Assembly (NCBI GenBank): GCA_031552815.1
Contig: JAVBMG010000003.1
Coordinates: 24,100 to 88,099 of the forward strand
Reading direction: 5' to 3'
Source: Opitutales bacterium
GTDB lineage: Bacteria > Verrucomicrobiota > Verrucomicrobiia > Opitutales > JAVBMG01
DNA: 64,000 nt
Part shown: one piece after another, positions 1 through 64,000 of the stretch
Layout: every line of letters starts with the position of its first letter
How positions within the stretch are numbered: the stretch's first letter is position 1
Translations under genes and position numbers: made by a program
Notes under the pieces: generated by a model
What the model was told of the DNA's origin: nothing
The model's input: the letters and a program-made list of their open reading frames with translations, nothing else
Database searches by the model: none

Positions 1-646
1 TGGCATTTGCAACGCGTATATTCAAATTGCCCTTGAGCGTGCCTACGGAGCCGACCACTGCGCCCGCATTGGAACCGTCTTTCACGCCGATGCCGACATT
101 GCCCCAAACGGTGCCGCCCGTCTGTACGCCGGTGATCGAGGTTACCACCGAAGCTCCGGTAAGTTCAACATTCACATCCGAAGCGGTTCCTTCCTTGCCG
201 ACGCTGTGACCGGCGCCGTTACCCGAACCGTAAATCGCCGTGGTGATTGGTACCCCATCACTATCCTGGTTGTAACCGTCAAGCCAGACATGGATGCTGC
301 CGGCAACATTTTTTGCGTTGGCGCCGCCGTAAAGCGTAATTTTGCCGAGCGTTTTGGCGTTACTTTCGGAATCCAGCTTTATCCAGATATTTTTTGAGAA
401 ATCAGCGGCTGAACCCGTCTGCCCGAAAAACGAGAAAGTCGTTGTGCCGTTCAGGCGCAGGAGGGTTGCGATGTCGCCCTCATATCCGGATTGCGTGGAA
501 ATATTTGTTCCCAGGGCACCCAGATAAAGCGTTGTTCCCGTTGAATAGGCGGTGGCATTCAGCGTTGGTCCGGTCTCCCAGGCAAAAGCGGTGGAAGCGC
601 CGGTGAATAGTGCAATAGGCGTGACTATTTTAATTAAGAAGCTCAT
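1..646 (-). CDS. N-terminal part of a secreted G/T/N-rich beta-strand-repeat surface protein (autotransporter-passenger or PEP-CTERM-like); runs off the window edge
   Basis: Not in the ORF track. Manual translation from ATG at 646 stays open to base 1: MSFLIKIVTPIALFTGASTAFAWETGPTL...ITLYGGANAKNVAGSIHVWLDG...GNLNIRVANA. Signal-peptide-like start ending AFA. Confidence 0.8.
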   Translation of the reverse strand, partial: MSFLIKIVTPIALFTGASTAFAWETGPTLNATAYSTGTTLYLGALGTNISTQSGYEGDIATLLRLNGTTTFSFFGQTGSAADFSKNIWIKLDSESNAKTLGKITLYGGANAKNVAGSIHVWLDGYNQDSDGVPITTAIYGSGNGAGHSVGKEGTASDVNVELTGASVVTSITGVQTGGTVWGNVGIGVKDGSNAGAVVGSVGTLKGNLNIRVANA

Positions 647-889
647 CCGATTCGTATATATTAAATGTGCTGTAACGTACTTATTCGAAAGATCTTAACT
701 GTTTTTCGTTTTCAGATTGTCCGAAATATTTTTACTTGGAGCCAGTGACTCAAAAAAAGCTGTAAACATATCGTTTTCAACGATGCTCATTTTTGAATAT
801 GCAAATGGAGTAGAAAAACCAGATAGAAAAAGTCGTTATGACTTGAAGCAAATTTTTTGAGGATGGAATAAGCTAATCATTATCATTTC

Positions 890-1990
890 TGTCAATTCAT
901 TTTTGCCAGAGAAAGCAGAAAACACGCTATCAAAAATTATCAATTACAACGGTAACAATAGGTTGCATGAATGTAGTTCGTTTTTGTATTACGTATGTAT
1001 AGTAACTATGGAATGGTTAAAGGCATGAGTAGTGCAGCTAAAACGAGTTCGTTGAGGTGACGTGTTGAGTCGGAATAAACGCTTCTTTGCGGCTAACGCG
1101 TGTTTTCGACAGAATGAACAGAATAGGTATCAGAATCATTTTTGCCACAGAGAGCAGAAGGCATACTGTTAAAAAAATGTTAATTGCGACGGTAATAGTA
1201 ATCTAAGCGATTGCGTATTGTACTTTTGTATGATTTCCGTAGCTTAATTGTAGAATAACGAAACGATAGCAGTGTCGTGCCAACGAGTTTTTTGAGGAAG
1301 AATATTGAGCCACAAAGAACGCAAAGAAAGCAAAGTATATAATCGGAATGTTGGTTAATTTTGTTAATCCTGTCTCAAATATCCGGTTTTTACGGCGAAG
1401 TCATTTTTTGATAAAATGAACAGAATAGGCAGAATGGTGAACGGGTTGACCGACGGGTGACCTTGTGCAGTAAATGTTGCCTCTGTTTTATGTGAACAGA
1501 GGCATTAAAGTATGAAAACGTAATTATCGTTTACTTCGTCAATCCAGTCTCAAGACGGTAATGTTGTTCTCTGTGGTTAACGCATGTTTCTGACAGAATA
1601 AACAAAATGGACGAAGCGAGAATTATTTTGCTACAGGGAATATAAAGAGTACAGAGGAGGTTTGTTCGTTTTGTAAACAATTGTTAATTAGGACGGTAAC
1701 GTTAACGAGGTCTTTGGCAAATCAACCTTCCGCGGCAACCTATAATCAGTGCCATGTCAACGAGTTCGTGGAGTTAGCGTATTGAACAGATATGCAAACC
1801 GTGTAATGGTTTTATTGAGCCACAAAGAGCACAAAGGACGCAAAGGAATTTTCGTTAATCCTGTCTCAAATATCCGGTTTTTATGGCGAAGTTATTTCTG
1901 ACAGAATGAACAAAGCCAGAATTATTTTCAGCCGCAAAAAACCCAGAGGAAGTAGTCTGTGTTAACTCTGTTAATCCTGTCTGATATCCT
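890..1990. repeat. AT-rich non-coding region built from degenerate direct-repeat modules
   Basis: GTTAATCCTGTCTCAAATATCCGGTTTTTA is identical at 1363-1392 and 1854-1883. ATTGAGCCACAAAGA occurs at 1304 and 1814. A block TTTTGCCA..AGCAGAA..ACGGTAA occurs at ~900 and ~1140, 240 bp apart. GACAGAATRAACA variants recur. No long ORF. Confidence 0.75.
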
Positions 1991-2008
1991 TTTTAGCCAT
2001 AGAGTAAA

Positions 2009-2051
2009 CAAAGGTCATGAAGCGTTATTGCTTTTCGCTGTATGACCTTTG
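2009..2051 (-). terminator. Possible terminator hairpin after the rhamnosidase gene
   Basis: Inverted repeat CAAAGGTCAT...ATGACCTTTG just past the stop at 2066. Confidence 0.45.
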
Positions 2052-2065
2052 CTATGTATCCATGA

Positions 2066-4741
2066 TTACGGTTGCTGCGGCCAGTCGATTTCGAAGTCGT
2101 ATTTTCCGGAGAGAACGGCTTTTTTGCTTCCGTCCGGGAGCACTATGTCCGCGGTGGTATTCGGCGGAATGACGGTGTGCAGTTTAAACTTTCCGTTCGT
2201 TATTTCCCAGTGACTGAGAAGCTGTCCGTAGGGCGTATCCAATTCGGCTTGAGCAAAGGTAATACCTCCGCCGGGAACGGGTTGAATGAGCGATTTTTTG
2301 AAACCGGGTTCCACGGACGTTAATCCGCCGATGCGGGCATAGATCCATTCGCCGACAGCACCGTAGGCGTAGTGATTAAAGGAATTCATGCCGACATCGC
2401 CAAAGCCTTTGTCCTTTGTGTAGCTATTCCAGCGTTCCCACATGGTGGTGGCGCCCTGGTGGATTGAATAGAGCCAGCCGGGATAGGTTTCCTGCTTCAG
2501 CAATGTGAATGCGACGTCCTGTTTCCCGATGGCATCCAACGTGGGCATCATGATACCGGTTCCGACGAACCCGGTGGAGAGGTGCCAGTCGCGGGCGCGA
2601 ATGTCAGCCACCAGACGGTCGATTGCCTGCGGGCGTTTGTTTTCCGGAAGCAGGTCAAAGGCCAGGGCGAGCAGATAAACGGTCTGCGTGTTTCCGCTGA
2701 TGCTACCGTCCTCATGAACGAATTTTCTGATGAAGGCATTGCGCACAAAGCGGTGGAGTTCGCGGTATTTTTCCGCGTCGCTGTTTTTTCCGAGGATGGC
2801 GGCACTGCGCGCGAGAATGTCGGCGCAATGGGCAAAGTAAGCGGTTCCGACGAGCGCCTTGGGCGTATCGGTTTCATGGGGTGCCGGATTTCCCGGGCGG
2901 TCAAGCGCGAGCCAGTCGCCGAAGCCTTCCTCCGGACGGATGCCTTCGTTGGCTGTCGTTTTCATGTATTCGACCCAGGCTTTCATGGCATCATAGTTTT
3001 CTTCCAGGATACGGCGGTCACCGTATTGCTGGTAGATGACCCACGGTACCACGGTCACGGCATCCGCCCAGGCGGCTGCCCCGCGGTCATGCCAGTCCGG
3101 CTTTGCCGGGACGATGTGGGTGACGGCGCCGTCGGGAAATTGCGCGTCGCGCACGTCCTTCATCCATTTTTCAAAGAATGCGCGGACATCGTAATTAAAT
3201 GTGGCGGTCCGGGCGAAAATCTGGGCGTCGCCTGTCCAGCCGAGCCGTTCGTCGCGCTGCGGACAATCGGTCGGGACTTCAAGGAAGTTCCCGCGCTGTC
3301 CCCAGACGATATTGCTTTGCAGCCGGTTGACGAGCGGATCGGAACAGAAGAACTTCCCGGTTCTTGGCATGTCATTATGCAAGACGAGTCCCTGGATATG
3401 CTTTATGAAATCACTGCGTGCCTGGGCATTGTTGAGTAGTGATTCATCCTGAATGCCGCTTATGCCGATGTAGCGGAATCCGTGGAACGTAAAGGTCGGC
3501 GACCAGTCCATGTTACCGTCTTTGGCGAAAATATAGCTGTCGGTGCTTTTGGCGCTCCGCAGGTTGGCGGTGTAAAGGGTGCCGTCCTCGTTCAACATTT
3601 CCGCATAGCGGATGGTGAGTTTCTGTCCCTGCTTCCCGGGTAAGGTCAGCCTGAGGATGCCGACCATGTTCTGTCCGAAATCCAAAACCAGTTCACCGTT
3701 GGAGGCTTTACCGAGCAAGGCAGGATAAAGCGTTTCCACGGCGCGGACGGGTTGGGATACCTTGGCGATCAGCGTTTCGCCGCCTTCGGGGCAGACCTGG
3801 ACATTTTTCCATTGGCCGGCAGCATATCCGGCTTTGTTCCATCCGTCTATTTCACGGTTTGCGTCATAGTTTTCACCGTTGTAAAAATCGGAATCGAGGA
3901 TCGGGCCGGTGGAGACTTTCCAGTGTTCGTCGCTGTAAATACGATCGGTGCTCCCGTCGTCGTAAGTAAGATCCAGCCGGAGCTTCAGGGCGGGTTCCTT
4001 GCCGTAGGCATGCCTGGCGTTCTGGAAGAACATATACCCGGCATACCAGCCTTCGCCGAGAATCGTCCCGATGGCATTGTCGCCTGTCTTCAGGAGCGGG
4101 GTTACGTCGTAAACCAGGTATTGGTTGGTTTTGCGGTAATCGGTCCAGCCGGGGGTGAAATAATCGTTGCCGACCTGCGTTCCGTTTATCCAGGCCTGAA
4201 AGAGTCCCCGGGCAGTTACGTACAGGCGGGCGCGTGCAATGGGTTTTGAAACGGTGAATTCCTTGCGGAGATAGGCAGGAGCAAGGCTCTTACTGTAATC
4301 ACGCTCGGGGTGGGCAATCCATTTGGCTTCTTTCCAGGCGTCGTTTCCCATCAGCCCGGTTTCAAAATAGGCGCGTTCGCTCCATGCGGAGGCTTGGCCA
4401 TTCTGGTCCCAGTAACGGACTTGCCACGCGTAGCGGGTGGCAGGCCTGGGTGAAAACCCCCGGGCGGTAGCATCAACCGATTGCGCGGCATTGACCTTCT
4501 TGCTTTCCCAGACGGGTTTCCCGGATTGGTCGGTCGGCGCTATCTCAGATATCTTGAGTTCGTAGGCGGTTTGCGCGGAACCTTGGCCGCTTGCCAGCCA
4601 CCAGGAGAAGCGGGGTTCGGACACATCAATGCCGAGAGGATTGGCTTTATTCTCGACCAATAGGTGATAGGGCGCGGCAGCGTCCGCATGGGAAAAAGTC
4701 CAGGCCCAAAAGAGACTGAGGATGAAAACAAGATGCTTCAT
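2066..4741 (-). CDS. Alpha-L-rhamnosidase, GH78 family, secreted
   Basis: GH78 motifs PTDCPQRDERLGWTGD, GATTMWERWN, SFNHYAYG and LDFGQNMVG. Likely start MKHLVFILSLF at 4741 with a signal peptide. Confidence 0.92.
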   Translation of the reverse strand: MKHLVFILSLFWAWTFSHADAAAPYHLLVENKANPLGIDVSEPRFSWWLASGQGSAQTAYELKISEIAPTDQSGKPVWESKKVNAAQSVDATARGFSPRPATRYAWQVRYWDQNGQASAWSERAYFETGLMGNDAWKEAKWIAHPERDYSKSLAPAYLRKEFTVSKPIARARLYVTARGLFQAWINGTQVGNDYFTPGWTDYRKTNQYLVYDVTPLLKTGDNAIGTILGEGWYAGYMFFQNARHAYGKEPALKLRLDLTYDDGSTDRIYSDEHWKVSTGPILDSDFYNGENYDANREIDGWNKAGYAAGQWKNVQVCPEGGETLIAKVSQPVRAVETLYPALLGKASNGELVLDFGQNMVGILRLTLPGKQGQKLTIRYAEMLNEDGTLYTANLRSAKSTDSYIFAKDGNMDWSPTFTFHGFRYIGISGIQDESLLNNAQARSDFIKHIQGLVLHNDMPRTGKFFCSDPLVNRLQSNIVWGQRGNFLEVPTDCPQRDERLGWTGDAQIFARTATFNYDVRAFFEKWMKDVRDAQFPDGAVTHIVPAKPDWHDRGAAAWADAVTVVPWVIYQQYGDRRILEENYDAMKAWVEYMKTTANEGIRPEEGFGDWLALDRPGNPAPHETDTPKALVGTAYFAHCADILARSAAILGKNSDAEKYRELHRFVRNAFIRKFVHEDGSISGNTQTVYLLALAFDLLPENKRPQAIDRLVADIRARDWHLSTGFVGTGIMMPTLDAIGKQDVAFTLLKQETYPGWLYSIHQGATTMWERWNSYTKDKGFGDVGMNSFNHYAYGAVGEWIYARIGGLTSVEPGFKKSLIQPVPGGGITFAQAELDTPYGQLLSHWEITNGKFKLHTVIPPNTTADIVLPDGSKKAVLSGKYDFEIDWPQQP

Positions 4742-4857
4742 ATGGCAATATGGTTTATTTTTATGGTAAGAGACTGACATAATGGTAAGCATCTGCAACC
4801 GGGAATCGTTTCGCGGCGTTTAAAATAATATTCTGCCGAATTAATCATTGAAAACAT

Positions 4858-7029
4858 ATGCATGCAAAAATCATATCCCTTGTCGCCCTGATGGCTGTAC
4901 CGTTTTCGTGCGCGTTTGCACAGGAACGTTTACCGGAAAAGACCTCGTTCCAGGAAGCTGCGGGCTGGGAGGCGGATTACGATGTACGCTCCGACGTGGT
5001 GATGGTTTACGGCGTCAACAGCAGCTTTGAGAATCGCGTGAAGCTTTGGCGCGAAAAGGGCTATAACGTGCAGTTCATGACGGGGATCGCCTGGGGCGAA
5101 TACCAGGATTATTTCACGGGGAAGTTTGACGGCAAAACGCACTTTGAAGACGGTCAGGTCGAACGCAACGGGCAGACGATCTGGCACGGAAAGGATGTGC
5201 CTTACATCGTGCCGTCGGACGCGTTTCTTACCTATATGAAGTCATTAATCCGCCGGGTGATCGATGCGGGCATTGACACGATCTTTCTGGAAGAGCCTGA
5301 ATTCTGGGCACGTGCGGGTTACAGTGAGTCTTTCAAGAAGGAATGGGACAAGTATTATGGTTTTCCCTGGCAGGCGCAGCATGAGTCCCCGGAAGCAACG
5401 TATCTTTCGTCAAAACTGAAATATCATCTGTATTTCAAGGCCTTGCAGGAGGTTTTTCTTTATGCAAGGGCTTACGGCGAGACGAAAGGGATGAAGGTGC
5501 GCTGTTTCGTGCCCACGCATTCGTTGCTGAATTATTCGTCGTGGCAGATTGTCAGCCCGGAAGCGAGCCTGGCCGCGCTGGAGGGGATGGACGGTTACAT
5601 CGCGCAGGTCTGGACGGGAACCTCGCGCGAGCCGACTTATTTCAACGGTAGCATGAAGGAGCGTGTCTTTGAGAATGCCTTCCTTGAATACGGCAGCATG
5701 CTGTCGATGACCGCTCCCACGGGACGGAAAATGTATTTTCTGAGCGATCCGATTGAGGACCGGTCACGGACCTGGGATGATTACAAGAAAAACTACCAGG
5801 CTACGTTTACCGCGGAGCTGATGTATCCGTCGGTTGAAAACTTTGAGGTGATGCCTTGGCCGCGCCGTATTTATAAGGGCCGTTTCCCGGTAGCGGGTTC
5901 GGAGGAGCGCCAGCCGATTTCCCCGGCTTACGCGACGCAGATGCAGGTCATGGTGAATTCGCTCAATGCCATCCGTGCGTCCGATGACAGCATCGACGGC
6001 AGCGTGGGGATTGCCGTGCTGGTGGCGAACTCGATGATGTTCCAGCGCTTTCCGACGCATGCGGGTTACGAGGATCCGCGTTTGTCCAATTTCTACGGCA
6101 TGGCGCTTCCGTTGCTTAAACGGGGGATTCCGGTGCAGACGGTTCACATGGAAAACCTTGGGTTTTCGGAATCGCTCAGGCAGGTCAAGGTGTTAGTCAT
6201 GAGTTATGCGAACATGAAGCCGCCGTCCCGCGATGTGCATAAGCAGCTTGCCGCGTGGGTAAACAACGGCGGGGTCCTGATTTACTACGGACGCGACGAT
6301 GATCCTTTCCAGGGCGTGAAAGAATGGTGGAACAGCAACGGATTGAATCTGAAGCGGCCGTCGGACGATCTGTTTTCCCTCCTGAAACCGGATGCGGCAA
6401 AGCTGACGGATGTCCGGGAGCAGGGCTTTGCGTGCGGAAAGGGTTTTGTGTTTATTGTCAGGAAAGACCCGAAGGAATTAGTACTGGAAAAGGATAAGGA
6501 TGCTACCTTCCTGGAACAGGTGCGTTTGGCTTACGAGGAGAAAGCAAAGGCCGGAAAACTGGTTTTTAAAAATCATCTTTACCTGAAGCGCGGTCCTTAT
6601 GATGTGCTTGCCGTGATGGATGAAAGCGTCAGTAACGAACCTTTTACGGTACAAGGCCCTGTGATCGACCTGTTTGACCCGAAACTTCCGGTTTTGGAAA
6701 AGAAGACGGTAGCGTGCGGGGAGCAGGCCTATCTTTATAACCTGAACCGGATAACGGATAAGGACAGCATGCTGGTGTTGGCTTCGGCCTGCCGCGTCTA
6801 TGATGAAAAGAAAACGGAAGAGAGCTACCGCTTTGTGGCGAAGAGTCCGTCCAATACGCAGAATGCGATGCGGATACGCTTACCCAAGGCTCCGAAGGCA
6901 ATTACCGTTATCAATCCTGACGGGGATGCTGCCGAGGATGCGGAATATACCTGGGATGCTGCCAGCAGGACGCTATTCCTTTCCTTCCGGAATTACAGCG
7001 AGGGGGTTGAGGTCGAAATCGGATTCTAG
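4858..7029 (+). CDS. Uncharacterised secreted protein, probably glycoside hydrolase-like (barrel plus glutamine-amidotransferase-like domain)
   Basis: 723 aa, signal peptide ending AFA-QE, IFLEEPEFW acidic motif, 'LAAWVNNGGVLIY' resembling a GH42-type trimerisation domain; divergent from the GH78 gene. Confidence 0.6.
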   Translation: MHAKIISLVALMAVPFSCAFAQERLPEKTSFQEAAGWEADYDVRSDVVMVYGVNSSFENRVKLWREKGYNVQFMTGIAWGEYQDYFTGKFDGKTHFEDGQVERNGQTIWHGKDVPYIVPSDAFLTYMKSLIRRVIDAGIDTIFLEEPEFWARAGYSESFKKEWDKYYGFPWQAQHESPEATYLSSKLKYHLYFKALQEVFLYARAYGETKGMKVRCFVPTHSLLNYSSWQIVSPEASLAALEGMDGYIAQVWTGTSREPTYFNGSMKERVFENAFLEYGSMLSMTAPTGRKMYFLSDPIEDRSRTWDDYKKNYQATFTAELMYPSVENFEVMPWPRRIYKGRFPVAGSEERQPISPAYATQMQVMVNSLNAIRASDDSIDGSVGIAVLVANSMMFQRFPTHAGYEDPRLSNFYGMALPLLKRGIPVQTVHMENLGFSESLRQVKVLVMSYANMKPPSRDVHKQLAAWVNNGGVLIYYGRDDDPFQGVKEWWNSNGLNLKRPSDDLFSLLKPDAAKLTDVREQGFACGKGFVFIVRKDPKELVLEKDKDATFLEQVRLAYEEKAKAGKLVFKNHLYLKRGPYDVLAVMDESVSNEPFTVQGPVIDLFDPKLPVLEKKTVACGEQAYLYNLNRITDKDSMLVLASACRVYDEKKTEESYRFVAKSPSNTQNAMRIRLPKAPKAITVINPDGDAAEDAEYTWDAASRTLFLSFRNYSEGVEVEIGF

Positions 7030-7058
7030 ATGCGTTTTACCTTAAACGGTAAAATGTC

Positions 7059-9129
7059 TTAATTTCCTGCTGAGCTTTTCGGAACCTCGTTTCCGTGCAG
7101 TTCGATTTCCTGTATCCTGGCGATGCCATCGGCTCCGGGATCGTCTATGGAAATGCGTACGTATCGTGCCTTGAAGGGGTTTACTGTCCGGTCAACGATA
7201 TCCTCGGTGTTGTTGCGGACGCTGTCGATGTCTTTCCAGAACCTGGCATCCGAACTGATCTGAACGGTAAATGCCTTTGTGTTTAAGGTCTTGGGATGAT
7301 AAGCGGTTGCGGCGTTCTTGATGACGTAACGGCTGATGCTGTGCTCTGTCTTGAGGTCAATCCCAACCCAGTGTTTCCCTTTGCTTGCTGATTGCCAACC
7401 GGAGGTTAATGATCCGTCCACCAAATGGGACGGTTCATAATCCTTGGCTGTATTGGAGGCAAATGTCTCTGCCCTGAGCGCAACGTTGTAAGGCAGTGCG
7501 TTGTACTCGTTATGCAACATCATCAAATGATCCATCCTGACGATTTCAAGATCATCGCCGAATTCGGCTTTAAGATTATCAATCATTTTATTGACTTCTT
7601 TCATTCCCATTTCCCAGGCAACGGGCTGGGAAGCCCAGAACTCAGGCCGGCTTGGTTTCTTTCCGGCGGATTCTTTCCAGCGAAGGATGTGTTCCTTCAT
7701 TATCTTTTCATGCCGCGGAGCATCGCCGTCGTAACGCGGCGCGAGCAGAATCCGGGGTAGACGCCTGTTGAATACCTCAATCCGGGGTTGGTCTTTCATC
7801 GGTTCCTGGGCGGTTAGCCCGATCAGGGACTTTCCTTGCTGTTCGTAAATTTTTCCGAAAGCGGTCGGCAGCTTGTTCCAGATGGTGGCAACGGTAAATC
7901 CTGACTTGCTGAAATACGCATTGGTCAACTGTGCGTAGCGTTCAAAGGGTTCGCGAGCCCAGTATTGGGGATCGGTATAACCGAAGCCGGAAGGGCCAGA
8001 GACAATGCAATCATTGTCGCTTGCGGTCTTGTAGTAATAATTGAGCATCTGGGGAGCGGCGTCCAGCAGAGGGGGCGACATGGTCCAATTCATGGGGAAG
8101 GAGCCCCGCAGTTTGCTTGACCACAGGTTCTCGTTTGTTTTCAGGGAGTGTTCGCAGTATTGGAGGTTGTCTCCGTCGCTGAACACGAGGGCGAGATAGA
8201 ATTTGTTTTTCAATTCGGGTTTTGCGGGAACCGTCGGCACGGATAATTCTTTTGAGCAGGCGGCATATACGGTCATGTTCTCAAAGAAATCGGCGGGGAT
8301 GGTGGGGATACCGTATTTCGACGACTTGAAGATACCGTTGCCTTCATTCGGCCACCAGCCGAGATAATAGGTGCTGACGGGGGTATATTCTTTAAGGAAC
8401 TTGTTGATGTATTCCTCGTCGCGTGTACTTTTTTGTTTCCCTTTTTCATCGGGATCGGCGGAATTCGGATCGAACCAAACAACCATTGCCTTGGTTGCAA
8501 CCGCGAAATCGCGGAGGTGTGCGTGATGTGTGGTCGGCGATGATTACCCGCTTTGTGCAACGGGGCAAAAGTTTCTGATAGGCGTAATCGTAAGCTGCGT
8601 ATTTATCGGCAAACATCCCGTTGAAATCCTGAATGACTTTGAAACGGTACGGTTTTTCCTGCAGTGTCTTTGCGAGTTCGGGAGACACGATGAGCGCATC
8701 CTCGAGGCCGGCAAGGGTGGTCGCCAGGTTGACGGTAGCATCGACTTTCGGATCATAGACAACGAGTCCTTTGATTTCCCGTTTGTATTTTTCAATGATC
8801 TGGTACGGGTCGTTTTCCATTTTGTAACGGAGTCCCATGACTTCCGGCCATTGTTCCCGATTATTACCGTTATTTAACACGAGGAGCCGTGGCTGCTTTC
8901 TGTTCAATAATCCCTGCAACCCGACCATCATGGTCTGGACATCCTTGCTTTTGCCTTCTGCGTTTACGGCATCCAGATTTTTCGCAGGCCGGGCGAAATT
9001 GGGGAATACCTGATTGTCAGACCAGGTGATCCCTGTTTCCGGGATTGTGTTCTCATCGCTGTTTGTCTGCGCATGAGCGGCAAGCAGTGTTGCAATGAAG
9101 ACAATGAAGGATGCTAAGATTTTTCTCAT
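7059..9129 (-). pseudogene. GxGYxYP-family putative glycoside hydrolase with C-terminal F5/8 (CBM32-like) domain, split by a frameshift near 8535 (real lesion or assembly error)
   Basis: ORF 8446-9129 has the signal peptide and LQGLLNRKQPRL. The +1 frame continues PTTHHAHLRDFAVATKA into MVVWFDP of ORF 7059-8486, which has SDGDNLQY, GPSGFGYTDP and discoidin-type WVGIDL...ARYVRI...IQEIELHG. Confidence 0.75.
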
Positions 9130-9257
9130 GACCTATTCTTCTTATATGATGAACAACCGTTTATCGGAGGATGTTACATGGATGCTTATACTTTTAAAAG
9201 AATTTAAAGTCTGTAAATATTATTTGTGCGATCAGAAAATCGAATCCAGGATACAAC

Positions 9258-9290
9258 AAAAAAAGCGGTAGCATGATGCTACCGCCTTTT
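9258..9290 (-). terminator. Intrinsic terminator made of two inverted copies of the motif
   Basis: AAAAAAAG-CGGTAGCAT-G-ATGCTACCG-CCTTTT; gives a U-tract on the minus strand after the stop at 9314. Confidence 0.85.
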
Positions 9291-9313
9291 CTGTTTGTGT
9301 CTGTGAAAGTTTT

Positions 9314-10546
9314 TTATTTGTGGAGGATTTGCCACTTGCTTCCATCCAGCTTGGTATCTTCCTCAATCTGCCAGGGAAGTCCTGCGGAACCGAGACGTTC
9401 GAGGAACGGATCCGGATCGAGCTGTTCCATATTATAAACGCCTTTGCCTGTCCATTTGCCTGTGAGCATCATTTCCGCGCCGACTACGGCGGGTACCCCT
9501 GTGGTGTAGGAAATCGCCTGGCTGCCTACTTCACGGTAGGATTCCTGGTGGTCGCAAACCTGATAGATGAATATACGGCGTTTTTTGCCGTCCTTTACGC
9601 CTTCGCAGAGACAGCCGATACAGGTTTTTCCCTTGGTGCGCGGCCCGAGCGAAGCAGGGTCGGGAAGGAGGGCTTTCAGGAATTGGATCGGCACGATTTC
9701 CTTTCCTTCATAGATGACGGGATCAATGCGTGTCATGCCGACATTTTGCAAGACTTCAAGGTGTTTCAGGTAGTTCTTGGAAAAGGTCATCCAGAAACGG
9801 ATGCGTTTGAGTCCCTTGATATTCAAGGCAAGCGACTCGAGTTCCTCATGATACATGAGGTAAATGTCCTTGGTGCCGACTTCGGGATGCGGGAAATCAA
9901 ACGGTTGATTCACGGAAAGGGGCGGTGTTTCCTTCCATTCGCCGTTTTCCCAGTAGCGGCCCTTAGCCGTTACCTCGCGGATATTGATCTCAGGATTAAA
10001 ATTGGTTGCAAACGGATAACCGTGATCCCCGGCATTGGCGTCAATGATGTCCACCTGGTGGATTTCATCAAAATAATGCTTTTGTGCATAGGCGCAGAAT
10101 ACATTGGTTACTCCGGGATCGAATCCGCTGCCGAGTAATGCCATGATGCCTTTTGACTTGAAGCGGTCCTGGTAAGCCCATTGCCATTTATACTCGAATT
10201 TGGCGGTATCCAGGGGCTCATAGTTGGCGGTGTCAAGATAGGGAACGCCTGTTGCAAGGCAGGCATCCATGATGGTCAAATCCTGATAGGGAAGGGCAAT
10301 GTTCATCACAAGGTTCGGTTTTACCTTGTTGATGAGTTCAATAAGCTGATCGACTTTATCGGCATCGACGGCGGCGGTATGAATGTCGCGTCCGCATCTC
10401 TTTTTGATGTCTGCGGCAATCGCGTCGCACTTGGATTTTGTGCGGCTGGCAAGCCAGATTTCAGAGAAGACTGTTGGGTTTTGCGCACACTTTTGGGTGA
10501 CGACATTGCCGACGCCTCCCGCTCCGATGATAAGTACTTTGTTCAT
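9314..10546 (-). CDS. Carboxy(nor)spermidine synthase/dehydrogenase (saccharopine dehydrogenase family)
   Basis: GAGGVG Rossmann motif, NIALPYQDLTIMDAC, YLDTANYE, GFDPGVT, FATNFNPEINIRE; immediately downstream of speA. Confidence 0.9.
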   Translation of the reverse strand: MNKVLIIGAGGVGNVVTQKCAQNPTVFSEIWLASRTKSKCDAIAADIKKRCGRDIHTAAVDADKVDQLIELINKVKPNLVMNIALPYQDLTIMDACLATGVPYLDTANYEPLDTAKFEYKWQWAYQDRFKSKGIMALLGSGFDPGVTNVFCAYAQKHYFDEIHQVDIIDANAGDHGYPFATNFNPEINIREVTAKGRYWENGEWKETPPLSVNQPFDFPHPEVGTKDIYLMYHEELESLALNIKGLKRIRFWMTFSKNYLKHLEVLQNVGMTRIDPVIYEGKEIVPIQFLKALLPDPASLGPRTKGKTCIGCLCEGVKDGKKRRIFIYQVCDHQESYREVGSQAISYTTGVPAVVGAEMMLTGKWTGKGVYNMEQLDPDPFLERLGSAGLPWQIEEDTKLDGSKWQILHK

Positions 10547-10597
10547 GTTTTAAGAAATGCTGTTTAGGGTTCTGTTAAATGATTTGAGGCGAACGGA

Positions 10598-12544
10598 TCA
10601 ACGTTCGAAATAAGTGTATCCCCTCAATCCGTTTTCATAGGCTTCAACAATTTTCCGGCGCATCTTAAGATTGATCATTTCATCCTTGAGCGCCTGGTCA
10701 ACGCGGTTACGGAATTCCTGCAAGAGAAGTTTCGGATCGTACTCGACATAACTGAGAACGTCATTGACGGAGTCGCCTTCGATCTCGCGTACGTATTCAA
10801 ATGCATTTTCGCCGATGATTTTCACGCTGACTACATTGGTGTCGCCGAGAAGGTTGTGCAGGTCCCCGAGTGTTTCCTGATAAGCGCCGACGAGGAATGC
10901 CCCGAGAACGTACTCGTCGTTTTCCTTGAGTTCATGCAACGGTAGCGTGAAGCGTACATCGCGCAGGTCGATAAAGCGGTCAATCTTTCCGTCACAGTCG
11001 CAGGTAATGTCGGAAATGATGGCGTTGCAGGTGGGTTTCTCGTCGAGGCGATGAACGGGGATGATCGGGAAAAGCTGGTTGATGGCCCAAGAGTCAGGCA
11101 ACGACTGGAAGACGCTGAAGTTCCCGTAGTAGATATCAGCAAGCCAGCTGTCCAGTTTTTCAAAGTCATCGGGAACATAATCCATTCCTTTCACTACTGC
11201 CTGGATTTGCTTGAGTATTGTCCAGAATATCTGTTCGACAAGCGCGCGGTGACGGAGTGATGCGTGACCTTGCTTGAAGCGTTCGCGCAACTCATCGCGA
11301 TAGATGAGGGCATCGTGATAGATTTCCTGTATATTCTTTGGCGAGAGTTTTGTCTTTGAGAGGTCGAAAATATCCAGAAGCTGACTTGGCGAGTCGGCGG
11401 GAATGGTTTTAGGAACATTGACTGTCGCGATGCGGCTGATATCGAGAATGTTAAAGAGGAGTACGGAATAGTAGGCTACTGTTGCGCGTCCTGATTCAGT
11501 GACGATGATAGGATGCGGAATTTCCTTGGGATCAAGCACGCTCATGATGCTGTCAACAAGCGTACGGCAGTACTCGCCGACTGTGTAGTTGCAGCTTACC
11601 ACGGAGTAATTGGAATTGGAGCCGTCATAATCGACGGCGAGACCGCCGCCGAGGTCAAGCATGCCCATGGGCGCGCCTTCCTCGACAAGTCCGGTGTAAA
11701 CGCGGCAGGCTTCGATGATACCGTTACGGATGTCGCGGATATCCGGAATCTGTGAACCGAGGTGGTAATGGAGCATCTTCAGCCAATGAAGCTTGCCGGC
11801 CTGTTTGAGCTGGTCGACGACTTCCATGATCTGCGTGGCATTGAGTCCGAATACGCTGCGGTCGCCGCCGGTATCTTTCCAATGCCCGCCGGCGCAGGCG
11901 GAAAGTTTTACGCGTACACCGAGCACGGGATCAATGCCCAGCGCTTCGGAGCGTTCGAGGATGACGGGGAGTTCCTTGGGTGTTTCGATAACAAAAACGC
12001 AATCGACACCGATCTGGCGCGCATACAAGCCGAGATCAATGAATTCGGAGTCCTTGTATCCGTTACAGACGAGCAGCGTTCCTTTGCGCATCCCGACATA
12101 GGGAATGGCTGCGAGTAGTTCGGCCTTGCTTCCGGCTTCAAGTCCGTGATGGTATTTCGAGCCGAATTTGGCAACTTCCTCAAGTACCTGCTGCTGTTGG
12201 TTTACCTTAATGGGATAAACGCCGCGGTATTTGCCTTTGTATTTACTGTCGGCAATGGCCTGTTCAAAACTTTCGTAAAGTTTTTGTATTTGCGAATCAA
12301 GAATGTTCACGACGCGAATAAGCGCGGGCAAGTCAAAGCCGCGTTCTTTCATGTCATTCACGATGTCAATGAGGCGGACGGAGAATTTCTTTGCGGAGTC
12401 AAGTGCGTTAACAACGACGTTGCCTTTCTTGTCTACCTCGAAATGACCGGCTCCCCAGTTATTGATCCCGTATAGATCAATGGAATTTTTGACGTCCCAT
12501 TCGCTTGTTTCTGCTACGGATTGCTTTTTCTGTTTCTTTGCCAC
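10598..12544 (-). CDS. speA: Biosynthetic arginine decarboxylase
   Basis: YPIKVNQ (PLP lysine), GLEAGSKAEL, HYHLGSQI, DLGGGLAVDYDG, DITCDCDG, GAYQETLGDLHNL. Probable GTG start at 12544 (VAKKQKK). Confidence 0.93.
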   Translation of the reverse strand: MAKKQKKQSVAETSEWDVKNSIDLYGINNWGAGHFEVDKKGNVVVNALDSAKKFSVRLIDIVNDMKERGFDLPALIRVVNILDSQIQKLYESFEQAIADSKYKGKYRGVYPIKVNQQQQVLEEVAKFGSKYHHGLEAGSKAELLAAIPYVGMRKGTLLVCNGYKDSEFIDLGLYARQIGVDCVFVIETPKELPVILERSEALGIDPVLGVRVKLSACAGGHWKDTGGDRSVFGLNATQIMEVVDQLKQAGKLHWLKMLHYHLGSQIPDIRDIRNGIIEACRVYTGLVEEGAPMGMLDLGGGLAVDYDGSNSNYSVVSCNYTVGEYCRTLVDSIMSVLDPKEIPHPIIVTESGRATVAYYSVLLFNILDISRIATVNVPKTIPADSPSQLLDIFDLSKTKLSPKNIQEIYHDALIYRDELRERFKQGHASLRHRALVEQIFWTILKQIQAVVKGMDYVPDDFEKLDSWLADIYYGNFSVFQSLPDSWAINQLFPIIPVHRLDEKPTCNAIISDITCDCDGKIDRFIDLRDVRFTLPLHELKENDEYVLGAFLVGAYQETLGDLHNLLGDTNVVSVKIIGENAFEYVREIEGDSVNDVLSYVEYDPKLLLQEFRNRVDQALKDEMINLKMRRKIVEAYENGLRGYTYFER

Positions 12545-12899
12545 TCTTTTTAATATCCTGTTGGAAAAATAAAATGCAAGCAGTGTAAGGGAAAGTTTAG
12601 GGAAAAGAATACAAAAATATGTATCTTTAAAGAAAAAGACGGGTTTTTTGAAACAGGGAGGTCTTGGGTGAATATTACGGTCATTGAATCGGTATGATTT
12701 TCGTGGACATTCTATGCGGAAGATTCCGATGCTTAGGGCTGGCATTTTATTGAAAACGGCTGAAGTGCTTTCATCATTCTACTAGCATAATTTATCACTG
12801 AAATCAGATAGGTAGCGTTCTAAATGCCAAAATATTTATAATTGATTCCTAATCCACTTTAGTTGTGGAGTAGAGAAATTGCTAGGCAAATGGAAAATC

Positions 12900-12910
12900 T
12901 GTGGTATAAT
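12900..12910 (+). promoter_or_regulatory. Extended -10 promoter element (TGnTATAAT)
   Basis: TGTGGTATAAT about 38 bp upstream of the ATG at 12948. Confidence 0.5.
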
Positions 12911-12947
12911 CAGTAATTTAAAAGCTACCTTTAGAATTCAAACCATT

Positions 12948-14306
12948 ATGAAAAAACAAGTAGTTACTCGTAAGTTCATCAAGCCATCTTTCGATTATCT
13001 GATAACAAAGAAACGTGACGGAGGAGAATTCTCTGATGAGGAAATCCGGTATATTGTGGAATCCATCTATAATACCATGGATCCCAAATCGCCGGCTGAG
13101 TCCAAGATGCCGGATTACCAGATGTCGGCGCTTTGCATGGCCATTTATTTTAAGGGGATGTCTGCCCAGGAAACAGCAGTGCTTGCCGAGGAGATGATGC
13201 TTTCCGGTGAAGTGATCGACTTGTCAAAAATCAACAAGCCGAAGATTGAAAAATATTCCACCGGAGGAGTCGGAGACAAGACTTCGCTGGTGCTCGGACC
13301 CTTGGCGGTAGCATGCGGCGTTGTCATGCCGATGATGAACAGCGTCGATGAAGAGTTTCTTATTTCGAATCTGGATAAACTGGCTTCCATTCCGGGATTC
13401 AAGACGCAATTGGACTTCAAGGATTTCTCTAACCAGTTGCGTACACTGGGTGTGGCGATGTGTGCCCAGGATGACCAGATTGCTCCCGTCGAGCGCATTA
13501 TTCATGAGATGCGCCGCAAGACAGGTACGATCCCGAGTTTGCCGCTTATTACCAGCAGTGTGCTGAGCAAGAAATTTGCGCAGGGTGCGGAAGGTATCGT
13601 TGTCGACGTGAAGTGGGGCAATGGTTCTTACATCAGTGATCTTGAACAGGCTACCTTGCTGGCCCGTTCCATTACCCGCGTAAGCCGTTCAATGGAAAAG
13701 CGTTGCGTTGCGTTGGTAACGGACATGAATCAGCCGTTTGGCGATTGTGTCGGTACTGCGCTGGAAATACAGGAAGCGATCAAGTTGCTTAAGGGCGAAG
13801 GCCCGGAAGACCTGAAGGAACTGGTCTTGCGTTTGGGTATGGAAATTGTCCGTCTGGCCGGAGTTGCCGGTTCGACGCTTTCCGCGCGCCAAACGGTGGA
13901 AAGCCGCTTGCAGGACGGCAGTGCGCTTGAAGTCTTTAAGCAAATGGTGAAGATGCAGGGAGGCGATGCCAGCTACATTGACAATCCTGAGAAATTCCCG
14001 AAAGCAAAGTATGTCCGTAAATTGCCTTCACCGAAACGCGGTTATGTGCATTCCATCAATGCGGGAATGATTGCCCGAGGCGTGAAAATGCTTTCAACCG
14101 ATGACAAGGGCAAGGTGGATTATACTGCGGGTGTCACTGAGATCAAGAAGGTCGGTGCGCAGATGAAGCAAGGGGAGCCATTGATGATGATTCATTACAA
14201 TGATGAAAGCCGTCTGGATTCCGCATTGGAGTATTTGCGTCAGGCTTACCGTTTGGCTCCGAAGCGTCCGAACTCTCCCCAGTTGATTGTGGAGCGTGTT
14301 GCCTAA
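12948..14306 (+). CDS. Thymidine/pyrimidine-nucleoside phosphorylase-family protein with altered active-site motifs
   Basis: KKRDG, STGGVGDK, LSKK, DVKWGNG, LVTDMNQP motifs present. Canonical DKHS reads EKYS and the SGRGLGHTGGT loop reads NSVDEEFLISN. Confidence 0.85.
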   Translation: MKKQVVTRKFIKPSFDYLITKKRDGGEFSDEEIRYIVESIYNTMDPKSPAESKMPDYQMSALCMAIYFKGMSAQETAVLAEEMMLSGEVIDLSKINKPKIEKYSTGGVGDKTSLVLGPLAVACGVVMPMMNSVDEEFLISNLDKLASIPGFKTQLDFKDFSNQLRTLGVAMCAQDDQIAPVERIIHEMRRKTGTIPSLPLITSSVLSKKFAQGAEGIVVDVKWGNGSYISDLEQATLLARSITRVSRSMEKRCVALVTDMNQPFGDCVGTALEIQEAIKLLKGEGPEDLKELVLRLGMEIVRLAGVAGSTLSARQTVESRLQDGSALEVFKQMVKMQGGDASYIDNPEKFPKAKYVRKLPSPKRGYVHSINAGMIARGVKMLSTDDKGKVDYTAGVTEIKKVGAQMKQGEPLMMIHYNDESRLDSALEYLRQAYRLAPKRPNSPQLIVERVA

Positions 14307-14313
14307 GTGTTTT

Positions 14314-14354
14314 AAAAACAAAAACCTGCGATGATTTCGCAGGTTTTTTTGTTT
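14314..14354. terminator. Bidirectional terminator between convergent genes
   Basis: AAAAACCTGCGA-TGATT-TCGCAGGTTTTTTT. Confidence 0.8.
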
Positions 14355-14394
14355 CGGTTGCCGTGTAAAAGTATGCTACCGGGTACTATTGGGG

Positions 14395-17300
14395 TTATCC
14401 GATTTTCGCTTCTTCGGCCTGTCCGGTTTCACGGTTGAAGCGCATGGAAATCAGGCGTGTCACACCGCGTTCCTGCATGGTGGCTCCATATATATTGTCC
14501 GCGGTTGCTATGGTGCGCTTGCTGTGGCTGACGACAAGGAATTGCGAATACTGGGTGAACTGGCGGACCATGTCGGTAAAGCGGCCGATATTGGCTTCGT
14601 CCAGCGGTGCGTCCAATTCGTCGAGTACGCAGAAGGGTGAAGGTTTTACCATATAAATGGCGAAAAGCAATGCTACCGCCGTCATGGTTTTCTGCCCGCC
14701 GCTGAGCAATGTCAGGCTGCGTAATTTTGTACCGGGAGGCCGCGCGATGATTTCGATACCGGAATCAAGCGGGTCTTCGGTGGTAAGCAACTGGAGGTCG
14801 GCAAAACCGCCGCCGAATAACTTTTCGAAGGTGAAATGGAAATTCTTGCGGATTTGTTCAAAGGTGTTCTGGAAAAGCTGCAGTGAAGTTTTATTGATTT
14901 CATCAATGGCCTTAAGCAATTCTTCCTTTGATTTCCAAAGGTCGTCACTTTGCGTTTTGAGAAAATTGTAGCGTTCGCGCAACTCTACGTATTCGGCGAT
15001 GGCGTTAAGATTGACGGAATCGGACATGGACAGCACCTTTTCACGAAGTACCTTGATTTCTTCGGCTATCGGTACCCAATCGGTGTGATCCATTGCTGCA
15101 AAGTCCTCATCGGTCGGATCACCGCGATGTTTGGCTTTTGCCTCGGGTTCACCGTCTTCGAGTTCGTCAAGATTGACGCGTGTAACAAATTCGGTATCTG
15201 CTTCCCAAAGTTCTTTTTTCCATGCTACCGTTGCGATGTCTATCTGATAGTCGGTCTGGAATTTTTCCTGGATAAAGCTGCGTTGATTGCGTTCTCCTGC
15301 CAGGGAAATCTCTACCTTGCTCAATACTCCCGTAAGTTCCTGAACCTGATCGCGTTCTCCCGAAATGCTTTGTTCCTTTTCAGCAACCTGGGCGGTGATT
15401 TCATCGTATTCCTTTTTTTCCTGAAGAAGGAGTGTCTGGAGCATTTCGAGTTGCAGGGCGAGTTCGGATGCCTTGGATTGGTAAGCGGCTGCCTGCTGCT
15501 GCGATTCGGCGATCTGTGCGCGTACGCGGTCAAGTTCCTGACTGAGGCGGGCAACCCGGTTGATTGTCTCGGCTTTCTGTTGCTGGATTTCGGATAATCC
15601 GCGCTCAATGATTTCAAGACGTTGTTTTTTCTCCTGAAGATCAAAGCGTACGGCGGAAAGCGATTCCCGGCGTTGGTCGAGGTCAAGGCGGAGCGTGGTT
15701 ATTTTTAATTCAAATTCACTGATACGCGCTTTCTTCTCCTCAATGTTCCTTTCTGCTTCCGCAAGGGTTCCTTGCGCTTCCTGGAGTTTCTGGCGTGAAC
15801 TTTCTCCGGAGTATTCGAAGTCCGAGAGGTCTTTCTCACTTTTTTCTCTCTCTCTGTTATTTTGTTCGAGTTGCTGCTGAACGCCTTTTTCTTCTGCTTG
15901 CAGCGTGGAGATTTCCTGTCCGATTTCAACGGTGAGCTGGCGGCGTTCCTCAATTTTGTTTTCTGTCCCGGTCAGCTCGTTTTGTAGTTTTTCCCGTTGT
16001 TCGTGAAGTGCATCAAGAATTTTTTGCTTCTCGGTGATTTCCTGCTTAAGGGTACGAATGTCGTTCTGTCTTTGGAGGAAGGAGGCATTGCTGCCGCCTT
16101 TACCTTTGCCGCCGTAAACCAGTCCGCGCCTGTCCAGCAGTTCTCCGTTTTGCGTGGCAACGAACAGGAATTCAAAGGCAGGATTTTCTTTCCAGAAATC
16201 AAGGAAATGATCGAGTGTGTCGCAAAAATAGCAGTGAGCGGTAAAACGCGAGAGGGCATCTTTCAGGGACTCGTTGCTGGTGCTGACCTTTGTTTTAACG
16301 GCAGCGATGAATTCGGGCAGCGCGGTTACATGACCAGTTTGTGCCCCGGGAACGGATGGTATCTGAAGGCTGGCTTTCCCGTATTCATTGCGTGAGAGTT
16401 CGCGGAATACGGCTGAGGCGCTGATATTGTCCTGTATGACGAGTGTGTCCGCTGCGCCGCTGAGCAATGCTTCCATTGCGGAAGTATATGTGCTAGGGAT
16501 GATAAGATCCTGGGAAAGCAGTCTGCAGGCATCCGGCGGTAGCGTGTCCTGCAATTTTCCTTTCAGAATGGCTTTTGCGCCTTCGCTGAAACCTTCCATT
16601 TTCTCCTGGAGATCTTCAAGGAGTTTTAGCTGGGCTGTCCGGCGGGTGAGTTCGCGGTCCTGATTTTGCAGATCGCTTTGGAGTTGCCTGAATTGGGTAA
16701 GAAGATCGGTCAGCGCTTTTTTATCCAGAGCAAGTGTTTCCTGTTCGCGTGCGTTTTCGCTTTGTCTGATTTCCAGTGTTTTCCTGATTTCAGCGAGTTC
16801 CTGTTCCTTTGATTGGCGTTCGTTGTTGAGTTTGTAAAGCTGTTCGCTAAGGGTTGCGTGTCTTTCCTGGTATTTGCTGAGCTCGACTTCGATGCTTGTG
16901 CAATTGGAGCGAAGGCGCGTAATGCTGCCTTCGTACATGAGCAATTCCTGACGGGCTTCGTTCCAGCTTTGTTCCGTGGTCTTCAGTTCGCTCTGCTGGG
17001 AATTGAGTTCCTCATTGCGTTTCTTTACGATCTCATCGGAAGAACCGACCAGGTTGAGCTGTTCCTGTTTAAAGGAGGTGTTGTCTGCCGCTTTTTTGTC
17101 GAGAGCATCGCGGTAACTCAGGATCTCCGCAATTTCCGTTTCAATCTCGGCAATGCGGTTTTGAAGATCGTTACAGCGTGTTTCCAGCAGATATTTGCTT
17201 TGTACTTCGGCATTTTCCTTTTCGGAGCGAAGATCAAAAATTCCCTGCTGGCGGTTTTGTATGTTTGCGTTGAGTTCGCTGAGCCGAGCCCTAAGGCCTG

Positions 17301-18108
17301 AGATCAATTCTTCGGTTCCGCGCAGTTCCGATTTTTTCCCGTCAAAGCGATTGCGCAGTTTTGCCTCTTCGGTTTCAAGTTGGGCAATGGATTCCTCGAG
17401 CCTTGCATGGCGGAATCCGTGATAGGCCAGATCCAGGTGTGTAAGGCGATGTTTGAGGCGTTGGTAGCGGAGCGCTTTGCCTGCCTGACGTTTGAGCGAG
17501 CCTATTTGCCGGCTGACTTCTTCGATCACATCACTGACTCGGGAGAGGTTTTGCTCGACAAGTTCCAGTTTGGAGAGCGCTTCCTTGCGCTGTGTTTTAT
17601 AGCGGGTGATTCCTGCTGCTTCTTCAAAGATGGAACGGCGTTCCGAAGGGTTTGCGGAAAGTATCTGGTCAATCTGTCCCTGCGCCATGAAAGAGTAGGA
17701 TTGTTGCCCGATACCCGTATCCATGAACAGGTTCTGAATATCCTTTAGCCGGCATGCTTTACTGTTTATGTAGTAATCGCTTTTACCGTCAACGGAGACG
17801 CGTCGTTTAATTTCGACTTCGTTGAACCCATTACCAAGCGCAGACTCGCAATCGCCGAAGAGGAGGGCGACTTCGCACATGGATAGCGGTTTACGTTTAT
17901 CCGTACCTGCAAAAATAACATCCTGCATATTACCGCCACGAAGGGCCTTGGCCGACTTTTCTCCCAATACCCATCGGATAGCATCCACAATATTGCTTTT
18001 TCCGCAGCCATTGGGACCGACAATACAGGTTATACCTGGTTCAAGCTGAATTCTTGTCTTGTCAGCGAAACTTTTAAAGCCGTTGAATGTTACTTCTTTT
18101 AAATACAT
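14395..18108 (-). CDS. smc: Chromosome segregation protein SMC
   Basis: GFKSF, Walker A GPNGCGKSN, long coiled coils with hinge, LSGGQ signature, LDELDAPLD. Confidence 0.97.
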   Translation of the reverse strand: MYLKEVTFNGFKSFADKTRIQLEPGITCIVGPNGCGKSNIVDAIRWVLGEKSAKALRGGNMQDVIFAGTDKRKPLSMCEVALLFGDCESALGNGFNEVEIKRRVSVDGKSDYYINSKACRLKDIQNLFMDTGIGQQSYSFMAQGQIDQILSANPSERRSIFEEAAGITRYKTQRKEALSKLELVEQNLSRVSDVIEEVSRQIGSLKRQAGKALRYQRLKHRLTHLDLAYHGFRHARLEESIAQLETEEAKLRNRFDGKKSELRGTEELISGLRARLSELNANIQNRQQGIFDLRSEKENAEVQSKYLLETRCNDLQNRIAEIETEIAEILSYRDALDKKAADNTSFKQEQLNLVGSSDEIVKKRNEELNSQQSELKTTEQSWNEARQELLMYEGSITRLRSNCTSIEVELSKYQERHATLSEQLYKLNNERQSKEQELAEIRKTLEIRQSENAREQETLALDKKALTDLLTQFRQLQSDLQNQDRELTRRTAQLKLLEDLQEKMEGFSEGAKAILKGKLQDTLPPDACRLLSQDLIIPSTYTSAMEALLSGAADTLVIQDNISASAVFRELSRNEYGKASLQIPSVPGAQTGHVTALPEFIAAVKTKVSTSNESLKDALSRFTAHCYFCDTLDHFLDFWKENPAFEFLFVATQNGELLDRRGLVYGGKGKGGSNASFLQRQNDIRTLKQEITEKQKILDALHEQREKLQNELTGTENKIEERRQLTVEIGQEISTLQAEEKGVQQQLEQNNREREKSEKDLSDFEYSGESSRQKLQEAQGTLAEAERNIEEKKARISEFELKITTLRLDLDQRRESLSAVRFDLQEKKQRLEIIERGLSEIQQQKAETINRVARLSQELDRVRAQIAESQQQAAAYQSKASELALQLEMLQTLLLQEKKEYDEITAQVAEKEQSISGERDQVQELTGVLSKVEISLAGERNQRSFIQEKFQTDYQIDIATVAWKKELWEADTEFVTRVNLDELEDGEPEAKAKHRGDPTDEDFAAMDHTDWVPIAEEIKVLREKVLSMSDSVNLNAIAEYVELRERYNFLKTQSDDLWKSKEELLKAIDEINKTSLQLFQNTFEQIRKNFHFTFEKLFGGGFADLQLLTTEDPLDSGIEIIARPPGTKLRSLTLLSGGQKTMTAVALLFAIYMVKPSPFCVLDELDAPLDEANIGRFTDMVRQFTQYSQFLVVSHSKRTIATADNIYGATMQERGVTRLISMRFNRETGQAEEAKIG

Positions 18109-18214
18109 TTTTGGGCGGACATCATTTCATAAAACCTTTCCATCGTAAATTTAAAAAGAGAAATAACTATGATTTTAGAAATGTTTTATAAACATCGTTG
18201 CTTTAGATTGCATT

Positions 18215-18227
18215 TTGTCATAGACAA
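18215..18227. promoter_or_regulatory. Palindrome TTGTC-ATA-GACAA, candidate GntR/FadR-type operator
   Basis: Perfect 5-3-5 inverted repeat in the smc/gntR divergent intergenic region; fits the GT-N-AC pattern of GntR-family boxes. Confidence 0.35.
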
Positions 18228-18348
18228 GATGATCGCTTTTCATAAAAACGTCTTTTCGTATCACCAAAACATTAAACTTATATTAAAGAGTTTACAAAAT
18301 GTCAGGTGCATGGCAATGTAATATCATTAATTTAAATTATTTGAAATT

Positions 18349-19107
18349 ATGAACAATGATACAGAAAAATACCCATCGCTTGCCAAGCCAAGATTGAGTC
18401 ATACAGTTACGCAGTCTATTTTAGATGCTATTAAAGCTGGTGCGTATAAGCGCGGCGATAAACTGCCTTCTGAAGAATTTCTTTCGCAGGAATATAAAGT
18501 AAGCAGAACGGTTGTCCGGGAATCAATAAAGCAACTGGAAGCGCTTGGTATTTTACAGACAATTACTGGAAGCGGCAGTTATGTGCGATCCCTGGAATTC
18601 CAACAATTGGAACGACTATTCAGTCTTTTCCTGGTGTTGGCTCCCGACCATACTACCGTACTTGAGCTCTTTGATTTACGCGCAACGGTTGAAGTATATG
18701 CGGTACAATTACTGGCAAGAAGAAATGAGGACATTTCCCTGCGTCCGCTGGAGTTCGAACTCAAGACAATGAAAGAAATCATGGATAAAAGGGATAAATC
18801 CAAGGAAAAGGATGCTGATTATTATACCAGGATAGTAGGCCATGTGGAAGCTTTTCACCGGGCCATTGTGGATGCTACCGGCAATAAATTATTCCGTGCG
18901 GTTGTGTTTGCGTTTATTGAAAACTGGAAAAGTATTTATGGCTTCCCGGAACGTTACTCGGCGGATTTTCCGAATACTCTGTTTCAACAAATGGAATCCA
19001 TTTATCAGGCTATACGACAGGGAGATGCCAATGAGGCTGGGAAGGGTATGAAGCTTTATATGCGTGATGTGAGGGAATATGTTTATGCGGGAACCTTTCT
19101 TGGCTAA
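18349..19107 (+). CDS. GntR/FadR-family transcriptional regulator, copy 1
   Basis: wHTH GDKLPSEEFLSQEYKVSRTVVRE and FCD-type C-terminus FHRAIVDATGN. Confidence 0.93.
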   Translation: MNNDTEKYPSLAKPRLSHTVTQSILDAIKAGAYKRGDKLPSEEFLSQEYKVSRTVVRESIKQLEALGILQTITGSGSYVRSLEFQQLERLFSLFLVLAPDHTTVLELFDLRATVEVYAVQLLARRNEDISLRPLEFELKTMKEIMDKRDKSKEKDADYYTRIVGHVEAFHRAIVDATGNKLFRAVVFAFIENWKSIYGFPERYSADFPNTLFQQMESIYQAIRQGDANEAGKGMKLYMRDVREYVYAGTFLG

Positions 19108-19250
19108 GCTGATTAAAACTCATTTATGAATAAGAACGGCAGAAATGCCGTTCTTTTTTTATACGGTTCTTTGGGAACTGTTTTGAAGTATAAAGCAATT
19201 GCAGGCAGCTGCCCTTGACGTTTCTCGTTGCATCAGTACGCACGGAATCT
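19100..19250 (+). pseudogene. Strongly decayed 5' remnant of the Dph6-like ATPase gene
   Basis: TGGCTAAGCTGA..TTATGAATAAGAACGGC..GGTTCT..GCATCAGTACGCACGG aligns by eye to TGGCTGAGCTGA..TGATGAACTGGAGCGGC..GGTTCT..GTATCAGTATGCATGG at 21356-21506. Confidence 0.55.
19132..19160 (+). terminator. Intrinsic terminator after gntR copy 1
   Basis: AAGAACGGCA-GAAA-TGCCGTTCTT followed by TTTTT. Confidence 0.85.
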
Positions 19251-19259
19251 GTTTGTCAT

Positions 19260-19348
19260 GCGATACGGAGGCGATGCCAATGAAGTAGCAAAAGGGATGA
19301 AGCTTTATATGTGTGACGTCAGAGGATGCGTTTATACAGATAGTATCA
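19260..19348 (+). pseudogene. 3'-end fragment of a fourth gntR copy
   Basis: GCGATACGG..GGCGATGCCAATGAAG..ATGAAGCTTTATATGTGTGACGTCAGAGGATGCGTTTATACAGATAGTAT matches the last ~30 codons of the intact copies. Confidence 0.75.
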
Positions 19349-19584
19349 TGCATGTAGATAATTTATAAGTCGGAATGGCTGAGCCTCTATTTGCTTTTCA
19401 TATGAGATACTGTTGCATATCTATCATAAAAATTTAACCGTGAATGAATCTATTTTAAGTTTGACAGCATTGTTTTTTTTTTGATTTTTCTTCACATTAC
19501 TAAATGTAAAAACTTCGATTAATATGATTTTAAAATGTCGAATGTATGATAGGGTAGTATCGTTAATTTAAATTGTTTGAAATT

Positions 19585-20346
19585 ATGAACAATGACCTAG
19601 AAAAATATCCATCGCTTGCCAAACCACGGTTGAGTCATACAGTTACGCAATCTATTTTAGATGCTATTAAAGCTGGTGCGTATAAACGCGGCGATAAACT
19701 GCCTTCTGAAGAGTTCCTTTCCCAGGAGTATAAAGTAAGCAGAACGGTTGTCCGGGAATCAATAAAGCAGCTGGAAGCGCTTGGTATTCTGCAGACGATT
19801 ACGGGAAGCGGCAGTTATGTGCGTTCCCTGGAGTTCTATCAGTTGGAACGACTGTTCAGTCTTTTCCTGGTGTTGGCTCCGGATCATACATCGGTGCTTG
19901 AACTTTTTGACTTGCGGGCGACGGTTGAGATCTACGCCGTGCAATTATTGGCAAGAAGGAACGAGGAGATTTCCCTGCGTCCGCTGGAGTTCGAACTCAA
20001 GAAAATGAAAAAACTCATCGAGAATGGGGATAGCCTGAAAGAAAAAGATGCAAATGCTTACTATGATCAGGTCGCCACTCATCTGGAGGTTTTTCATAAG
20101 GCCGTCGTGGATGCTACCGGCAACAAGCTGTTCCGTGCGATTGTATTTGCGTTTATTGAAAACTGGCAAACCATTTACAAGTTTCCTGAGCGCTACCCGG
20201 TCGAGTTTCCCAATAACCTGGTTGCCCAGATTGAGTTTGTTTATCAGGCGATACGGCAAGGCGACGCCGGTGAAGCCGCAAAGGCGATGAAACTTTATAT
20301 GCGCGACGCAAGGGAATACGTTTATACAGATAATATTATTGCCTGA
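19585..20346 (+). CDS. GntR/FadR-family transcriptional regulator, copy 2
   Basis: N-terminal ~135 aa nearly identical to copies 1 and 3; ATG at 19585 by alignment with them. Confidence 0.93.
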   Translation: MNNDLEKYPSLAKPRLSHTVTQSILDAIKAGAYKRGDKLPSEEFLSQEYKVSRTVVRESIKQLEALGILQTITGSGSYVRSLEFYQLERLFSLFLVLAPDHTSVLELFDLRATVEIYAVQLLARRNEEISLRPLEFELKKMKKLIENGDSLKEKDANAYYDQVATHLEVFHKAVVDATGNKLFRAIVFAFIENWQTIYKFPERYPVEFPNNLVAQIEFVYQAIRQGDAGEAAKAMKLYMRDAREYVYTDNIIA

Positions 20347-20495
20347 ACTGAACAGGATATTATTGATGAACCAGAGCAACGGCAAAGACGTTGCTCATGC
20401 GTTATACAAGGTTCTTCAGGGAAAGGTTTGGTATGAAAGCTGATTGCTGACTCCTCTCGGCGAAGTTTATGGCTGCATCAGTATGGATAGAGTTC
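20339..20495 (+). pseudogene. Decayed 5' remnant of the Dph6-like ATPase gene
   Basis: TTGATGAACCAGAGCAACGGCAAAGACGTTGCTCATGCGTTATACAAGGTTCTTCAGGGAAAGGTT..TTGCTGACTCCTCTCGGCGAAGTTTAT..ATCAGTATG is colinear with 21379-21501, with a stop/indels. Confidence 0.8.
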
Positions 20496-20603
20496 ATGCA
20501 GACTCATGCTTTTCTATCATCGAAATATCGAATTCCGATTAAGGTGATTGTAAAATACCGGATATATGATAATGTAGTATCATAAGTTTAACTATTTGCA
20601 ATT

Positions 20604-21362
20604 ATGAGTAACGACCTAGAAAAATATCCATCACTGGCCAAGCCACGGTTGAGTCATACAGTTACGCAGTCTATTTTAGATGCGATTAAAGTCGGTAAGT
20701 ACAAACGTGGCGATAAACTGCCATCTGAAGAATTTCTTTCGCAGGAATATAAAGTAAGCAGAACGGTTGTCCGGGAATCAATAAAGCAACTGGAAGCGCT
20801 TGGTATTTTACAGACGATTACGGGAAGCGGCAGTTATGTACGATCCCTGGAATTCAATCAGCTGGAACGGCTATTCAGCCTCTTCATGGTATTGGCTTCC
20901 GACCATACAACCGTGCTTGAGCTTTTTGACTTGCGGGCGACGGTTGAAATCTACGCCGTGCAATTATTGGCAAGAAGGAACGAGGAAATTTCCCTGCGTC
21001 CGCTGGAAATCGAGCTCAGGAAAATGCGAGAAGCGATAAGTAACAGGGAGAAATTCAAGGACAAAGAAAGGGAGTATGGAGATGATCTGGTTCGTCACCT
21101 GGAAACGTTTCATCGTGCCATCGTGGATGCTACCGGCAACAAGTTGTTCCGTGCGGTTGTGTCTGCGTTTATTGACAATTGGAAAACAGTTTACAGACTT
21201 CCTTCATATTATCCGGAGGAATTGCCCAAAAAACTGATTGATCAGATGGACATTGTTTATCAGGCGATACGGCAAGGCGACGCCGGTGAAGCAGCTAAGG
21301 CGATGAAGATTTATATGCGCGACGCGAGAGAATACGTTTATACGGATAATTTCATTGGCTGA
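20604..21362 (+). CDS. GntR/FadR-family transcriptional regulator, copy 3
   Basis: Same architecture as copies 1 and 2; overlaps the start of the next gene. Confidence 0.93.
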   Translation: MSNDLEKYPSLAKPRLSHTVTQSILDAIKVGKYKRGDKLPSEEFLSQEYKVSRTVVRESIKQLEALGILQTITGSGSYVRSLEFNQLERLFSLFMVLASDHTTVLELFDLRATVEIYAVQLLARRNEEISLRPLEIELRKMREAISNREKFKDKEREYGDDLVRHLETFHRAIVDATGNKLFRAVVSAFIDNWKTVYRLPSYYPEELPKKLIDQMDIVYQAIRQGDAGEAAKAMKIYMRDAREYVYTDNFIG

Positions 21363-22065
21363 GCTGAAAAAGAGATCATTGATGAACTGGAGCGGCGGCA
21401 AGGACGCTGCTCTTGCTTTACATAAGGTTCTCCAGGAAAAGGTTATGGACGTAAGCTATTTGCTGACTTCTCTCAGCGAAGCTTATGACCGTATCAGTAT
21501 GCATGGCGTTCGTTCTGCATTGCTGGAAAAACAGTCGCAAAGCATCGGCATTGATCTGGTCCCGTTAAAACTACCGGAGCCCTGCGATCTTAAAAAGTAC
21601 GAGGAGATCATGGGAAACATGTCGGACCGATTTAAAAGAGAAACGATACGTTATTCCATTTTCGGAGATATTTTTTTGGAAGATATAAGAACGTACCGTG
21701 AGACGCAGTTAGCCGGATCGGGTATTTCACCGGTTTTTCCGTTATGGAAGTTACCGTCCGAGCAAGTGATCAGGGAGTTTCTCGATTCAGGATTCAAGGC
21801 CGTTCTTGTTTGTGTGAATGCAAAAAAACTAGGGCGGGAATTTGTTGGACGGGAACTGGACGAATCACTGATCAACGATTTGCCGAAGGATGTTGATCTT
21901 TGCGGGGAGAACGGGGAATACCATAGTTTTGTCTATGACGGTCCGATTTTTAAACACCCGATTAAAATCAAACGTGGCGAGATCACGTATCGGGAATATA
22001 AGGGAAGCAGGGACGGAGAGTCATGGGAATCGTGTCATTACTATTGTGACTTGTTGCCGGGATGA
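21355..22065 (+). CDS. Dph6/MJ0570-like PP-loop ATP-binding protein (diphthine-ammonia ligase family)
   Basis: WSGGKD PP-loop, RISMHGV, FGDIFLEDIR, FPLW, DLCGENGEYHSFVYDGPIF. Confidence 0.88.
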   Translation: MAELKKRSLMNWSGGKDAALALHKVLQEKVMDVSYLLTSLSEAYDRISMHGVRSALLEKQSQSIGIDLVPLKLPEPCDLKKYEEIMGNMSDRFKRETIRYSIFGDIFLEDIRTYRETQLAGSGISPVFPLWKLPSEQVIREFLDSGFKAVLVCVNAKKLGREFVGRELDESLINDLPKDVDLCGENGEYHSFVYDGPIFKHPIKIKRGEITYREYKGSRDGESWESCHYYCDLLPG

Positions 22066-22130
22066 TGGATTGAAATTGACATAATCTGCTGTGTCGGAAA
22101 TATGAAACAAACATTCCTTAATCATCTATT

Positions 22131-23267
22131 ATGGCACACGACAGCCCTTATTCAAAAGATAGTCCGTTTGCGGCAAAATTGCTGAAAAATATTAATTTGA
22201 GCGGCGAAAACTCCGGCAAGGAAATCCGTCACTTCGAAATCTCGCTTTCCGGGTCCGGCCTGAACTATGAGGTCGGAGATGCGCTTGGCGTGGTGCCGGC
22301 GAATGAACAATGCGTAGTCGATGAATTGCTTGCTGTCACAGGCTTTAATAAAGATGCGACGGTTGTATGGAATGGAAAGAATAAGACTTTGCAGGAGCTT
22401 TTCTTCAATGATCTGGACATCACCGCACTGAGTAAGGTTCTTGTCAAAAAGTACCAGGAGCTGACGCAATCCGCTGATCTGCTAACACTGATCAATGATC
22501 CGGATACCGAAAAACTGACAAATTATGTTTACGGCCGTGATCTTGCTGACTTGATTCGTGATTATCCCTGCACGACGCTTACTCCCGAAGGATTGGTCAG
22601 CATTTTGCGAAAGATACCGCCTCGCCTTTATTCCATTGCTTCCAGTATCAAGGCGCACCCGGAACAGGTTCATCTGACGGTCGGTATTGTCCGTTATGAT
22701 GCTCACGGACGCAAGCGTAACGGAGTGTGTTCCAGTTATTTATCCGATCGTATTGCGGAAGGAAAAACAGTTCCCTGTTATGTGCATAGTAATCCGCGTT
22801 TCCGTTTGCCCGCAGACAGTAACGTTCCCGTTATCATGGTTGGTCCGGGAACCGGTATTGCTCCATTCCGCGCGTTTCTTGAAGAACGCAAGGCGACGAG
22901 TGCAAAGGGTAAAAACTGGCTTTTCTTCGGCGACCGTAGTGAGAAAACCGATTTCATTTACCGTGATGAACTTGAAGCTTATCAGAAATCAGGATTATTG
23001 ACTCACCTGAGTCTGGCATGGTCTCGGGACCAGGCACAAAAGATCTACGTACAAAACAAGATGCTGGAACAGAGCAAGGAGTTTTATGCCTGGTTGCAGG
23101 CGGGCGCTTATTTCTATATTTGCGGGGACGCAAGCCGCATGGCAAAGGATGTGCATCAGGCGCTTATTGATATTGTCTGCAAGGAAAGCAGTTGTTCTCC
23201 TGCCGATGGCGAGGCGTACATTAAAAACCTTGTCAAAGAAAAGCGTTATCTCAAAGACGTTTATTGA
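22131..23267 (+). CDS. cysJ: Sulfite reductase flavoprotein-like (CysJ FAD/NADPH module, no flavodoxin domain)
   Basis: RLYSIASS, GVCSSYL, MVGPGTGIAPFR, WLFFG, YICGDASRMAKDV, RYLKDVY; only 378 aa. Confidence 0.8.
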   Translation: MAHDSPYSKDSPFAAKLLKNINLSGENSGKEIRHFEISLSGSGLNYEVGDALGVVPANEQCVVDELLAVTGFNKDATVVWNGKNKTLQELFFNDLDITALSKVLVKKYQELTQSADLLTLINDPDTEKLTNYVYGRDLADLIRDYPCTTLTPEGLVSILRKIPPRLYSIASSIKAHPEQVHLTVGIVRYDAHGRKRNGVCSSYLSDRIAEGKTVPCYVHSNPRFRLPADSNVPVIMVGPGTGIAPFRAFLEERKATSAKGKNWLFFGDRSEKTDFIYRDELEAYQKSGLLTHLSLAWSRDQAQKIYVQNKMLEQSKEFYAWLQAGAYFYICGDASRMAKDVHQALIDIVCKESSCSPADGEAYIKNLVKEKRYLKDVY

Positions 23268-23286
23268 TCCTTCTGATTTTTATTCC

Positions 23287-23317
23287 AAGGCGGTAGCATA
23301 ATGTTGCCGCCTTTTTT
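23287..23317 (+). terminator. Intrinsic terminator built from an exact motif and a variant copy
   Basis: AAGG-CGGTAGCAT-A-ATGTTGCCG-CCTTTTTT. Confidence 0.85.
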
Positions 23318-23370
23318 ATTTACAAATAAGCAGGGTGTGTTTCAATTCCCTGTCTTTGTAATACTCATTT

Positions 23371-25755
23371 ATGAATAATAACTCTGTTCACAAGCGTGGA
23401 ACTGTTATCAGTTCCAAAACTGTTTATTTACCCGAAAGGACTATCCAGAAGGGATGTTTATCTTTCCCAAAGCTAAGCTATGCCATGTTACTGGCTGGCT
23501 TGACTGCATTCACGGTATCCTCCAATGCGGCAGATGTGACCTGGAATGGAAGCCAGAGTAATGATTGGTTTGATGGTGCTAACTGGGATGGAGGAAGCCG
23601 ACCCTTGTCCGCAGACAATGCTTATATTAATAATGGAAGTATTGAGATTGACAGATATTATGCTCAGACAAGGTTCATGTATCTTGGAAATGAACCCGAT
23701 TCGAATGCCACATTGACCGTGAAAAATGAAATTACCTGGGAAAATTTTTCAACGGTTTATGTGGGTTATTCGGGCATCGGTAATTTGAATATTACAAATG
23801 GGGCAAGATCCTATACCTATGGAACTTACATCGGTTATAATGCTGGATCCAGCGGAAAAGTCGTGATTGATGGAACCAATTCCAAATGGGAGATTTATAA
23901 CAATAATCCACTTCAAGTGGGTGTTTGGGGATCGGGTGAAGTAAGTTTACGTAATGGAGGATCTTTATTGGCTACATTTGGGTTGAGCGCTCGAATCGGG
24001 AAGGAGGCAGGATCAACAGGTACCATAAATGTGGACGGAGCCGGATCACTATGGAAGAATAATGGATGGCTATATCTGGGGGATGCGGGAACAGGGACTC
24101 TGAATGTTTCAAAGGGAGGTTCAAGTATTAACGCAACGGTATTTGTCGGTAACCAGGAAAATGCTATTGGCAATGCAACCGTGGATGGGTCTGGTTCCTC
24201 TTGGACGGCTGACTATGGATATATCGGTAATTACGGGAAGGGAACGACTGTCATCCGGAATGGAGGCTATGCATCCATTTCAAGTTGCTATCTTGCCTAT
24301 TACGCAGGATCCGAAGGAAACGTGACTGTATCCGGCGTCGGTTCAAAATTAAACGCTAATTATTATTTGTATGTTGGATACGAAGGCTCGGGTACACTGG
24401 ACATTAAGGATGGAGGATCTGTTGCTGTACAAATGGAGTCATATATCGGTGTTGTTGCGAATTCAAACGGAACTGTAACAGTCAGCGGTGTTGGTTCCCA
24501 ATTGGAAACAGTGAAGATGATAACCATCGGTAGTCGCGGCAACGGTACCTTAAATATTTCAGGAGGTGGAACGGTTGTTGCAAAAATGACATTAATCGGT
24601 GCCTGGAATATTGCAGGTGAAGCGAGCGGTTTTGCCACGGTAGATGGCGCTGGTTCACTGCTGAGCAGTGAAGAGGTTACGGTTGGTCGATATAGTGGAG
24701 GACAAGGCGTGCTGAACATCACAAATGGCGGTGCCGTTGTCAGTACCTATGCGTTCATAAGCGATGGTAACTACAATTCGAAAGCTGTCGTCACTATTGA
24801 TGGTAGCAATTCCAGATGGGAGTCCGGTTCAATGGATATCGGTTTGGGGAGCGGCGGTGAAGGGACGTTGACTGTTTCGAATAGCGGAACAGTTAAATCA
24901 TCTACTTACGTCTCAACAAGCAGTAAGAGCAGAATTAATATTGGCGCTTCTGCGGACAAAGCAGCGGTTTCTGCAGGTATTATTAATGCGCCTGTCGTGA
25001 ACGGTTACGGAACGCTACAGTTTAATCATACCGCAACAAAAGATAATGCATATTATTTCACAAACAATGGTACGAACTCCGGTGTCGCCGTTAATACGAG
25101 TGGGAGCATGCAAATCATTCATACATCCGGAGTTACCGTATTGACAGGTTCTTATGCCCATACGGGCGGTACGACGATAAACGGTGGAAATCTTGTGCTT
25201 GCCGAAGGATCGGCGTTGGCTGGCAATGTGATCGTAAATACCAGTGCAAAACTTTCCGGGCTGGGAACAGCGAGCGGTAACGTGGTCATCAATGACGGAG
25301 GCACTTTGTTGATGGAAGATCACGGTTCTTCCGGTTTTCGCCTATTCAGTGTTTCCGGATTAACGATTAATAACCTTACTCTGAACAACGGCAGTATCCT
25401 GGATTTTCAAGGAGGTTTGTTGACGGTTAACGGGATACTGACGGTAAATTCCGGTGATGTCATAATGGTTAATCTCCATGACTATACAGACGGGGATACG
25501 ATTACACTGATGACCTTTGGCGACTTGAGCAGCCAGTCCGGTATAACCATGGATACGGATGCCAATACGCTTTTCACGCTTAATGGCGGTTATTCGTATA
25601 ATGGGGTATTTAACTTCCGCAATGACGGTGGCGTTTACAGCCTGGTATATGGGGAAACCATTCCTACGCCTGAACCTACGACAGGAAGCCTTTTTCTCGG
25701 AACACTAGCGTTGGGCGGCGCATTTATTTGCCGTCGCAACCGTCGGAGAATGTAA
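23371..25755 (+). CDS. PEP-CTERM-sorted surface protein with T5SS/PEP-CTERM-associated beta-helical repeats
   Basis: TWNGSQSNDWFDGANW start, repeated G-x-V-T-V-[SD]-G-x-GS-x-W...G-x-G-x-L-x-I-x-x-GG units, GGTTINGGNL autotransporter-type repeat, C-terminal TPEP + hydrophobic helix + RRNRRR. Confidence 0.88.
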   Translation: MNNNSVHKRGTVISSKTVYLPERTIQKGCLSFPKLSYAMLLAGLTAFTVSSNAADVTWNGSQSNDWFDGANWDGGSRPLSADNAYINNGSIEIDRYYAQTRFMYLGNEPDSNATLTVKNEITWENFSTVYVGYSGIGNLNITNGARSYTYGTYIGYNAGSSGKVVIDGTNSKWEIYNNNPLQVGVWGSGEVSLRNGGSLLATFGLSARIGKEAGSTGTINVDGAGSLWKNNGWLYLGDAGTGTLNVSKGGSSINATVFVGNQENAIGNATVDGSGSSWTADYGYIGNYGKGTTVIRNGGYASISSCYLAYYAGSEGNVTVSGVGSKLNANYYLYVGYEGSGTLDIKDGGSVAVQMESYIGVVANSNGTVTVSGVGSQLETVKMITIGSRGNGTLNISGGGTVVAKMTLIGAWNIAGEASGFATVDGAGSLLSSEEVTVGRYSGGQGVLNITNGGAVVSTYAFISDGNYNSKAVVTIDGSNSRWESGSMDIGLGSGGEGTLTVSNSGTVKSSTYVSTSSKSRINIGASADKAAVSAGIINAPVVNGYGTLQFNHTATKDNAYYFTNNGTNSGVAVNTSGSMQIIHTSGVTVLTGSYAHTGGTTINGGNLVLAEGSALAGNVIVNTSAKLSGLGTASGNVVINDGGTLLMEDHGSSGFRLFSVSGLTINNLTLNNGSILDFQGGLLTVNGILTVNSGDVIMVNLHDYTDGDTITLMTFGDLSSQSGITMDTDANTLFTLNGGYSYNGVFNFRNDGGVYSLVYGETIPTPEPTTGSLFLGTLALGGAFICRRNRRRM

Positions 25756-25771
25756 TCTGTTTCGGGATAAT

Positions 25772-25808
25772 AAAAAGGCGGTAGCATGAATGTTACCGCC
25801 TTTTTTTT
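25772..25808. terminator. Bidirectional terminator built from a motif pair
   Basis: AAAAAGG-CGGTAGCAT-GA-ATGTTACCG-CCTTTTTTTT between convergent genes. Confidence 0.88.
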
Positions 25809-25823
25809 GTTTTCGAAAATGAA

Positions 25824-28403
25824 TTAAGGTAAATCAGGTTTATCAAGGTTCTTTATCCGGATATTTCTGAATTTAACCACCGGACCGTCATGCCCCATGA
25901 ACATGAGATCGCCGATATCATTGGTTAACGGGGCAAATGTGTCCTGGCGGGAATGGTCTGCGTGCTTTTTCATTTCCCGAAGCGCGTCGTCCATGTTACC
26001 GTCGACAATGGTTGTTCCGTTGCTGATGACGGTACAATGTCTGCCCTCGAGTTTTATCACCATACTGTTCCATTCCCCAAGCTGTTTCAGCGTACCTGAT
26101 TTTGCAGGCATAATTCCGTAAAGGGATCCGTGAAGCTGGTAATCATGGATTTGTCCCTTATGCCATGAACCTTCATCATCAAGAATCTGTATTTCATTGA
26201 TTGCATTCCCTTTGGCGCGGAAACCGATTCCGTTGTTTGAATTCTCGGTGAAGGAGGTTTCAAATGAAAGTTCAAAGTTACCATACGGATAGTCGGAAAC
26301 GAGATAGGAATGCGATTTGCAGATCAGGACACCGTTTTCCCATACCCAAGGATGCTTATCCTTGTTTGAGGAGAAATGCCATCCTTCAAAGTCTTTTTCG
26401 TTAAAGAGAGCGCAATACCCGTTTTCATCGGGAAGAAGCGATATCGCTGCCGAAACGGTAGCATTACCCAATTGATCACGGACGGATGACAATGCATTCT
26501 CATAGGCTTTTCCGTTGCCGTCTTTTTGCTGAATGGCACGGATCGCCAATTGGCGGGGTAGTTTCACGAGGGTATTGAAAAAGAGCACTTTTGCTTCCGT
26601 TGTATTTAACAGAGGCAAGGATCCCGACAAGGCTGATTGCCTCAGTCGGGTAGATGTGTTTTCCTGAAAGGCAAGTGACAACGCCTTGGTAACAGCGGCA
26701 TCAGAAGCTATCCTGATAAGTGCAGGAATGGCTTCCGGATCGTCACAGGAGAGCAAGGCCGAACTTGCTTCCGTAACACCGGTACTGCTTTTGCTTGCGA
26801 GAAAGTCAATGGCCTTGCTACCTCCGTTTTTTGCGAGCGCGACGAGCAGTTTCGTCTCATTGTCCTGATTGTATTGATTGATGATTTTTTCACTTACCGC
26901 ATCATGTTGGTTTGTTTCACGTGCAGCACGCGCAAGTGCCGCAATCATTTGGCTTTGCATGCTGCCGTCTGCCTGTTTTATTTGTGTTATGACGCTGTCC
27001 GTATTTCGAAGTGAAATAACTTTGTAGAGATTTTTCAGCGCTGCTGCTTTCAGTTTGGCATTTTTTCCGGCAGCCAATTGAAAAAAGGCATCCAGGCATT
27101 GTTCAATCCGTTTATCCGCAATAATCTCAAGCAAAAGAATGCGTTTGGATTCATTTTTGCTTTCATCTTGCACGCAAGCAAGAAGCGGAGCTACGTACAG
27201 TTCTTTCGAACTCATGAGAACGGTTTCCAAAGCCTGATTGTTCCAGTCATCCTTAATCTTGGACATCAGCAGTCCTGCAGTATTGTCATTGGTGATTTTT
27301 ACATACCCCTGCATAGCTGCGAGCGCGGTAGCATAGTCTTCCTTGCTGAAAAGTCCTTCGAGATCCGGCAGGATAGCAGTCCGTTTTCCCTCTGAAAGGA
27401 CATGGATATACATGATTTTGTTAGGAACGGTTTTAAACCTGTTCTCCGCTGCCTGATAGAGTAATTCATTGTTCAGGACGGGCAATGCTTCAAGTGCTTT
27501 CGCCTGTATGTCGATATCAGCATGGTTCAATGCCTCTTTGGCAAACGCGATTTGCCGTTCCTTGTTTGCGGATTGCATGTATAAGGAAAAAGCTTTGGCA
27601 ATCAATTGTGGTTCATGTGAAGTATTGAAAACACATTCGGCCAGAAAGCAGGCTTCTTCCCGATTTCCTTTCAATGCTACCGTTTGTCCGTAAACAAGCA
27701 TGGTGTTTTCAAAAAGTCTTTTGCGTTTTTGCGGGCTGGCGGAAGTAATATCAGCATCTTCGTTCAATGATTCCAGAGCGCGCTCATCACCCATTCGGGC
27801 CAGGGCATTGCGTACTGCCGACCTGAGGTCGATGTTTCTGGTTTTATCCATTGATTCAAACAGTGTGTCGGCAGCCGGAGTATAGCTGATGTTTCCGAGA
27901 TGGCGGACAATGGTTATGCGTGTTTGTTCGTTTGTTATCTGCGGGTAAAGGGATGTGAGTTTTTCTGCGATGTCAGCTTTCCATTGTATGCAAACCTGTA
28001 TGGCGCGTTCGCCGATACTGTCATCGTTGAAGTATGCGGATAACGGGCCGGAAAAGCTTGCATCACCGGCAATTCGGAGCTGGTTGAGGTAGAACAGTCG
28101 CATCGCATAGTGATCGGATTTTTCCAATGCGGTCAAAAGTTCGTTGGCATACGTCTTGCGATTGTCATTGTTTTTGCGTGCGGTTAATAAGGTCAGTTCA
28201 TTTAACTGAGCCGCAATATCCGGATTTGTTTCGTTTTCCGGGTTTTGTATGGAATTGCCTGCGATAAGTTTCCGTAATGTTTCCACGTTGTCTTCTTCAG
28301 CGGTAGCGGGAAACGGTAGCATTGCCAATGAAAGAAGGAACAGGGCCAAGCATCGTGGGTACTGTGACGGCAAGCGGGAAAGGAAAGAAAATATAAATGT
28401 CAT
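25824..28403 (-). CDS. Secreted HEAT/alpha-solenoid protein with C-terminal DUF1080 (3-keto-glycoside hydrolase-like) domain
   Basis: Signal peptide, helical repeats, then LFNEKDFEGW..W..ENGVL..YGNFEL..NNGIGFR..EIQILDD..HGSLYG..GEWN..GH..VKFRNIRIK. Confidence 0.82.
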   Translation of the reverse strand: MTFIFSFLSRLPSQYPRCLALFLLSLAMLPFPATAEEDNVETLRKLIAGNSIQNPENETNPDIAAQLNELTLLTARKNNDNRKTYANELLTALEKSDHYAMRLFYLNQLRIAGDASFSGPLSAYFNDDSIGERAIQVCIQWKADIAEKLTSLYPQITNEQTRITIVRHLGNISYTPAADTLFESMDKTRNIDLRSAVRNALARMGDERALESLNEDADITSASPQKRKRLFENTMLVYGQTVALKGNREEACFLAECVFNTSHEPQLIAKAFSLYMQSANKERQIAFAKEALNHADIDIQAKALEALPVLNNELLYQAAENRFKTVPNKIMYIHVLSEGKRTAILPDLEGLFSKEDYATALAAMQGYVKITNDNTAGLLMSKIKDDWNNQALETVLMSSKELYVAPLLACVQDESKNESKRILLLEIIADKRIEQCLDAFFQLAAGKNAKLKAAALKNLYKVISLRNTDSVITQIKQADGSMQSQMIAALARAARETNQHDAVSEKIINQYNQDNETKLLVALAKNGGSKAIDFLASKSSTGVTEASSALLSCDDPEAIPALIRIASDAAVTKALSLAFQENTSTRLRQSALSGSLPLLNTTEAKVLFFNTLVKLPRQLAIRAIQQKDGNGKAYENALSSVRDQLGNATVSAAISLLPDENGYCALFNEKDFEGWHFSSNKDKHPWVWENGVLICKSHSYLVSDYPYGNFELSFETSFTENSNNGIGFRAKGNAINEIQILDDEGSWHKGQIHDYQLHGSLYGIMPAKSGTLKQLGEWNSMVIKLEGRHCTVISNGTTIVDGNMDDALREMKKHADHSRQDTFAPLTNDIGDLMFMGHDGPVVKFRNIRIKNLDKPDLP

Positions 28404-28410
28404 GGCAGGT

Positions 28411-29697
28411 TCAGATGTATTGGTTCCAGGGAGCGCGTGCTATCTGATTTACGAAGCAATCGGCGGTAACATCATTCGTAAAACGCCAGTTGTCAGGATC
28501 GAAATCCAGAGCGTGTCCGGTTCTGATAGCGGCATTGGCCATGTGAACCAGGAGATTGCTTCTGGCCGAACTGTCTTCGTTCAAGGCGAACGGTTGGCGG
28601 TTGCGGATACAGTCAACGAAGTCCGCATTCTGCGGTTCCGGATCAGGAAGACGGTCAACCTCCCGAACCAGATCCGGCGGGTCTGTGCGAAAACCAAGAT
28701 AGAGTTTGCCTTTCGGGCCTTCAACGAGCGGTTGCCCCGGTTTTTTCTCCGCAAGTTCGGACTCGAGAATGATTTCACAGCCGTCTGCGTAAGTGAGCTT
28801 TACGGATTTCCAGTTGGGTGTGACAATGAACGGATGCGACGGAGCAACGGTATCTGCTTCAACACGGACCGGGCTCTCATTGTCCTTGCCGAGAAAGTAT
28901 TGGACGGGATCAAGGAAGTGCTGACCCATGTCTGCCAATCCGCCCCCGTCATAATCCCAATAGCCGCGGAAACGTTCGTCCACTCGCTTGCTGTTAAAGA
29001 AGCGTTGGGGTGCCGGGCCAAGCCACAAGTCGTAATCAAAGCCGTTTGGTATCGGTTCTGGTGTTAATCCCGCTTGTCCTTGCCAGAGCCTTATTTTCCA
29101 GTCAATCCCGGAGCCTTGTGTCAGGTAAAAGCGCAAGGGCCAACCGAGGAGGCCGCTCTGGCAGAGCTTTTTGATTTTCCGGGATGGGCCGAAATTATAA
29201 TAGTCGGTATCACCGATGCGAAACCAGGTATTGATACGGAAAATACGGTTATACGCCTTGATTGCATCCACGACTTTTCTCGTTTCCCCGACCGTGCGGG
29301 TCATCGGTTTTTCAAGGAAAACATCTTTTCCGGACTGGGCAGCCATGATTGCCATGACAGCATGCCAGTGCGGAGGCGTGGCAATATGGACAACATCGAC
29401 ATCCGTTCTGTCCAGAATATTTCTGAAGTCATTATACGGAGTGGATTTCGGGAAATATTCTCTCGCGTAACGGTTGCGCCTTTCTTCGCGGACATCGCAT
29501 ACGGAAACGCATTGAAGCCGTTTATCATTGTCGATGATGCTCCGGTGAAGTCCGGCAATGTTTCCGCAGCCGATTAAACCGACATTGATTTTATCGTTGG
29601 CGGCCACATAGCCTTTCCCTCCGAGAATATGGCGCGGTATGATTTGGAATGCCGCCAACGACATGGCGCACTTAGTCAGGAATTTTCTGCGGTTCAT
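28411..29697 (-). CDS. Gfo/Idh/MocA-family oxidoreductase with Tat signal
   Basis: MNRRKFL Tat motif, IGCGNIA, IATPPHWH, EKPMT, DLWLGPAP, FRGYWDYDGGGLADMGQH. Confidence 0.9.
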   Translation of the reverse strand: MNRRKFLTKCAMSLAAFQIIPRHILGGKGYVAANDKINVGLIGCGNIAGLHRSIIDNDKRLQCVSVCDVREERRNRYAREYFPKSTPYNDFRNILDRTDVDVVHIATPPHWHAVMAIMAAQSGKDVFLEKPMTRTVGETRKVVDAIKAYNRIFRINTWFRIGDTDYYNFGPSRKIKKLCQSGLLGWPLRFYLTQGSGIDWKIRLWQGQAGLTPEPIPNGFDYDLWLGPAPQRFFNSKRVDERFRGYWDYDGGGLADMGQHFLDPVQYFLGKDNESPVRVEADTVAPSHPFIVTPNWKSVKLTYADGCEIILESELAEKKPGQPLVEGPKGKLYLGFRTDPPDLVREVDRLPDPEPQNADFVDCIRNRQPFALNEDSSARSNLLVHMANAAIRTGHALDFDPDNWRFTNDVTADCFVNQIARAPWNQYI

Positions 29698-29816
29698 AAG
29701 CAAGCGTATTGTATTGGGTGATAATAGTCTGGAAACTCCGGCAAGCAAGAACTGTTGCACAATCAAAGTAAACAGTTCTTTTATTCACGGTTCCGGGACA
29801 GGTATTCTTTCGCCTG

Positions 29817-30872
29817 CTACCATTGTCCGGATAGCTTCTGGATCAGGAGACTGGAGACCGCAACACCGACCCAGACGAGCAGTCCGAGTACTATCGGTTT
29901 TATGCCGCTTTGCATCATTTTTCTGAAGTCGACGTTTAGTCCGATCGCGCTTAATGCAAGTATAATCAGGAATTTGCCCGAGACGGTCAGCCAATGAAGG
30001 ATTGATTCCGGCAGAACAGAGAAACTGTTTACGCAGGACGCTGCAAGAAAACCGAGAACAAACCAGGGGAAAACACGGATAATCAATGTTCCCGTACGGA
30101 GATGCTGCTGATCAGGATGTCGACATTCTTTTCTTTCAGCGTCTTTCTTTTTCTTTAAGGCAACAATCAACGCGGCAATAAGGCATATAGGAACAATAAG
30201 CGTTGTGCGGGCAAGCTTGACGACGGTAGCATAGTCACCCGATTCATTGCCGTAGGCATAGCCTGCCGCAACCACGGAAGAAGTATCGTTAATGGCGGTT
30301 CCTGCCCATAACCCGAAACCGCTTTGGGAAAGATGCATGAAATGCCCAAGAGCGGGAAACAACAATACGGCAATGACATTGAACAGAAAAACGGTGGCAA
30401 TGGAGTAAGCGATATCCTTGTCCTCAGCTTCAATGACCGGTGAAACGGCCGCAATGGCCGAACCTCCGCATATGGCGGTTCCGGCTCCGATCAGTGTCAG
30501 CAATTTGCCCGGGACTTTCAGTATTTTACCGAAAACGACAGCGCAAACGAATGCTACCGTCATGGTCATGAGCATGACCCCTAGCGATTCCTTGCCGACA
30601 TTCCAGACTTGTCTCAGGTTCATTCCGAACCCGATGAGTATGATGCTGTATTGGAGGCATTTCTTGGCTGAAAAACTGATCCCTTTGGTGGCCCGTTTGG
30701 GAAGCGGGTAAAGGAGTGAAAGCATGATACCGCCGACGATTCCGAATACGGCGCCACCGATCAAAGGAAAGCAATAACCGAGTACGGCAGCGGGTATCGC
30801 TACAGCCAGTGCGTAGCCGATGCCGAAATGGTGTTCATTCAACCAGTTGAATAATTTCTTTTGTGGTTTCAT
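29817..30872 (-). CDS. YeiH/UPF0324 putative sulfate exporter-family membrane protein
   Basis: GTAICGGSAIAA, GTAINDTSSVVAA, VKLART, PWFVLGF; multiple transmembrane helices. Confidence 0.88.
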   Translation of the reverse strand: MKPQKKLFNWLNEHHFGIGYALAVAIPAAVLGYCFPLIGGAVFGIVGGIMLSLLYPLPKRATKGISFSAKKCLQYSIILIGFGMNLRQVWNVGKESLGVMLMTMTVAFVCAVVFGKILKVPGKLLTLIGAGTAICGGSAIAAVSPVIEAEDKDIAYSIATVFLFNVIAVLLFPALGHFMHLSQSGFGLWAGTAINDTSSVVAAGYAYGNESGDYATVVKLARTTLIVPICLIAALIVALKKKKDAERKECRHPDQQHLRTGTLIIRVFPWFVLGFLAASCVNSFSVLPESILHWLTVSGKFLIILALSAIGLNVDFRKMMQSGIKPIVLGLLVWVGVAVSSLLIQKLSGQW

Positions 30873-31043
30873 GTGCGGAAAGGACCCAAGGGAAAGAGTG
30901 TACGGGTTTCATCCGCTTAATGAAGGAAATATTCATTTTATTTTTTGAATGTTACCGCCTGAAAGCAGTGGGAAAAACAAAGCGGCAAATTAAAATTTTA
31001 AATCCGTTTTGACAAGGAAGAGGCAGTTATTACGCTTTCTGCC

Positions 31044-32126
31044 ATGAAGAAATTCCCTTTGCTCTGTTGTGCGGCGATATTTTTTGCCGGGTGTTCCATG
31101 CTTCCTAAAAGCAGCGATACAGAAACTCCTCAATATTGCACCAGCATGGGGGAACTTTATTATGACGCGGATGTTTTTGACCAAAATGTGAAGATGGCTG
31201 AAGACTGGTATCTGCGCGCTGCAAAAAAACAGTATCCGCAGGCGATGTATGAACTGGGTTCGCTGTATAAGCACAATTACATGTACACAGGATCCGTGCG
31301 TGATATTCGCCGTTCCTTCAAGTGGCTGGAAGATGCCGCAGATAAAAATTATGCAGAGGCGGTAACCTCGATTGTCGAATACGAGTTGATGTTTGATACC
31401 GAAGCGCTGAAGAAAAGCGAACAGGAAGAATATTACCGGGGACGTCAGGTTTCCCAACTCAATCAGTTGAAGGAATGGGCTGACAAGGGCAACGCAATGG
31501 CAAAGTTCGGAGTGGCGCGGATTTATGCTTATAAAAACGGCGGAGCCTATCATTCGGAAGCATTGAATCTCCTGAAAGCGTCCGCCGAGGAAAACTATTT
31601 GCCGGCCGCATTTTATTATGCGCAGCTGAACAAGGACAGTGATGACATGGTAAATGCGCTGATTCAGATGGCCGACGAAAAGCGTTACCAGGCATTTGCG
31701 TATGCGAAGTTAAACGAACTGGCTGCCGAAGGCGAATTTACATTTTCCGACCTTCCCGAAAAAAATCAGCAGTTGTGCAGCCTGTTTTCTCCGCGCTACC
31801 GCTTTCACTACAACAAGAAAAACCTGACACCTGACGCGATGAACCGTATTCGCGAAACGTGGGTGATTGCCGCAAACAAAGGTTATTGGGGCGCCCAGGT
31901 CAGTCTGGCGGAGGAATACCTGACAGGCGGTTTGCTGTTCGCACAGGATTCCGTTGAGGGCTACAAGTGGTTCATCATTGCCAGAAAACAGTGGCAGAAT
32001 GCTTTTATGAACGAAGACGCGGTTGAGGTGATAAACAAGCTTTCCGTCGAGGAAAAAAGTGAGGCAATACAACAGGCAAAAGCCTGGTGGCAGGAAAACA
32101 AGGGGTTGTATCACGCAAGCGAATAG
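31044..32126 (+). CDS. Sel1-like repeat lipoprotein
   Basis: Lipobox FAGC; repeats such as AEDWYLRAAKKQYPQAMYELGSLY and AQVSLAEEYLTG..QDSVEGYKWF. Confidence 0.8.
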   Translation: MKKFPLLCCAAIFFAGCSMLPKSSDTETPQYCTSMGELYYDADVFDQNVKMAEDWYLRAAKKQYPQAMYELGSLYKHNYMYTGSVRDIRRSFKWLEDAADKNYAEAVTSIVEYELMFDTEALKKSEQEEYYRGRQVSQLNQLKEWADKGNAMAKFGVARIYAYKNGGAYHSEALNLLKASAEENYLPAAFYYAQLNKDSDDMVNALIQMADEKRYQAFAYAKLNELAAEGEFTFSDLPEKNQQLCSLFSPRYRFHYNKKNLTPDAMNRIRETWVIAANKGYWGAQVSLAEEYLTGGLLFAQDSVEGYKWFIIARKQWQNAFMNEDAVEVINKLSVEEKSEAIQQAKAWWQENKGLYHASE

Positions 32127-32159
32127 GCAAGGTCAACATTAACATTATTTAGGGCGTAC

Positions 32160-32203
32160 AGACGGTAACATGGGAAACCCACTGTTGCCGTCTTCCTGTT
32201 TTT
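32160..32203 (+). terminator. Hairpin of variant motif copies after the Sel1 gene
   Basis: AGACGGTAACA-TGGGAAACCCAC-TGTTGCCGTCT followed by TCCTGTTTTT. Confidence 0.6.
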
Positions 32204-32304
32204 GAACGATCGAATCACTGTCTTCCCGGGTTCTTAAATCTTTTTCCTCTCTTTTTTGCATGTTTTATGGTTTATTCTCTGGAATTTAACGTTTTATTTC
32301 CGAC

Positions 32305-33837
32305 ATGATTTCCGAACTCAGCAGACAATTGATTGATGAAATTCTGATGGCCCGCCAGTTTGTTTATGAAGTGGCCCAACCGACGCCGTTACAGAAAATG
32401 AATTTTGGAATCAATGCGGAGATTTATGTGAAACGGGAGGATCTTAGTCCGATCAATGCCTATAAGTGGCGCGGCGCCTGCAATTGCATGGCAGCACTTT
32501 CGACCGAACAGCTCGCCCGTGGCGTAGTGACGGCATCTGCAGGAAATCATGCGCAGGGCGTGGCGATTTCCGCAAAGCGTTTGGGAACCAAGGCGAAAAT
32601 CTTTATGCCGGTTTCCACGCCCAAGATGAAACAGCGGGCGGTAGCATTGCACGGAGGCGAGGCCGTTGAAATCTGTCTGCATGGCGAAAGCTTTGATGCT
32701 GCGTCCAAGCGTGCGCTGGAAGTGGCAACGGCGGAAGGGAAAGCCTTTGTGCATCCTTATGACGATGTGAAGTCAATCGCCGGGCAGGGAACCATTGCGG
32801 ATGAAATTGTCATGTCCGGAGTGGGGGAATTCGATGTGGCATTTTTACAAATTGGCGGTGGCGGATTGGCCGCCGGTGTGGGTGCGTGGCTAAAGAAGTT
32901 TTATCCGAATATAAAACTGATTGGTGTGGAAGGAACGGATCAAGCTTCCATGAAGGCTGCTTTTCAGGCAGGAAAGCCTGTGACTTTGGATTATCTGGAT
33001 GTGTTTTGTGATGGTACCGCCGTGCGCCGGGCAGGGGACATTACCTTTCCGATTTGCCGTGAATTGTTGGATGATATTGTCACGGTAACAAACAACGAGG
33101 TTTGCGTGGCAATCCAGAAGCTCTGGGAAGCATGCCGTTGCATACCGGAACCGGCCGGGGCTTTGGGTCTGGCGGGATTGCTCAAGCATAAGGAACTGCT
33201 TGCCGGCAAACGCGCGTTGGTCATTGTCTCCGGTGCTAATATGGATTTCAGCCAGTTCACGCGTGTGTCAAACGGGGCAATGCTTGGTTCTGCGGATCGC
33301 AAATTTTTGCGTTTTCAGATAGATGAGAGTCCCGGTTCGCTTTTCAACCTTATTCAGGACACCCTGAATGGTATCAGTATTGTTGATTTCCAGTATGGAC
33401 AGGCTTCCGAAAATGAGGCGTGGCCAACGCTTGGCATACAGGTTTGTCCGCATGAATGGGAGCATCTGAAAAAGAAAATGGATGCTGCCGCCGTGCGTTA
33501 TGAGGATGTTACCGGCGATCCCGATGTGGAGTTTCGTATGATTTCCTTCAATCCGCTTTTATGCAAGTATCCGCTGTTTATGACGCTGGAGTTTCATGAA
33601 CGGGCAGGGGCGCTTTCCGATTTTCTTGCAGCTACACAGAAGGATTCAAAGGCGAATATCTGTTATTTCAATTACAGTTATACCGGTGAGCGGGTGGGAC
33701 GCGTACTGATCGGCTTTGATTTTAAAACGGATGCTGAACGTATTTACTTCCGTACAGTCATGGCGGAAAGCAAATCAAGCTACCGTGCATTCAAGGAAAT
33801 CGCGCCGCATGTCTTTGAGCGGATTGTAAAAGGGTAG
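32305..33837 (+). CDS. ilvA: Threonine ammonia-lyase, biosynthetic
   Basis: KREDL..AYKWRGA (PLP lysine), SAGNHAQG, HPYDD..IAGQGT, IGGGGL, EPAGA, C-terminal regulatory domains (ERAGAL). Confidence 0.9.
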   Translation: MISELSRQLIDEILMARQFVYEVAQPTPLQKMNFGINAEIYVKREDLSPINAYKWRGACNCMAALSTEQLARGVVTASAGNHAQGVAISAKRLGTKAKIFMPVSTPKMKQRAVALHGGEAVEICLHGESFDAASKRALEVATAEGKAFVHPYDDVKSIAGQGTIADEIVMSGVGEFDVAFLQIGGGGLAAGVGAWLKKFYPNIKLIGVEGTDQASMKAAFQAGKPVTLDYLDVFCDGTAVRRAGDITFPICRELLDDIVTVTNNEVCVAIQKLWEACRCIPEPAGALGLAGLLKHKELLAGKRALVIVSGANMDFSQFTRVSNGAMLGSADRKFLRFQIDESPGSLFNLIQDTLNGISIVDFQYGQASENEAWPTLGIQVCPHEWEHLKKKMDAAAVRYEDVTGDPDVEFRMISFNPLLCKYPLFMTLEFHERAGALSDFLAATQKDSKANICYFNYSYTGERVGRVLIGFDFKTDAERIYFRTVMAESKSSYRAFKEIAPHVFERIVKG

Positions 33838-33886
33838 TTTGTTTGTTCAGAGAAAATCCTTTAATTTAAGCCATTTTCCCATGGCT

Positions 33887-34123
33887 TTAATCCAACAGGC
33901 GGCCTTCTCTCATTTTGGGATCAAACCGTTTTCTCCATTCAAAAGCCTCTTTGTCGTCATCTTCGCATACAGGCGCTTCCCATGTTTTACCCCAATCATA
34001 TGATGCTTTGTTGTAAAAGCCATCACTTCCGGTTGACTCTGAAAGCATCTCGCTTGAACTATGTTGGCAACCGGTATAGAGCGACAGGAAAACAGCAAAA
34101 ACAAATGTGTAGATACATCTCAT
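33887..34123 (-). CDS. Small putative lipoprotein
   Basis: 78 aa, hydrophobic N-terminus ending LYTGC. Confidence 0.5.
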   Translation of the reverse strand: MRCIYTFVFAVFLSLYTGCQHSSSEMLSESTGSDGFYNKASYDWGKTWEAPVCEDDDKEAFEWRKRFDPKMREGRLLD

Positions 34124-34223
34124 TGACGCTTCATCAATGCTATGCGTTCGAATGAGACAAGCAAGTCTTTTAGTTTACGGAAAGAGGGTATCCATCCGGT
34201 AGGCGGTAACATGTTGTTGCCGT

Positions 34224-34256
34224 AAAAAAACTTCCCGCATTTATCGGGAAGTTTTT
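34224..34256 (-). terminator. Terminator downstream of the tRNA
   Basis: AAAAAAACTTCCCG-CATTTAT-CGGGAAGTTTTT. Confidence 0.8.
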
Positions 34257-34260
34257 AAAT

Positions 34261-34336
<76 letters not shown>

Positions 34337-34534
34337 GCAAAAGAAGTTAATTGTTAAATGCGATAAGGGGGAATCACTCAAGAAAAAACTGCTTTCAAGG
34401 AACGATTCTCATCAATGAGGTCTTTTCAGGTCGTTCTTCTTGCAGGAGTTTAAAATTACACTGGGGCCGTATTATCCTGATTTTATCATTAATAAGGCCC
34501 ACCTCTCATGAGGTGGGCCGATTATTATTCATCT

Positions 34535-35038
34535 TTAGTACCGCGTTACTTCCCCGATCGTTTGGAATGCGGAATTGTAGATGGTTTTAATCTTAAGTTC
34601 TACGGTGTTTGCGGCTTTTATCCCGGGAGATAATTTTATGACCACCCGGTTGATTGCAGTGGGACTGTTTTCATAGGCATAATGCTGTCCGAAAATCACG
34701 TCCCTGCCGTTTTGGCGTTGGTATATCTGATAAATAATCCCATTGTTTCCGGTACCGTATTGCTGATAGGTCAAGACGACTTGAGCTTCGTTGTCCTGAA
34801 TGTTCCATAACGGGTATGATGTGGGAACACAACCGTAACGGGAGTAAGTCCAGCTAAAGTCAAAACAACGCCAGAATAGATTCGGCCTGTTATTATAATA
34901 GTTCGATACGCTCCAGCTATACTGGTTATCGTCGGCAGCTGTTTCCGTGCTCCAGGGTGGTTTGACTGCGGCGCTTGCCGATAGCGAAGAGGCGGCAACC
35001 ATGGCCAGCAATAATCCGAAGTTAATTAATTTTCTCAT
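34535..35038 (-). CDS. Hypothetical secreted protein
   Basis: 167 aa, signal peptide ending ASA-AV, aromatic-rich; hairpin GGCCCACCTC-TCAT-GAGGTGGGCC just downstream (~34496-34519). Confidence 0.7.
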   Translation of the reverse strand: MRKLINFGLLLAMVAASSLSASAAVKPPWSTETAADDNQYSWSVSNYYNNRPNLFWRCFDFSWTYSRYGCVPTSYPLWNIQDNEAQVVLTYQQYGTGNNGIIYQIYQRQNGRDVIFGQHYAYENSPTAINRVVIKLSPGIKAANTVELKIKTIYNSAFQTIGEVTRY

Positions 35039-35160
35039 ATATTCTTTGGTTCGTTTTGTTCAATCTTACGTTTAACAGGGGTATGTTATTCACCTTATTT
35101 CACTCTAGTCAACATAGTTTATGGATTTGGATTATTACATACGCTTTTTCTGATTAATAA

Positions 35161-35196
35161 TGCAAAAAACCTACCGTTGTCGGTAGGTTTTTTGCA
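35161..35196 (-). terminator. Terminator after the aminopeptidase gene
   Basis: TGCAAAAAACCTACCG-TTGT-CGGTAGGTTTTTTGCA; the stem contains the CTACCG/CGGTAG core. Confidence 0.8.
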
Positions 35197-35239
35197 TATT
35201 TGTGATCTGTCTGAAAATCGTTCAGATTTTCCTGATAAG

Positions 35240-36340
35240 TTACCAGTTAAGCGGTTTCAGATCGTCGTGAATGAACTGTCCGTCCTTGCGGATCAATTCT
35301 CCGTCGAAGTAAATTTCACCGCCGCCATAGTCAGGACGCTGGATGGAAACGAGATCCCAGTGCACCTGTGATTTATTTCCGTTATCCGTTTCTCCTTCGT
35401 AGGCCTGGCCCGGAGTGAAGTGGAAGCTGCCGGCAATTTTTTCGTCAAAAAGAATGTCGCGCATCGGATGAAGGATCTCGCGGTTAAAGCCGATGGCGAA
35501 TTCACCGATGTAGCGCGCGCCTTCATCGGAATCAAGAATAGCATTGATAGCTGGCGTATTGTTGGCGGTCGCATGGATAATTTTGCCGTCCTTGAATTCA
35601 AGGCGGACGTTATCAAAGGCGATTCCGCGATACACAGTCGGAGCATTGTAAGTGATATAGCCTTGTACGTTATTGCGGACAGGAGCGGAATAAACTTCGC
35701 CGTCGGGAATATTGAAATGACCATCGCATATCTTTGACTTTATGCCGTCGAGGCTGAAACGGAGATCCGTACCCGGTCCCTTGATGTGAACGTCCTTGGC
35801 TGCATCCATACGTTTTTTGAGGGCATTCATGGCTGGGACGAGGGAAGGGTAGTCGAGCAGGCATACACGGAAGTAGAAATCTTCAAAGGCTTCCGTGCTG
35901 ATTCCTGCCTGTTGCGCCATGGACGGGTTGGGCCAACGGAGAACACACCATTTTGTTTTCTGAACGCGATGGTCAAGGACGGGCATCATTTTTCCCTGGA
36001 CGAGGCCCATTTTGTCGGAAGGTACGTCGGAGGACTCATAGATGTTACCGGCCCCGCGGATCGCAATGTATGCCTGCACACCTTGCATCTGGGCGAGGGC
36101 ATTTTTTGCGATGAATTCATATTGTGTGGCGGTAGCATCCATCATCATTTCGCGCGAAATGCGGCTTTGGTTTATCTGGATGAAGGGATCGGCCCCGACA
36201 GCACGTGCTGCGCGGATGAGTGCGATACCGACAGATTCGGGAACATCAAAAAGGTCGATCAGTATGCGTTCTCCTTTTTTGAGGGAGACGGAGTAATTGA
36301 TAAGTTGTTTGGCGAGAGCGTCTATACGGTTGTCGTGCAT
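35240..36340 (-). CDS. Aminopeptidase, M29 (AmpS/aminopeptidase II) family
   Basis: [37 protein letters not shown]. Confidence 0.9.
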
Positions 36341-36373
36341 GGATGATGTGTTTTTACGGTTATGAACGTGTCT

Positions 36374-37405
36374 TTAAATGAGCTTTGGCTGTTTCGGATG
36401 ATCCTTGAAGGGTTCAAGTTCCAGGACGCTCCAGCCTTTGTCAGTGAGCGCTCGCCCCTGAGGGGTGCGCTGAATGTAACCTTCCTGAATAAGGAAAGGT
36501 TCGTGAACCTCCTCGAGGGTTTGCTCTTCCTCGCCGACGGCAACAGCAATGGTTCCCAATCCTACAGGTCCGCCACGGTAATTATTCGCCATCAGCGATA
36601 GAATTCGCTTATCCATTTCATCAAGGCCGAATTTATCGATTTCGAGCAATTCCAGTGCCGCCGATGCTACCGTTTGATTGATGCTGCCATTAGCCCGTTG
36701 CTGCGCGTAATCGCGGACAAACTGGACAAGGTTATTGGCGATGCGCGGTGTCCCTCTGGCCCGTCCGGCAATTTCATCAGCGCCCGTCGGATCGCAGGAA
36801 ATTTTCAGAATATTGGCGGATCGCAGGATGATTTTCTTCAACTGGTCGCGTCCATAGTAGTCAAGACGGGTTTGCAGCGTGAAGCGGCTGCGCAACGGAG
36901 CCGTAAGCAATCCTGTTCGCGTGGTTGCCCCGATGAGCGTAAAACGCGGGATATTGAGGCGTACGCTGCGGGCATTCGGTCCCTGATCGATCATGATGTC
37001 GATGCGGAAGTCCTCCATTGCCGAATAGAGATATTCCTCCACGTTTTTGGGGATACGGTGAATTTCGTCGATAAAAAGCAGATCGCCTTCTTCCAGGCTG
37101 GTAAGCAATCCGGCGAGGTCGCTGGGACGTTCAATCACCGGGCCGGAGGTGATGCGTACGTTTTTCTTCATCTCGTTGCCGAGAATGAGGGCCAGCGTCG
37201 TTTTTCCCAGTCCCGGAGGTCCGTGAAGCAGGATATGGCTCAAAGGATCGCCGCGTGCGACTGCCGCCCCGACCATGACCTGAAGACGTTCAATGGTCTT
37301 TGGTTGCCCGGTGAAATCGTCAAACGATAAAGGGCGTAAAATCGACTCCTGATTATTTTCCGGCTTGTTGAACTGATCCTGTAAATGCTGTGCGCCTTTG
37401 CTCAT
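36374..37405 (-). CDS. ruvB: Holliday junction branch migration helicase RuvB
   Basis: LRP..FDDFTGQ, GPPGLGKTTLA, FIDEIHR, GATTR, RGTPRIAN, EPFL..RTPQGR. Confidence 0.97.
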   Translation of the reverse strand: MSKGAQHLQDQFNKPENNQESILRPLSFDDFTGQPKTIERLQVMVGAAVARGDPLSHILLHGPPGLGKTTLALILGNEMKKNVRITSGPVIERPSDLAGLLTSLEEGDLLFIDEIHRIPKNVEEYLYSAMEDFRIDIMIDQGPNARSVRLNIPRFTLIGATTRTGLLTAPLRSRFTLQTRLDYYGRDQLKKIILRSANILKISCDPTGADEIAGRARGTPRIANNLVQFVRDYAQQRANGSINQTVASAALELLEIDKFGLDEMDKRILSLMANNYRGGPVGLGTIAVAVGEEEQTLEEVHEPFLIQEGYIQRTPQGRALTDKGWSVLELEPFKDHPKQPKLI

Positions 37406-37475
37406 TAAAGAAAACTACACTATGGCACTTATTGTTTGGCAAGAGAGAAAGTGGACGGAGGAAAAGGAAACAGTT

Positions 37476-37504
37476 CCGAACGGTAGCATGATGTTACCGT
37501 TCGG
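37476..37504. terminator. Motif-pair hairpin between mscL and ruvB
   Basis: CCGAA-CGGTAGCAT-G-ATGTTACCG-TTCGG; no strong adjacent U-tract. Confidence 0.6.
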
Positions 37505-37533
37505 GTAAAAATGGTGTTAAAACCTTTGCGGTT

Positions 37534-37989
37534 CTACTTGTTCTGCTGAGCTTTCAGCAGATCGCGGATTTCTGTCAATAGCAGTTCTTCCTTGCTTGGC
37601 GGAGGCGGTACGGCAGCGGCCTCAGCAGCTTTTCTTTTTGCTTCGCTTTCACCGAATTCGGAAAGACGGTTTACTAGTTTTATAATGACAAATATACAGA
37701 AAGAAATGATGAGGAAATTAACGATGGTATCAATGAATGCTCCGTATTTCAGCACCGGCGCTCCTGCGGCTTCGGCGGCAGCAAGTGTCTCATAAGGAAC
37801 ACTTGAGAGATTGATGAAAAGCTGGTTGAACTGTACTTTTCCGAGAGCAAGGCCGACAATCGGCATGATGACATCGGAAACCAGTGATGCCGTGATCTTT
37901 CCGAATGCGCCGCCAATGATGACACCGACTGCGAGATCAAGCACGTTGCCTCGCATAATGAATTTTTTGAATTCCTGAATGAAGTTCAT
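37534..37989 (-). CDS. mscL: Large-conductance mechanosensitive channel
   Basis: [36 protein letters not shown]. Confidence 0.96.
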
Positions 37990-38167
37990 ATTTAGAAGTG
38001 TAGGATTGTGTTAAAAATAGGGCCGTTTTTCTGAATAATCAAGCCGTGTTAAGGGAAAAAAAGGAGAAGGCAAGCATGTTTATCCAGACAGTGAATCCGC
38101 AGTGTTGTTTTAGAGTTATCATTTCACTTCTTGCAGAAAGTAAGGAACTGTTTATCGTGATAGCTTT

Positions 38168-41074
38168 ATGAATTTCAAAAAATTGCTTGTATTTATGAGT
38201 TTTGCTTCTGCTGCTTTCACATTAAGTCTTAAATCAATGGCGGGAGAAACCGCCTGTGACTTAAATGGACAAAAGGCAGTGGCATCTGATCCCGCGGTGC
38301 TTTGGGGAAAACTGGATAACGGTTTCTCCTATGCGATAATGAAAAACAGTTATCCGCCGGAAAGAGTGAGCGTGCGTCTGATGGTGCGGATCGGCTCCCT
38401 CATGGAGAAGGATAACGAGCAGGGTATGGCCCATTACCTTGAGCATCTTGCGTTCGGCGGAAGCAAACATTTTGCGCCGGGTACGCTGATTTCGGAATTT
38501 CAGAAAATGGGTATGTCTTTTGGCGGAGATACCAATGCATACACGAGTTTTGACCGGACAGTATATATGCTGGAATTGCCGAAAGGCGATGATGATTCCA
38601 TGAAAAAGGCCCTCACAATCATGCGTGATTATGCCGACGGGTTGCTGTTAAAGGAAGAAACCGTTGAAAAAGAACGCGGTATCATACTCAGTGAATTGCG
38701 CGACCGTGAAACGGTCGATTACAGGCAAATGAAGGCGCAATATGATTTTGTGTTTGACGGGACCATGATACCTAAACGTTTTCCGATCGGTGTTGCGTCA
38801 GTGATCAGGGAAGTGAAGGCGCCGGATTTCCGTCGCTTTTATGACGAATGGTACCGTTCGGATCTGATGACGCTTGTCATTGCAGGCAATGTTGTGCCTG
38901 CACAGGCAGAGAAACTGGTACGGGAAGCATTTGAATCGATGACCGCGAAGGGAAAACTGGAATGGAAACTGGAGGATGGCGAAAAATGCGGAAATGGAGC
39001 AAAAACGCCGGTGTTTGTCTTCGAAAAGCCTCTTGTTCCGGAAAACAGACAGATTAAGACAGAAGGCTTATTGGCAAAAGTACACCGCGAGCCGGAAGCA
39101 AACCAGGTTACCGTTTCGATAATGACCGTTCGTCCGTATGTGTGGGAAGCCGATACGGTAGATTACCGCCGTCAGGATATTACGCGTTACATGGCATATT
39201 CAATGTTACAGAAACGCTTCCGCGAACTTCAGGAGAAAGAAGGCAGCACTTTTCTGGGTGCCTACGCGTATACCACGAATTTCCTGAATCATAGCCAGTT
39301 GGCAAACGTGACGGTAGCATCGGACAAGGATCGTTGGCGCGATGCGGTTCAGGTTGCAGAAAATGAGTTACGCCGGGTGCTGGAATTCGGTTTTAACCAG
39401 GATGAACTGGATTTCGTGAAGGCTGACATGCTGCGTTATTTTGAGCAGCAGGCTGCTGCTGCCAGCACGCGCGAAAACCCGGACCTGGCAAACGGTATCA
39501 TCGATACGCTTTACGAACGGCATACGTTCAGCAGTCCGCAAGATGATTTGAATCTGCTCAAAGCAGTGCTTCCGGAAATCACCCTTGAAGGATGCAAGTC
39601 CCTGTTCGCCGAGGATTGGAACGGTTTGGGCCGCAGGGTTTTCATTGTCGGCAATTTTGCCGAAAACGAGGTAACCGATGCTACCGCGATGGCGCTTTAT
39701 GAGGAAGCTGCAAAGAAGCCGCTGACAGCGCTTGCCGAGACAACAGTCTCAGCGTTTGCTTATACATCCTTCGGCGAAGCCGGTAAAATTGTAAAACGTG
39801 AAAGCATCAAGGATTTGAGTATTGAGAAAGTAACGTTTGAAAACGGAGTCAATCTGGTCATCAAGAAAACCGATTTCCAGGCAAACAAGATTTCCGTTCG
39901 TGCCCGTATCGGCGGCGGTATTCTGGAAATTCCGGCGAATAAGGAAGGGATAAATCTTTACCTCGACAGGACATTTATTGACGGCGGTCTGGAAAAGCAC
40001 AGCCGCGAGGATTTGAAGAAACTGTTTGCGAGCAAGAATGTCGGCGTAAATTTCCGCACAGACAGTGATAGTTTCATTCTGGAAGGTGATACCACGCCTG
40101 AAGACTTTCTTACCGAATGCCAGTTGCTGGCTGCTTATGCTACCGCACCCGGTTTCCGCGATGAAAGTGAGCGTTTGTTCAAGCGCGGAATATCCGCAAT
40201 GTATCTGAAACTCAATCAATCTGCGGAAGGCGTTTGGCAGAAGAACGGTTTGCGTTATTTGCTCAATGATGATTTCCGCTTTGGCATTCCTGACGAAGCA
40301 AAACTGCTTGCCTATGACAATGCTATGGCAAAAGCCTTTCTGGCGGAAACTCTGAAGCACGGTAACATGGAAATCGCGATTGTCGGTGATTGCGATCCGG
40401 AAGCAGTGATAAAGGGTGTGGCGCAGACATTCGGCGCTTTGCAGAAACGGAACCTGCGGAAGGATTTTTCGGCACAGGAAAAAGTATCCGTGCGTTCGGG
40501 CGGCAGCATGAAAATCTTTGAATACCCGAGCGAACTGCCGCGGTCATTGGTCGCAATGAGTTGGAGAACAGCCAATTCAAAGGACATTCATTTGCACAGA
40601 CAGCTTTCGCTGCTTTCCAGTATCCTTGACGACCGTTTGCGTGTTGAGCTGAGGGAAGCATTGGGTGAGGCCTACAGTCCGTATGCCTATCGTTTTTCAA
40701 GGAAGACTTTTGATGTCGGGTTCCAGATCGCGATCAGCTTGCTGCGTCCTGAACAAACAGACTCTGTCGTCGAATTGATAAAGAAAATCGGTCGGGACAT
40801 GGCTGAAAAAGGTGTGACCCAGGATGAGTTTGACCGCGCCTTAAACCCATTGCTGACAGAGGTTCGCGCCACGGTAAAAACGAATCCGTTCTGGATGGAC
40901 ACCATCAGCAATTCGACGCTTTATCCTGACCAGATTGATAACTCGCGGACAGTTGTGAGTGAGTACGAGGGCATGGATATCGGAACAATGAATACGCTGG
41001 CAAAACGTTATTTTATGGCGGAAAACAGTATCGGTATCATTGTTCGTCCTGCAGCAAAACCCGAAAACCAATAA
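38168..41074 (+). CDS. M16-family (PqqL-like) zinc protease, secreted
   Basis: GKLDNG, GSLME, inverted zinc motif HYLEH, NAYTSFDRTVY, ERGII; signal peptide. Confidence 0.9.
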   Translation: MNFKKLLVFMSFASAAFTLSLKSMAGETACDLNGQKAVASDPAVLWGKLDNGFSYAIMKNSYPPERVSVRLMVRIGSLMEKDNEQGMAHYLEHLAFGGSKHFAPGTLISEFQKMGMSFGGDTNAYTSFDRTVYMLELPKGDDDSMKKALTIMRDYADGLLLKEETVEKERGIILSELRDRETVDYRQMKAQYDFVFDGTMIPKRFPIGVASVIREVKAPDFRRFYDEWYRSDLMTLVIAGNVVPAQAEKLVREAFESMTAKGKLEWKLEDGEKCGNGAKTPVFVFEKPLVPENRQIKTEGLLAKVHREPEANQVTVSIMTVRPYVWEADTVDYRRQDITRYMAYSMLQKRFRELQEKEGSTFLGAYAYTTNFLNHSQLANVTVASDKDRWRDAVQVAENELRRVLEFGFNQDELDFVKADMLRYFEQQAAAASTRENPDLANGIIDTLYERHTFSSPQDDLNLLKAVLPEITLEGCKSLFAEDWNGLGRRVFIVGNFAENEVTDATAMALYEEAAKKPLTALAETTVSAFAYTSFGEAGKIVKRESIKDLSIEKVTFENGVNLVIKKTDFQANKISVRARIGGGILEIPANKEGINLYLDRTFIDGGLEKHSREDLKKLFASKNVGVNFRTDSDSFILEGDTTPEDFLTECQLLAAYATAPGFRDESERLFKRGISAMYLKLNQSAEGVWQKNGLRYLLNDDFRFGIPDEAKLLAYDNAMAKAFLAETLKHGNMEIAIVGDCDPEAVIKGVAQTFGALQKRNLRKDFSAQEKVSVRSGGSMKIFEYPSELPRSLVAMSWRTANSKDIHLHRQLSLLSSILDDRLRVELREALGEAYSPYAYRFSRKTFDVGFQIAISLLRPEQTDSVVELIKKIGRDMAEKGVTQDEFDRALNPLLTEVRATVKTNPFWMDTISNSTLYPDQIDNSRTVVSEYEGMDIGTMNTLAKRYFMAENSIGIIVRPAAKPENQ

Positions 41075-41084
41075 GCCGATTACG

Positions 41085-41113
41085 GGCGGTAGCATGGTTC
41101 ATGCTGCCGTTTT
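41085..41113 (+). terminator. Motif-pair hairpin after the M16 protease gene
   Basis: GG-CGGTAGCAT-GGTTC-ATGCTGCCG-TTTT. Confidence 0.7.
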
Positions 41114-41210
41114 GCCCGGAAAATCCATAGATCGGATTTGGTCCGGAAACATGTTTAAAAATTTGCCAAAACAACGGATACGGTTTTACTTTCCGCTTTA
41201 ATTATTTTTT

Positions 41211-42593
41211 ATGGCTACAAAGGTTGCATTCACTTCATTGGGTTGTGCCAAGAATCTGATAGACTCGGAAATTATGATAGGACATCTGAGAAAAGCCGGA
41301 ATGGCGATTACTCCTGATCCGAAAATATCCGATGTTGTCATCATCAATACCTGTTCTTTTATCCACGACGCAAAAGTGGAAAGCATAAACTCCATCAAGG
41401 AAGCAATCGAAATGCGTTCGGAAGAACGGAGCAGGAGCGGGAAGATGATTGCCCGTAACCGCAAGGTGATTGTGGCAGGATGTTTGTCCCAGCGTTTTGC
41501 GACGGAGTTGCCTAAACTGATGCCTGAGGTGGATGCCTTTATCGGATTGGACCAGTTGAAAGATATTGCGGCGATTGTCAACGGAGTCATGCTAAAGACG
41601 GGCGGTAGCATGCCTGAATCCCATATCTCAAAAAAGCTCACTTATATTCCCGATTACGATACCCCACGTTACCGTCTTACGCCTTCCTATTCGGCTTACG
41701 TAAAGATTGCCGAGGGCTGTAATCATAATTGCACATTTTGCATTATTCCAAAAATCCGCGGTATGCACAGAAGCCGGACCCAGGAGTCGGTGGTACGCGA
41801 GGTTGAACAGTTGGTGAAGGAGGGTGTCCGCGAAATAAACCTTATTTCCCAGGATACGACCTATTTCGGCATGGATCGTTGGGAAAGCGAACGTCCGAAT
41901 AAACGAAGCAAAGTGGATTCCGGTAAGGGAGAATCCCTGGCTTCGTTAATCCGCGAGCTTGATAAGATCGAAGGTGATTTTTGGATACGGCTGCTTTATA
42001 CCCATCCGGCTCATTGGAGCGACGAATTGATAGCAGCTATGGCAAAATCAAAAAAGGTAGCCCGTTATGTGGATATCCCGTTACAGCACATCTCGGACAA
42101 AATGCTGTCTGCGATGCAACGGGAAACAGACGGCGCTTATATCCGCAATCTTATAAAGCGGATAAGAAAAGGCATTCCCGGCGTGGCCGTCCGTTCCGCG
42201 TTCATTGTCGGATTTCCCGGGGAATCCGAAGCAGATTTTGAGGAGTTAATGGAATTCCTGGATGAGGCGAAACTTGATCGGGTCGGTATTTTCCAATACT
42301 CCAGGGAAGAAGGAACACGCGCTTACAACAGCAAGAAGCAAGTGCATCATGCTACCAAGAAACGCCGTTGGAACGCGGCTATGCAGCTGCTTCAGGAACT
42401 GGCCGTTGAACGGAATAAGCAAATGATAGGACAATCCATGCGAGTGCTTGTTGAAGGTAATGGACTGGCGCGCAGCGAAGGTGACGCCCCGGATATTGAC
42501 GGTATGGTCTTTGTCAGGAAATCACTGCCTGCCGGTAGCTTTGCGGACGTAAAAATCAAGAATTACCGGGATTACGATTTGATTGCCGAATGA
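41211..42593 (+). CDS. rimO: Ribosomal protein S12 methylthiotransferase
   Basis: SLGCAKNLIDSE, INTCSFI, KIAEGCNHNCTFC (radical SAM CxxxCxxC), WIRLLY, APDIDG (TRAM). Confidence 0.93.
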   Translation: MATKVAFTSLGCAKNLIDSEIMIGHLRKAGMAITPDPKISDVVIINTCSFIHDAKVESINSIKEAIEMRSEERSRSGKMIARNRKVIVAGCLSQRFATELPKLMPEVDAFIGLDQLKDIAAIVNGVMLKTGGSMPESHISKKLTYIPDYDTPRYRLTPSYSAYVKIAEGCNHNCTFCIIPKIRGMHRSRTQESVVREVEQLVKEGVREINLISQDTTYFGMDRWESERPNKRSKVDSGKGESLASLIRELDKIEGDFWIRLLYTHPAHWSDELIAAMAKSKKVARYVDIPLQHISDKMLSAMQRETDGAYIRNLIKRIRKGIPGVAVRSAFIVGFPGESEADFEELMEFLDEAKLDRVGIFQYSREEGTRAYNSKKQVHHATKKRRWNAAMQLLQELAVERNKQMIGQSMRVLVEGNGLARSEGDAPDIDGMVFVRKSLPAGSFADVKIKNYRDYDLIAE

Positions 42594-42640
42594 TTTTACT
42601 TTCAATGCCTGTGCAAAAGGGCTAATTTACATGTAACTTA

Positions 42641-42967
42641 ATGAAAACTATCTTTGCTAAGTTTATTGCATTTGTTTTGGCAGTCGGAATCGGTGTCGGC
42701 GCCTATTTTCTGTGGAAAGAGGTTGCGTCCGCACGGCGGGTACATGGAAATACGCAACTGAATCTGGAAGAAGCAGAGCACCAGAAAGAAGTAAAAGCCC
42801 AGGAAGTGGAAAAGAACCGTGAACGGGCAAATCGTTTGTCCGATCCGAATGACAAGGAGGCGATTGAGGCGGAAGCCAGGAAGCAAGGATTCAAAAAACC
42901 CGGGGAAGTGGTTTACCAGGCGCAAAAAGAAGATCCGCAGCCTGCCGAAGCCGGCGAACGTCAATAA
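42641..42967 (+). CDS. Septum formation initiator-like protein (FtsB/DivIC family)
   Basis: N-terminal TM helix, coiled coil, EAIEAEARKQGFKKPGEVVY. Confidence 0.65.
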   Translation: MKTIFAKFIAFVLAVGIGVGAYFLWKEVASARRVHGNTQLNLEEAEHQKEVKAQEVEKNRERANRLSDPNDKEAIEAEARKQGFKKPGEVVYQAQKEDPQPAEAGERQ

Positions 42968-43092
42968 AACAGACGGTGCATGGTTGTGTCGGCTATGTTG
43001 TATTTAGATAATACATCATATGTTTTTTTCTAATTGATCTTAAAAGGATATTTTCTAGTATTTATTTAATGTCTTATGTCATGTGTGTTGCC

Positions 43093-44550
43093 ATGAAAAA
43101 AATACTTATAGTGATTGGTTTCTTGTTTTTTTCCTTCGCATTGGCTTGTGCCCAGATGCGTGATTTCAAGGATAAACAGGGAAGAACGATAAGCGCCCAG
43201 CTGGTTTTTTCAGTCGGTGACGATGTTACCATCAAGATGGCCGACGGTCAGACATTCCAATTGAAGCTGGATGTATTTTCAGAGGAAGATCAGAAATTCA
43301 TTAAGGAGTGGGCAAATAAAAATCAGACAACTGTTGGCTTTCGCGAATTGAATGAGGCTTTTGGTTTGCCGCTATTCCTTGATGTACCTCTGTGGGAAGA
43401 GGATGCCAGAACGGTTTCCCAGCGATTAAAGAATTGGCAGAAAACTACCAAGGGTAGCGGGCTTTCATGTTATCGCAACAGTTCCCCGGCGGATTCGCTG
43501 ATGGTACTGGGAGCGCATCCGTATTCGCTTGCCTTGTTTGGTGGTTATGACGGGAAAGTGACGGACATTTCCATTGTTTTCGCTAACAGATCCGAATGTG
43601 TTTATGACAACGTTGATGTGGATGTAAAGTCCTCTTCAGGAAAGAAAAACGTTGATAATGAAACCGAAAAAAAATTACGGATACGGCTTTCCCAAGTGTT
43701 AAAACCGCTTATGGATGCCGATGAAAAGGCGATAAAAGAAACACTGAGCGCATGGGGTAATGGGAAACAGGTCAATTTGGGTAAGACGAGAAATGACAAG
43801 GAACGTGTTACCATGTGGAAAGTGAACGATTTCATGATTTTGCTTGTAGTCCAGGACAATGCCTATGTCGGGATACGGATTGTTAAGCAGGATTTTACCG
43901 AATTGCGGACGCTTGATAAAACGGTTGCGGAAGCGAAAACCCATTTTTCCGAACAAATCGAAAAGGCTGATAACGGGGACGTCATTCTGACAGGGGTTCC
44001 GGCCATTAGTACGACCATCAACAGTGTAATTCCGGCCGCATTTGAAAGCTTTTTCCGTTATGGCGGTTTGGCTGCGGATTCATATGCCTTGTCTATGATC
44101 GGTCTGTATACTGACTTTGCCAATCCGTCATTAATTGCCAATGATCTGATAACAAATATTGAAGCTTGGGGAACCACTCAAGGTCTTGGTTTCAGTAAAA
44201 AACGGTTTGTGATCACGGTAAAGGATGTGCAACAGTACATTGATAAAGGGCAGCCGATCCTCTGGGTTTATACCAATTCCTCCGTGTTAAGCTCCATTCT
44301 GCGGAACAGGAATACGGCGAGAAGCAGCACATCCGATACAGCTGAATGGATCGAAACGTTGAATGCTGATACGCAGTCTATTTCCAAACTGAAAGTAGAA
44401 AAGGGCCTCGTAAGCGCTACTTTGATTATCGGGTATAACAAGGAAACCGATGAAATAGGATTTTATGATTCTCTCGGAAAGAATGTCGTTTGGCTGAGAA
44501 CTAACGAAGCCAATGCTGTTTCGGAAAATCAGTTCTTTGTTTTCAATTAG
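43093..44550 (+). CDS. Secreted SHD1-like + C39/papain-like protein lacking catalytic residues
   Basis: RDFKDKQGRTISAQL N-domain; colinear paralog of the next gene, but VDQGPKGYC reads ISTTINSVI and GHVCLIIGYN reads VSATLIIGYN. Confidence 0.72.
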   Translation: MKKILIVIGFLFFSFALACAQMRDFKDKQGRTISAQLVFSVGDDVTIKMADGQTFQLKLDVFSEEDQKFIKEWANKNQTTVGFRELNEAFGLPLFLDVPLWEEDARTVSQRLKNWQKTTKGSGLSCYRNSSPADSLMVLGAHPYSLALFGGYDGKVTDISIVFANRSECVYDNVDVDVKSSSGKKNVDNETEKKLRIRLSQVLKPLMDADEKAIKETLSAWGNGKQVNLGKTRNDKERVTMWKVNDFMILLVVQDNAYVGIRIVKQDFTELRTLDKTVAEAKTHFSEQIEKADNGDVILTGVPAISTTINSVIPAAFESFFRYGGLAADSYALSMIGLYTDFANPSLIANDLITNIEAWGTTQGLGFSKKRFVITVKDVQQYIDKGQPILWVYTNSSVLSSILRNRNTARSSTSDTAEWIETLNADTQSISKLKVEKGLVSATLIIGYNKETDEIGFYDSLGKNVVWLRTNEANAVSENQFFVFN

Positions 44551-44580
44551 CTTTTTTATTTTTATTACACCAGTTATCCA

Positions 44581-46020
44581 ATGAAAAATACCCCAGTCGT
44601 TTATTTTATTATCCTATTGCTGTTCTCTTGCTCAATCGCATCCGCGGAAATCCGGGAATTTAAGGATAAACAGGGCAGAACCATCCGGGCGGAAATTGTT
44701 TCCGTTTCAGAGAGTGATGTTTCAATAAAAACAGAGGATGGAAAAAGCTTCCAGTTAAAGCTGGATGTCTTTGATGAGCCTACCCAGCAGTATATCCGGG
44801 AATGGAAACAGAAAAATGAAGAGGCGGCTCCTCCAAAGAGCACTGCGACTTTGGACATAAAGAAAATAAACGAATTGTTCGGATTGCCTGTTTTTTCAGA
44901 AACCAGTTTATGGGAGGAAGATCCCAAGCTTGCAGCTGTTCGTTTACTTTTACCTAAAGAGTCAAAAACGGATTTTGTGGAAAGCTACCGTTTGTATCCT
45001 CCGTCCAATTACCAAATACTGGGAGCTCATCCTTTTTCGGTGGTACTCTACGGAGCTGAAGGGAAAGTTACGGAAATATCCATGGTCTTTGCGAATAAGG
45101 GGGATAGTATTGTCGTATTCGGAGAGCTGACAAACCGCCAGACCAAGAATGCGACTGCGAAGCTCCAGGAATTCATGGACAAGGATGAAGCCAGCATCAA
45201 GGAGCGTCTCAATCAACTGGCAACACCCACATCCAGTATTTTCGGCAAGGATAAGAATACACGGGAGAAAGTATTTATCTGGAGCCTGGACGATTACCGG
45301 ATAGTGCTTTCTGCCCAGGATGGCGAGTATGTCGGTTTGCGCATTATTAGGCCGGAAGTCGCAGAGGCCAAAGGAAAAATTGCGATGACCAGTTTTTCCA
45401 AGACACGCGCATTTATGAAATCGCAGGTCGAAAAACTGGAAAATGGCGATGTTCTCATAAAAAACATACCGATGGTGGATCAGGGACCCAAAGGTTATTG
45501 CGCTCCCGCTGTATTTGAACGTTGTTTCCGTTACATAGGGGTTCCGGCAGATATGTATGTGTTGGCGATGGCTGGAAAAACTATGCTTGGCGGAGGAACC
45601 TATATTGATGACCTTGTTGACGGAATCGAACGCTGGGCAAAATCCCAAGGGCGGAAAATTAACCGCAAGAAAACAGGCATTACGATGAGTGTCGTGAAAT
45701 CATACATTGATGACGGTCAACCCATTGCGTGGATCTTGTCATCATCGCCGAATTTTAATACAATCGCGAACAAAAGAACCGCGATGAGAAAAGAGACCCT
45801 GGATATGAAGGTATGGGCAAAGACAATAGCCGGGGAAGATACACTCAAGTATCTGGCGCCCGTGGGCTATGGTCATGTCTGCCTGATCATCGGCTATAAT
45901 GCCGGTACAAAGGAAGTTGCCATAAGCGATTCATGGGGAAAAGGATTTGAATTACGTTGGGTGCGCGTGGACGAGGCTGACGCTGTTTCACGCGGTGAAA
46001 TTGTTCTTCTGGAACCTTGA
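44581..46020 (+). CDS. Secreted SHD1-like + C39/papain-like cysteine peptidase
   Basis: REFKDKQGRTIRAEI; IPMVDQGPKGYCAPA (Q, C), GHVCLIIGYN (H), ISDSWG. Confidence 0.78.
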   Translation: MKNTPVVYFIILLLFSCSIASAEIREFKDKQGRTIRAEIVSVSESDVSIKTEDGKSFQLKLDVFDEPTQQYIREWKQKNEEAAPPKSTATLDIKKINELFGLPVFSETSLWEEDPKLAAVRLLLPKESKTDFVESYRLYPPSNYQILGAHPFSVVLYGAEGKVTEISMVFANKGDSIVVFGELTNRQTKNATAKLQEFMDKDEASIKERLNQLATPTSSIFGKDKNTREKVFIWSLDDYRIVLSAQDGEYVGLRIIRPEVAEAKGKIAMTSFSKTRAFMKSQVEKLENGDVLIKNIPMVDQGPKGYCAPAVFERCFRYIGVPADMYVLAMAGKTMLGGGTYIDDLVDGIERWAKSQGRKINRKKTGITMSVVKSYIDDGQPIAWILSSSPNFNTIANKRTAMRKETLDMKVWAKTIAGEDTLKYLAPVGYGHVCLIIGYNAGTKEVAISDSWGKGFELRWVRVDEADAVSRGEIVLLEP

Positions 46021-46037
46021 TTTACTTCTACAGGCTT

Positions 46038-47741
46038 ATGTTATCTCAAAAATTATCCCGTTACCTTGTATTTGTATTAATTTCCATATTACCGTGTGTC
46101 TCTGTACAGGCGCAAAACACGGCCAAGAAAACATGGGAATTGGCAAAAGCCTTTGCAGAAAAGGAAGGATGGAAACCCACAGCCGAAAAGATGAAAGCAT
46201 TTTCCGTGCAAAATTACGAGCGGGGTGCCTATGATCAGGCAATAGAAAACTATTATCTTTATCTTTGGTGCCAGGTCATGGCAGAGCAGAAGGCTGATAT
46301 GGACAGTGAGTTTCTGGATTATGCGATGCGTGAAAAGGTTTTCAGCGAAAGCTTCTGGAATCTTATTTCGGAGAAAGACGATTTTAAAATGGTAATGACG
46401 ATCCTGTGCCGATTGTATAAAAATGACAGTACGCTGTTCAACCAGTATCAAAACCTTGCACTCGCCATTGCCGTTGTATACGACCAGCAACCTTCATCGT
46501 CCAATTGGCCGCATTTTCAGGTAGGATCTCAGGCGCGGAATTCCATTCCGCAGGGATTGCCCGATCCGTTGGAAGCATTTAATTTTTTCGTTGAACGGGA
46601 TACGAAGTTGGGCACGTTGTACCGTCTTCCCCGTTTGTCTGCAGGAGAACTGAAGTTTGTCGTGGATGTGACTGCTTCCTTTGATGAACTTATGTGGGTG
46701 CGGACAAAGGTAAAGCTGAACATCAGTGATTTGAACCCCATTTACCAAGGGATCAAATATGATATGGCCCGGCTCGAAGCCGGAAAATACAGTTGGACGG
46801 ATAATGATTACCGTTTGCAGAATATTTACAAGAAAGGAGGCATTTGCATTGATCAGGCCTATTTTACGACGCAGGTATGCAAGGTGAACGGAGTTCCGAG
46901 CATTTCTATTTCCGGCAGCGGTAAAGACGGGTATCATGCGTGGGTCGGTTACTATAAGCGGGGAAACTGGGATTTCTCTGTTGGACGCTACGAATCGGAC
47001 AACTATCTTTCCGGTTCGGCTTTTGATCCGCAAACGTGGAAAGAAGTCAGTGATCATGCCATTGATTATCTCATTGAACCCTTTCGTAAAACGGATGATT
47101 TCAAGCGGGCGAAAATCCATCTTGCCTTTGCGAAACTTTATTTGGATACGGATGGCGAAAAGGCAGTGAAGGCCGCACAGGCTGCTGTAAAGTTATCGCC
47201 GCTTTATGATGAAGCCTGGGATCTTTATATCAGTGCTTCAGGGAAAAACAAGACCGATGCTAAAGATTACGAAGCCGCATTGCAGGAAGCGATCAAGGCT
47301 TTGTCCAAATACGTGGAAATACAGTCTGTTTATGTCGATCGCCTGTCGAAGAGTTATAAGGATAGGGGAGAAACGCAATTAGCGCATGACTTACAGGTTT
47401 CCATGGCTAAAAAAATGGCAAGAAAACGGTCTGATCTCAGTATTGAACTGGCGTCTGATGCACTACGGGAAGTCATAAAGGAAAAAGGAATCGACCAGGG
47501 ATTCATGGAGTATAAAAGTACATTGATGCGTTTTAAGTCCGCAAACGGAACAGATCTCGTTAATAATATCGTGCAACCGTTTGTGGTGGCTTCCGTGGAT
47601 GCAAACAACCGGAAGCTGGCGATGCAGGCGGTAAAATATGCCCAGGATAAAATTCCTTATGAGCGTGGTTCGCAGCTTGAAGAACAGTTTGACGAAATCA
47701 TGCGTTACATTGATCCCAACAGCGTGAAAAAGAAAAAATAG
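46038..47741 (+). CDS. Secreted transglutaminase-like (Cys-His-Asp) protein with TPR-like C-terminus
   Basis: GGICIDQAYFTTQVCKVNGVPS..GYHAWVGY..WDF; AVKLSPLYDEAW TPR-like segment; signal peptide. Confidence 0.65.
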   Translation: MLSQKLSRYLVFVLISILPCVSVQAQNTAKKTWELAKAFAEKEGWKPTAEKMKAFSVQNYERGAYDQAIENYYLYLWCQVMAEQKADMDSEFLDYAMREKVFSESFWNLISEKDDFKMVMTILCRLYKNDSTLFNQYQNLALAIAVVYDQQPSSSNWPHFQVGSQARNSIPQGLPDPLEAFNFFVERDTKLGTLYRLPRLSAGELKFVVDVTASFDELMWVRTKVKLNISDLNPIYQGIKYDMARLEAGKYSWTDNDYRLQNIYKKGGICIDQAYFTTQVCKVNGVPSISISGSGKDGYHAWVGYYKRGNWDFSVGRYESDNYLSGSAFDPQTWKEVSDHAIDYLIEPFRKTDDFKRAKIHLAFAKLYLDTDGEKAVKAAQAAVKLSPLYDEAWDLYISASGKNKTDAKDYEAALQEAIKALSKYVEIQSVYVDRLSKSYKDRGETQLAHDLQVSMAKKMARKRSDLSIELASDALREVIKEKGIDQGFMEYKSTLMRFKSANGTDLVNNIVQPFVVASVDANNRKLAMQAVKYAQDKIPYERGSQLEEQFDEIMRYIDPNSVKKKK

Positions 47742-47758
47742 TTTTTTTCATAAAGGCA

Positions 47759-47791
47759 TAAAAAAAGACGGTAGCATCACTACCGTCTTTT
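47759..47791. terminator. Bidirectional terminator containing the motif
   Basis: AAAAAAAGACGGTAG-CATCA-CTACCGTCTTTT between convergent genes. Confidence 0.85.
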
Positions 47792-47812
47792 GCATAAAAG
47801 CTTTGCAACCGA

Positions 47813-49612
47813 TTAGAGGCGGCTGACAAGCAATTGACGCTCGAATACGAGTTCCTTTGGTGTGCTTTCGCCCAACTTGAGGAACAGTTCTTCTGCTGCC
47901 AATGTGCTCTTCTTGAGGCTTTCTCCGTTAATGGCCATCAATTCATCCCATTGTTCCTTGGAGAATTTCAAACCATCCCAGCAAATGTCCTCGTAATTCG
48001 GAACCCAGCCGAGCGGTGATTCTTTTCCCTTAGCCTTGCCGTCGATACGTTCAATGATCCAGCGGAGTACGCGGGCATTGTCACCGAAGCCTGGCCATGC
48101 AAACTTGCCTTCCTTGGTCTTACGGAACCAGTTGACGTGGAATACCATCGGCAACTTCTTGGCTTTCTTCGCCATGGAAAGATAGTGTTTAAAGTAATCT
48201 CCCATGTTGTATCCGCAGAACGGCAACATCGCAAACGGATCGCTACGGAGTGTACCGAGGGTTCCTTCTGCTGCTGCTGTGAGTTCGGAGCAGAGGGTTG
48301 CGCCGAGGTAAACACCGCTTGTCCAGTTCCATGCCTGGAATACAAGAGGAATATCGCTCATGCGGCGGCCACCGTAAATGAATGCGGAGATCGGTACGCC
48401 GGCAGGATTTTCCCAATCTTTGTCAATGCATGGGCAATTGCGTGCAGGAGCTGTGAAACGGCTGTTCGGGTGGGAAGAGGGCTGGCCGCCTTCCGGGGTC
48501 CAGTCTTGGCCTTTCCAGTCGATAAGGTGTTTCGGAGCTTCCTTGGTCATGCCTTCCCACCAGATATCGCCGTCGTCTGTGAGGGCAACGTTGGTGAAGA
48601 TTGTGTCCTTGGCGCAGGAGAGCATGGCGTTCGGATTGGTGGACATGGATGTGCCCGGAGCAACACCGAAGAATCCTGCTTCAGGATTGATGGCATAAAG
48701 TTCGCCCTTTTCATTTGGCTTGATCCATGCGATATCATCACCGACCGTGGTGATTTTCCAGCCCTTCATTTCTGCAGGCGGAATCAACATGGCAAAATTG
48801 GTCTTGCCACAGGCAGATGGGAATGCGGCGGAAACATAAGTCTTCTTTCCTTGCGGATCTTCTACGCCAAGGATGAGCATGTGTTCTGCCAACCAGCCTT
48901 GTTTGCGTGCCAGATTGGAGGCGATACGCAACGCCAGACATTTTTTGCCGAGGAGAGCATTGCCCCCGTAGCCGGAACCGAAAGACCAGATGGACGGTTC
49001 TTCAGGGAAGTGAACGATGTATGTGTTTTCAGGATCGCAAGGCCATTTTACGTCATCGGCAGCGCTGTTGATCGGCTTACCTACGGAATGCAAGCAAGGT
49101 ACGAAGAATCCGTCTGTACCGAGAACGTCCAGTACCGGCTTTCCGATACGTGCCATGATGCGCATATTGACAACTACGTAAGCAGAGTCGGAAATTTCCA
49201 CGCCGTATTGGGTGATCGGTCCCCCGATCGGTCCCATGGCATAAGGAATAACATACATGGTGCGGCCTTTCATGCATCCCTTGAAAAGACTTTTCATCTT
49301 TTCTTTCATCTTGGCAGGATCTTCCCAGTTATTGGTAGGACCTGCGTCTTCCTTGCGTTCACTGCAGATAAAGGTACGGCTTTCAACACGTGCTACGTCG
49401 CGTGGATCCGAACGGAAAAGGTAACTGTTAGGGCGCTTGGCTTCATTCAGCTTGATGGCAACGCCTTTCTCGGCCATTGCCTTGAAAAGGGCATCGGCTT
49501 CCGCTTGGGAACCGTCACACCAAACCACTTCTTTCGGTTGGCAAAGTGCTTTCATTTCCTCGACCCATTGGACGAGTTTCTTGTGTTTTACGTCTGATTG
49601 GTTGATACTCAT
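47813..49612 (-). CDS. pckG: Phosphoenolpyruvate carboxykinase (GTP)
   Basis: [53 protein letters not shown]. Confidence 0.96.
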
Positions 49613-49789
49613 TTTTTTAACGTTTTAAGTTAATGATTTGATTAATGATAAAGTCTTATAACCTGACCACAATACAAGGTAAAAAGCCTAAGCATTGCGA
49701 TTTTGTCTGCAATCAAATAAATGATAAAAATTATCTGTCATGCGTAGGGAATGCAGGCGGCAAATACCATAAATACGGTATCCGGGTGC

Positions 49790-50890
49790 CTAGAGATGCT
49801 TTATAATCGCATCGGCCATGGCCTTTGTTCCGACAGACGCTTTTCCGAAGGCAATGTCCGCTGTGCGTACACCGGATTTGACGCTGGATTCAACGGCATT
49901 TTCGATGGCTTGCGCTGCCGCATTCAGTCCGAAGCTGTAACGGAGCATGAGTGCTGCTGAAAGTATCTGGGCGCAGGGATTGGCTATTCCTTTGCCGGCG
50001 ATGTCGGGTGCACTGCCGCCGGACGGTTCGTAAAGCCCGAAAGGGAATTGCCACGTGTTCTTTTTGACACCAAGGCTGGCAGAGGCCAGCATGCCCAACG
50101 AACCGCAGATGACACCCATTTCATCCGAAAGAATATCGCCGAACATGTTTTCGGTGACAAATACGTCAAATTGGTTCGGGTCACGTGCCAACTGCATGGC
50201 TGCGTTATCGACGTACATATGGGAAAGCTGGATTTCCGGGGCATGTTTTGCGAAATAGGCGGTGACTGTTTTTCTCCAGAGAACGGAAGTCTCAAGAACA
50301 TTGGCTTTGTCAACCGAAACCACTTTCTTGCTGCGGTTACGGGCGGTATCAATCGCTACCTGGGCGATGCGCTCGATTTCGCTGGTCTTGTAAACCATGG
50401 TATCGAGCGACTGGGTTTCACCATTTTCCAATGTTACCGTCTGTTTGGGTTGACCGAAGTAAATGCCGCCGGTCAGTTCGCGGATGCAAACGATATCGAT
50501 GCCGTTAGGTATCCGTTCCGGACGGAGCGGGGAGGCATCGAGCAATTCAGGATAAAGCAATCCCGGCCGAATATTTGCGTACAGGGAAAAATGTTTTCTG
50601 AGGGGAAGGAGGGCGGCGCGTTCCGGTTGTTCCTGGGGCGGTAACTTTTCCCATTTCGGTCCGCCAACGGAACCGAAGAGAATTGCGTCGGCTTCCTGAC
50701 AGGCCTTCAGGGTGCTTTCCGGAAGCGCTTTGCCGGCAGCATCAATCCCTGCGCCGCCGACAGGATGGACGGAGTAATTCAGGGAGAAATCATATTTCTT
50801 TGCTGCTTTTTCCAGAACAGCAAGACTTACTTCCATAACTTCCGGTCCGATATAATCGCCCGGTAACACGGCAAAATGAATCGTAGGCAT
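49790..50890 (-). CDS. leuB: 3-isopropylmalate dehydrogenase
   Basis: LPGDYIGPEV, GSVGGPKW, RELTGGIYFG, VDKANVL, NMFGDILSDE, EPSGGSAPDIAG; start MPTIHF at 50890. Confidence 0.95.
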   Translation of the reverse strand: MPTIHFAVLPGDYIGPEVMEVSLAVLEKAAKKYDFSLNYSVHPVGGAGIDAAGKALPESTLKACQEADAILFGSVGGPKWEKLPPQEQPERAALLPLRKHFSLYANIRPGLLYPELLDASPLRPERIPNGIDIVCIRELTGGIYFGQPKQTVTLENGETQSLDTMVYKTSEIERIAQVAIDTARNRSKKVVSVDKANVLETSVLWRKTVTAYFAKHAPEIQLSHMYVDNAAMQLARDPNQFDVFVTENMFGDILSDEMGVICGSLGMLASASLGVKKNTWQFPFGLYEPSGGSAPDIAGKGIANPCAQILSAALMLRYSFGLNAAAQAIENAVESSVKSGVRTADIAFGKASVGTKAMADAIIKHL

Positions 50891-50964
50891 AATAAAAAGA
50901 TTAAAATTGCCCGAATTTTTTCTCATGGGCAAGCCTGTGTTTACGGCAGGACGGAATGGATGCA

Positions 50965-51651
50965 TTAACGCTCTGCGAGGATAATGAACGGCAGGGCGAT
51001 AAGAACGGCGATGATGACGATTGCGAGGAACAAAAAAAGTACATTGCACAAGGCTTTCCAGAACCCGAATTCCTGTGCGGCAGAAAGACATTTTATAAAA
51101 ACAAAAAAGGTCCACAGATCCAAAATGACAATGGCAGAACGGATGATGATAAGCGGTAATGTCCATACCGCCGGTTCCCCGACAGCATTGACCCAGACAA
51201 AAGCGGTACTGTCGTCCGGTAGCATTTGTTTATGTAAGGAAATGCTGAAGTTATCTCCGTATACAATGAATGCAGGGATGATTATCAATAAGGCCCATAT
51301 TCGGATTATGCTGCTCCATCCGATGGCAAAGCGGATATCGCGGGCGCTGCCTTTTCCTCCAAGCCATTCCCCGGTAATTTTTAATATCCATGAAGACAGG
51401 TACAGACCGATGATTCCGGACATGAACGAATAGAAAAGAATAGCAAGGACATCGATGAGGTTGCTCAGGCGCAAATCACTGCGTTGAAATAAGACCATTC
51501 CGATGCTGCCTAATGTGACCAACGGAATCAATGTAATGTCCATTTTCTCTCCGGAAAATCCCCTGGATTTATTCAGTATCCGGCGCATGGTTGACCTGGG
51601 TCGGATAAACATGAAAATCCAAGGATTTATAGATTTTTTCTCGGGAGTCAT
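50965..51651 (-). CDS. Yip1-family membrane protein
   Basis: NPWIFMFIRPRSTMRRIL start, about five TM helices, WLGGKGS..IKCLSAAQEF. Confidence 0.75.
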   Translation of the reverse strand: MTPEKKSINPWIFMFIRPRSTMRRILNKSRGFSGEKMDITLIPLVTLGSIGMVLFQRSDLRLSNLIDVLAILFYSFMSGIIGLYLSSWILKITGEWLGGKGSARDIRFAIGWSSIIRIWALLIIIPAFIVYGDNFSISLHKQMLPDDSTAFVWVNAVGEPAVWTLPLIIIRSAIVILDLWTFFVFIKCLSAAQEFGFWKALCNVLFLFLAIVIIAVLIALPFIILAER

Positions 51652-51700
51652 AATAAAAGAAAAACGCAACGGAGTTTAGAAAGTTGCGGATGGGCTTGGA

Positions 51701-52450
51701 TTAAAATCGAAGAAACATGAATACGAGGACAAACGGAAGCATGACGATTTCGATGAAGAGAATGCCAAGGATCACGCTGAAAAATGCGCGCCAGGTACCG
51801 AAGCGTTGCGCTTCGGCAAGGCATTTGAGAAAAGCGACAATCGCCCAGATAACCATGATGGTGATCACTGACTGTATGATTTGAAGCATGATGGAAGGTT
51901 CTGCCTGTGTTGTGCTTTGCTGCGTCGAAAGTATCTGAAACAGGGCGTCGGGATCACTGATGGAGTTCAGCATTTCAAAACCGAACTGTGATTTGGGAAA
52001 CAATTCCTGTCCGAAAATAAGGTAGGACGGGATAATCAATGCTACCATCCACACGGCGATAATATTGCTCCAGGTCAATGCCAGCAATACCTCGCGCGTT
52101 GAGGCCTGTCCTCCCAGGATTCTTCCGCTCCATTTAAAAACGAATGCGAGTACATAGAGGAATCCGGCGGCAAAAAATATGAGTCCCAATGCTACCGCGG
52201 CGAGAATAACCGATGTCTGGATGCGCTCGGTGAGCGTCGCGCTGTTTTGCAGCATGGTGTTTATGGTGAGAACAACAGCAAAGAGAAGCACGACAACAAA
52301 GATTTTGCTGTCAGGGGCATTTTTATTCTCGTCTAAAATCTGACGCATGGTTTTACGCGGTCTTACCCACATGGAGAACCAAGGATTCAGTTTTTCTTGC
52401 GAAGGTTGCAGAACGGCATCATTTTCGCCGTGCGTATCATCCTTTTTCAT
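51701..52450 (-). CDS. Yip1-family membrane protein (tandem paralog)
   Basis: NPWFSMWVRPRKTMRQIL, ILGGQAS, LKCLAEAQRF. Confidence 0.75.
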   Translation of the reverse strand: MKKDDTHGENDAVLQPSQEKLNPWFSMWVRPRKTMRQILDENKNAPDSKIFVVVLLFAVVLTINTMLQNSATLTERIQTSVILAAVALGLIFFAAGFLYVLAFVFKWSGRILGGQASTREVLLALTWSNIIAVWMVALIIPSYLIFGQELFPKSQFGFEMLNSISDPDALFQILSTQQSTTQAEPSIMLQIIQSVITIMVIWAIVAFLKCLAEAQRFGTWRAFFSVILGILFIEIVMLPFVLVFMFLRF

Positions 52451-52614
52451 AAGTAAAAATTTAAGTAAAACGGCAGAATAGGCAATGTATATTCATGAAT
52501 AATTGATATCGGAAAAGCATGTCGGCAGGAAGCTATATGCAGTAAGCGTATGCAGTTTCTTTATTCGGGGATTGTCGATTTATCAGGATAATGTAGACTA
52601 TGCTGATTTTTATT

Positions 52615-53895
52615 ATGCCTGAGTTTAATTTATTTTTAAGCATTGCCTTGGCCTTACTATTGACACGGGTTTTGTGTCAGCTTGTCCTGAACCGGTTAAA
52701 CATGGCTTTTGTAAGGAAGCATGAACATGCGATACCGGAGTCATTCCGCGCAACAATGGACATGGATACTTATAAAAAGGCGGTAGCATACACGCTTGCC
52801 AAAGGCCGTTTTTCGGCGGTGAGTACGATCTTCGACGCGTTTGTTTTATTGTTTGTTTTATTTAGCGGATTGTTGCCGCGTGCTTACGAATGCCTGAGCG
52901 GTCTCCTGGGTTATGGCGTATGGGCGCAGTCGGGCATATTGATCATCATTGCGGTTGTGATCGGATTACTTGATTTACCTTTGGAGCTTTGGGAAACATT
53001 CCGATTGGAAGATAAATTCGGATTCAATAAAATGACCGTGAAATTGTGGATCGCCGACAAGATCAAGGGAGCGATTATCGGATTGGTGTTGGCGCTTCCT
53101 TTGCTGGCCATGCTTTTATGGGTGTTTAAATCATTACCGGATACTTGGTGGATCTGGGGATTCGGCCTGTTTTTTTCTTTCCAGCTTATCATGATGGTTG
53201 TTTATCCCATGTGGATCATGCCGCTCTTCAATAAATTTGAACCGTTACCGGAAGGAGAACTGCGCAATGCGTTGATCGCTCTCGGCGACAAAACCGGATT
53301 CAGGTCAAAGACCATTTTAGTGATGGATGGCAGCAAGCGTTCAGGGCATTCCAACGCATTTTTTACGGGATTCGGACGCTATCGCCGGATCGTGCTTTTT
53401 GATACGCTTGTTGAGCAACTGACAACTAAGGAACTGGAAGCAGTTCTTGCCCATGAAATTGGCCATTACAAGTGCGGGCATATCCCGAAAATGTTAATCC
53501 GGGCTGCTGTTTTCGGTTTGGCCTTGTTTGCGGTCCTGGGATGGCTGGTGAAACAGGCGTGGTTTGCCGGTAGCTTTGGATTTCATGTTGCCGCCAATGC
53601 AGACGGTAGCACGATGAGTCTGGTTCCGTCACTCTTCCTTTTTTCCGTGCTGAGCGGACTTGTCTTCTTTTGGATAAATCCCTTGATGAACGGCATTTCG
53701 CGTAAGCATGAGTACGAGGCGGATGCTTTTGCGAAAAAAGCATTGGACGGCGATCCGCAGCCATTGATCGGGGCATTGCGGAAGTTATCCAAGGAAAACC
53801 TGAGCAATTTGACGCCTGCTCCGCTCTACAGTGCATTTTATTATTCGCACCCGACGTTATTTGAGCGCGAAAATGCCTTGTTAACACAGGAATAG
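52615..53895 (+). CDS. M48 (Ste24p-like) membrane metallopeptidase
   Basis: DGSKRSGHSNAFFTG, RIVLFDTL, HEIGH, EYEAD, YSHP. Confidence 0.92.
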   Translation: MPEFNLFLSIALALLLTRVLCQLVLNRLNMAFVRKHEHAIPESFRATMDMDTYKKAVAYTLAKGRFSAVSTIFDAFVLLFVLFSGLLPRAYECLSGLLGYGVWAQSGILIIIAVVIGLLDLPLELWETFRLEDKFGFNKMTVKLWIADKIKGAIIGLVLALPLLAMLLWVFKSLPDTWWIWGFGLFFSFQLIMMVVYPMWIMPLFNKFEPLPEGELRNALIALGDKTGFRSKTILVMDGSKRSGHSNAFFTGFGRYRRIVLFDTLVEQLTTKELEAVLAHEIGHYKCGHIPKMLIRAAVFGLALFAVLGWLVKQAWFAGSFGFHVAANADGSTMSLVPSLFLFSVLSGLVFFWINPLMNGISRKHEYEADAFAKKALDGDPQPLIGALRKLSKENLSNLTPAPLYSAFYYSHPTLFERENALLTQE

Positions 53896-53906
53896 AGGGC
53901 GGATCA

Positions 53907-53944
53907 AATAAAAAAGACCGGATGTGCATCCGGTCTTTTTTATT
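53907..53944. terminator. Bidirectional terminator
   Basis: AATAAAAAAGACCGGATG-TG-CATCCGGTCTTTTTATT. Confidence 0.85.
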
Positions 53945-53960
53945 TGTTTAAAGCCTGTGG

Positions 53961-54524
53961 TCAGATCGTCATCAACTCTTTTTCTTTTACCGCGAGTTGC
54001 TTGGCGATTTGGTCAACGGCAGCATCATGGAATTTTTGAATGTCTTTTTCCATACGCTTCAGATCGTCCTCCGTGATTTGTCCGTCTTTCTGCAATTTCT
54101 TAAGCGCTTCCATACCGTCGCGGCGTGCAGCGCGTATGCCTACGCGTCCGTTTTCACCGACGCCGTGCGTGATTTTCACCATTTCCTGACGGCGTTCGCG
54201 GCTGAGTTCAGGGAGCGGGCAACGGACCTTGTCTCCCATAACGGATGGGTTGATCCCGATGTTTGCTGTCTGAATCGCTTTTTCCACCGCTTTAAGCAGT
54301 CCTTTGTCCCAAGGAGTTACCGCGATCGTGCGTGCGTCGGGTGTGGTGATAGCTGCGATGTCCCTGAGGCGGCTTGCGCTGCCGTAGGCTTCTACCATCA
54401 CGTTTTCAACCATGGCAGGGGAGGCTTTGCCCGTATGCATGGCGGCGATTTCTTTGAAAGCATGCTCAACGGCTTTATCCATTTCAGCTTTGGTTTTTTT
54501 CAGGACTGGGTCTGCTGCGCTCAT
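53961..54524 (-). CDS. frr: Ribosome recycling factor
   Basis: HTGKASP, VEAYG, PWDK, LPELSRERR, KEKELMTI. Confidence 0.95.
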   Translation of the reverse strand: MSAADPVLKKTKAEMDKAVEHAFKEIAAMHTGKASPAMVENVMVEAYGSASRLRDIAAITTPDARTIAVTPWDKGLLKAVEKAIQTANIGINPSVMGDKVRCPLPELSRERRQEMVKITHGVGENGRVGIRAARRDGMEALKKLQKDGQITEDDLKRMEKDIQKFHDAAVDQIAKQLAVKEKELMTI

Positions 54525-54560
54525 GTTTATCAATAAAGGTTGTTTACAGGTTAATTTTAC

Positions 54561-55301
54561 TTAGGCGTGAACGAGTGTTCCGACTTTCTGTCCGAGGATG
54601 GCCCTGCGGATGTTTCCGGTTCCGTTCATTTGAAACACCAAGATAGGCATGTTGTTGTCCATGCACAATGAAAAAGCGGTGGCATCCATGACTTCGAGGC
54701 GTTCGTTAAGGCAGTCCATGAAGGAAAGCTCTTCGTATTTTTGGGCATCCTGGAACTTCATCGGGTCCTTATTATAGATGCCATCAACCTTGGTTGCCTT
54801 GAAAATAATGTCGGCGCCGATTTCATTCGCTCTCAACGCAGCCGTCGTATCCGTCGAGAAATAGGGATTACCGGTTCCGGCGGCGAAAATGACGATGCGT
54901 CCTTTTTCCAGGTGGCGGACGGCACGGCGGAGTATGAATGGTTCTGCGATGCGTTCCATCGGAATCGCGCTCTGCACCCGTGTTGCGACTCCCATCTGTT
55001 CAAGGCAATCCATCAACGCAAGGGAATTGATGACTGTTGCGAGCATGCCCATGTGATCACCGGTCGTGCGGTTGACGCCTTTATTACGCGCTCCTGCAAG
55101 ACCGCGGAAGATGTTGCCGCCGCCCACGACAAGGCCGATCTGAACACCGAGGTTGTGGATTTCTTTTACTGAGTTGCAAATACGGCGCAGGACTTTGTCG
55201 TCAAGGGCATCACCATTGTCATTGTTGCGTAACACCTCACCGCTCAGTTTGAGGATGATGCGTTTATACATTGGTTTTTCAGTTTGTATTTCTGAACTCA
55301 T
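54561..55301 (-). CDS. pyrH: UMP kinase
   Basis: KLSGE, VGGGNIFRG, DHMGMLAT, GTGNPYFSTD, VMDATAF. Confidence 0.97.
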   Translation of the reverse strand: MSSEIQTEKPMYKRIILKLSGEVLRNNDNGDALDDKVLRRICNSVKEIHNLGVQIGLVVGGGNIFRGLAGARNKGVNRTTGDHMGMLATVINSLALMDCLEQMGVATRVQSAIPMERIAEPFILRRAVRHLEKGRIVIFAAGTGNPYFSTDTTAALRANEIGADIIFKATKVDGIYNKDPMKFQDAQKYEELSFMDCLNERLEVMDATAFSLCMDNNMPILVFQMNGTGNIRRAILGQKVGTLVHA

Positions 55302-55375
55302 AAGATGAATCGTTGCAGATGGATATAAAATAACCCATTCGGACGAATGGGTTATGAAAAGAAAAAATCTGACTG

Positions 55376-55855
55376 TTAATTACTTGCAAAGTGCTTGGCG
55401 ATCTGGTCGTTAACGTACTTAAGCTCGTACTTGTCCAGTTTGCCCTTGGATGACTGATCCTTTGCCCATGCGGTAGCTTCCTTCATTTGCTCGAAACGGT
55501 CACCTTTTGTATCGGCAGCTCCGGCAACATAATCACAGATAAGGAATGCATTGATCACGCGGGGAGAAAGTGTGCCGTAGCCCATAATGGATGTGCCGGT
55601 AGGATCATTTTCAACTTTTTGTTCAATATCCTGAAAACCTTCACGCTTGATAACAACGTCATAGCTGCCTTTTCGAGAAAGGGTTACGTCAACAGGTGTT
55701 TTTCCTTCGACAAGCGCGCCGTTTACATAAACTGTTGCACCCTTAGGGAAAGAGTCAACACGGACGTCTTGTGTACCACTGCCTTCGATCGCTTTACATC
55801 CTGCAAGGGAAATAAGGACAGAGGCGAGAATTCCAGCGAGATATGTTTTTTTCAT
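55376..55855 (-). CDS. PEGA-domain lipoprotein
   Basis: Lipobox LAGC; VDSFPKGATVYVNG..GKTP..YDVVIKREGF. Hairpin at ~55330-55355 downstream. Confidence 0.78.
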   Translation of the reverse strand: MKKTYLAGILASVLISLAGCKAIEGSGTQDVRVDSFPKGATVYVNGALVEGKTPVDVTLSRKGSYDVVIKREGFQDIEQKVENDPTGTSIMGYGTLSPRVINAFLICDYVAGAADTKGDRFEQMKEATAWAKDQSSKGKLDKYELKYVNDQIAKHFASN

Positions 55856-55973
55856 AAATGTTTAAAATTGAAAAGGTAAATAAACTGACAACTTATGTAG
55901 CTTTTTTAGGGGTAGCTAGTCAACTCTATATTTTTGTTGCTGTTTTCTTTTTTTGAGAAAAACTTTATGCGCT

Positions 55974-56933
55974 ATGAAATGGGGCACGGTAAAGACGTTT
56001 GTTACAGTATTACTCATCTGTTCGGCGGGTTTCGGGGCAGGAAATGTATGGGGGCAGGAGCCGGCAAAGGCATCCAATGCGGTTTCCCTGAGCGATCAGC
56101 AGCTTTCTGATCTTGCTGACCGTCACCAGAAACTGATCGAAAAGCTGGGAAACCGGGAAAAACAGGAACTGACTTCCTCGGAATTTACGGAATTGCAGGC
56201 TCTGATCCACGATTATGAAAGTTTCCTGTTGCGGAATCAGGAGAATGTGACCGCCTACCTGCTTTTCGGTAAATTACTGCGTTCCGTCGGGCAGGCAAAG
56301 GATGCTTTCATGGTGTTTTTGAAGGTCGATAAGATCGACCCGAATATTGCGGTCGTAAAACAGCAACTGGGCAATTATTTCGTGGAAACAGGAAAATGGC
56401 AGGCAGCTTATCCCTTTTTTCAGGCAGCGGTTGATTTGGCCCCCAAGGAAGCCATTTATCATTTCCAGTTGGGTGAGTATCTTTTGCTTTATCACGATCT
56501 GATCGTCGAAGACGGTATTCTGAGTGAAGAGGCGATAAAGAAAACCACGCGGGGCGCTTTTGAAAAAGCATCGGAGCTTGAACCGGAAAACATGGATTAT
56601 CTTTTCCGTACCGCAGAATGCCTTGAGGAAGAACATGATCCTGATTGGAAGTTGATTCTTGAAAGCTGGGACCGGATTCTTCCTGGATGTAAAACCGATC
56701 TCAGAAAACAGGCTGCGTCTATTCATAAGGCACGTGCTTTATTCGAACTGAAGCATGACGGGGACGCGAAAAAAATACTGGAAGAAGTTCGCTTGCCTGT
56801 CCTGCAGGAAACAAAAAAGAATCTGCTTGAACGGTATGATAAAAAAACATCCGAACAGGATGCAAAGAAAGAGCCGGAAAAAAGCGATATGCAGGAAAAC
56901 AGTGCTCGCGTGAACATGGACGGCAAGGTCTGA
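55974..56933 (+). CDS. Tetratricopeptide repeat protein, secreted
   Basis: Signal peptide; TPR-like AYPFFQAAVDLAPKEAIYHFQLG and FEKASELEPEN. Confidence 0.75.
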   Translation: MKWGTVKTFVTVLLICSAGFGAGNVWGQEPAKASNAVSLSDQQLSDLADRHQKLIEKLGNREKQELTSSEFTELQALIHDYESFLLRNQENVTAYLLFGKLLRSVGQAKDAFMVFLKVDKIDPNIAVVKQQLGNYFVETGKWQAAYPFFQAAVDLAPKEAIYHFQLGEYLLLYHDLIVEDGILSEEAIKKTTRGAFEKASELEPENMDYLFRTAECLEEEHDPDWKLILESWDRILPGCKTDLRKQAASIHKARALFELKHDGDAKKILEEVRLPVLQETKKNLLERYDKKTSEQDAKKEPEKSDMQENSARVNMDGKV

Positions 56934-56984
56934 AAACCTTCCTGTTTTTTTGCAAAAAAATAAGTTTTGGTATATTTAAAACCG

Positions 56985-58829
56985 ATGAAACTGGAATTAC
57001 TCGCACCCGCAAAAAATCTTGAGCAAGGCATCCTTGCTGTTAATTGCGGAGCGGATGCTGTCTATATCGGGGCCGATCGGTTCGGTGCGCGTACGGCAGT
57101 CGGTAATACTGTCCAGGATATTGAGAAGCTTGTGGCTCATGCTCATCGTTATTGGGCGAAGGTATTTGTAGCGTTCAACACCATCCTTTACGATAATGAG
57201 TTGGAGGAAGCCGGGAAGCTCATCTGGCAGCTTCATGCCGCCGGTGTTGATGCCCTGATCATTCAGGACATGGGTATTCTGGAAATGAATCTTCCGAAGA
57301 TACCGTTGCATGCAAGTACCCAGACTTTTATTACCGAGCCTGAGAAGGCGGTATTTCTGGAAAAGCAGGGCTTTGAGCGTCTCATTCTTGCGCGCGAGTT
57401 GTCGCTTGACCAGATCAGGGAAATCCGGAAAAAAACCACGGTTGAACTGGAGGCGTTTGTTCACGGGGCGCTTTGTGTCTGTTTCAGCGGACAGTGTTAC
57501 TTCAGCCAGGCCGTCTGCCGCAGAAGCGGAAATCGCGGCGAATGCTGTCAGGCCTGTCGCTACAAATATGATCTGGAAGATTCATCCGGAAGATGTCTTT
57601 TACATAATAAACATCTGTTATCACTGCATGATTACAATTTGTCCGATTATTTACCGCAGCTTATTGAGGCAGGGATCAGTTCATTCAAGATAGAAGGGCG
57701 GCTCAAGGATGCCGATTACATCAAGAATGTCGTGCCTTTTTACCGGAAAAAACTGGATGCCGCTCTGGCGAAGTATCCGTCATTGCATACAAGGGCTTCT
57801 TCCGGAATCGTGGAGACCAGTTTCCAACCAAAACCCGAAGAAACGTTTAATCGTGGGTTTACCCATTATTTCATTGAAGGGAAACGGCATCCGATCGCCA
57901 ATTTCTCTGCGGCGACATTTATCGGAAACAAAATCGGAAAGGTGAAATCATTGGGCCGCGATTGTTTTGTTTTTGACGGTAACGTGGCTTTGGCAAACGG
58001 GGACGGAATCTCATTCTTTGACAAGTCCGGGAAGCTGCACGGTAGCAACGTGAATAATGTGCTTGATGACAAAGTGTATCTCCAGTCAATGGAAGGGCTT
58101 GTGAACGGTGCGGAGATTTATCGCAATTTCAACCGTCTTTTCCTGAAGGAACTCGATCAGGGAACCGTGGAAAGGCTGATCGACGTCGATTTTGAACTTT
58201 TTGAATGCAATGGGAGGATATGCGTAAAGGGCTGTGACGAGGACTGTATTTCTGCCGAAGTCGAACTGGATGTCCCGGTAACATTTGCGAACGATGATCG
58301 CAAAGGGATGGAGATGATCCGGAAACAGTTGTCGAGGACGGGCGGCAGTATCTTCCGTTGCCGGAATGTTTTCCTGCCGGAATCCGGCGTGTATTTTATC
58401 CCCGCAAGTGTTTTGAACCAGGTGCGCCGGGATATTCTTTCCGCTTTGGAGAAAAAACGGATGCAGCAGCTGTCGCCGTCGGGAGTTGTCACGGTTCGTG
58501 ACGAAAACTATCCGTATTCTTTGGGAGAAAACCTGAATTATCAGGCAAACGTGTCCAACCGTCTGGCAAAGCAGTTTTATCTCAAGCATGGCGTGAAGAC
58601 GATAGAGCCTGCCTTTGAATTGCAGAACCATGTTACCGGCAAAGTGATCATGACAACAAGGCACTGCATCAAATATGAATGCGGTCTTTGTCCAAGGCAT
58701 AAAAACCCGAATCCGGCCAATCTGCTCAAAAATGATTTTACCGAGCCGCTTTACCTGGTTAATTCGGGAAGCCGTTTCCGGCTCCGCTTTGATTGCGCAA
58801 AGTGCCAGATGGAGATTATGGCCCCGTGA
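56985..58829 (+). CDS. rlhA: U32-family protein, RlhA/YdcP type (23S rRNA hydroxylation)
   Basis: LELLAPA, GADAVYIG..FGAR, HASTQ, LARELSL, HGALCVCFSGQC, GECCQACR, SFKIEGR; long C-terminal extension. Confidence 0.75.
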   Translation: MKLELLAPAKNLEQGILAVNCGADAVYIGADRFGARTAVGNTVQDIEKLVAHAHRYWAKVFVAFNTILYDNELEEAGKLIWQLHAAGVDALIIQDMGILEMNLPKIPLHASTQTFITEPEKAVFLEKQGFERLILARELSLDQIREIRKKTTVELEAFVHGALCVCFSGQCYFSQAVCRRSGNRGECCQACRYKYDLEDSSGRCLLHNKHLLSLHDYNLSDYLPQLIEAGISSFKIEGRLKDADYIKNVVPFYRKKLDAALAKYPSLHTRASSGIVETSFQPKPEETFNRGFTHYFIEGKRHPIANFSAATFIGNKIGKVKSLGRDCFVFDGNVALANGDGISFFDKSGKLHGSNVNNVLDDKVYLQSMEGLVNGAEIYRNFNRLFLKELDQGTVERLIDVDFELFECNGRICVKGCDEDCISAEVELDVPVTFANDDRKGMEMIRKQLSRTGGSIFRCRNVFLPESGVYFIPASVLNQVRRDILSALEKKRMQQLSPSGVVTVRDENYPYSLGENLNYQANVSNRLAKQFYLKHGVKTIEPAFELQNHVTGKVIMTTRHCIKYECGLCPRHKNPNPANLLKNDFTEPLYLVNSGSRFRLRFDCAKCQMEIMAP

Positions 58830-58952
58830 GACAGACTCATCGGATGCATCGCGGAATCCTGCAAATTCTTTTTAATATTCCTGCTAAAAGAGTTGACAAG
58901 CGTTCTACAAAGCAGTTTTCTTAGCAACTTTATTTTAAGAGAGGACTTTGAC

Positions 58953-59078
58953 ATGAAAGTAGCATCATCCATTAAATCTTTGAAAAACCGTCATCCTGCA
59001 TGCCAAGTGGTACGCAGAAAGGGACGCATCTACGTTATCAACAAAATTGATCCGCGTTTCAAGGCACGCCAAGGTTAA
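58953..59078 (+). CDS. rpmJ: 50S ribosomal protein L36, zinc-independent type B
   Basis: [41 protein letters not shown]; no CxxC; GAGGA RBS. Confidence 0.93.
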
Positions 59079-59099
59079 TCCGTTTACTTTTTACGAAAC

Positions 59100-59345
59100 A
59101 TGAAAAGCAATATTCATCCAGAATACCATCCGGTTTGCTTCGTTGACGTTTCTTCCGGTCGCAAATTTTTGACATATTCCACGGTTAAATCCAAGGAAAA
59201 GGAAACCGTTGACGGTGTTGAGTATTACCGCATTGTTTGTGACGTAACCATGGATACGCACCCTGCGTATACCGGTGAAAAGCGTTTCGTTGACGCTGCC
59301 GGCCGCGTGGAAAAATTCCAGAACAAGTTCCGTCGCCGCAAGTAA
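59100..59345 (+). CDS. rpmE2: 50S ribosomal protein L31, type B
   Basis: MKSNIHPEYHPVCFVDVS..THPAYTGEKRFVDAAGRVEKF; no zinc-ribbon CxC/CxxC. Confidence 0.92.
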   Translation: MKSNIHPEYHPVCFVDVSSGRKFLTYSTVKSKEKETVDGVEYYRIVCDVTMDTHPAYTGEKRFVDAAGRVEKFQNKFRRRK

Positions 59346-59368
59346 TTCCGGTCAGCAAAAGCATTTCC

Positions 59369-59400
59369 AAAACCTCATGCTGTCAGGCATGGGGTTTTTT
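59369..59400 (+). terminator. Terminator after the L36-L31 operon
   Basis: AAAACCTCATGC-TGTCAG-GCATGGGGTTTTTT. Confidence 0.75.
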
Positions 59401-59450
59401 GTTATTTGCGCCGGGTATTTGATCCGTGGCGGCGATAGGATTAATGACCA

Positions 59451-60359
59451 TCAGTCTTTCCTGCTACCGTGTCTTGCGAGTTGGTAGGAATTCCAGAGAT
59501 TGTGGCAGATCACGTAAAAGGTCGGGCCAAGTGCGATAAAGGGTGAGAAGAATGTGAGGGCGACCCATAAGGTGAGCATGGTGTTTTTTTGGCCCAGCGA
59601 CTGGCTGCATTCCCGACGGAACTCCTTCTCGCCAAGAAAGAACCCAAGCACGAAATTGATGACGCAGAAAGCCGATGCTACCGCGAAAACCATGATGATG
59701 GCTTTCAGGGGGACATCGGCTTGTCTCAGAAAATGCGAACATTGGGAAAGGACAAGAAACAATACCAGTACCCAGGCGGGAAACGTCAATCGCTTTGTCC
59801 GTTGGATGATGCCTGTTTGCCCGGACGGCAGCATGCGGATCGCCCGTGACAGGACAAATGGGATACCTACCATCATTCCGCAGTAAAGCAGCAGTTTGCC
59901 GAAATCAATGCTGACTGATGCGTGGACGACTGTTTGGGAAAGGAAAGGAATCGCCAGCGCCGCGTAAATATTGCTCAGGATCATACTGGTTGCCACATAG
60001 TCGCCGCGCCTGCCAAGCATGTTGGTTATGACCATGGCGGCGGTGGCTGTCGGAGTGATACCGATGAGAAACGCAGAAATTGCCAGTTCGGCATGAAAGG
60101 ATTTTAGTAAGTAATAAGCGCCGATGCTTAGTGCCGACATCGCAATCAGGATAAGCAGATGACTTTTCTTTACCGAACCCTTGCTGAAAGAAGTATCGGA
60201 AAACGACATCAGCAGCATGAAGAATATCAGGGCCGGTATGGCGTAAGCGCCCAAGGCATGTGCCTGCGGGAAAACAGCGCCGAGGGACATCGCAAGGATA
60301 ATGGCCAGCGTGCGCTTGGTCGAAACCTCCAGCTTATGAATGAACGCAGGCAGTTTCAT
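59451..60359 (-). CDS. Bile acid:sodium symporter-like membrane transporter
   Basis: About nine TM helices, PTATAAMVIT..LG, QSLGQKNT, LGPTFYVICHNLWNS. Confidence 0.75.
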   Translation of the reverse strand: MKLPAFIHKLEVSTKRTLAIILAMSLGAVFPQAHALGAYAIPALIFFMLLMSFSDTSFSKGSVKKSHLLILIAMSALSIGAYYLLKSFHAELAISAFLIGITPTATAAMVITNMLGRRGDYVATSMILSNIYAALAIPFLSQTVVHASVSIDFGKLLLYCGMMVGIPFVLSRAIRMLPSGQTGIIQRTKRLTFPAWVLVLFLVLSQCSHFLRQADVPLKAIIMVFAVASAFCVINFVLGFFLGEKEFRRECSQSLGQKNTMLTLWVALTFFSPFIALGPTFYVICHNLWNSYQLARHGSRKD

Positions 60360-60366
60360 CGGTAAA

Positions 60367-61359
60367 TCATCTGTTCGGTAAAACCCGTTTGGCGCACAAT
60401 ACCTGGAACGCATGACCCATCTGCATGAGTAATGTCTTTATCCGTTGGGTTTCCGGATCCGGTTTTTCGGCGGTAGCATGAATGATTGTTTCAAGCAGCG
60501 TTGCCGCGTGTCGCATGAAGAAAGGACCCTGTCTGCCCAGGTCAATAGCGTGGAACCCGTGCTGTTTCAACAGCGAAGATACCTGGTCCCAGCAGACGTG
60601 AAACGTGATGTCCTGCTGTCCCGGATCTTCCAGCAGATCGTTTCCCTGGCGGTGCTTTTGGTAAGTGCGTGCAGTTCCTTCCGGCGTATGTTCGAGCAGT
60701 TCGGCAAGGCTTTTGCCGTAGTCGAACGTGATGAATAGACCTTCCCAGGGGGCCTGCAGTATCTCATTGAGCACGCTACCGTTCAGGTTTGGCAGATCCA
60801 GTTGATAGGCTTCGGAAACCGGTTCGCCGATAGGCAGGGAAGACAGTAAATCCCGTGCGCTTTCAGTCGGTTCAGCGAGCAGGCATTCCCTGAACCTGCC
60901 TTCCGCATCCAGGTAAATGCCGCGTTCCCGCCAGGCGTCCTGATGGGAAACGAAGCGGTGAAAGGGTAATGCGTCGATCAGTTCATTGGAAAAGACAATC
61001 GCCTTGGAGGGAATGGAAATCCGTTCCCCGTAACGTAGCGTAAGCACCTGCGGAAAGGGATGTGTGATGCCTGAGAGCACGGATGTTCCCGTATCCGATC
61101 CGATTTCGACAAACGTAAAATCGGAAAGCGCTTCGTCCATGATATGTTCAAGGGATGCTACCAGCAGTTTGGCAAACGTCTTTTCCATGCTGAGTGACGT
61201 ATAGAAATCCGTATCCCGATGCATGCCGATGCGATTCTTCGCTTGCCGGTAGTATCCCGATTCAGGATCGTAAAGCGCGTAATCGATGAAATCACGGTAG
61301 CTTACCGGAACCTGTGTTCCGAAATGCCGGGCAAAGCGTTCTGTGAAGGAAAGGCTCAC
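60367..61359 (-). CDS. SAM-dependent methyltransferase, MidA/NDUFAF7 family
   Basis: FIDYALYDPESGYY, DFYTS, FSNELIDALP, FDYG, PGQQDITFHV. Confidence 0.85.
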   Translation of the reverse strand: MSLSFTERFARHFGTQVPVSYRDFIDYALYDPESGYYRQAKNRIGMHRDTDFYTSLSMEKTFAKLLVASLEHIMDEALSDFTFVEIGSDTGTSVLSGITHPFPQVLTLRYGERISIPSKAIVFSNELIDALPFHRFVSHQDAWRERGIYLDAEGRFRECLLAEPTESARDLLSSLPIGEPVSEAYQLDLPNLNGSVLNEILQAPWEGLFITFDYGKSLAELLEHTPEGTARTYQKHRQGNDLLEDPGQQDITFHVCWDQVSSLLKQHGFHAIDLGRQGPFFMRHAATLLETIIHATAEKPDPETQRIKTLLMQMGHAFQVLCAKRVLPNR

Positions 61360-61361
61360 GT

Positions 61362-61970
61362 TTACTCCTGCGGGCGGTAAGTGTACGCATGGCAGAGAGC
61401 GGTTGCTATCGCATCCGATTCGTCGTCGGGCAAAGCCGCTGTCAGTCCGAGAATACTCTGTACCATTCCCGCAACCTGTTCCTTGCTTGCTCTTCCGTAA
61501 CCGACAACCGCCTGTTTTACACGGAGCGGCGGGTATTCAAAGACTTCCATGTCCAGAACCGAAACCGCGGCCATGGCGGCGCCCCGGGCGGAACCGAGGA
61601 TTTGTGCCGTTTGAAAATTCTGGACATAAATCGTCTGTTCGACGGCGGCATGGCGGACCTTGTATTTTTTCATGGCTTCGCTCACCCGGATGAAAATACG
61701 TCCCAGGCAGGTTGCCATGCTTTGTGTCGGCGGTATGCTGATCGTTTCGCTGGCCAGGAGTTTTGGCGGCTTGCCTGCCTGGAATTCCAGCACCGCCAGA
61801 CCTGTCGCACGCAGGCTCGGGTCAATGCCGATAATCACTCCTTCGTAAGGAACACGGTTGAAACGGGAATCCGTTCTTGCCGTCTCTTTGTTTCCTTTCC
61901 GTTTGGCGGTAGCATCCGCTTCATTGTTTATGAAGTTTGCCCATAACTGTCTTGAGGATTTGCGTGCCAT
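61362..61970 (-). CDS. ruvC: Holliday junction resolvase RuvC with N-terminal extension
   Basis: IIGIDPS, AVEQ, GSARG, EYPP..VKQAVVGYGRASKEQV, DESDAIATALCH. Confidence 0.95.
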   Translation of the reverse strand: MARKSSRQLWANFINNEADATAKRKGNKETARTDSRFNRVPYEGVIIGIDPSLRATGLAVLEFQAGKPPKLLASETISIPPTQSMATCLGRIFIRVSEAMKKYKVRHAAVEQTIYVQNFQTAQILGSARGAAMAAVSVLDMEVFEYPPLRVKQAVVGYGRASKEQVAGMVQSILGLTAALPDDESDAIATALCHAYTYRPQE

Positions 61971-62469
61971 GAATAGCAAAAAAGCTTACGCGCATTTATG
62001 CGGAAGCAGCAACACAATTATGTACAGACGGGGGGTCTGTTGAAGCAGACAGAGGCCATTGAGAACAGTAAAACAAAATCCTCGTTTGCGTTTTACTTGA
62101 ACCCTCTTTCTCTTAGCGTCTATGAGTGAAGTTTTTATGGGGTGAATCTAACGTTTGATGCTACCAAACAAATGATAAGAAACGAATTAGGCCTTGATAT
62201 AAATATTTTCAAATTTTTTTATATGATAAATTTATCTTATCCATCTTAGCTGTTGTTTTGTCATACGACTATTTCGATGTCAGACATTGCGACGTTTTCT
62301 TGTTTGTTCTTAAAAATTTCCGGATTAACACGCTTCCTGTATTTATTTTAATCATAAAATTAATTTTCTGTATAATAAAATTAGTTTAAAATGAAATTGT
62401 GTTAGATCGTAAATTTATTACATCTCTCAATTGTAAGAAAGTTTGAGAAATCTAAACTAACTAAAACCA

Positions 62470-63879
62470 ATGAAATCAAATCTTAAAACCATTATTGTCA
62501 TGCTGGTCATGTTCGTGGCGACTGCTTGGAGCACAGGAGCTTGGGCTCAGACCAGCACGCAAAAACTGACGTCTGACCAGGCAAAAGAAGAACAGGCTTA
62601 TGCGACAGCCATCCAGGCCTGCCTGTGGGGTGAGCCGTTCCGTATGTATGCGAAGTATGCTCCCGTGGCGGTCAAAAGCAATTCGATGGGCGTAAATTTC
62701 TACGTAAAGCACACAAAGCTTAAAACCGCTGAAGACCGTTTTGTAGTAACGCCTAACAATGTTACCATCGATGCGTATACCTACACCGATTTAACCAAGG
62801 AACCAGTGGTGATTTTTGTCCCTGCATCGAGCGAAAAGCGCTGGTATGTGGTACAAATTGGCGATAGTTATGACGAAGTAATTTATAATGTAGGCGGCGT
62901 AAAAGGGCCTCAACCGGGAACCTATATTGTCACAGGGCCGGACTATCAGGGTCCAGTTCCGGGTGACATGATGCAAATTAAAAGCCGCACCAATTTGGGA
63001 ATGTCGGCCGTGCGTATTTTCACTACCGGGGGTGACGATTTGGCTAAAGCGGCCGAATTCCAAAACGGCTTTATGCTGATGCCCCTGTCGCAATATCTCA
63101 ACGAAGGTATCGGTTCGGAAAAACCGCTCGTAACATCGGCATTCGAGACCTTCAAGAGCACGGCGCCCGAAGAACTTCAAGCGCTTGACATGATCGGTTT
63201 CTGGATGTCGCAGGCACTTCCTGCCTCGGCCGACCAAAACGATCCCTTGGTGGCCTCTTTCCATGTCATTGGCCTGAGTGCGGCACACGGCTTCCAATGG
63301 CAGACGTTCGACGAGCCGACCCGTCGCGGCGTGGTACGTGGTATCAAAGCAGCCAGCGATATTATCGACTATAAATGGACAAACATCGGAACAACCGTAA
63401 ACGGATGGACATATACTTTCGCCGGCGGTCGTTCCGGCCATGACCTGGCGTTGCGCGCCGCGCTGGCACGAGGCGTTACTGGCGCCGAACTGTCTACCGA
63501 AGTGCTTTATCCGAACACCACGGTCGATGCCGACGGTAATACATTTGATGGTACAAACAAATACGTACTTCATTTGGACAAAGATCAAATTCCGCCCGTT
63601 ACCGTGTTCTGGAATCTGAACCTGTTCGGCGACGATATGTTCTTTGTGGAAAACGATATGAAACGCTACAGTCTCGGAAACACTACTCCGGAACTTAAAT
63701 ACAACAAAGACGGTTCGGTGGACATCTACATCCAGAACGAGAATCCGGGCAAAGACAAGCAATCCAACTGGTTGCCTGCGCCCAAAGGCAGCTTCAACCT
63801 GACGATGCGCCTCTACGGCGCCGAAGCCCCTATACTGAACGGAACGTACCGGTTGCCGGGAGTGCAAAAAGTTAAATGA
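62470..63879 (+). CDS. Secreted DUF1254/DUF1214-family protein
   Basis: VVTPNN, DLTKEPV, TGPDYQG, NGW, PPVTVFW, DGSVDIYIQ..NWLPAP..FNLTMRLY. Confidence 0.85.
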   Translation: MKSNLKTIIVMLVMFVATAWSTGAWAQTSTQKLTSDQAKEEQAYATAIQACLWGEPFRMYAKYAPVAVKSNSMGVNFYVKHTKLKTAEDRFVVTPNNVTIDAYTYTDLTKEPVVIFVPASSEKRWYVVQIGDSYDEVIYNVGGVKGPQPGTYIVTGPDYQGPVPGDMMQIKSRTNLGMSAVRIFTTGGDDLAKAAEFQNGFMLMPLSQYLNEGIGSEKPLVTSAFETFKSTAPEELQALDMIGFWMSQALPASADQNDPLVASFHVIGLSAAHGFQWQTFDEPTRRGVVRGIKAASDIIDYKWTNIGTTVNGWTYTFAGGRSGHDLALRAALARGVTGAELSTEVLYPNTTVDADGNTFDGTNKYVLHLDKDQIPPVTVFWNLNLFGDDMFFVENDMKRYSLGNTTPELKYNKDGSVDIYIQNENPGKDKQSNWLPAPKGSFNLTMRLYGAEAPILNGTYRLPGVQKVK

Positions 63880-63901
63880 ACTGTAAAATAAGATGAAGAC
63901 A

Positions 63902-64000
63902 ATGAAATTAAAATTCAGAACCATTGCTGCTATATTGTGTATGGCTGTAATGGGTTTTACTTCCATCACCGGCCTTAAAGCACAAGACAAGATCGTTGAC
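63902..64000 (+). CDS. Start of a secreted protein, truncated by the window end
   Basis: MKLKFRTIAAILCMAVMGFTSITGLKAQDKIVD, signal-peptide-like; in-frame upstream ATG at 63893. Confidence 0.7.
   Translation, partial: MKLKFRTIAAILCMAVMGFTSITGLKAQDKIVD

Follow-up and report, generated by a model that had tools for sequence, protein, structure and literature searches.

What process has placed one short word so often in this stretch of bacterial DNA? The initial annotation had read the 9-mer ATGCTACCG, which is scattered over the window (the whole stretch analyzed, 64,000 nt), as a new DNA uptake sequence in a lineage of Verrucomicrobiota, a placement that is correct, with Opitutales as the probable order. 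We regard ATGCTACCG as a candidate lineage-specific DNA uptake sequence of the kind known as DUS in Neisseriaceae and USS in Pasteurellaceae, a reading to which we give even chances, and its genomic pattern suggests a lineage with a putative preference for its own DNA during natural transformation.

Abundance of ATGCTACCG in the window and the genome

The window holds 37 exact copies of ATGCTACCG between coordinates 2700 and 61915, 15 on the plus strand and 22 as the complement, against a mean of 0.30 and a maximum of 2 in 100 dinucleotide-preserving shuffles; the count, the strand split, and the positions given in the initial annotation were all reproduced. On its 3' side the motif is followed by C in 19 copies, by T in 13, and by G in 5, but never by A, which bears out the pyrimidine preference claimed earlier (C or T in 32 of 37). 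The variant sites listed at that time are likewise real, 8 of 8 for ATGTTACCG and 5 of 5 for ATGCTGCCG, and the window totals of 14 and 11, respectively, exceed those lists.

The earlier observation is thus confirmed, and its scale exceeds what was first reported. With 1316 copies (621 forward and 695 reverse) in 2,491,257 bases, or 0.53 per kb, ATGCTACCG is the commonest 9-mer of the 2.49-Mb genome, about 67 times the mean 9-mer; the median 9-mer has 15 copies, and the commonest unrelated one reaches 256. It also ranks first among 9-mers in 98 of 116 20-kb chunks. Words at Hamming distance 1 from ATGCTACCG average 93 copies, those at distance 2 average 23.8, and those at distance 3 or more about 19.5, so that the motif is a sharp peak surrounded by a cloud of one-off variants. 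Six of its positions are strict and three alternating ones tolerant (A.G.T.CCG). In its extended form, ATGCTACCG is preceded by two positions, the first being any base but A and the second any base but T, and is followed by C or T and then by C, while flanks outside positions -2 and +2 are random (at most 0.03 bit), with no sign of a longer MITE or REP unit.

Distribution over genes, strands, and contigs

Within genes lie 80% of the copies (1054 of 1316), and intergenic density is about 2.2 times coding density. In the window, genic copies are found in either orientation. The alpha-L-rhamnosidase gene at 2066-4798(-) carries one antisense copy (2700-2708, +) and one sense copy (4465-4473, -, read as D-A-T-A), and CDS 25824-28403(-) carries three sense copies (26456-26464, 27326-27334, and 28314-28322, all on the minus strand, the last in frame 0 as M-L-P) and one antisense copy (27674-27682, +). 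Both orientations also occur in CDS 29817-30872(-), with a sense copy at 30224-30232(-) and an antisense copy at 30551-30559(+), and in the M16 peptidase gene at 38168-41074(+), with an antisense copy at 39312-39320(-) and sense copies at 39678-39686(+) and 40137-40145(+). Further sense copies lie in CDS 8446-9129(-) (8733-8741, -, D-A-T-V), CDS 35240-36340(-) (36130-36138, -), CDS 60367-61359(-) (60471-60479, -), and CDS 61362-61979(-) (61907-61915, -), as well as in three GntR/FCD paralogues, where the motif stands at the identical place in three of three (18872-18880, +, D-A-T-G in paralogue 1; 20111-20119, + in paralogue 2; 21127-21135, + in paralogue 3). Antisense copies are also present in CDS 4858-7029(+) (5646-5654, -), CDS 12879-14306(+) (13306-13314, -), the SMC gene at 14395-18108(-) (14670-14678, + and 15222-15230, +), CDS 32305-33837(+) (32639-32647, -), CDS 36374-37405(-) (36664-36672, +), the radical-SAM gene at 41211-42593(+) (41603-41611, -), CDS 51701-52450(-) (52189-52197, +), open reading frame 52600-53895(+) (52781-52789, -), and CDS 59451-60413(-) (59675-59683, +).

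Genome-wide, reading-frame counts are 83/368/35 in sense and 0/313/249 in antisense orientation, so that five of the six frames are occupied; the sole empty frame, an antisense one, reads the stop codon TAG. The peptides encoded by the motif consist mostly of alanine, threonine, valine, glycine, and serine codons. Coding sequences hold 1051 copies, whereas 30 synonymous-codon shuffles, which preserved every protein and the codon usage of each gene, gave 58.4 ± 7.5 copies and at most 71, and a codon permutation null gave 15.8; the enrichment therefore persists under codon-preserving shuffling.

In 58.1% of copies, the G-rich strand carries the complement of the motif; the pooled value for composition-matched 9-mers is 56.2%, and 40% of these words are at least as skewed, so that replichore polarity does not rise above that of matched words. 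Nor are copies confined to one chromosomal domain: density is 0.46 to 0.68 per kb on 16 of 17 contigs, i.e., on all contigs longer than 5 kb, with zero copies on the 4.5-kb contig C16. Copies per 20 kb have a mean of 10.7 and a variance of 13.8, and the spacing between copies is close to exponential, with a coefficient of variation (CV) of 1.16.

Terminator-like pairs and motif-poor DNA

Half of the intergenic copies (130 of 262) have an inverted partner with at most two mismatches within 45 nt, compared with 148 of 1054 coding copies, for which we estimate a chance level of about 10%. Between convergent genes the motif occurs 1.67 times per kb, versus 0.66 between divergent ones, and pairs at most 60 nt apart are stem forming in 32 cases versus 9 in the opposite orientation. 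Folding suggests that inverted copies form terminator-like stems, with predicted energies of -16.9 to -28 kcal/mol for the six hairpins of the window. A perfect inverted pair at 9266-9284 (9266, -; 9276, +) lies between two genes, flanked by an A-run and a T-run, and forms a terminator-like hairpin (-28 kcal/mol, z -8.5). After gene 22131-23267(+), the copy at 23291(-) is joined by a partner with two mismatches at 23301, the hairpin (23291-23309) being followed by a T-run (-18.3 kcal/mol, z -5.8). Partners with one mismatch accompany the copies at 25779(-), between convergent genes (partner at 25790; 25779-25798; -27.7 kcal/mol, z -8.0), at 37481(-), also intergenic (partner at 37491; 37481-37499; -16.9 kcal/mol, z -5.0), and at 41087(-), directly after the M16 peptidase gene (partner at 41101; 41087-41109; -23.1 kcal/mol, z -3.0). 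The copy at 47769-47777(-) is part of a hairpin with a T-run between the convergent gene 46017-47741(+) and the PEPCK gene 47813-49612(-) (-19.4 kcal/mol, z -6.9). Two more intergenic copies lie at 14373-14381(+), between the convergent genes 12879-14306(+) and 14395-18108(-), and at 51217-51225(-), where there is no close partner.

Density also depends on how typical the surrounding DNA is, falling from 3.07 copies per 5 kb in the most typical quartile of segments to 1.59 in the most atypical tenth. No copies occur in low-GC polysaccharide clusters, in a restriction-modification/Vsr island, or in a stretch of contig C3 bearing an integrase (one of three Phage_integrase matches in the genome), and these islands look foreign as judged from composition alone. 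At 28.8 kb, the ribosomal-protein/SecY/RpoA region is the longest stretch without the motif; since this is core DNA, absence of the motif is no clean mark of foreign DNA. Both DUS and USS have been described as forming inverted-repeat terminators and as avoiding frames with stop codons (10.1101/2025.10.24.684340; PMC1852404). The inverted terminator-like pairs and, as far as composition marks such DNA, the thinning in atypical DNA are further hallmarks of DUS and USS and favor the reading of ATGCTACCG as such a sequence.

A second word in the same order

We compared 401 genomes of the order, among which the studied genome is the sole one of its family and genus. ATGCTACCG is not enriched in any of the other 400, with at most 44 copies, similar to the reversed control, and a metagenome scan returned no SMC relative above 51% identity among the matches listed. 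In another genus of the order (g56), a different motif, GCGGGAACG, occurs at about 1.6 to 3.3 per kb, and samples of 20 kb put its 8-bp core at up to about 5 copies per kb, which by our arithmetic corresponds to 2.6 to 4% of the DNA. Two unrelated lineages of one order thus each have a private asymmetric word of 8 to 9 bp.

Candidate competence machinery and a proposed route of uptake

The genome encodes components that uptake would draw on: ComEC, DprA, three secretins, PilM, and 12 prepilin-like genes, together with three PilT/PilU proteins above the curated cutoff and four PilB/GspE-like ATPases. The search for uptake genes proposed in the initial annotation thus found type IV pilus genes, ComEC, and DprA, but no comEA homologue: HHH_3 and TIGR00426 match only a Tex protein, which falls under the curated TIGR00426 cutoff. 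ComEC itself is 546 aa long, with the Competence (channel) domain as its only Pfam domain. For 10 of the 12 pilin-like proteins, the NCBIfam matches are confined to the N-terminal domain or are to GspG, GspI, and the like, and no ComP-like pilin was recognized with these models. In another family of the order, 41 of 41 genomes have PilT-family ATPases, with or without a hyperabundant motif, and the machinery is therefore permissive rather than specific. The putative uptake signal claimed at the outset has come through every computational refutation test named there, while on the side of the machinery ComEA was not found and the pilus machinery is equally present in relatives that lack a motif of this kind.

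It is tempting to speculate on how such a signal would work. Double-stranded DNA that bears the motif would be bound at the cell surface or in the periplasm by a receptor, probably one of the pilin-like subunits of the type IV pilus machinery, and would be drawn through a secretin by PilT-driven retraction; a single strand would then enter via ComEC, be loaded by DprA, and recombine. If motif-bearing fragments were taken up and recombined more often, molecular drive could build up the motif and its one-off variants wherever selection tolerates them. We propose that five frames are filled and the stop-codon frame is avoided because this drive is limited by tolerance, that the same limit keeps the motif out of foreign-looking islands and of the most constrained operon, and that inverted pairs stand in terminator stems because accumulated copies were recruited there. 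That the cell is transformable, that the motif is preferred in uptake, and which kind of protein reads it are all three inferred here.

Comparison with known repeated words

The Neisseriaceae DUS resembles the present motif in being short, non-palindromic, hyperabundant, present on both strands, and both genic and intergenic, and in its association with PilT, ComEC, and DprA alongside a type IV pilus; further likenesses are terminator stems made of inverted pairs, avoidance of stop-codon frames, and, as far as the 401 genomes show, lineage specificity. It differs in being read by the minor pilin ComP, whereas no ComP-like pilin was recognized here, in that ComEA was not found here, and in its unrelated sequence and different phylum. 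Neisseria DUS density is roughly 1 per kb, about twice the 0.53 per kb observed here. Predicted terminators are reported to contain about half of the DUS/USS copies (10.1101/2025.10.24.684340), whereas about 10% of all copies here (130 of 1316) are members of intergenic hairpins.

The Pasteurellaceae USS is similar in its core of 9 bp, in a copy number above 1000 for a genome of about 2 Mb, in the one-off variants that surround it, in its mostly genic location, and in its inverted pairs in terminators; its receptor, ComN, is a predicted one. In contrast to its AT-rich flanking segments, the flanks here carry no information. The likeness to the USS through GCGGT that the initial annotation had pointed out is unsupported as homology, the two having only five letters in common, and these only when the flanking base is G.

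HIP1 of cyanobacteria is likewise a hyperabundant short word found throughout genes, for which a role in transformation is now proposed, but it is a palindrome recognized by the DNA methylases DmtA and DmtC (PMC13756078), whereas the word described here is asymmetric. An iterated palindrome of the HIP1 type is ruled out, ATGCTACCG not being palindromic. Chi and KOPS/AIMS are also over-represented 8- to 9-mers, and RecC is present in this genome; these motifs are strongly co-oriented with replication, and a polar motif of this type is ruled out by the strand bias of 58.1% versus 56.2% for matched words.

In the literature searched, only two families, both Proteobacteria, have established uptake sequences, with HIP1 as a recent further candidate (PMC13756078), and among the papers searched, without supplementary files, none connected this order or phylum with uptake sequences or with iterated words. 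If the reading is true, the two words would be the third and fourth independent cases, in Verrucomicrobiota, implying that self-preferring uptake or another word-writing drive evolves repeatedly. They would then offer a sequence-only marker of natural transformation for uncultured lineages, new receptor-motif pairs to study, and, by adding the motif to donor DNA, a handle for genetics in Opitutales. The motif also labels many putative terminators and may distinguish native from acquired DNA, although the core ribosomal region is motif-free as well.

Alternative explanations

It is possible, if somewhat unlikely, that ATGCTACCG is instead the footprint of another sequence-specific, non-polar process acting on DNA and unrelated to uptake at the cell surface, such as mismatch repair or gene conversion with a bias set by the motif, a word tied to methylation in the manner of HIP1, or a self-tag recognized by a nuclease, recombination, or defense system. 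The genomic statistics show drive or selection at the DNA level, and none of them singles out uptake as the cause; ComEA was not found; and the genome has a Vsr mismatch endonuclease adjoining two C5 methylases and a BpuJI-like nuclease, as well as RecC. However, the Vsr/methylase island is embedded in DNA free of the motif and thus appears acquired. Vsr-type repair acts at 4- to 6-bp methylase sites with about twofold enrichment, and a 67-fold enrichment over nine contiguous specified bases is beyond such an effect. HIP1 sets a precedent in that a hyperabundant 8-mer can be linked to methylases, but it is now itself proposed to act in uptake (both in PMC13756078), and the present motif is non-palindromic, unlike HIP1, and without polarity, unlike Chi. 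The 2.6 to 4% of DNA made up by the motif of genus g56 also favors another process, compared with "up to ~2% of their chromosome" for DUS/USS in 10.1101/2025.10.24.684340, whereas recruitment into terminator stems together with thinning in atypical DNA is a specific pattern known from uptake sequences. A broader version, which we consider unlikely, is that both words are the footprint of an undescribed sequence-directed process of genome homogenization or self-tagging rather than classical uptake signals; such a process may be ComEA independent and able to fill as much as about 4% of a genome with its word.

Improbable in our judgment is a binding site for an abundant chromosome-associated protein, for example a nucleoid protein peculiar to the lineage or a global regulator, kept by selection for chromosome organization. 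Strand symmetry and even spread would suit such a site, the six strict and three tolerant positions could mirror protein contacts, and inverted pairs could accommodate a dimer; however, 80% of copies are single sites in genes, and spacing is near exponential (CV, 1.16). No nucleoid protein is known to have over 1000 exact 9-bp sites with a 67-fold enrichment. Termination, rather than binding, is indicated by the flanking A-runs and T-runs and by the surplus of copies between convergent genes, and the gaps at the ribosomal operon and the islands fit tolerance-limited drive better than organized spacing.

Remnants of a small mobile element or a spreading terminator hairpin (REP/BIME/MITE-like) are highly improbable: such elements would account for copies in intergenic hairpins and for the inverted pairs whose stems are conserved, at about 32 sites or more, but they are contradicted by flanks that are random past 2 bases, leaving no conserved unit over about 13 bases, by the coding location of 1054 of 1316 copies (148 of them partnered, near the chance estimate), and by the occupation of five reading frames. 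Finally, a by-product of codon usage, amino acid composition, or a repeated peptide has practically negligible probability, for although a few amino acids dominate the encoded peptides and three window copies come from three paralogous regulators, density is greater outside genes, both strands and five frames are in use, and the synonymous shuffle (58 copies versus 1051 seen) refutes it.

Abundance and anatomy of the motif

The motif ATGCTACCG occurs in 37 exact copies in the window (G000:C12:24100-88099), 15 on the plus strand and 22 on the minus strand, against a mean of 0.30 and a maximum of 2 copies in 100 dinucleotide-preserving shuffles. This exact count confirms the number, strand split, and coordinates reported in the initial annotation, which had proposed the word as a new DNA uptake sequence, and its remark that the 3' base is never A holds as well (C, 19; T, 13; G, 5; A, 0). 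Each of the transition variants it named is present, and the variants in the window go beyond its list (ATGTTACCG, n = 14; ATGCTGCCG, n = 11). The genome-wide k-mer count that it had called for placed the motif first among all 9-mers of the source genome, G000 (2,491,257 bases in 17 contigs), and TGCTACCG first among all 8-mers. Overall, there are 1316 copies of the motif (621 forward, 695 reverse; 0.53 per kb), in a genome whose 9-mer counts have a median of 15 and a 99.9th percentile of 138 and where the top word unrelated to the motif reaches 256.

The initial annotation had also listed observations that would speak against an uptake sequence: confinement of the copies to one chromosomal domain, their membership in a longer MITE or REP unit, loss of the enrichment under a codon-preserving shuffle, and polarization by replichore. 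Confinement to a domain is rejected by the densities per contig, which range from 0.46 to 0.68 per kb (except for the 4.5-kb contig C16, with zero copies), and by the counts per 20 kb (mean, 10.7; variance, 13.8); the motif is genome-wide rather than regional. Gaps between copies are nearly exponentially distributed (mean, 1824; median, 1184; CV, 1.16), and the motif ranks first among the non-low-complexity 9-mers in 98 of the 116 20-kb chunks of the genome.

Alignment of all 1316 copies revealed flank preferences limited to positions -2 to +2 around the core, with A rare at -2 (0.06), T rare at -1 (0.09), a pyrimidine at +1 (0.88), and C at +2 (0.56). Since positions beyond these carry at most 0.03 bit each, there is no longer repeat unit, and the essentially random flanks exclude a MITE or REP. 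Within the core, single-base variant counts mark positions 2 (T>A, 214; T>C, 129), 4 (C>T, 591; C>A, 225; C>G, 125), and 6 (A>G, 386) as tolerant and positions 1, 3, 5, and most of all 7 to 9 as strict, with changes in the terminal CCG leaving 4 to 81 copies. The mean number of copies falls from 93 for words at a Hamming distance of 1 from the motif to 23.8 at a distance of 2 and about 19.5 at 3 or more. A steep maximum of this sort, surrounded by a halo of single-step variants, would be expected if drive and mutation were in balance.

The enrichment belongs to the DNA and is not polar

Coding context was assessed on our own, crude gene map, composed of the longest non-overlapping open reading frames (ORFs) of at least 100 amino acids (1838 ORFs, 90% of the genome), on which starts and small genes are consequently approximate. 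ORFs fully enclose 1048 copies, and the other 268 straddle an ORF boundary or fall outside ORFs; this "intergenic" total is 262 in the hairpin analysis below because the criteria differed. Copies are distributed over the three sense frames as 83, 368, and 35 and over the three antisense frames as 0, 313, and 249, the zero falling in the frame that would read TAG. The peptides most often encoded are D-A-T-V, D-A-T-A, D-G-S-I, T-V-A-S, and A-V-A-S, so that no single peptide accounts for the motif. When synonymous codons were shuffled within each gene, preserving the protein and the codon usage of the gene, 30 runs yielded 58.4 +/- 7.5 copies (maximum, 71) versus the 1051 observed in ORFs, and codon permutation yielded 15.8 +/- 4.7 copies. 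The enrichment thus persists under a codon-preserving shuffle and belongs to the DNA, not to the proteins, which rejects a codon or peptide artefact.

Among the ORFs of the window, three tandem GntR/FCD regulator paralogues (18349-21362; 252, 257, and 252 amino acids) each carry the motif at an identical place, where it encodes D-A-T-G, and together supply three of the five window copies with a 3' G. Four other ORFs, at 4858-7029 (723 amino acids), 23371-25755 (794 amino acids), 43069-44550 (493 amino acids), and 46017-47741 (574 amino acids), lack a Pfam match at an E value of 0.001 or better.

With 20-kb windows oriented by GC skew, 762 of 1312 copies (58.1%) have the motif complement CGGTAGCAT on the G-rich strand. 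While this raw value looked suggestive of a Chi- or KOPS-like word, other 9-mers of equal base composition pool at 56.2%, and 40% of 1009 composition-matched words with at least 30 copies each are as skewed or more. The strand bias is therefore compositional, replichore polarity is rejected, and the motif behaves unlike the polar Chi and KOPS words.

Half of the intergenic copies form terminator-like hairpins

The density of the motif outside ORFs is about 2.2 times that inside. An inverted partner (up to 2 mismatches, no more than 45 nt away) accompanies 130 of the 262 intergenic copies and 148 of the 1054 copies in ORFs, the latter near the share of about 10% expected by chance in our own calculation. 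Density depends on the orientation of the neighboring genes, being 1.67 per kb between convergent, 1.07 between co-directional, and 0.66 between divergent pairs, and convergent pairs hold 50 of the hairpin copies versus 10 for divergent pairs. Exact copies at most 60 nt apart are arranged as complement then motif in 32 cases, in the opposite order in 9, and as direct repeats in 13, and many of these pairs sit between a run of A and a run of T. Six hairpins in the window, with U-runs downstream, have predicted RNA folding energies of -16.9 to -28.0 kcal/mol (z, -3.0 to -8.5). Judged from their sequence, the paired intergenic copies are predicted intrinsic-terminator-like structures, several of them bidirectional. 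Recruitment into terminator-like hairpins is common to the G000 motif and the uptake sequences of Neisseriaceae (DUS) and Pasteurellaceae (USS), whose inverted pairs are described as terminators in passages of three sources (10.1101/2025.10.24.684340; PMC13020248; PMC1852404).

Stretches devoid of the motif

The longest motif-free stretches of G000 tend to have a low GC content. Two of them, C11:414967-428012 (GC, 0.364) and C9:179328-189450 (GC, 0.380), hold, in one or the other, genes for a nucleotidyl transferase, an epimerase, GT4 glycosyltransferases, and an EpsG polymerase, and C14:74600-86830 holds a Wzz/tyrosine-kinase-type protein. The 9.3-kb stretch C11:52514-61768 features, at C11:53641-57487 (L205:3642-7488), a BpuJI-like nuclease between two C5 cytosine methylases, then Vsr, with a HipA kinase upstream. 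One of three Phage_integrase matches lies in C3:130859-143478, the other two being on C10, where the stretch C10:193767-206338 contains the PilM-to-secretin operon. The longest gap, C17:24589-53375 (28.8 kb; GC, 0.424), spans the ribosomal-protein/SecY/RpoA region together with ORFs of 1265 and 1381 amino acids adjoining one of 719, which we take to be putative rpoB, rpoC, and fusA by size and position alone. On C4, a 4954-amino-acid ORF (C4:77861-92725) extends across two adjoining gaps of 16.9 and 10.7 kb, parted by a single copy at C4:83064.

Based on tetranucleotide composition with the motif masked, the density per 5-kb window decreases from 3.07 in the most typical quartile to 1.59 in the most atypical tenth (Spearman, -0.24). 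Together with the gene content of the gaps, this trend indicates that the motif is scarce not only in DNA of foreign appearance but also in the core operon under the strongest constraint; the C17 gap shows that its exclusion affects such core genes and not islands alone. This pattern fits tolerance-limited accumulation, and absence of the motif is no clean marker of foreign origin.

The motif within the order

The nearest PEPCK genes are 65 to 71% identical and mostly labelled Opitutales, Opitutaceae, Coraliomargaritaceae, or Puniceicoccaceae, so that the phylum guessed from sequence, Verrucomicrobiota, was right; going by the same labels, the order is probably Opitutales. The suggestion to look for the motif in related genomes gave no further carrier: among 400 other genomes of the order (132 other genera), in a collection where G000 is the sole genome of its family and genus, none was enriched, with at most 44 copies and never above the reversed control. 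A search for a closer relative in metagenome contigs by SMC, a set from which very near records are possibly absent, returned a best match of 51% identity. A scan of IMG/VR viral contigs with the inverted pair hit two contigs (L206:1613-1631 and L207:11988-12006), each holding one exact inverted pair and otherwise no motif; as a match to 18 specified bases would be expected about this often by chance in a collection of that size (our own rough estimate), the viral lead was dropped.

Uptake machinery and competing explanations

A search for uptake genes, which the initial annotation had proposed, found much of this machinery in G000. The genome encodes ComEC (546 amino acids, with Competence as its sole Pfam domain), DprA (over the NCBIfam equivalog cut-off), three secretins (one adjoins PilM and contains TPR repeats), four PilB/GspE-like ATPases slightly under the equivalog cut-offs, three PilT/PilU-family ATPases over the cut-off, and one PilC/GspF protein; RecC is also present. 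A prepilin N-terminus occurs in twelve proteins; the ten that were scanned include one GspG over the cut-off, in a pseudopilin cluster, and five that share a cluster (contig C11, 220-223.5 kb), would be the first candidates for a motif receptor, and show no match to a family model other than the prepilin N-terminal domain. ComEA was not found, since HHH_3 and TIGR00426 matched a Tex protein only.

The tests set aside or down-weighted a codon artefact, a MITE/REP, and polar, regional, and palindromic HIP-type words, the last because the motif itself is non-palindromic. What remains is a drive or selection that acts on the DNA itself in favor of an asymmetric word of 9 bp, in one lineage only. 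Because its abundance, its use of both strands, its genome-wide spread, and its placement in genes and in terminator-like pairs match those of the two known uptake-sequence families, we adopt a DUS/USS-like reading and give about even credence to the motif as a candidate uptake signal. It would be maintained by biased uptake and homologous recombination.

The main rival, which we consider rather unlikely, is that the motif is maintained by a different sequence-specific process without polarity (repair, gene conversion, a methylation-linked process, or a nuclease self-tag). That explanation is kept alive by the missing ComEA, by the Vsr/methylase island, and by the density of a second word in genus g56 of the order, which makes up 2.6 to 4% of the DNA by our own arithmetic and thus exceeds the "up to ~2%" of the chromosome that a passage of 10.1101/2025.10.24.684340 assigns to DUS and USS. 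A binding site for a chromosome protein is a weaker rival that we regard as improbable. Enrichment driven by Vsr is unlikely, because the Vsr gene of G000, although present, sits with the two C5 methylases and the BpuJI-like nuclease in a motif-free stretch and because Vsr-type repair is not, to our knowledge, known to specify nine bases.

If the uptake-signal reading is true, it would add a new phylum and a new word, and probably also a receptor of a new type, to uptake sequences, which recent surveys, in the passages concerned, describe for Neisseriaceae and Pasteurellaceae (10.1101/2025.10.24.684340; PMC13020248); HIP1 is proposed as their cyanobacterial analogue (PMC13756078). In the literature searched, no paper linked uptake sequences to either Verrucomicrobia or Opitutales and none linked iterated words to Verrucomicrobia, and among the matches listed for the motif strings, titles and abstracts suggest incidental occurrences (e.g., primers).

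An unrelated word in genus g56

Four PEPCK loci from other metagenome-assembled genomes (L034 to L037) are dense in a different word, GCGGGAACG. A scan of 401 genomes found it hyperabundant only in g56, a genus of family f30, with 3060 to 5581 copies in 1.6 to 2.2 Mb in 13 genomes (G058, G081, G102, G123, G141, G159, G175, G191, G220, G258, G289, G297, and G348). Three genomes (G234, G354, and G366) are intermediate, with 732 to 760 copies; a change of dialect or decay of the word may account for these lower counts. The remaining 385, other f30 genera included, hold at most 238 (G000, 35). The 8-bp core CGGGAACG occurs 101 to 104 times in 20 kb of G123, or about 5 per kb. Both strands are used, the flanks are uninformative, many positions are common to two species (coordinates of L035 versus L037), and some inverted pairs look terminator-like. 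PilT-family genes are found in 41 of 41 f30 genomes (39 over the cut-off), with or without the word; pilus genes thus do not discriminate, and the machinery is a permissive condition rather than specific evidence.

A search for further dispersed, hyperabundant 9-mers in samples of up to 20 kb from 40 other genomes of the order, ranked after removal of low-complexity words, found none comparable; in four samples a word reached at least 10 copies at a spacing of 48 to 147 nt, and these were rejected as tandem or CRISPR-like arrays. The scans suggest that hyperabundant words are rare in the order, yet unrelated ones have emerged on at least two occasions. In several genomes of family f17 (e.g., G170, G230, and G074), GCGGGAACG is about 2 to 8 times as frequent as its reversed control (e.g., 234 versus 30), far under the g56 level. 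Finally, the 8-mer CGAGATCG occurs 21 times in 20 kb of G032 (L238, G032:C1:1-20000; 10 plus, 11 minus; median spacing, 787; GC, 66%); this could be a weaker instance of the phenomenon, or it could follow from base composition.

What the first reader, a model, noticed from the sequence alone, without database searches (positions are those of the whole stretch)
9258..47791. Inverted pairs of the motif form intrinsic terminator stems
Seen: eight intergenic hairpins use the motif or close variants as arms, all with CGGTARCAT on the left: 9266/9276, 23291/23301, 25779/25790, 32163/32182, 34204/34214, 37481/37491, 41087/41101 and 47769/47780 (right arm truncated to CTACCG). Most follow stop codons and several carry A/T tracts. 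Flanks and loops differ, so this is not one copied element. In the hairpins after plus-strand genes (23291, 25779, 32163, 41087) the deviations give G-U pairs in the transcript; the 37481 hairpin does not fit that for its minus-strand gene. Established: DUS/USS inverted pairs act as rho-independent terminators. This is independent support for the uptake-sequence reading.
Basis: partly seen in the sequence, partly recalled or inferred. Interest (0 to 1): 0.75.

Follow-up and report, generated by a model that had tools for sequence, protein, structure and literature searches.

The report
Terminator hairpins built from abundant word
In this gut verrucomicrobial genome many transcription-stop hairpins are made of two opposite copies of a nine-letter DNA word that saturates the chromosome, as happens in Neisseria and Haemophilus, where the equivalent words guide DNA uptake.

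Summary
All eight hairpins exist as described. CGGTARCAT/ATGYTACCG is the most over-represented 9-mer family of this 2.49 Mb Opitutae-like genome: 1907 copies, 81% in genes, no conserved flanks.

Genome-wide, the arrangement CGGTARCAT-loop-ATGYTACCG is strongly preferred. 77 such pairs lie between genes, and 74 of them face a gene 3' end, a median of 24 nt after the stop. A and T tracts follow the direction of the flanking genes. In my own terminator scan 82 of 549 predicted terminators (15%) carry the word, and 43 of 152 (28%) of the strongest.

Four of the eight window hairpins are canonical terminators, three have weak U tracts, and one (34204) is not terminator-like.

- REP/MITE is rejected.
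- The G-U asymmetry does not hold genome-wide: 6 versus 5.
- The hairpins reproduce a hallmark of DUS/USS genomes but do not test uptake.
- The word is absent from 30 other families of the order.
- No paper linking uptake sequences to this phylum was found.

Unchecked notes of this scan describe a similar thing in an uncultured Verrucomicrobiales genome.

The parts
9257..9293 (.). Hairpin 1: GCGGTAGCAT-G-ATGCTACCGC between an A run and a T run, 29 nt after the stop of the minus-strand saccharopine-dehydrogenase-like gene (9314-10546). On the minus strand it is followed by U7.
   Evidence: dG -23.7 on the minus strand; flagged by the tool scan and by my scan; gene
23287..23313 (+). Hairpin 2: AAGGCGGTAGCAT-A-ATGTTGCCGCCTT followed by TTTTATTT, 20 nt after the stop of the plus-strand gene 22131-23267. 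It has two G-U pairs in the plus-strand RNA.
   Evidence: dG -18.3 plus strand, -10.3 minus strand; flagged
25772..25805 (.). Hairpin 3: AAAAAGGCGGTAGCAT-GA-ATGTTACCGCCTTTTT between convergent genes (23371-25755 plus, 25824-28403 minus). It looks bidirectional.
   Evidence: dG -21.3 / -17.5; top-ranked site of the tool scan; flagged for both genes
32160..32193 (+). Hairpin 4: AGACGGTAACATGGG-AAA-CCCACTGTTGCCGTCT, 34 nt after the stop of the plus-strand gene 31044-32126. The tail is TCCTGTTTTTGA, so the U run is displaced.
   Evidence: dG -21.8; not flagged by either scan
34203..34223 (.). Hairpin 5: GCGGTAACA-TGT-TGTTGCCGT. There is no U tract after it on either strand. It lies just behind the separate hairpin-plus-U7 terminator of tRNA-Met (34261-34336, minus strand).
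   Evidence: dG -11.6 plus strand, -5.3 minus strand; not flagged by either scan
37475..37505 (-). Hairpin 6: CCGAACGGTAGCAT-G-ATGTTACCGTTCGG, 30 nt after the stop of the minus-strand mscL-like gene (37534-37989) and upstream of ruvB. The minus-strand RNA has one A.C mismatch and the weak tail AACTGTTTCCTT.
   Evidence: dG -16.9 minus strand; not flagged by either scan
41083..41118 (+). Hairpin 7: motif stem CGGTAGCATG-GTT-CATGCTGCCG (41087-41109) followed by TTTTG, 12 nt after the stop of the plus-strand M16 peptidase gene 38168-41074. An outer CGGG/CCCG helix is possible.
   Evidence: dG -21.1; U4 only; not flagged by either scan
47763..47791 (.). Hairpin 8: AAAAGACGGTAG-CATCA-CTACCGTCTTTT between convergent genes (46017-47741 plus; PEPCK 47813-49612 minus). 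The right arm is shortened to CTACCG. U7 follows on the minus strand.
   Evidence: dG -16.7 / -17.4; flagged for both genes by my scan, not listed by the tool scan

Best explanation
The hairpins are intrinsic (Rho-independent) transcription terminators, many of them bidirectional. Their stems are assembled from two inverted copies of the genome's hyper-abundant word (G-R-)CGGTARCAT.

How it works (inferred):
- The arrangement CGGTARCAT-loop-ATGYTACCG puts the G+C-rich end of the word (GRCGG/CCGYC) at the base of the stem, next to the U tract. The CAT/ATG end closes a 3-5 nt loop.
- Because about 1900 copies of the word lie on both strands, a second inverted copy beside an existing one is a cheap way to make a 9-11 bp stem.
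- Selection for termination then adds the A and T tracts.

Shown here: the sequence anatomy, the genome-wide arrangement bias, the placement after stop codons and the direction-dependent tails.

Inferred only: that RNA polymerase stops there.

The word itself is most likely a lineage-specific DNA-uptake-type signal. I put that at about 0.4. The hairpins are consistent with it but do not prove it.
For: Folding and over-representation:
- 8 of 8 window hairpins fold.
- The word occurs 51 times in the window against 0.61 expected and 1907 times in the genome, and ATGCTACCG is the top 9-mer.

Arrangement:
- With one strict arm, a partner of at most 2 mismatches and a gap of 1-2 nt, the counts are FR (CGGTARCAT then ATGYTACCG) 58, RF (the reverse order) 6, FF 2, RR 4 (FF and RR are two copies in the same orientation).
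- Strict-strict pairs with a gap of 0-10: FR 33, RF 9, FF 1, RR 3.

Place:
- Of 118 FR pairs with a gap of at most 12, 77 lie outside my gene calls: 31 convergent, 43 tandem and only 3 divergent.
- The comparison figures outside genes are 5 of 56 FF, 6 of 47 RR and 25 of 61 RF.
- Density per kb of spacer: tail-to-tail 0.69 (30 in 43.3 kb), tandem 0.32 and 0.21, head-to-head 0.05 (3 in 63.0 kb).
- 62 of the 74 hairpins that face a gene 3' end start within 40 nt of the stop, median 24 nt.

Tails follow transcription (mean A in the 8 nt upstream / mean T in the 8 nt downstream):
- Tandem-plus 3.1 / 5.5.
- Tandem-minus 5.25 / 3.3.
- Tail-to-tail 4.9 / 4.8.
- These tails are not part of the word. 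A is 0.60-0.65 at positions -5 to -3 of hairpins but 0.26-0.29 at the same positions of all copies.

Scan that does not use the word:
- 549 of 1787 gene ends have a hairpin of dG -8 or lower plus a T tract, and 82 of these carry a strict word.
- The share rises with stability: 2/122, 3/73, 11/76, 23/126 and 43/152.
- In 450 intragenic control segments, 65, 16, 7 and 2 pass at -8, -12, -14 and -17, and 1 carries the word.

The tool's own scan ranks three of the motif hairpins first in 9000-28999.

The same three tests (configuration bias, tail-to-tail enrichment, direction of tails) are those used for DUS/USS terminators by Kingsford et al. 2007 (PMC1852404, passages read).
Against: - No 3'-end data are available. 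The only RNA run is held as assembled contigs, which cannot show transcript ends.
- 4 of the 8 window hairpins fail my U-tract criteria, and 5 of 8 fail the tool's.
- 34204 has no U tract and sits behind another terminator.
- Gene calls are my own crude ORF and codon-usage caller (1787 genes). My terminator scan has a 14% hit rate on intragenic controls at dG -8, falling to 1.6% at -14.
- The tool's simple scan finds no more terminator-like sites than in shuffles overall (22 against 23.0; 26 against 24.1).
- The genome encodes Rho, so hairpins without U tracts may work differently.

Against the uptake reading of the word:
- No stand-alone ComEA was found. Both models hit only a 783-aa open frame.
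- No relative carries the word.
- No experiment exists.
Confidence: 0.75

Rival explanations
1. The hairpins are 3'-end RNA stabilisers or processing barriers, or they assist Rho-dependent termination, rather than being intrinsic terminators. This would apply above all to those without a good U tract.
For: 32163, 37481, 41087 and 34204 have weak or no U tracts and fail both scans. Rho is encoded.
Against: As a class the hairpins carry T tracts on the side that gene direction predicts. The most stable hairpin-plus-T-tract sites are those richest in the word.
Confidence: 0.12
2. The 19-bp near-palindromes are binding sites for a dimeric DNA-binding protein that reads the abundant word. They would act as DNA, and the RNA hairpin would be incidental.
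For: 39 of the 77 intergenic pairs have exactly one base between the arms, which is a fixed spacing.
Against: - Only 3 of 77 lie in head-to-head (promoter) spacers.
- Loops range from 0 to 12 nt.
- G-U pairs and truncated arms keep RNA pairing but not the DNA palindrome.
- A/T tails track transcription direction.
Confidence: 0.06
3. The pairs are copies of a small mobile palindromic element of REP or MITE type.
For: They are intergenic palindromes that recur about 77 times. BLAST between loci gives many 35-50 nt matches.
Against: - The matches cover only the word plus its A/T tails. Information content falls to background beyond about 12 nt on each side.
- The only longer shared flanks (4-5 loci, about 110 nt) are the 3' ends of paralogous giant genes.
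- 81% of single copies of the word lie inside genes.
- Loops and stem extensions differ between loci.
Confidence: 0.03
4. The word is a Chi- or KOPS-like polar signal tied to replication, and the hairpins are a by-product of its density.
For: There is a mild excess of CGGTARCAT on the leading strand.
Against: The orientation is only 1035 to 807 (56:44) relative to the GC-skew-defined leading strand. From memory, known polar signals are far more skewed than this. A by-product would not give the FR/RF bias or the placement after stop codons.
Confidence: 0.02

Closest known systems
Inverted-repeat DUS terminators of Neisseriaceae (GCCGTCTGAA ... TTCAGACGGC)
   Same: - A 9-12 nt word is present well over 1000 times on both strands.
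- Closely spaced inverted copies form the stems of predicted Rho-independent terminators.
- One configuration is strongly preferred: 226 to 5 in N. meningitidis against 33 to 9 here.
- The pairs are enriched in tail-to-tail spacers.
- A/T tails follow gene direction.
(Kingsford 2007, passages read; here.)
   Different: - The word is unrelated in sequence.
- The organism is Opitutae-like (Verrucomicrobiota), not a betaproteobacterium.
- The share of terminators with the word is lower: 15-28% here against about 55% reported for Neisseria.
- Only 30% of intergenic copies are in hairpins, against 81% reported there.
- Here the A/T tails are not part of an extended word.
- Uptake function and a receptor are unknown.
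USS pairs in terminators of Pasteurellaceae (AAGTGCGGT and relatives)
   Same: - The numbers are similar. Configuration bias is about 2-4 to 1 (H. influenzae 50 to 25). About a third of intergenic copies are in terminators (34% reported there; 110 of 368 here).
- Earlier estimates of 13-29% of terminators carrying the word are quoted in bioRxiv 10.1101/2025.10.24.684340 (passages read).
- Most copies are in genes, with strong reading-frame preferences.
- The word also shares the five letters (G/A)CGGT with the 3' end of the USS as printed. That may be chance.
   Different: - Different phylum.
- No AT-rich 3' extension of the word.
- No demonstrated competence.
- No ComEA-type gene found.
REP / MITE-type intergenic palindromes
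   Same: Recurrent intergenic palindromes that often sit after genes and can act as terminators or RNA stabilisers.
   Different: - No conserved flanks and no element boundaries.
- The arms are single copies of a word that is mostly intragenic.
- No sign of copy-and-paste except where paralogous genes were duplicated together with their ends.

Membership tests
Intrinsic (Rho-independent) terminator | Stable G+C-rich stem-loop | tested here: met
   8 of 8 fold, with the better strand at dG -11.6 to -23.7.
Intrinsic (Rho-independent) terminator | U-rich tract directly after the stem on the transcribed strand | tested here: inconclusive
   Met for 4 of 8 in my scan and 3 of 8 in the tool scan. 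It is weak at 32163, 37481 and 41087 and absent at 34204. At class level the tails follow gene direction.
Intrinsic (Rho-independent) terminator | Lies shortly after the end of a gene or operon | tested here: met
   7 of 8 lie 12-36 nt after a stop codon. Genome-wide, 62 of 74 lie within 40 nt, and only 3 of 77 are in head-to-head spacers.
Intrinsic (Rho-independent) terminator | Transcripts end at the U tract | not testable with these tools
   Only assembled RNA contigs of one study were available, and they cannot show transcript ends.
DUS/USS inverted-repeat terminators | Arms are copies of a word present about 1000 times or more, on both strands, in genes and spacers, without conserved flanks | tested here: met
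   1907 copies (1004 and 903 on the two strands); 81% in genes; the logo is confined to G-R-CGGTARCAT-S.
DUS/USS inverted-repeat terminators | Preferred configuration of the pair, and rarity of direct pairs | tested here: met
   FR 33, RF 9, FF 1, RR 3 at a gap of 0-10.
DUS/USS inverted-repeat terminators | The word enhances uptake of DNA by competent cells, through a cognate receptor | not testable with these tools
   Only permissive genes were seen: ComEC, DprA, 3 secretins, 12 prepilin-type proteins and 8 T2SSE-type ATPases. ComEA models hit only a 783-aa frame.
DUS/USS inverted-repeat terminators | Host in Neisseriaceae or Pasteurellaceae, and word a known dialect | tested here: not met
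   The nearest RuvB relatives are Opitutales/Puniceicoccales MAGs at 74-75% identity. The word differs from GCCGTCTGAA and AAGTGCGGT as printed.
REP/MITE | Shared sequence beyond the palindrome, element ends, intergenic restriction | tested here: not met
Chi/KOPS-type polar word | Strong orientation bias with replication | tested here: not met
   1035 to 807 (56:44).

The most novel reading that the evidence does not exclude
The word (G-R-)CGGTARCAT is a genuine DNA uptake sequence of a gut-dwelling Opitutae-like verrucomicrobium. That would be self-DNA-selective natural transformation evolved independently of the Neisseriaceae and Pasteurellaceae, read by an unidentified pilus-associated receptor. 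The word would then have been independently co-opted into about a fifth of the lineage's intrinsic terminators, exactly as in those two proteobacterial families.
Probability: 0.35. Interest if true: 0.8.

Novelty: new variant of a known kind. Interest (0 to 1): 0.55.

Why it matters
Terminators built from inverted pairs of a genome-saturating word are documented for only two proteobacterial families, where the word is the DNA-uptake signal. The same anatomy appears here with the same three statistical signatures, in a different phylum and with an unrelated word.

This means one of two things. Either uptake-type signals, and with them self-selective transformation, are more widespread than thought. 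Or any hyper-abundant word tends to be recruited into terminators, and the DUS/USS-terminator link is then less specific than assumed.

Here the A/T tails are clearly separate from the word, which makes the case for selection on termination cleaner than in the classic systems.

On the practical side, the word marks native DNA. Deserts of the word flag strongly constrained or foreign regions. The hairpins also give a ready set of candidate terminators for an uncultured lineage.

Tried and rejected
RNA evidence
- One run search found a metatranscriptome, X2, holding 54% of the sampled words, and I laid it on 30000-49999.
- It is held as contigs from one study only. An mscL contig (37463-37968) stops 12 nt beyond the base of hairpin 6. 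The PEPCK contig (47820-49662) stops before hairpin 8.
- Contigs cannot show transcript ends, so I draw nothing from this.

G-U asymmetry
- True in the window, but genome-wide in one-directional spacers it is 6 wobbles against 5 A.C in the transcript (stem positions 1-7).
- A replication-strand explanation (15 against 7 by my count from the rows) is not significant either.

Relatives carrying the word
- 30 other families of the order have 27 or fewer copies of ATGCTACCG, against 1316 here.
- The genome is the only one of its family held.
- 10 relatives sampled (20-100 kb each of 2-3.7 Mb genomes) show no hyper-abundant complex 9-mer.
- The 7-kb RuvB loci were too short to tell.

Collection scans with the hairpin
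- One metagenome contig and two viral contigs matched. Each holds only the palindrome itself and no further enrichment of the word. I take these as chance or unrelated.

Shared flanks
- The 4-5 loci with about 110 nt in common have no Rfam family or tRNA. They are the 3' ends of paralogous giant genes.

Other readings
- The Chi/KOPS reading was rejected on orientation.

Tool promoter and terminator scan
- Overall counts do not exceed shuffles, so I used it only for the ranking of individual sites.
Full report
**Observation**

The pattern CGGTARCAT occurs 51 times in the 64-kb window, where 0.61 is expected from dinucleotide-preserving shuffles. The stems run 9257-9293, 23287-23313, 25772-25805, 32160-32193, 34203-34223, 37475-37505, 41083-41118 and 47763-47791. 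In every case the CGGTARCAT arm is on the left.

By my own gene calls and Pfam, seven of the eight start 12-36 nt after a stop codon:
- Two lie between convergent genes (25779, 47769).
- Three follow plus-strand genes (23291, 32163, 41087).
- Two follow minus-strand genes (9266, 37481).

The eighth (34204) lies behind tRNA-Met (34261-34336, minus strand). It comes directly after that tRNA's own hairpin-plus-U7 terminator and has no U tract on either strand.

**The word in the genome**

The window is part of a 2.49 Mb, 17-contig genome.

- CGGTARCAT and its complement occur 1907 times, about once per 1.3 kb. The logo extends only to G-R-CGGTARCAT-(C/G), and the flanks carry no information.
- ATGCTACCG is by far the commonest 9-mer (1316 copies), followed by its own one-letter variants.
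- 81% of copies lie in my gene calls, with strong reading-frame preferences. One frame is empty, and it would contain a stop codon. Density is 1.25 per kb between genes against 0.70 per kb in genes.
- Orientation relative to the GC-skew-defined leading strand is 1035 to 807. That is far from a polar signal.
- Stretches free of the word are over-dispersed: 11 gaps exceed 10 kb where 0.9 is expected.
- The largest gap is the ribosomal-protein gene cluster. Another is a low-GC (36%) rml and glycosyltransferase region. A third is a glycyl-radical enzyme, sulfatase and GH2 region.

**Hairpins genome-wide**

I paired one strict arm with a partner of at most two mismatches. FR means CGGTARCAT then ATGYTACCG, RF the reverse order, and FF and RR two copies in the same orientation.

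| Measure | FR | RF | FF | RR |
|---|---|---|---|---|
| Pairs with a gap of 1-2 nt | 58 | 6 | 2 | 4 |
| Strict-strict pairs, gap 0-10 | 33 | 9 | 1 | 3 |
| Pairs with gap of at most 12 that lie outside genes | 77 of 118 | 25 of 61 | 5 of 56 | 6 of 47 |

- The 77 intergenic FR pairs split into 31 convergent, 43 tandem and 3 divergent spacers.
- Per kb of spacer, the hairpins are 14 times denser in tail-to-tail regions (30 in 43.3 kb) than in head-to-head regions (3 in 63.0 kb).
- 62 of the 74 that face a gene 3' end begin within 40 nt of the stop codon, median 24 nt.
- The tails follow transcription. Downstream T is high after plus-strand genes (5.5 of 8), upstream A is high for minus-strand genes (5.25 of 8), and both are high between convergent genes (4.9 and 4.8).
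- These tails are a property of the hairpins, not of the word. A reaches 0.60-0.65 at positions -5 to -3 of hairpins but is 0.26-0.29 for all copies.
- My criteria caught only 5 of the 8 window hairpins, so 77 is a conservative count.
- 113 of the 1907 strict copies, and 110 of the 368 intergenic ones, sit in these hairpins.

**Share of terminators**

I also ran a scan that ignores the word. It asks for a single hairpin of dG -8 or lower, ending at a T tract, within 150 nt of each of the 1787 gene ends.

- It finds 549 sites, and 82 of them (15%) contain a strict word.
- The share rises with stability, from 2 of 122 (dG -8 to -10) to 43 of 152 (dG -17 or lower).
- On 450 intragenic control segments the scan fires 65, 16, 7 and 2 times at -8, -12, -14 and -17. 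One of those hits contains the word.
- In the window it flags hairpins 9266, 23291, 25779 (both directions) and 47769 (both directions), that is 4 of 8.
- The tool's simple scan flags 3 of 8 and ranks them first in their 20-kb stretch. Its overall counts do not exceed shuffles.

**What failed**

Transition mismatches at stem positions 1-7 in one-directional spacers give a wobble in the transcript 6 times and an A.C mismatch 5 times.

The REP/MITE alternative fails as well. Similarity between loci is confined to the word and its A/T tails and reaches background beyond about 12 nt. The only longer shared flanks belong to four or five hairpins that follow paralogous genes of 4133-4349 codons. No RNA family or tRNA is present there.

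**Organism and relatives**

- The closest RuvB relatives are MAGs labelled Opitutales, Puniceicoccales, Coraliomargarita or Ruficoccus, at 74-75% identity. This agrees with an earlier unchecked note of this scan that calls the chromosome verrucomicrobium-like.
- The genome is the only one of its family in the held set.
- The 30 other families of its order carry ATGCTACCG at background level, 27 copies or fewer.
- Ten relatives, sampled at 20-100 kb each, show no hyper-abundant complex 9-mer of their own.
- Scans of metagenome and viral contigs with the palindrome returned only isolated occurrences.

**Comparison with what is known**

Kingsford et al. 2007 (PMC1852404; I read passages only) showed the following for Neisseria and Pasteurellaceae:
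- Terminator stems are often made of inverted uptake sequences.
- One configuration is preferred (226 to 5 in N. meningitidis; 50 to 25 in H. influenzae).
- Such pairs are enriched in tail-to-tail regions.
- A/T tails follow gene direction.

All of these are reproduced here, with figures closest to the Pasteurellaceae.

A 2025 preprint (10.1101/2025.10.24.684340; passages only) still treats such sequences as a feature of those two families. My two full-text searches found no paper combining uptake sequences with Verrucomicrobia or with words beginning Opitut. Subscription journals are not covered by these searches.

Unchecked notes of this scan report a similar word-built terminator, and a word with a 'dialect', in an uncultured Verrucomicrobiales genome. 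I did not test those.

**Uptake reading**

The word has the genomic hallmarks of an uptake sequence:
- copy number;
- presence on both strands;
- occurrence in genes and in spacers;
- frame bias;
- lineage specificity;
- absence from a low-GC island and from highly constrained genes;
- recruitment into terminators.

The genome also encodes ComEC, DprA, three secretins, twelve prepilin-type proteins and eight T2SSE-type ATPases. These genes also occur in non-competent control genomes, as the tool's controls show. No stand-alone ComEA was found. Nothing here tests uptake. The hairpins therefore agree with the uptake reading but are not independent proof of it.

**Verdict**

The terminator interpretation is well supported for the class and for at least half of the listed hairpins. 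Three have weak U tracts, and one is not terminator-like. REP/MITE is rejected, and the G-U refinement is not supported.

It is a new variant of a known kind: DUS/USS-style terminators built from a different word in a different phylum.

Noticed in passing
window 34226-34336: tRNA-Met (34261-34336, minus strand) has its own strong bidirectional-looking terminator (AAAAACTTCCCG-loop-CGGGAAGTTTTT). A short ORF of about 85 codons that my caller did not call may lie at about 33868-34124 on the minus strand.
   Followed up: partly
window 35160-35197: A very stable terminator-like hairpin (dG -25) whose arms are CCTACCG / CGGTAGG. That is the 6-letter core of the word in the opposite (RF) arrangement, flanked by A6 and T6.
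   Followed up: no
window 7059-9129: A GxGYxYP-family glycoside-hydrolase-like gene appears split into two overlapping minus-strand ORFs. The N-terminal domains are in 8446-9129 and the third and C-terminal domains in 7059-8486. It could be a frameshift or an assembly error.
   Followed up: no
window 18349-21362: Three tandem GntR/FCD-family regulator paralogues of 252, 257 and 252 aa.
   Followed up: no
G000:C17:28940-53375; G000:C11:414967-428012; G000:C2:65434-84697: The longest stretches free of the word are the ribosomal-protein/EF-G/SecY cluster (24 kb), a 36% GC rml and glycosyltransferase region (13 kb), and a glycyl-radical enzyme, sulfatase and GH2 region (19 kb). There are 11 gaps over 10 kb where 0.9 is expected.
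   Followed up: partly
G000:C5:83262-111023 and G000:C13:19863-46820: Four paralogous giant genes (4133-4349 codons) alternate with genes of about 490-530 codons. Each giant gene ends with a conserved 3' region followed by a hairpin built from the word.
   Followed up: partly
G000:C1:116746-116940: The only match to ComEA-type helix-hairpin-helix models lies in a 783-aa open frame (Tex-like by size, which is my guess). No stand-alone ComEA was found.
   Followed up: partly
window 30000-49999 (run X1): In the DNA run that may be the source, 20 of the 34 laid contigs are only 95-99% alike. This suggests related strains, or conserved pieces of other organisms, in the same sample. Extra depth at 34281-34321 corresponds to the tRNA.
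   Followed up: no
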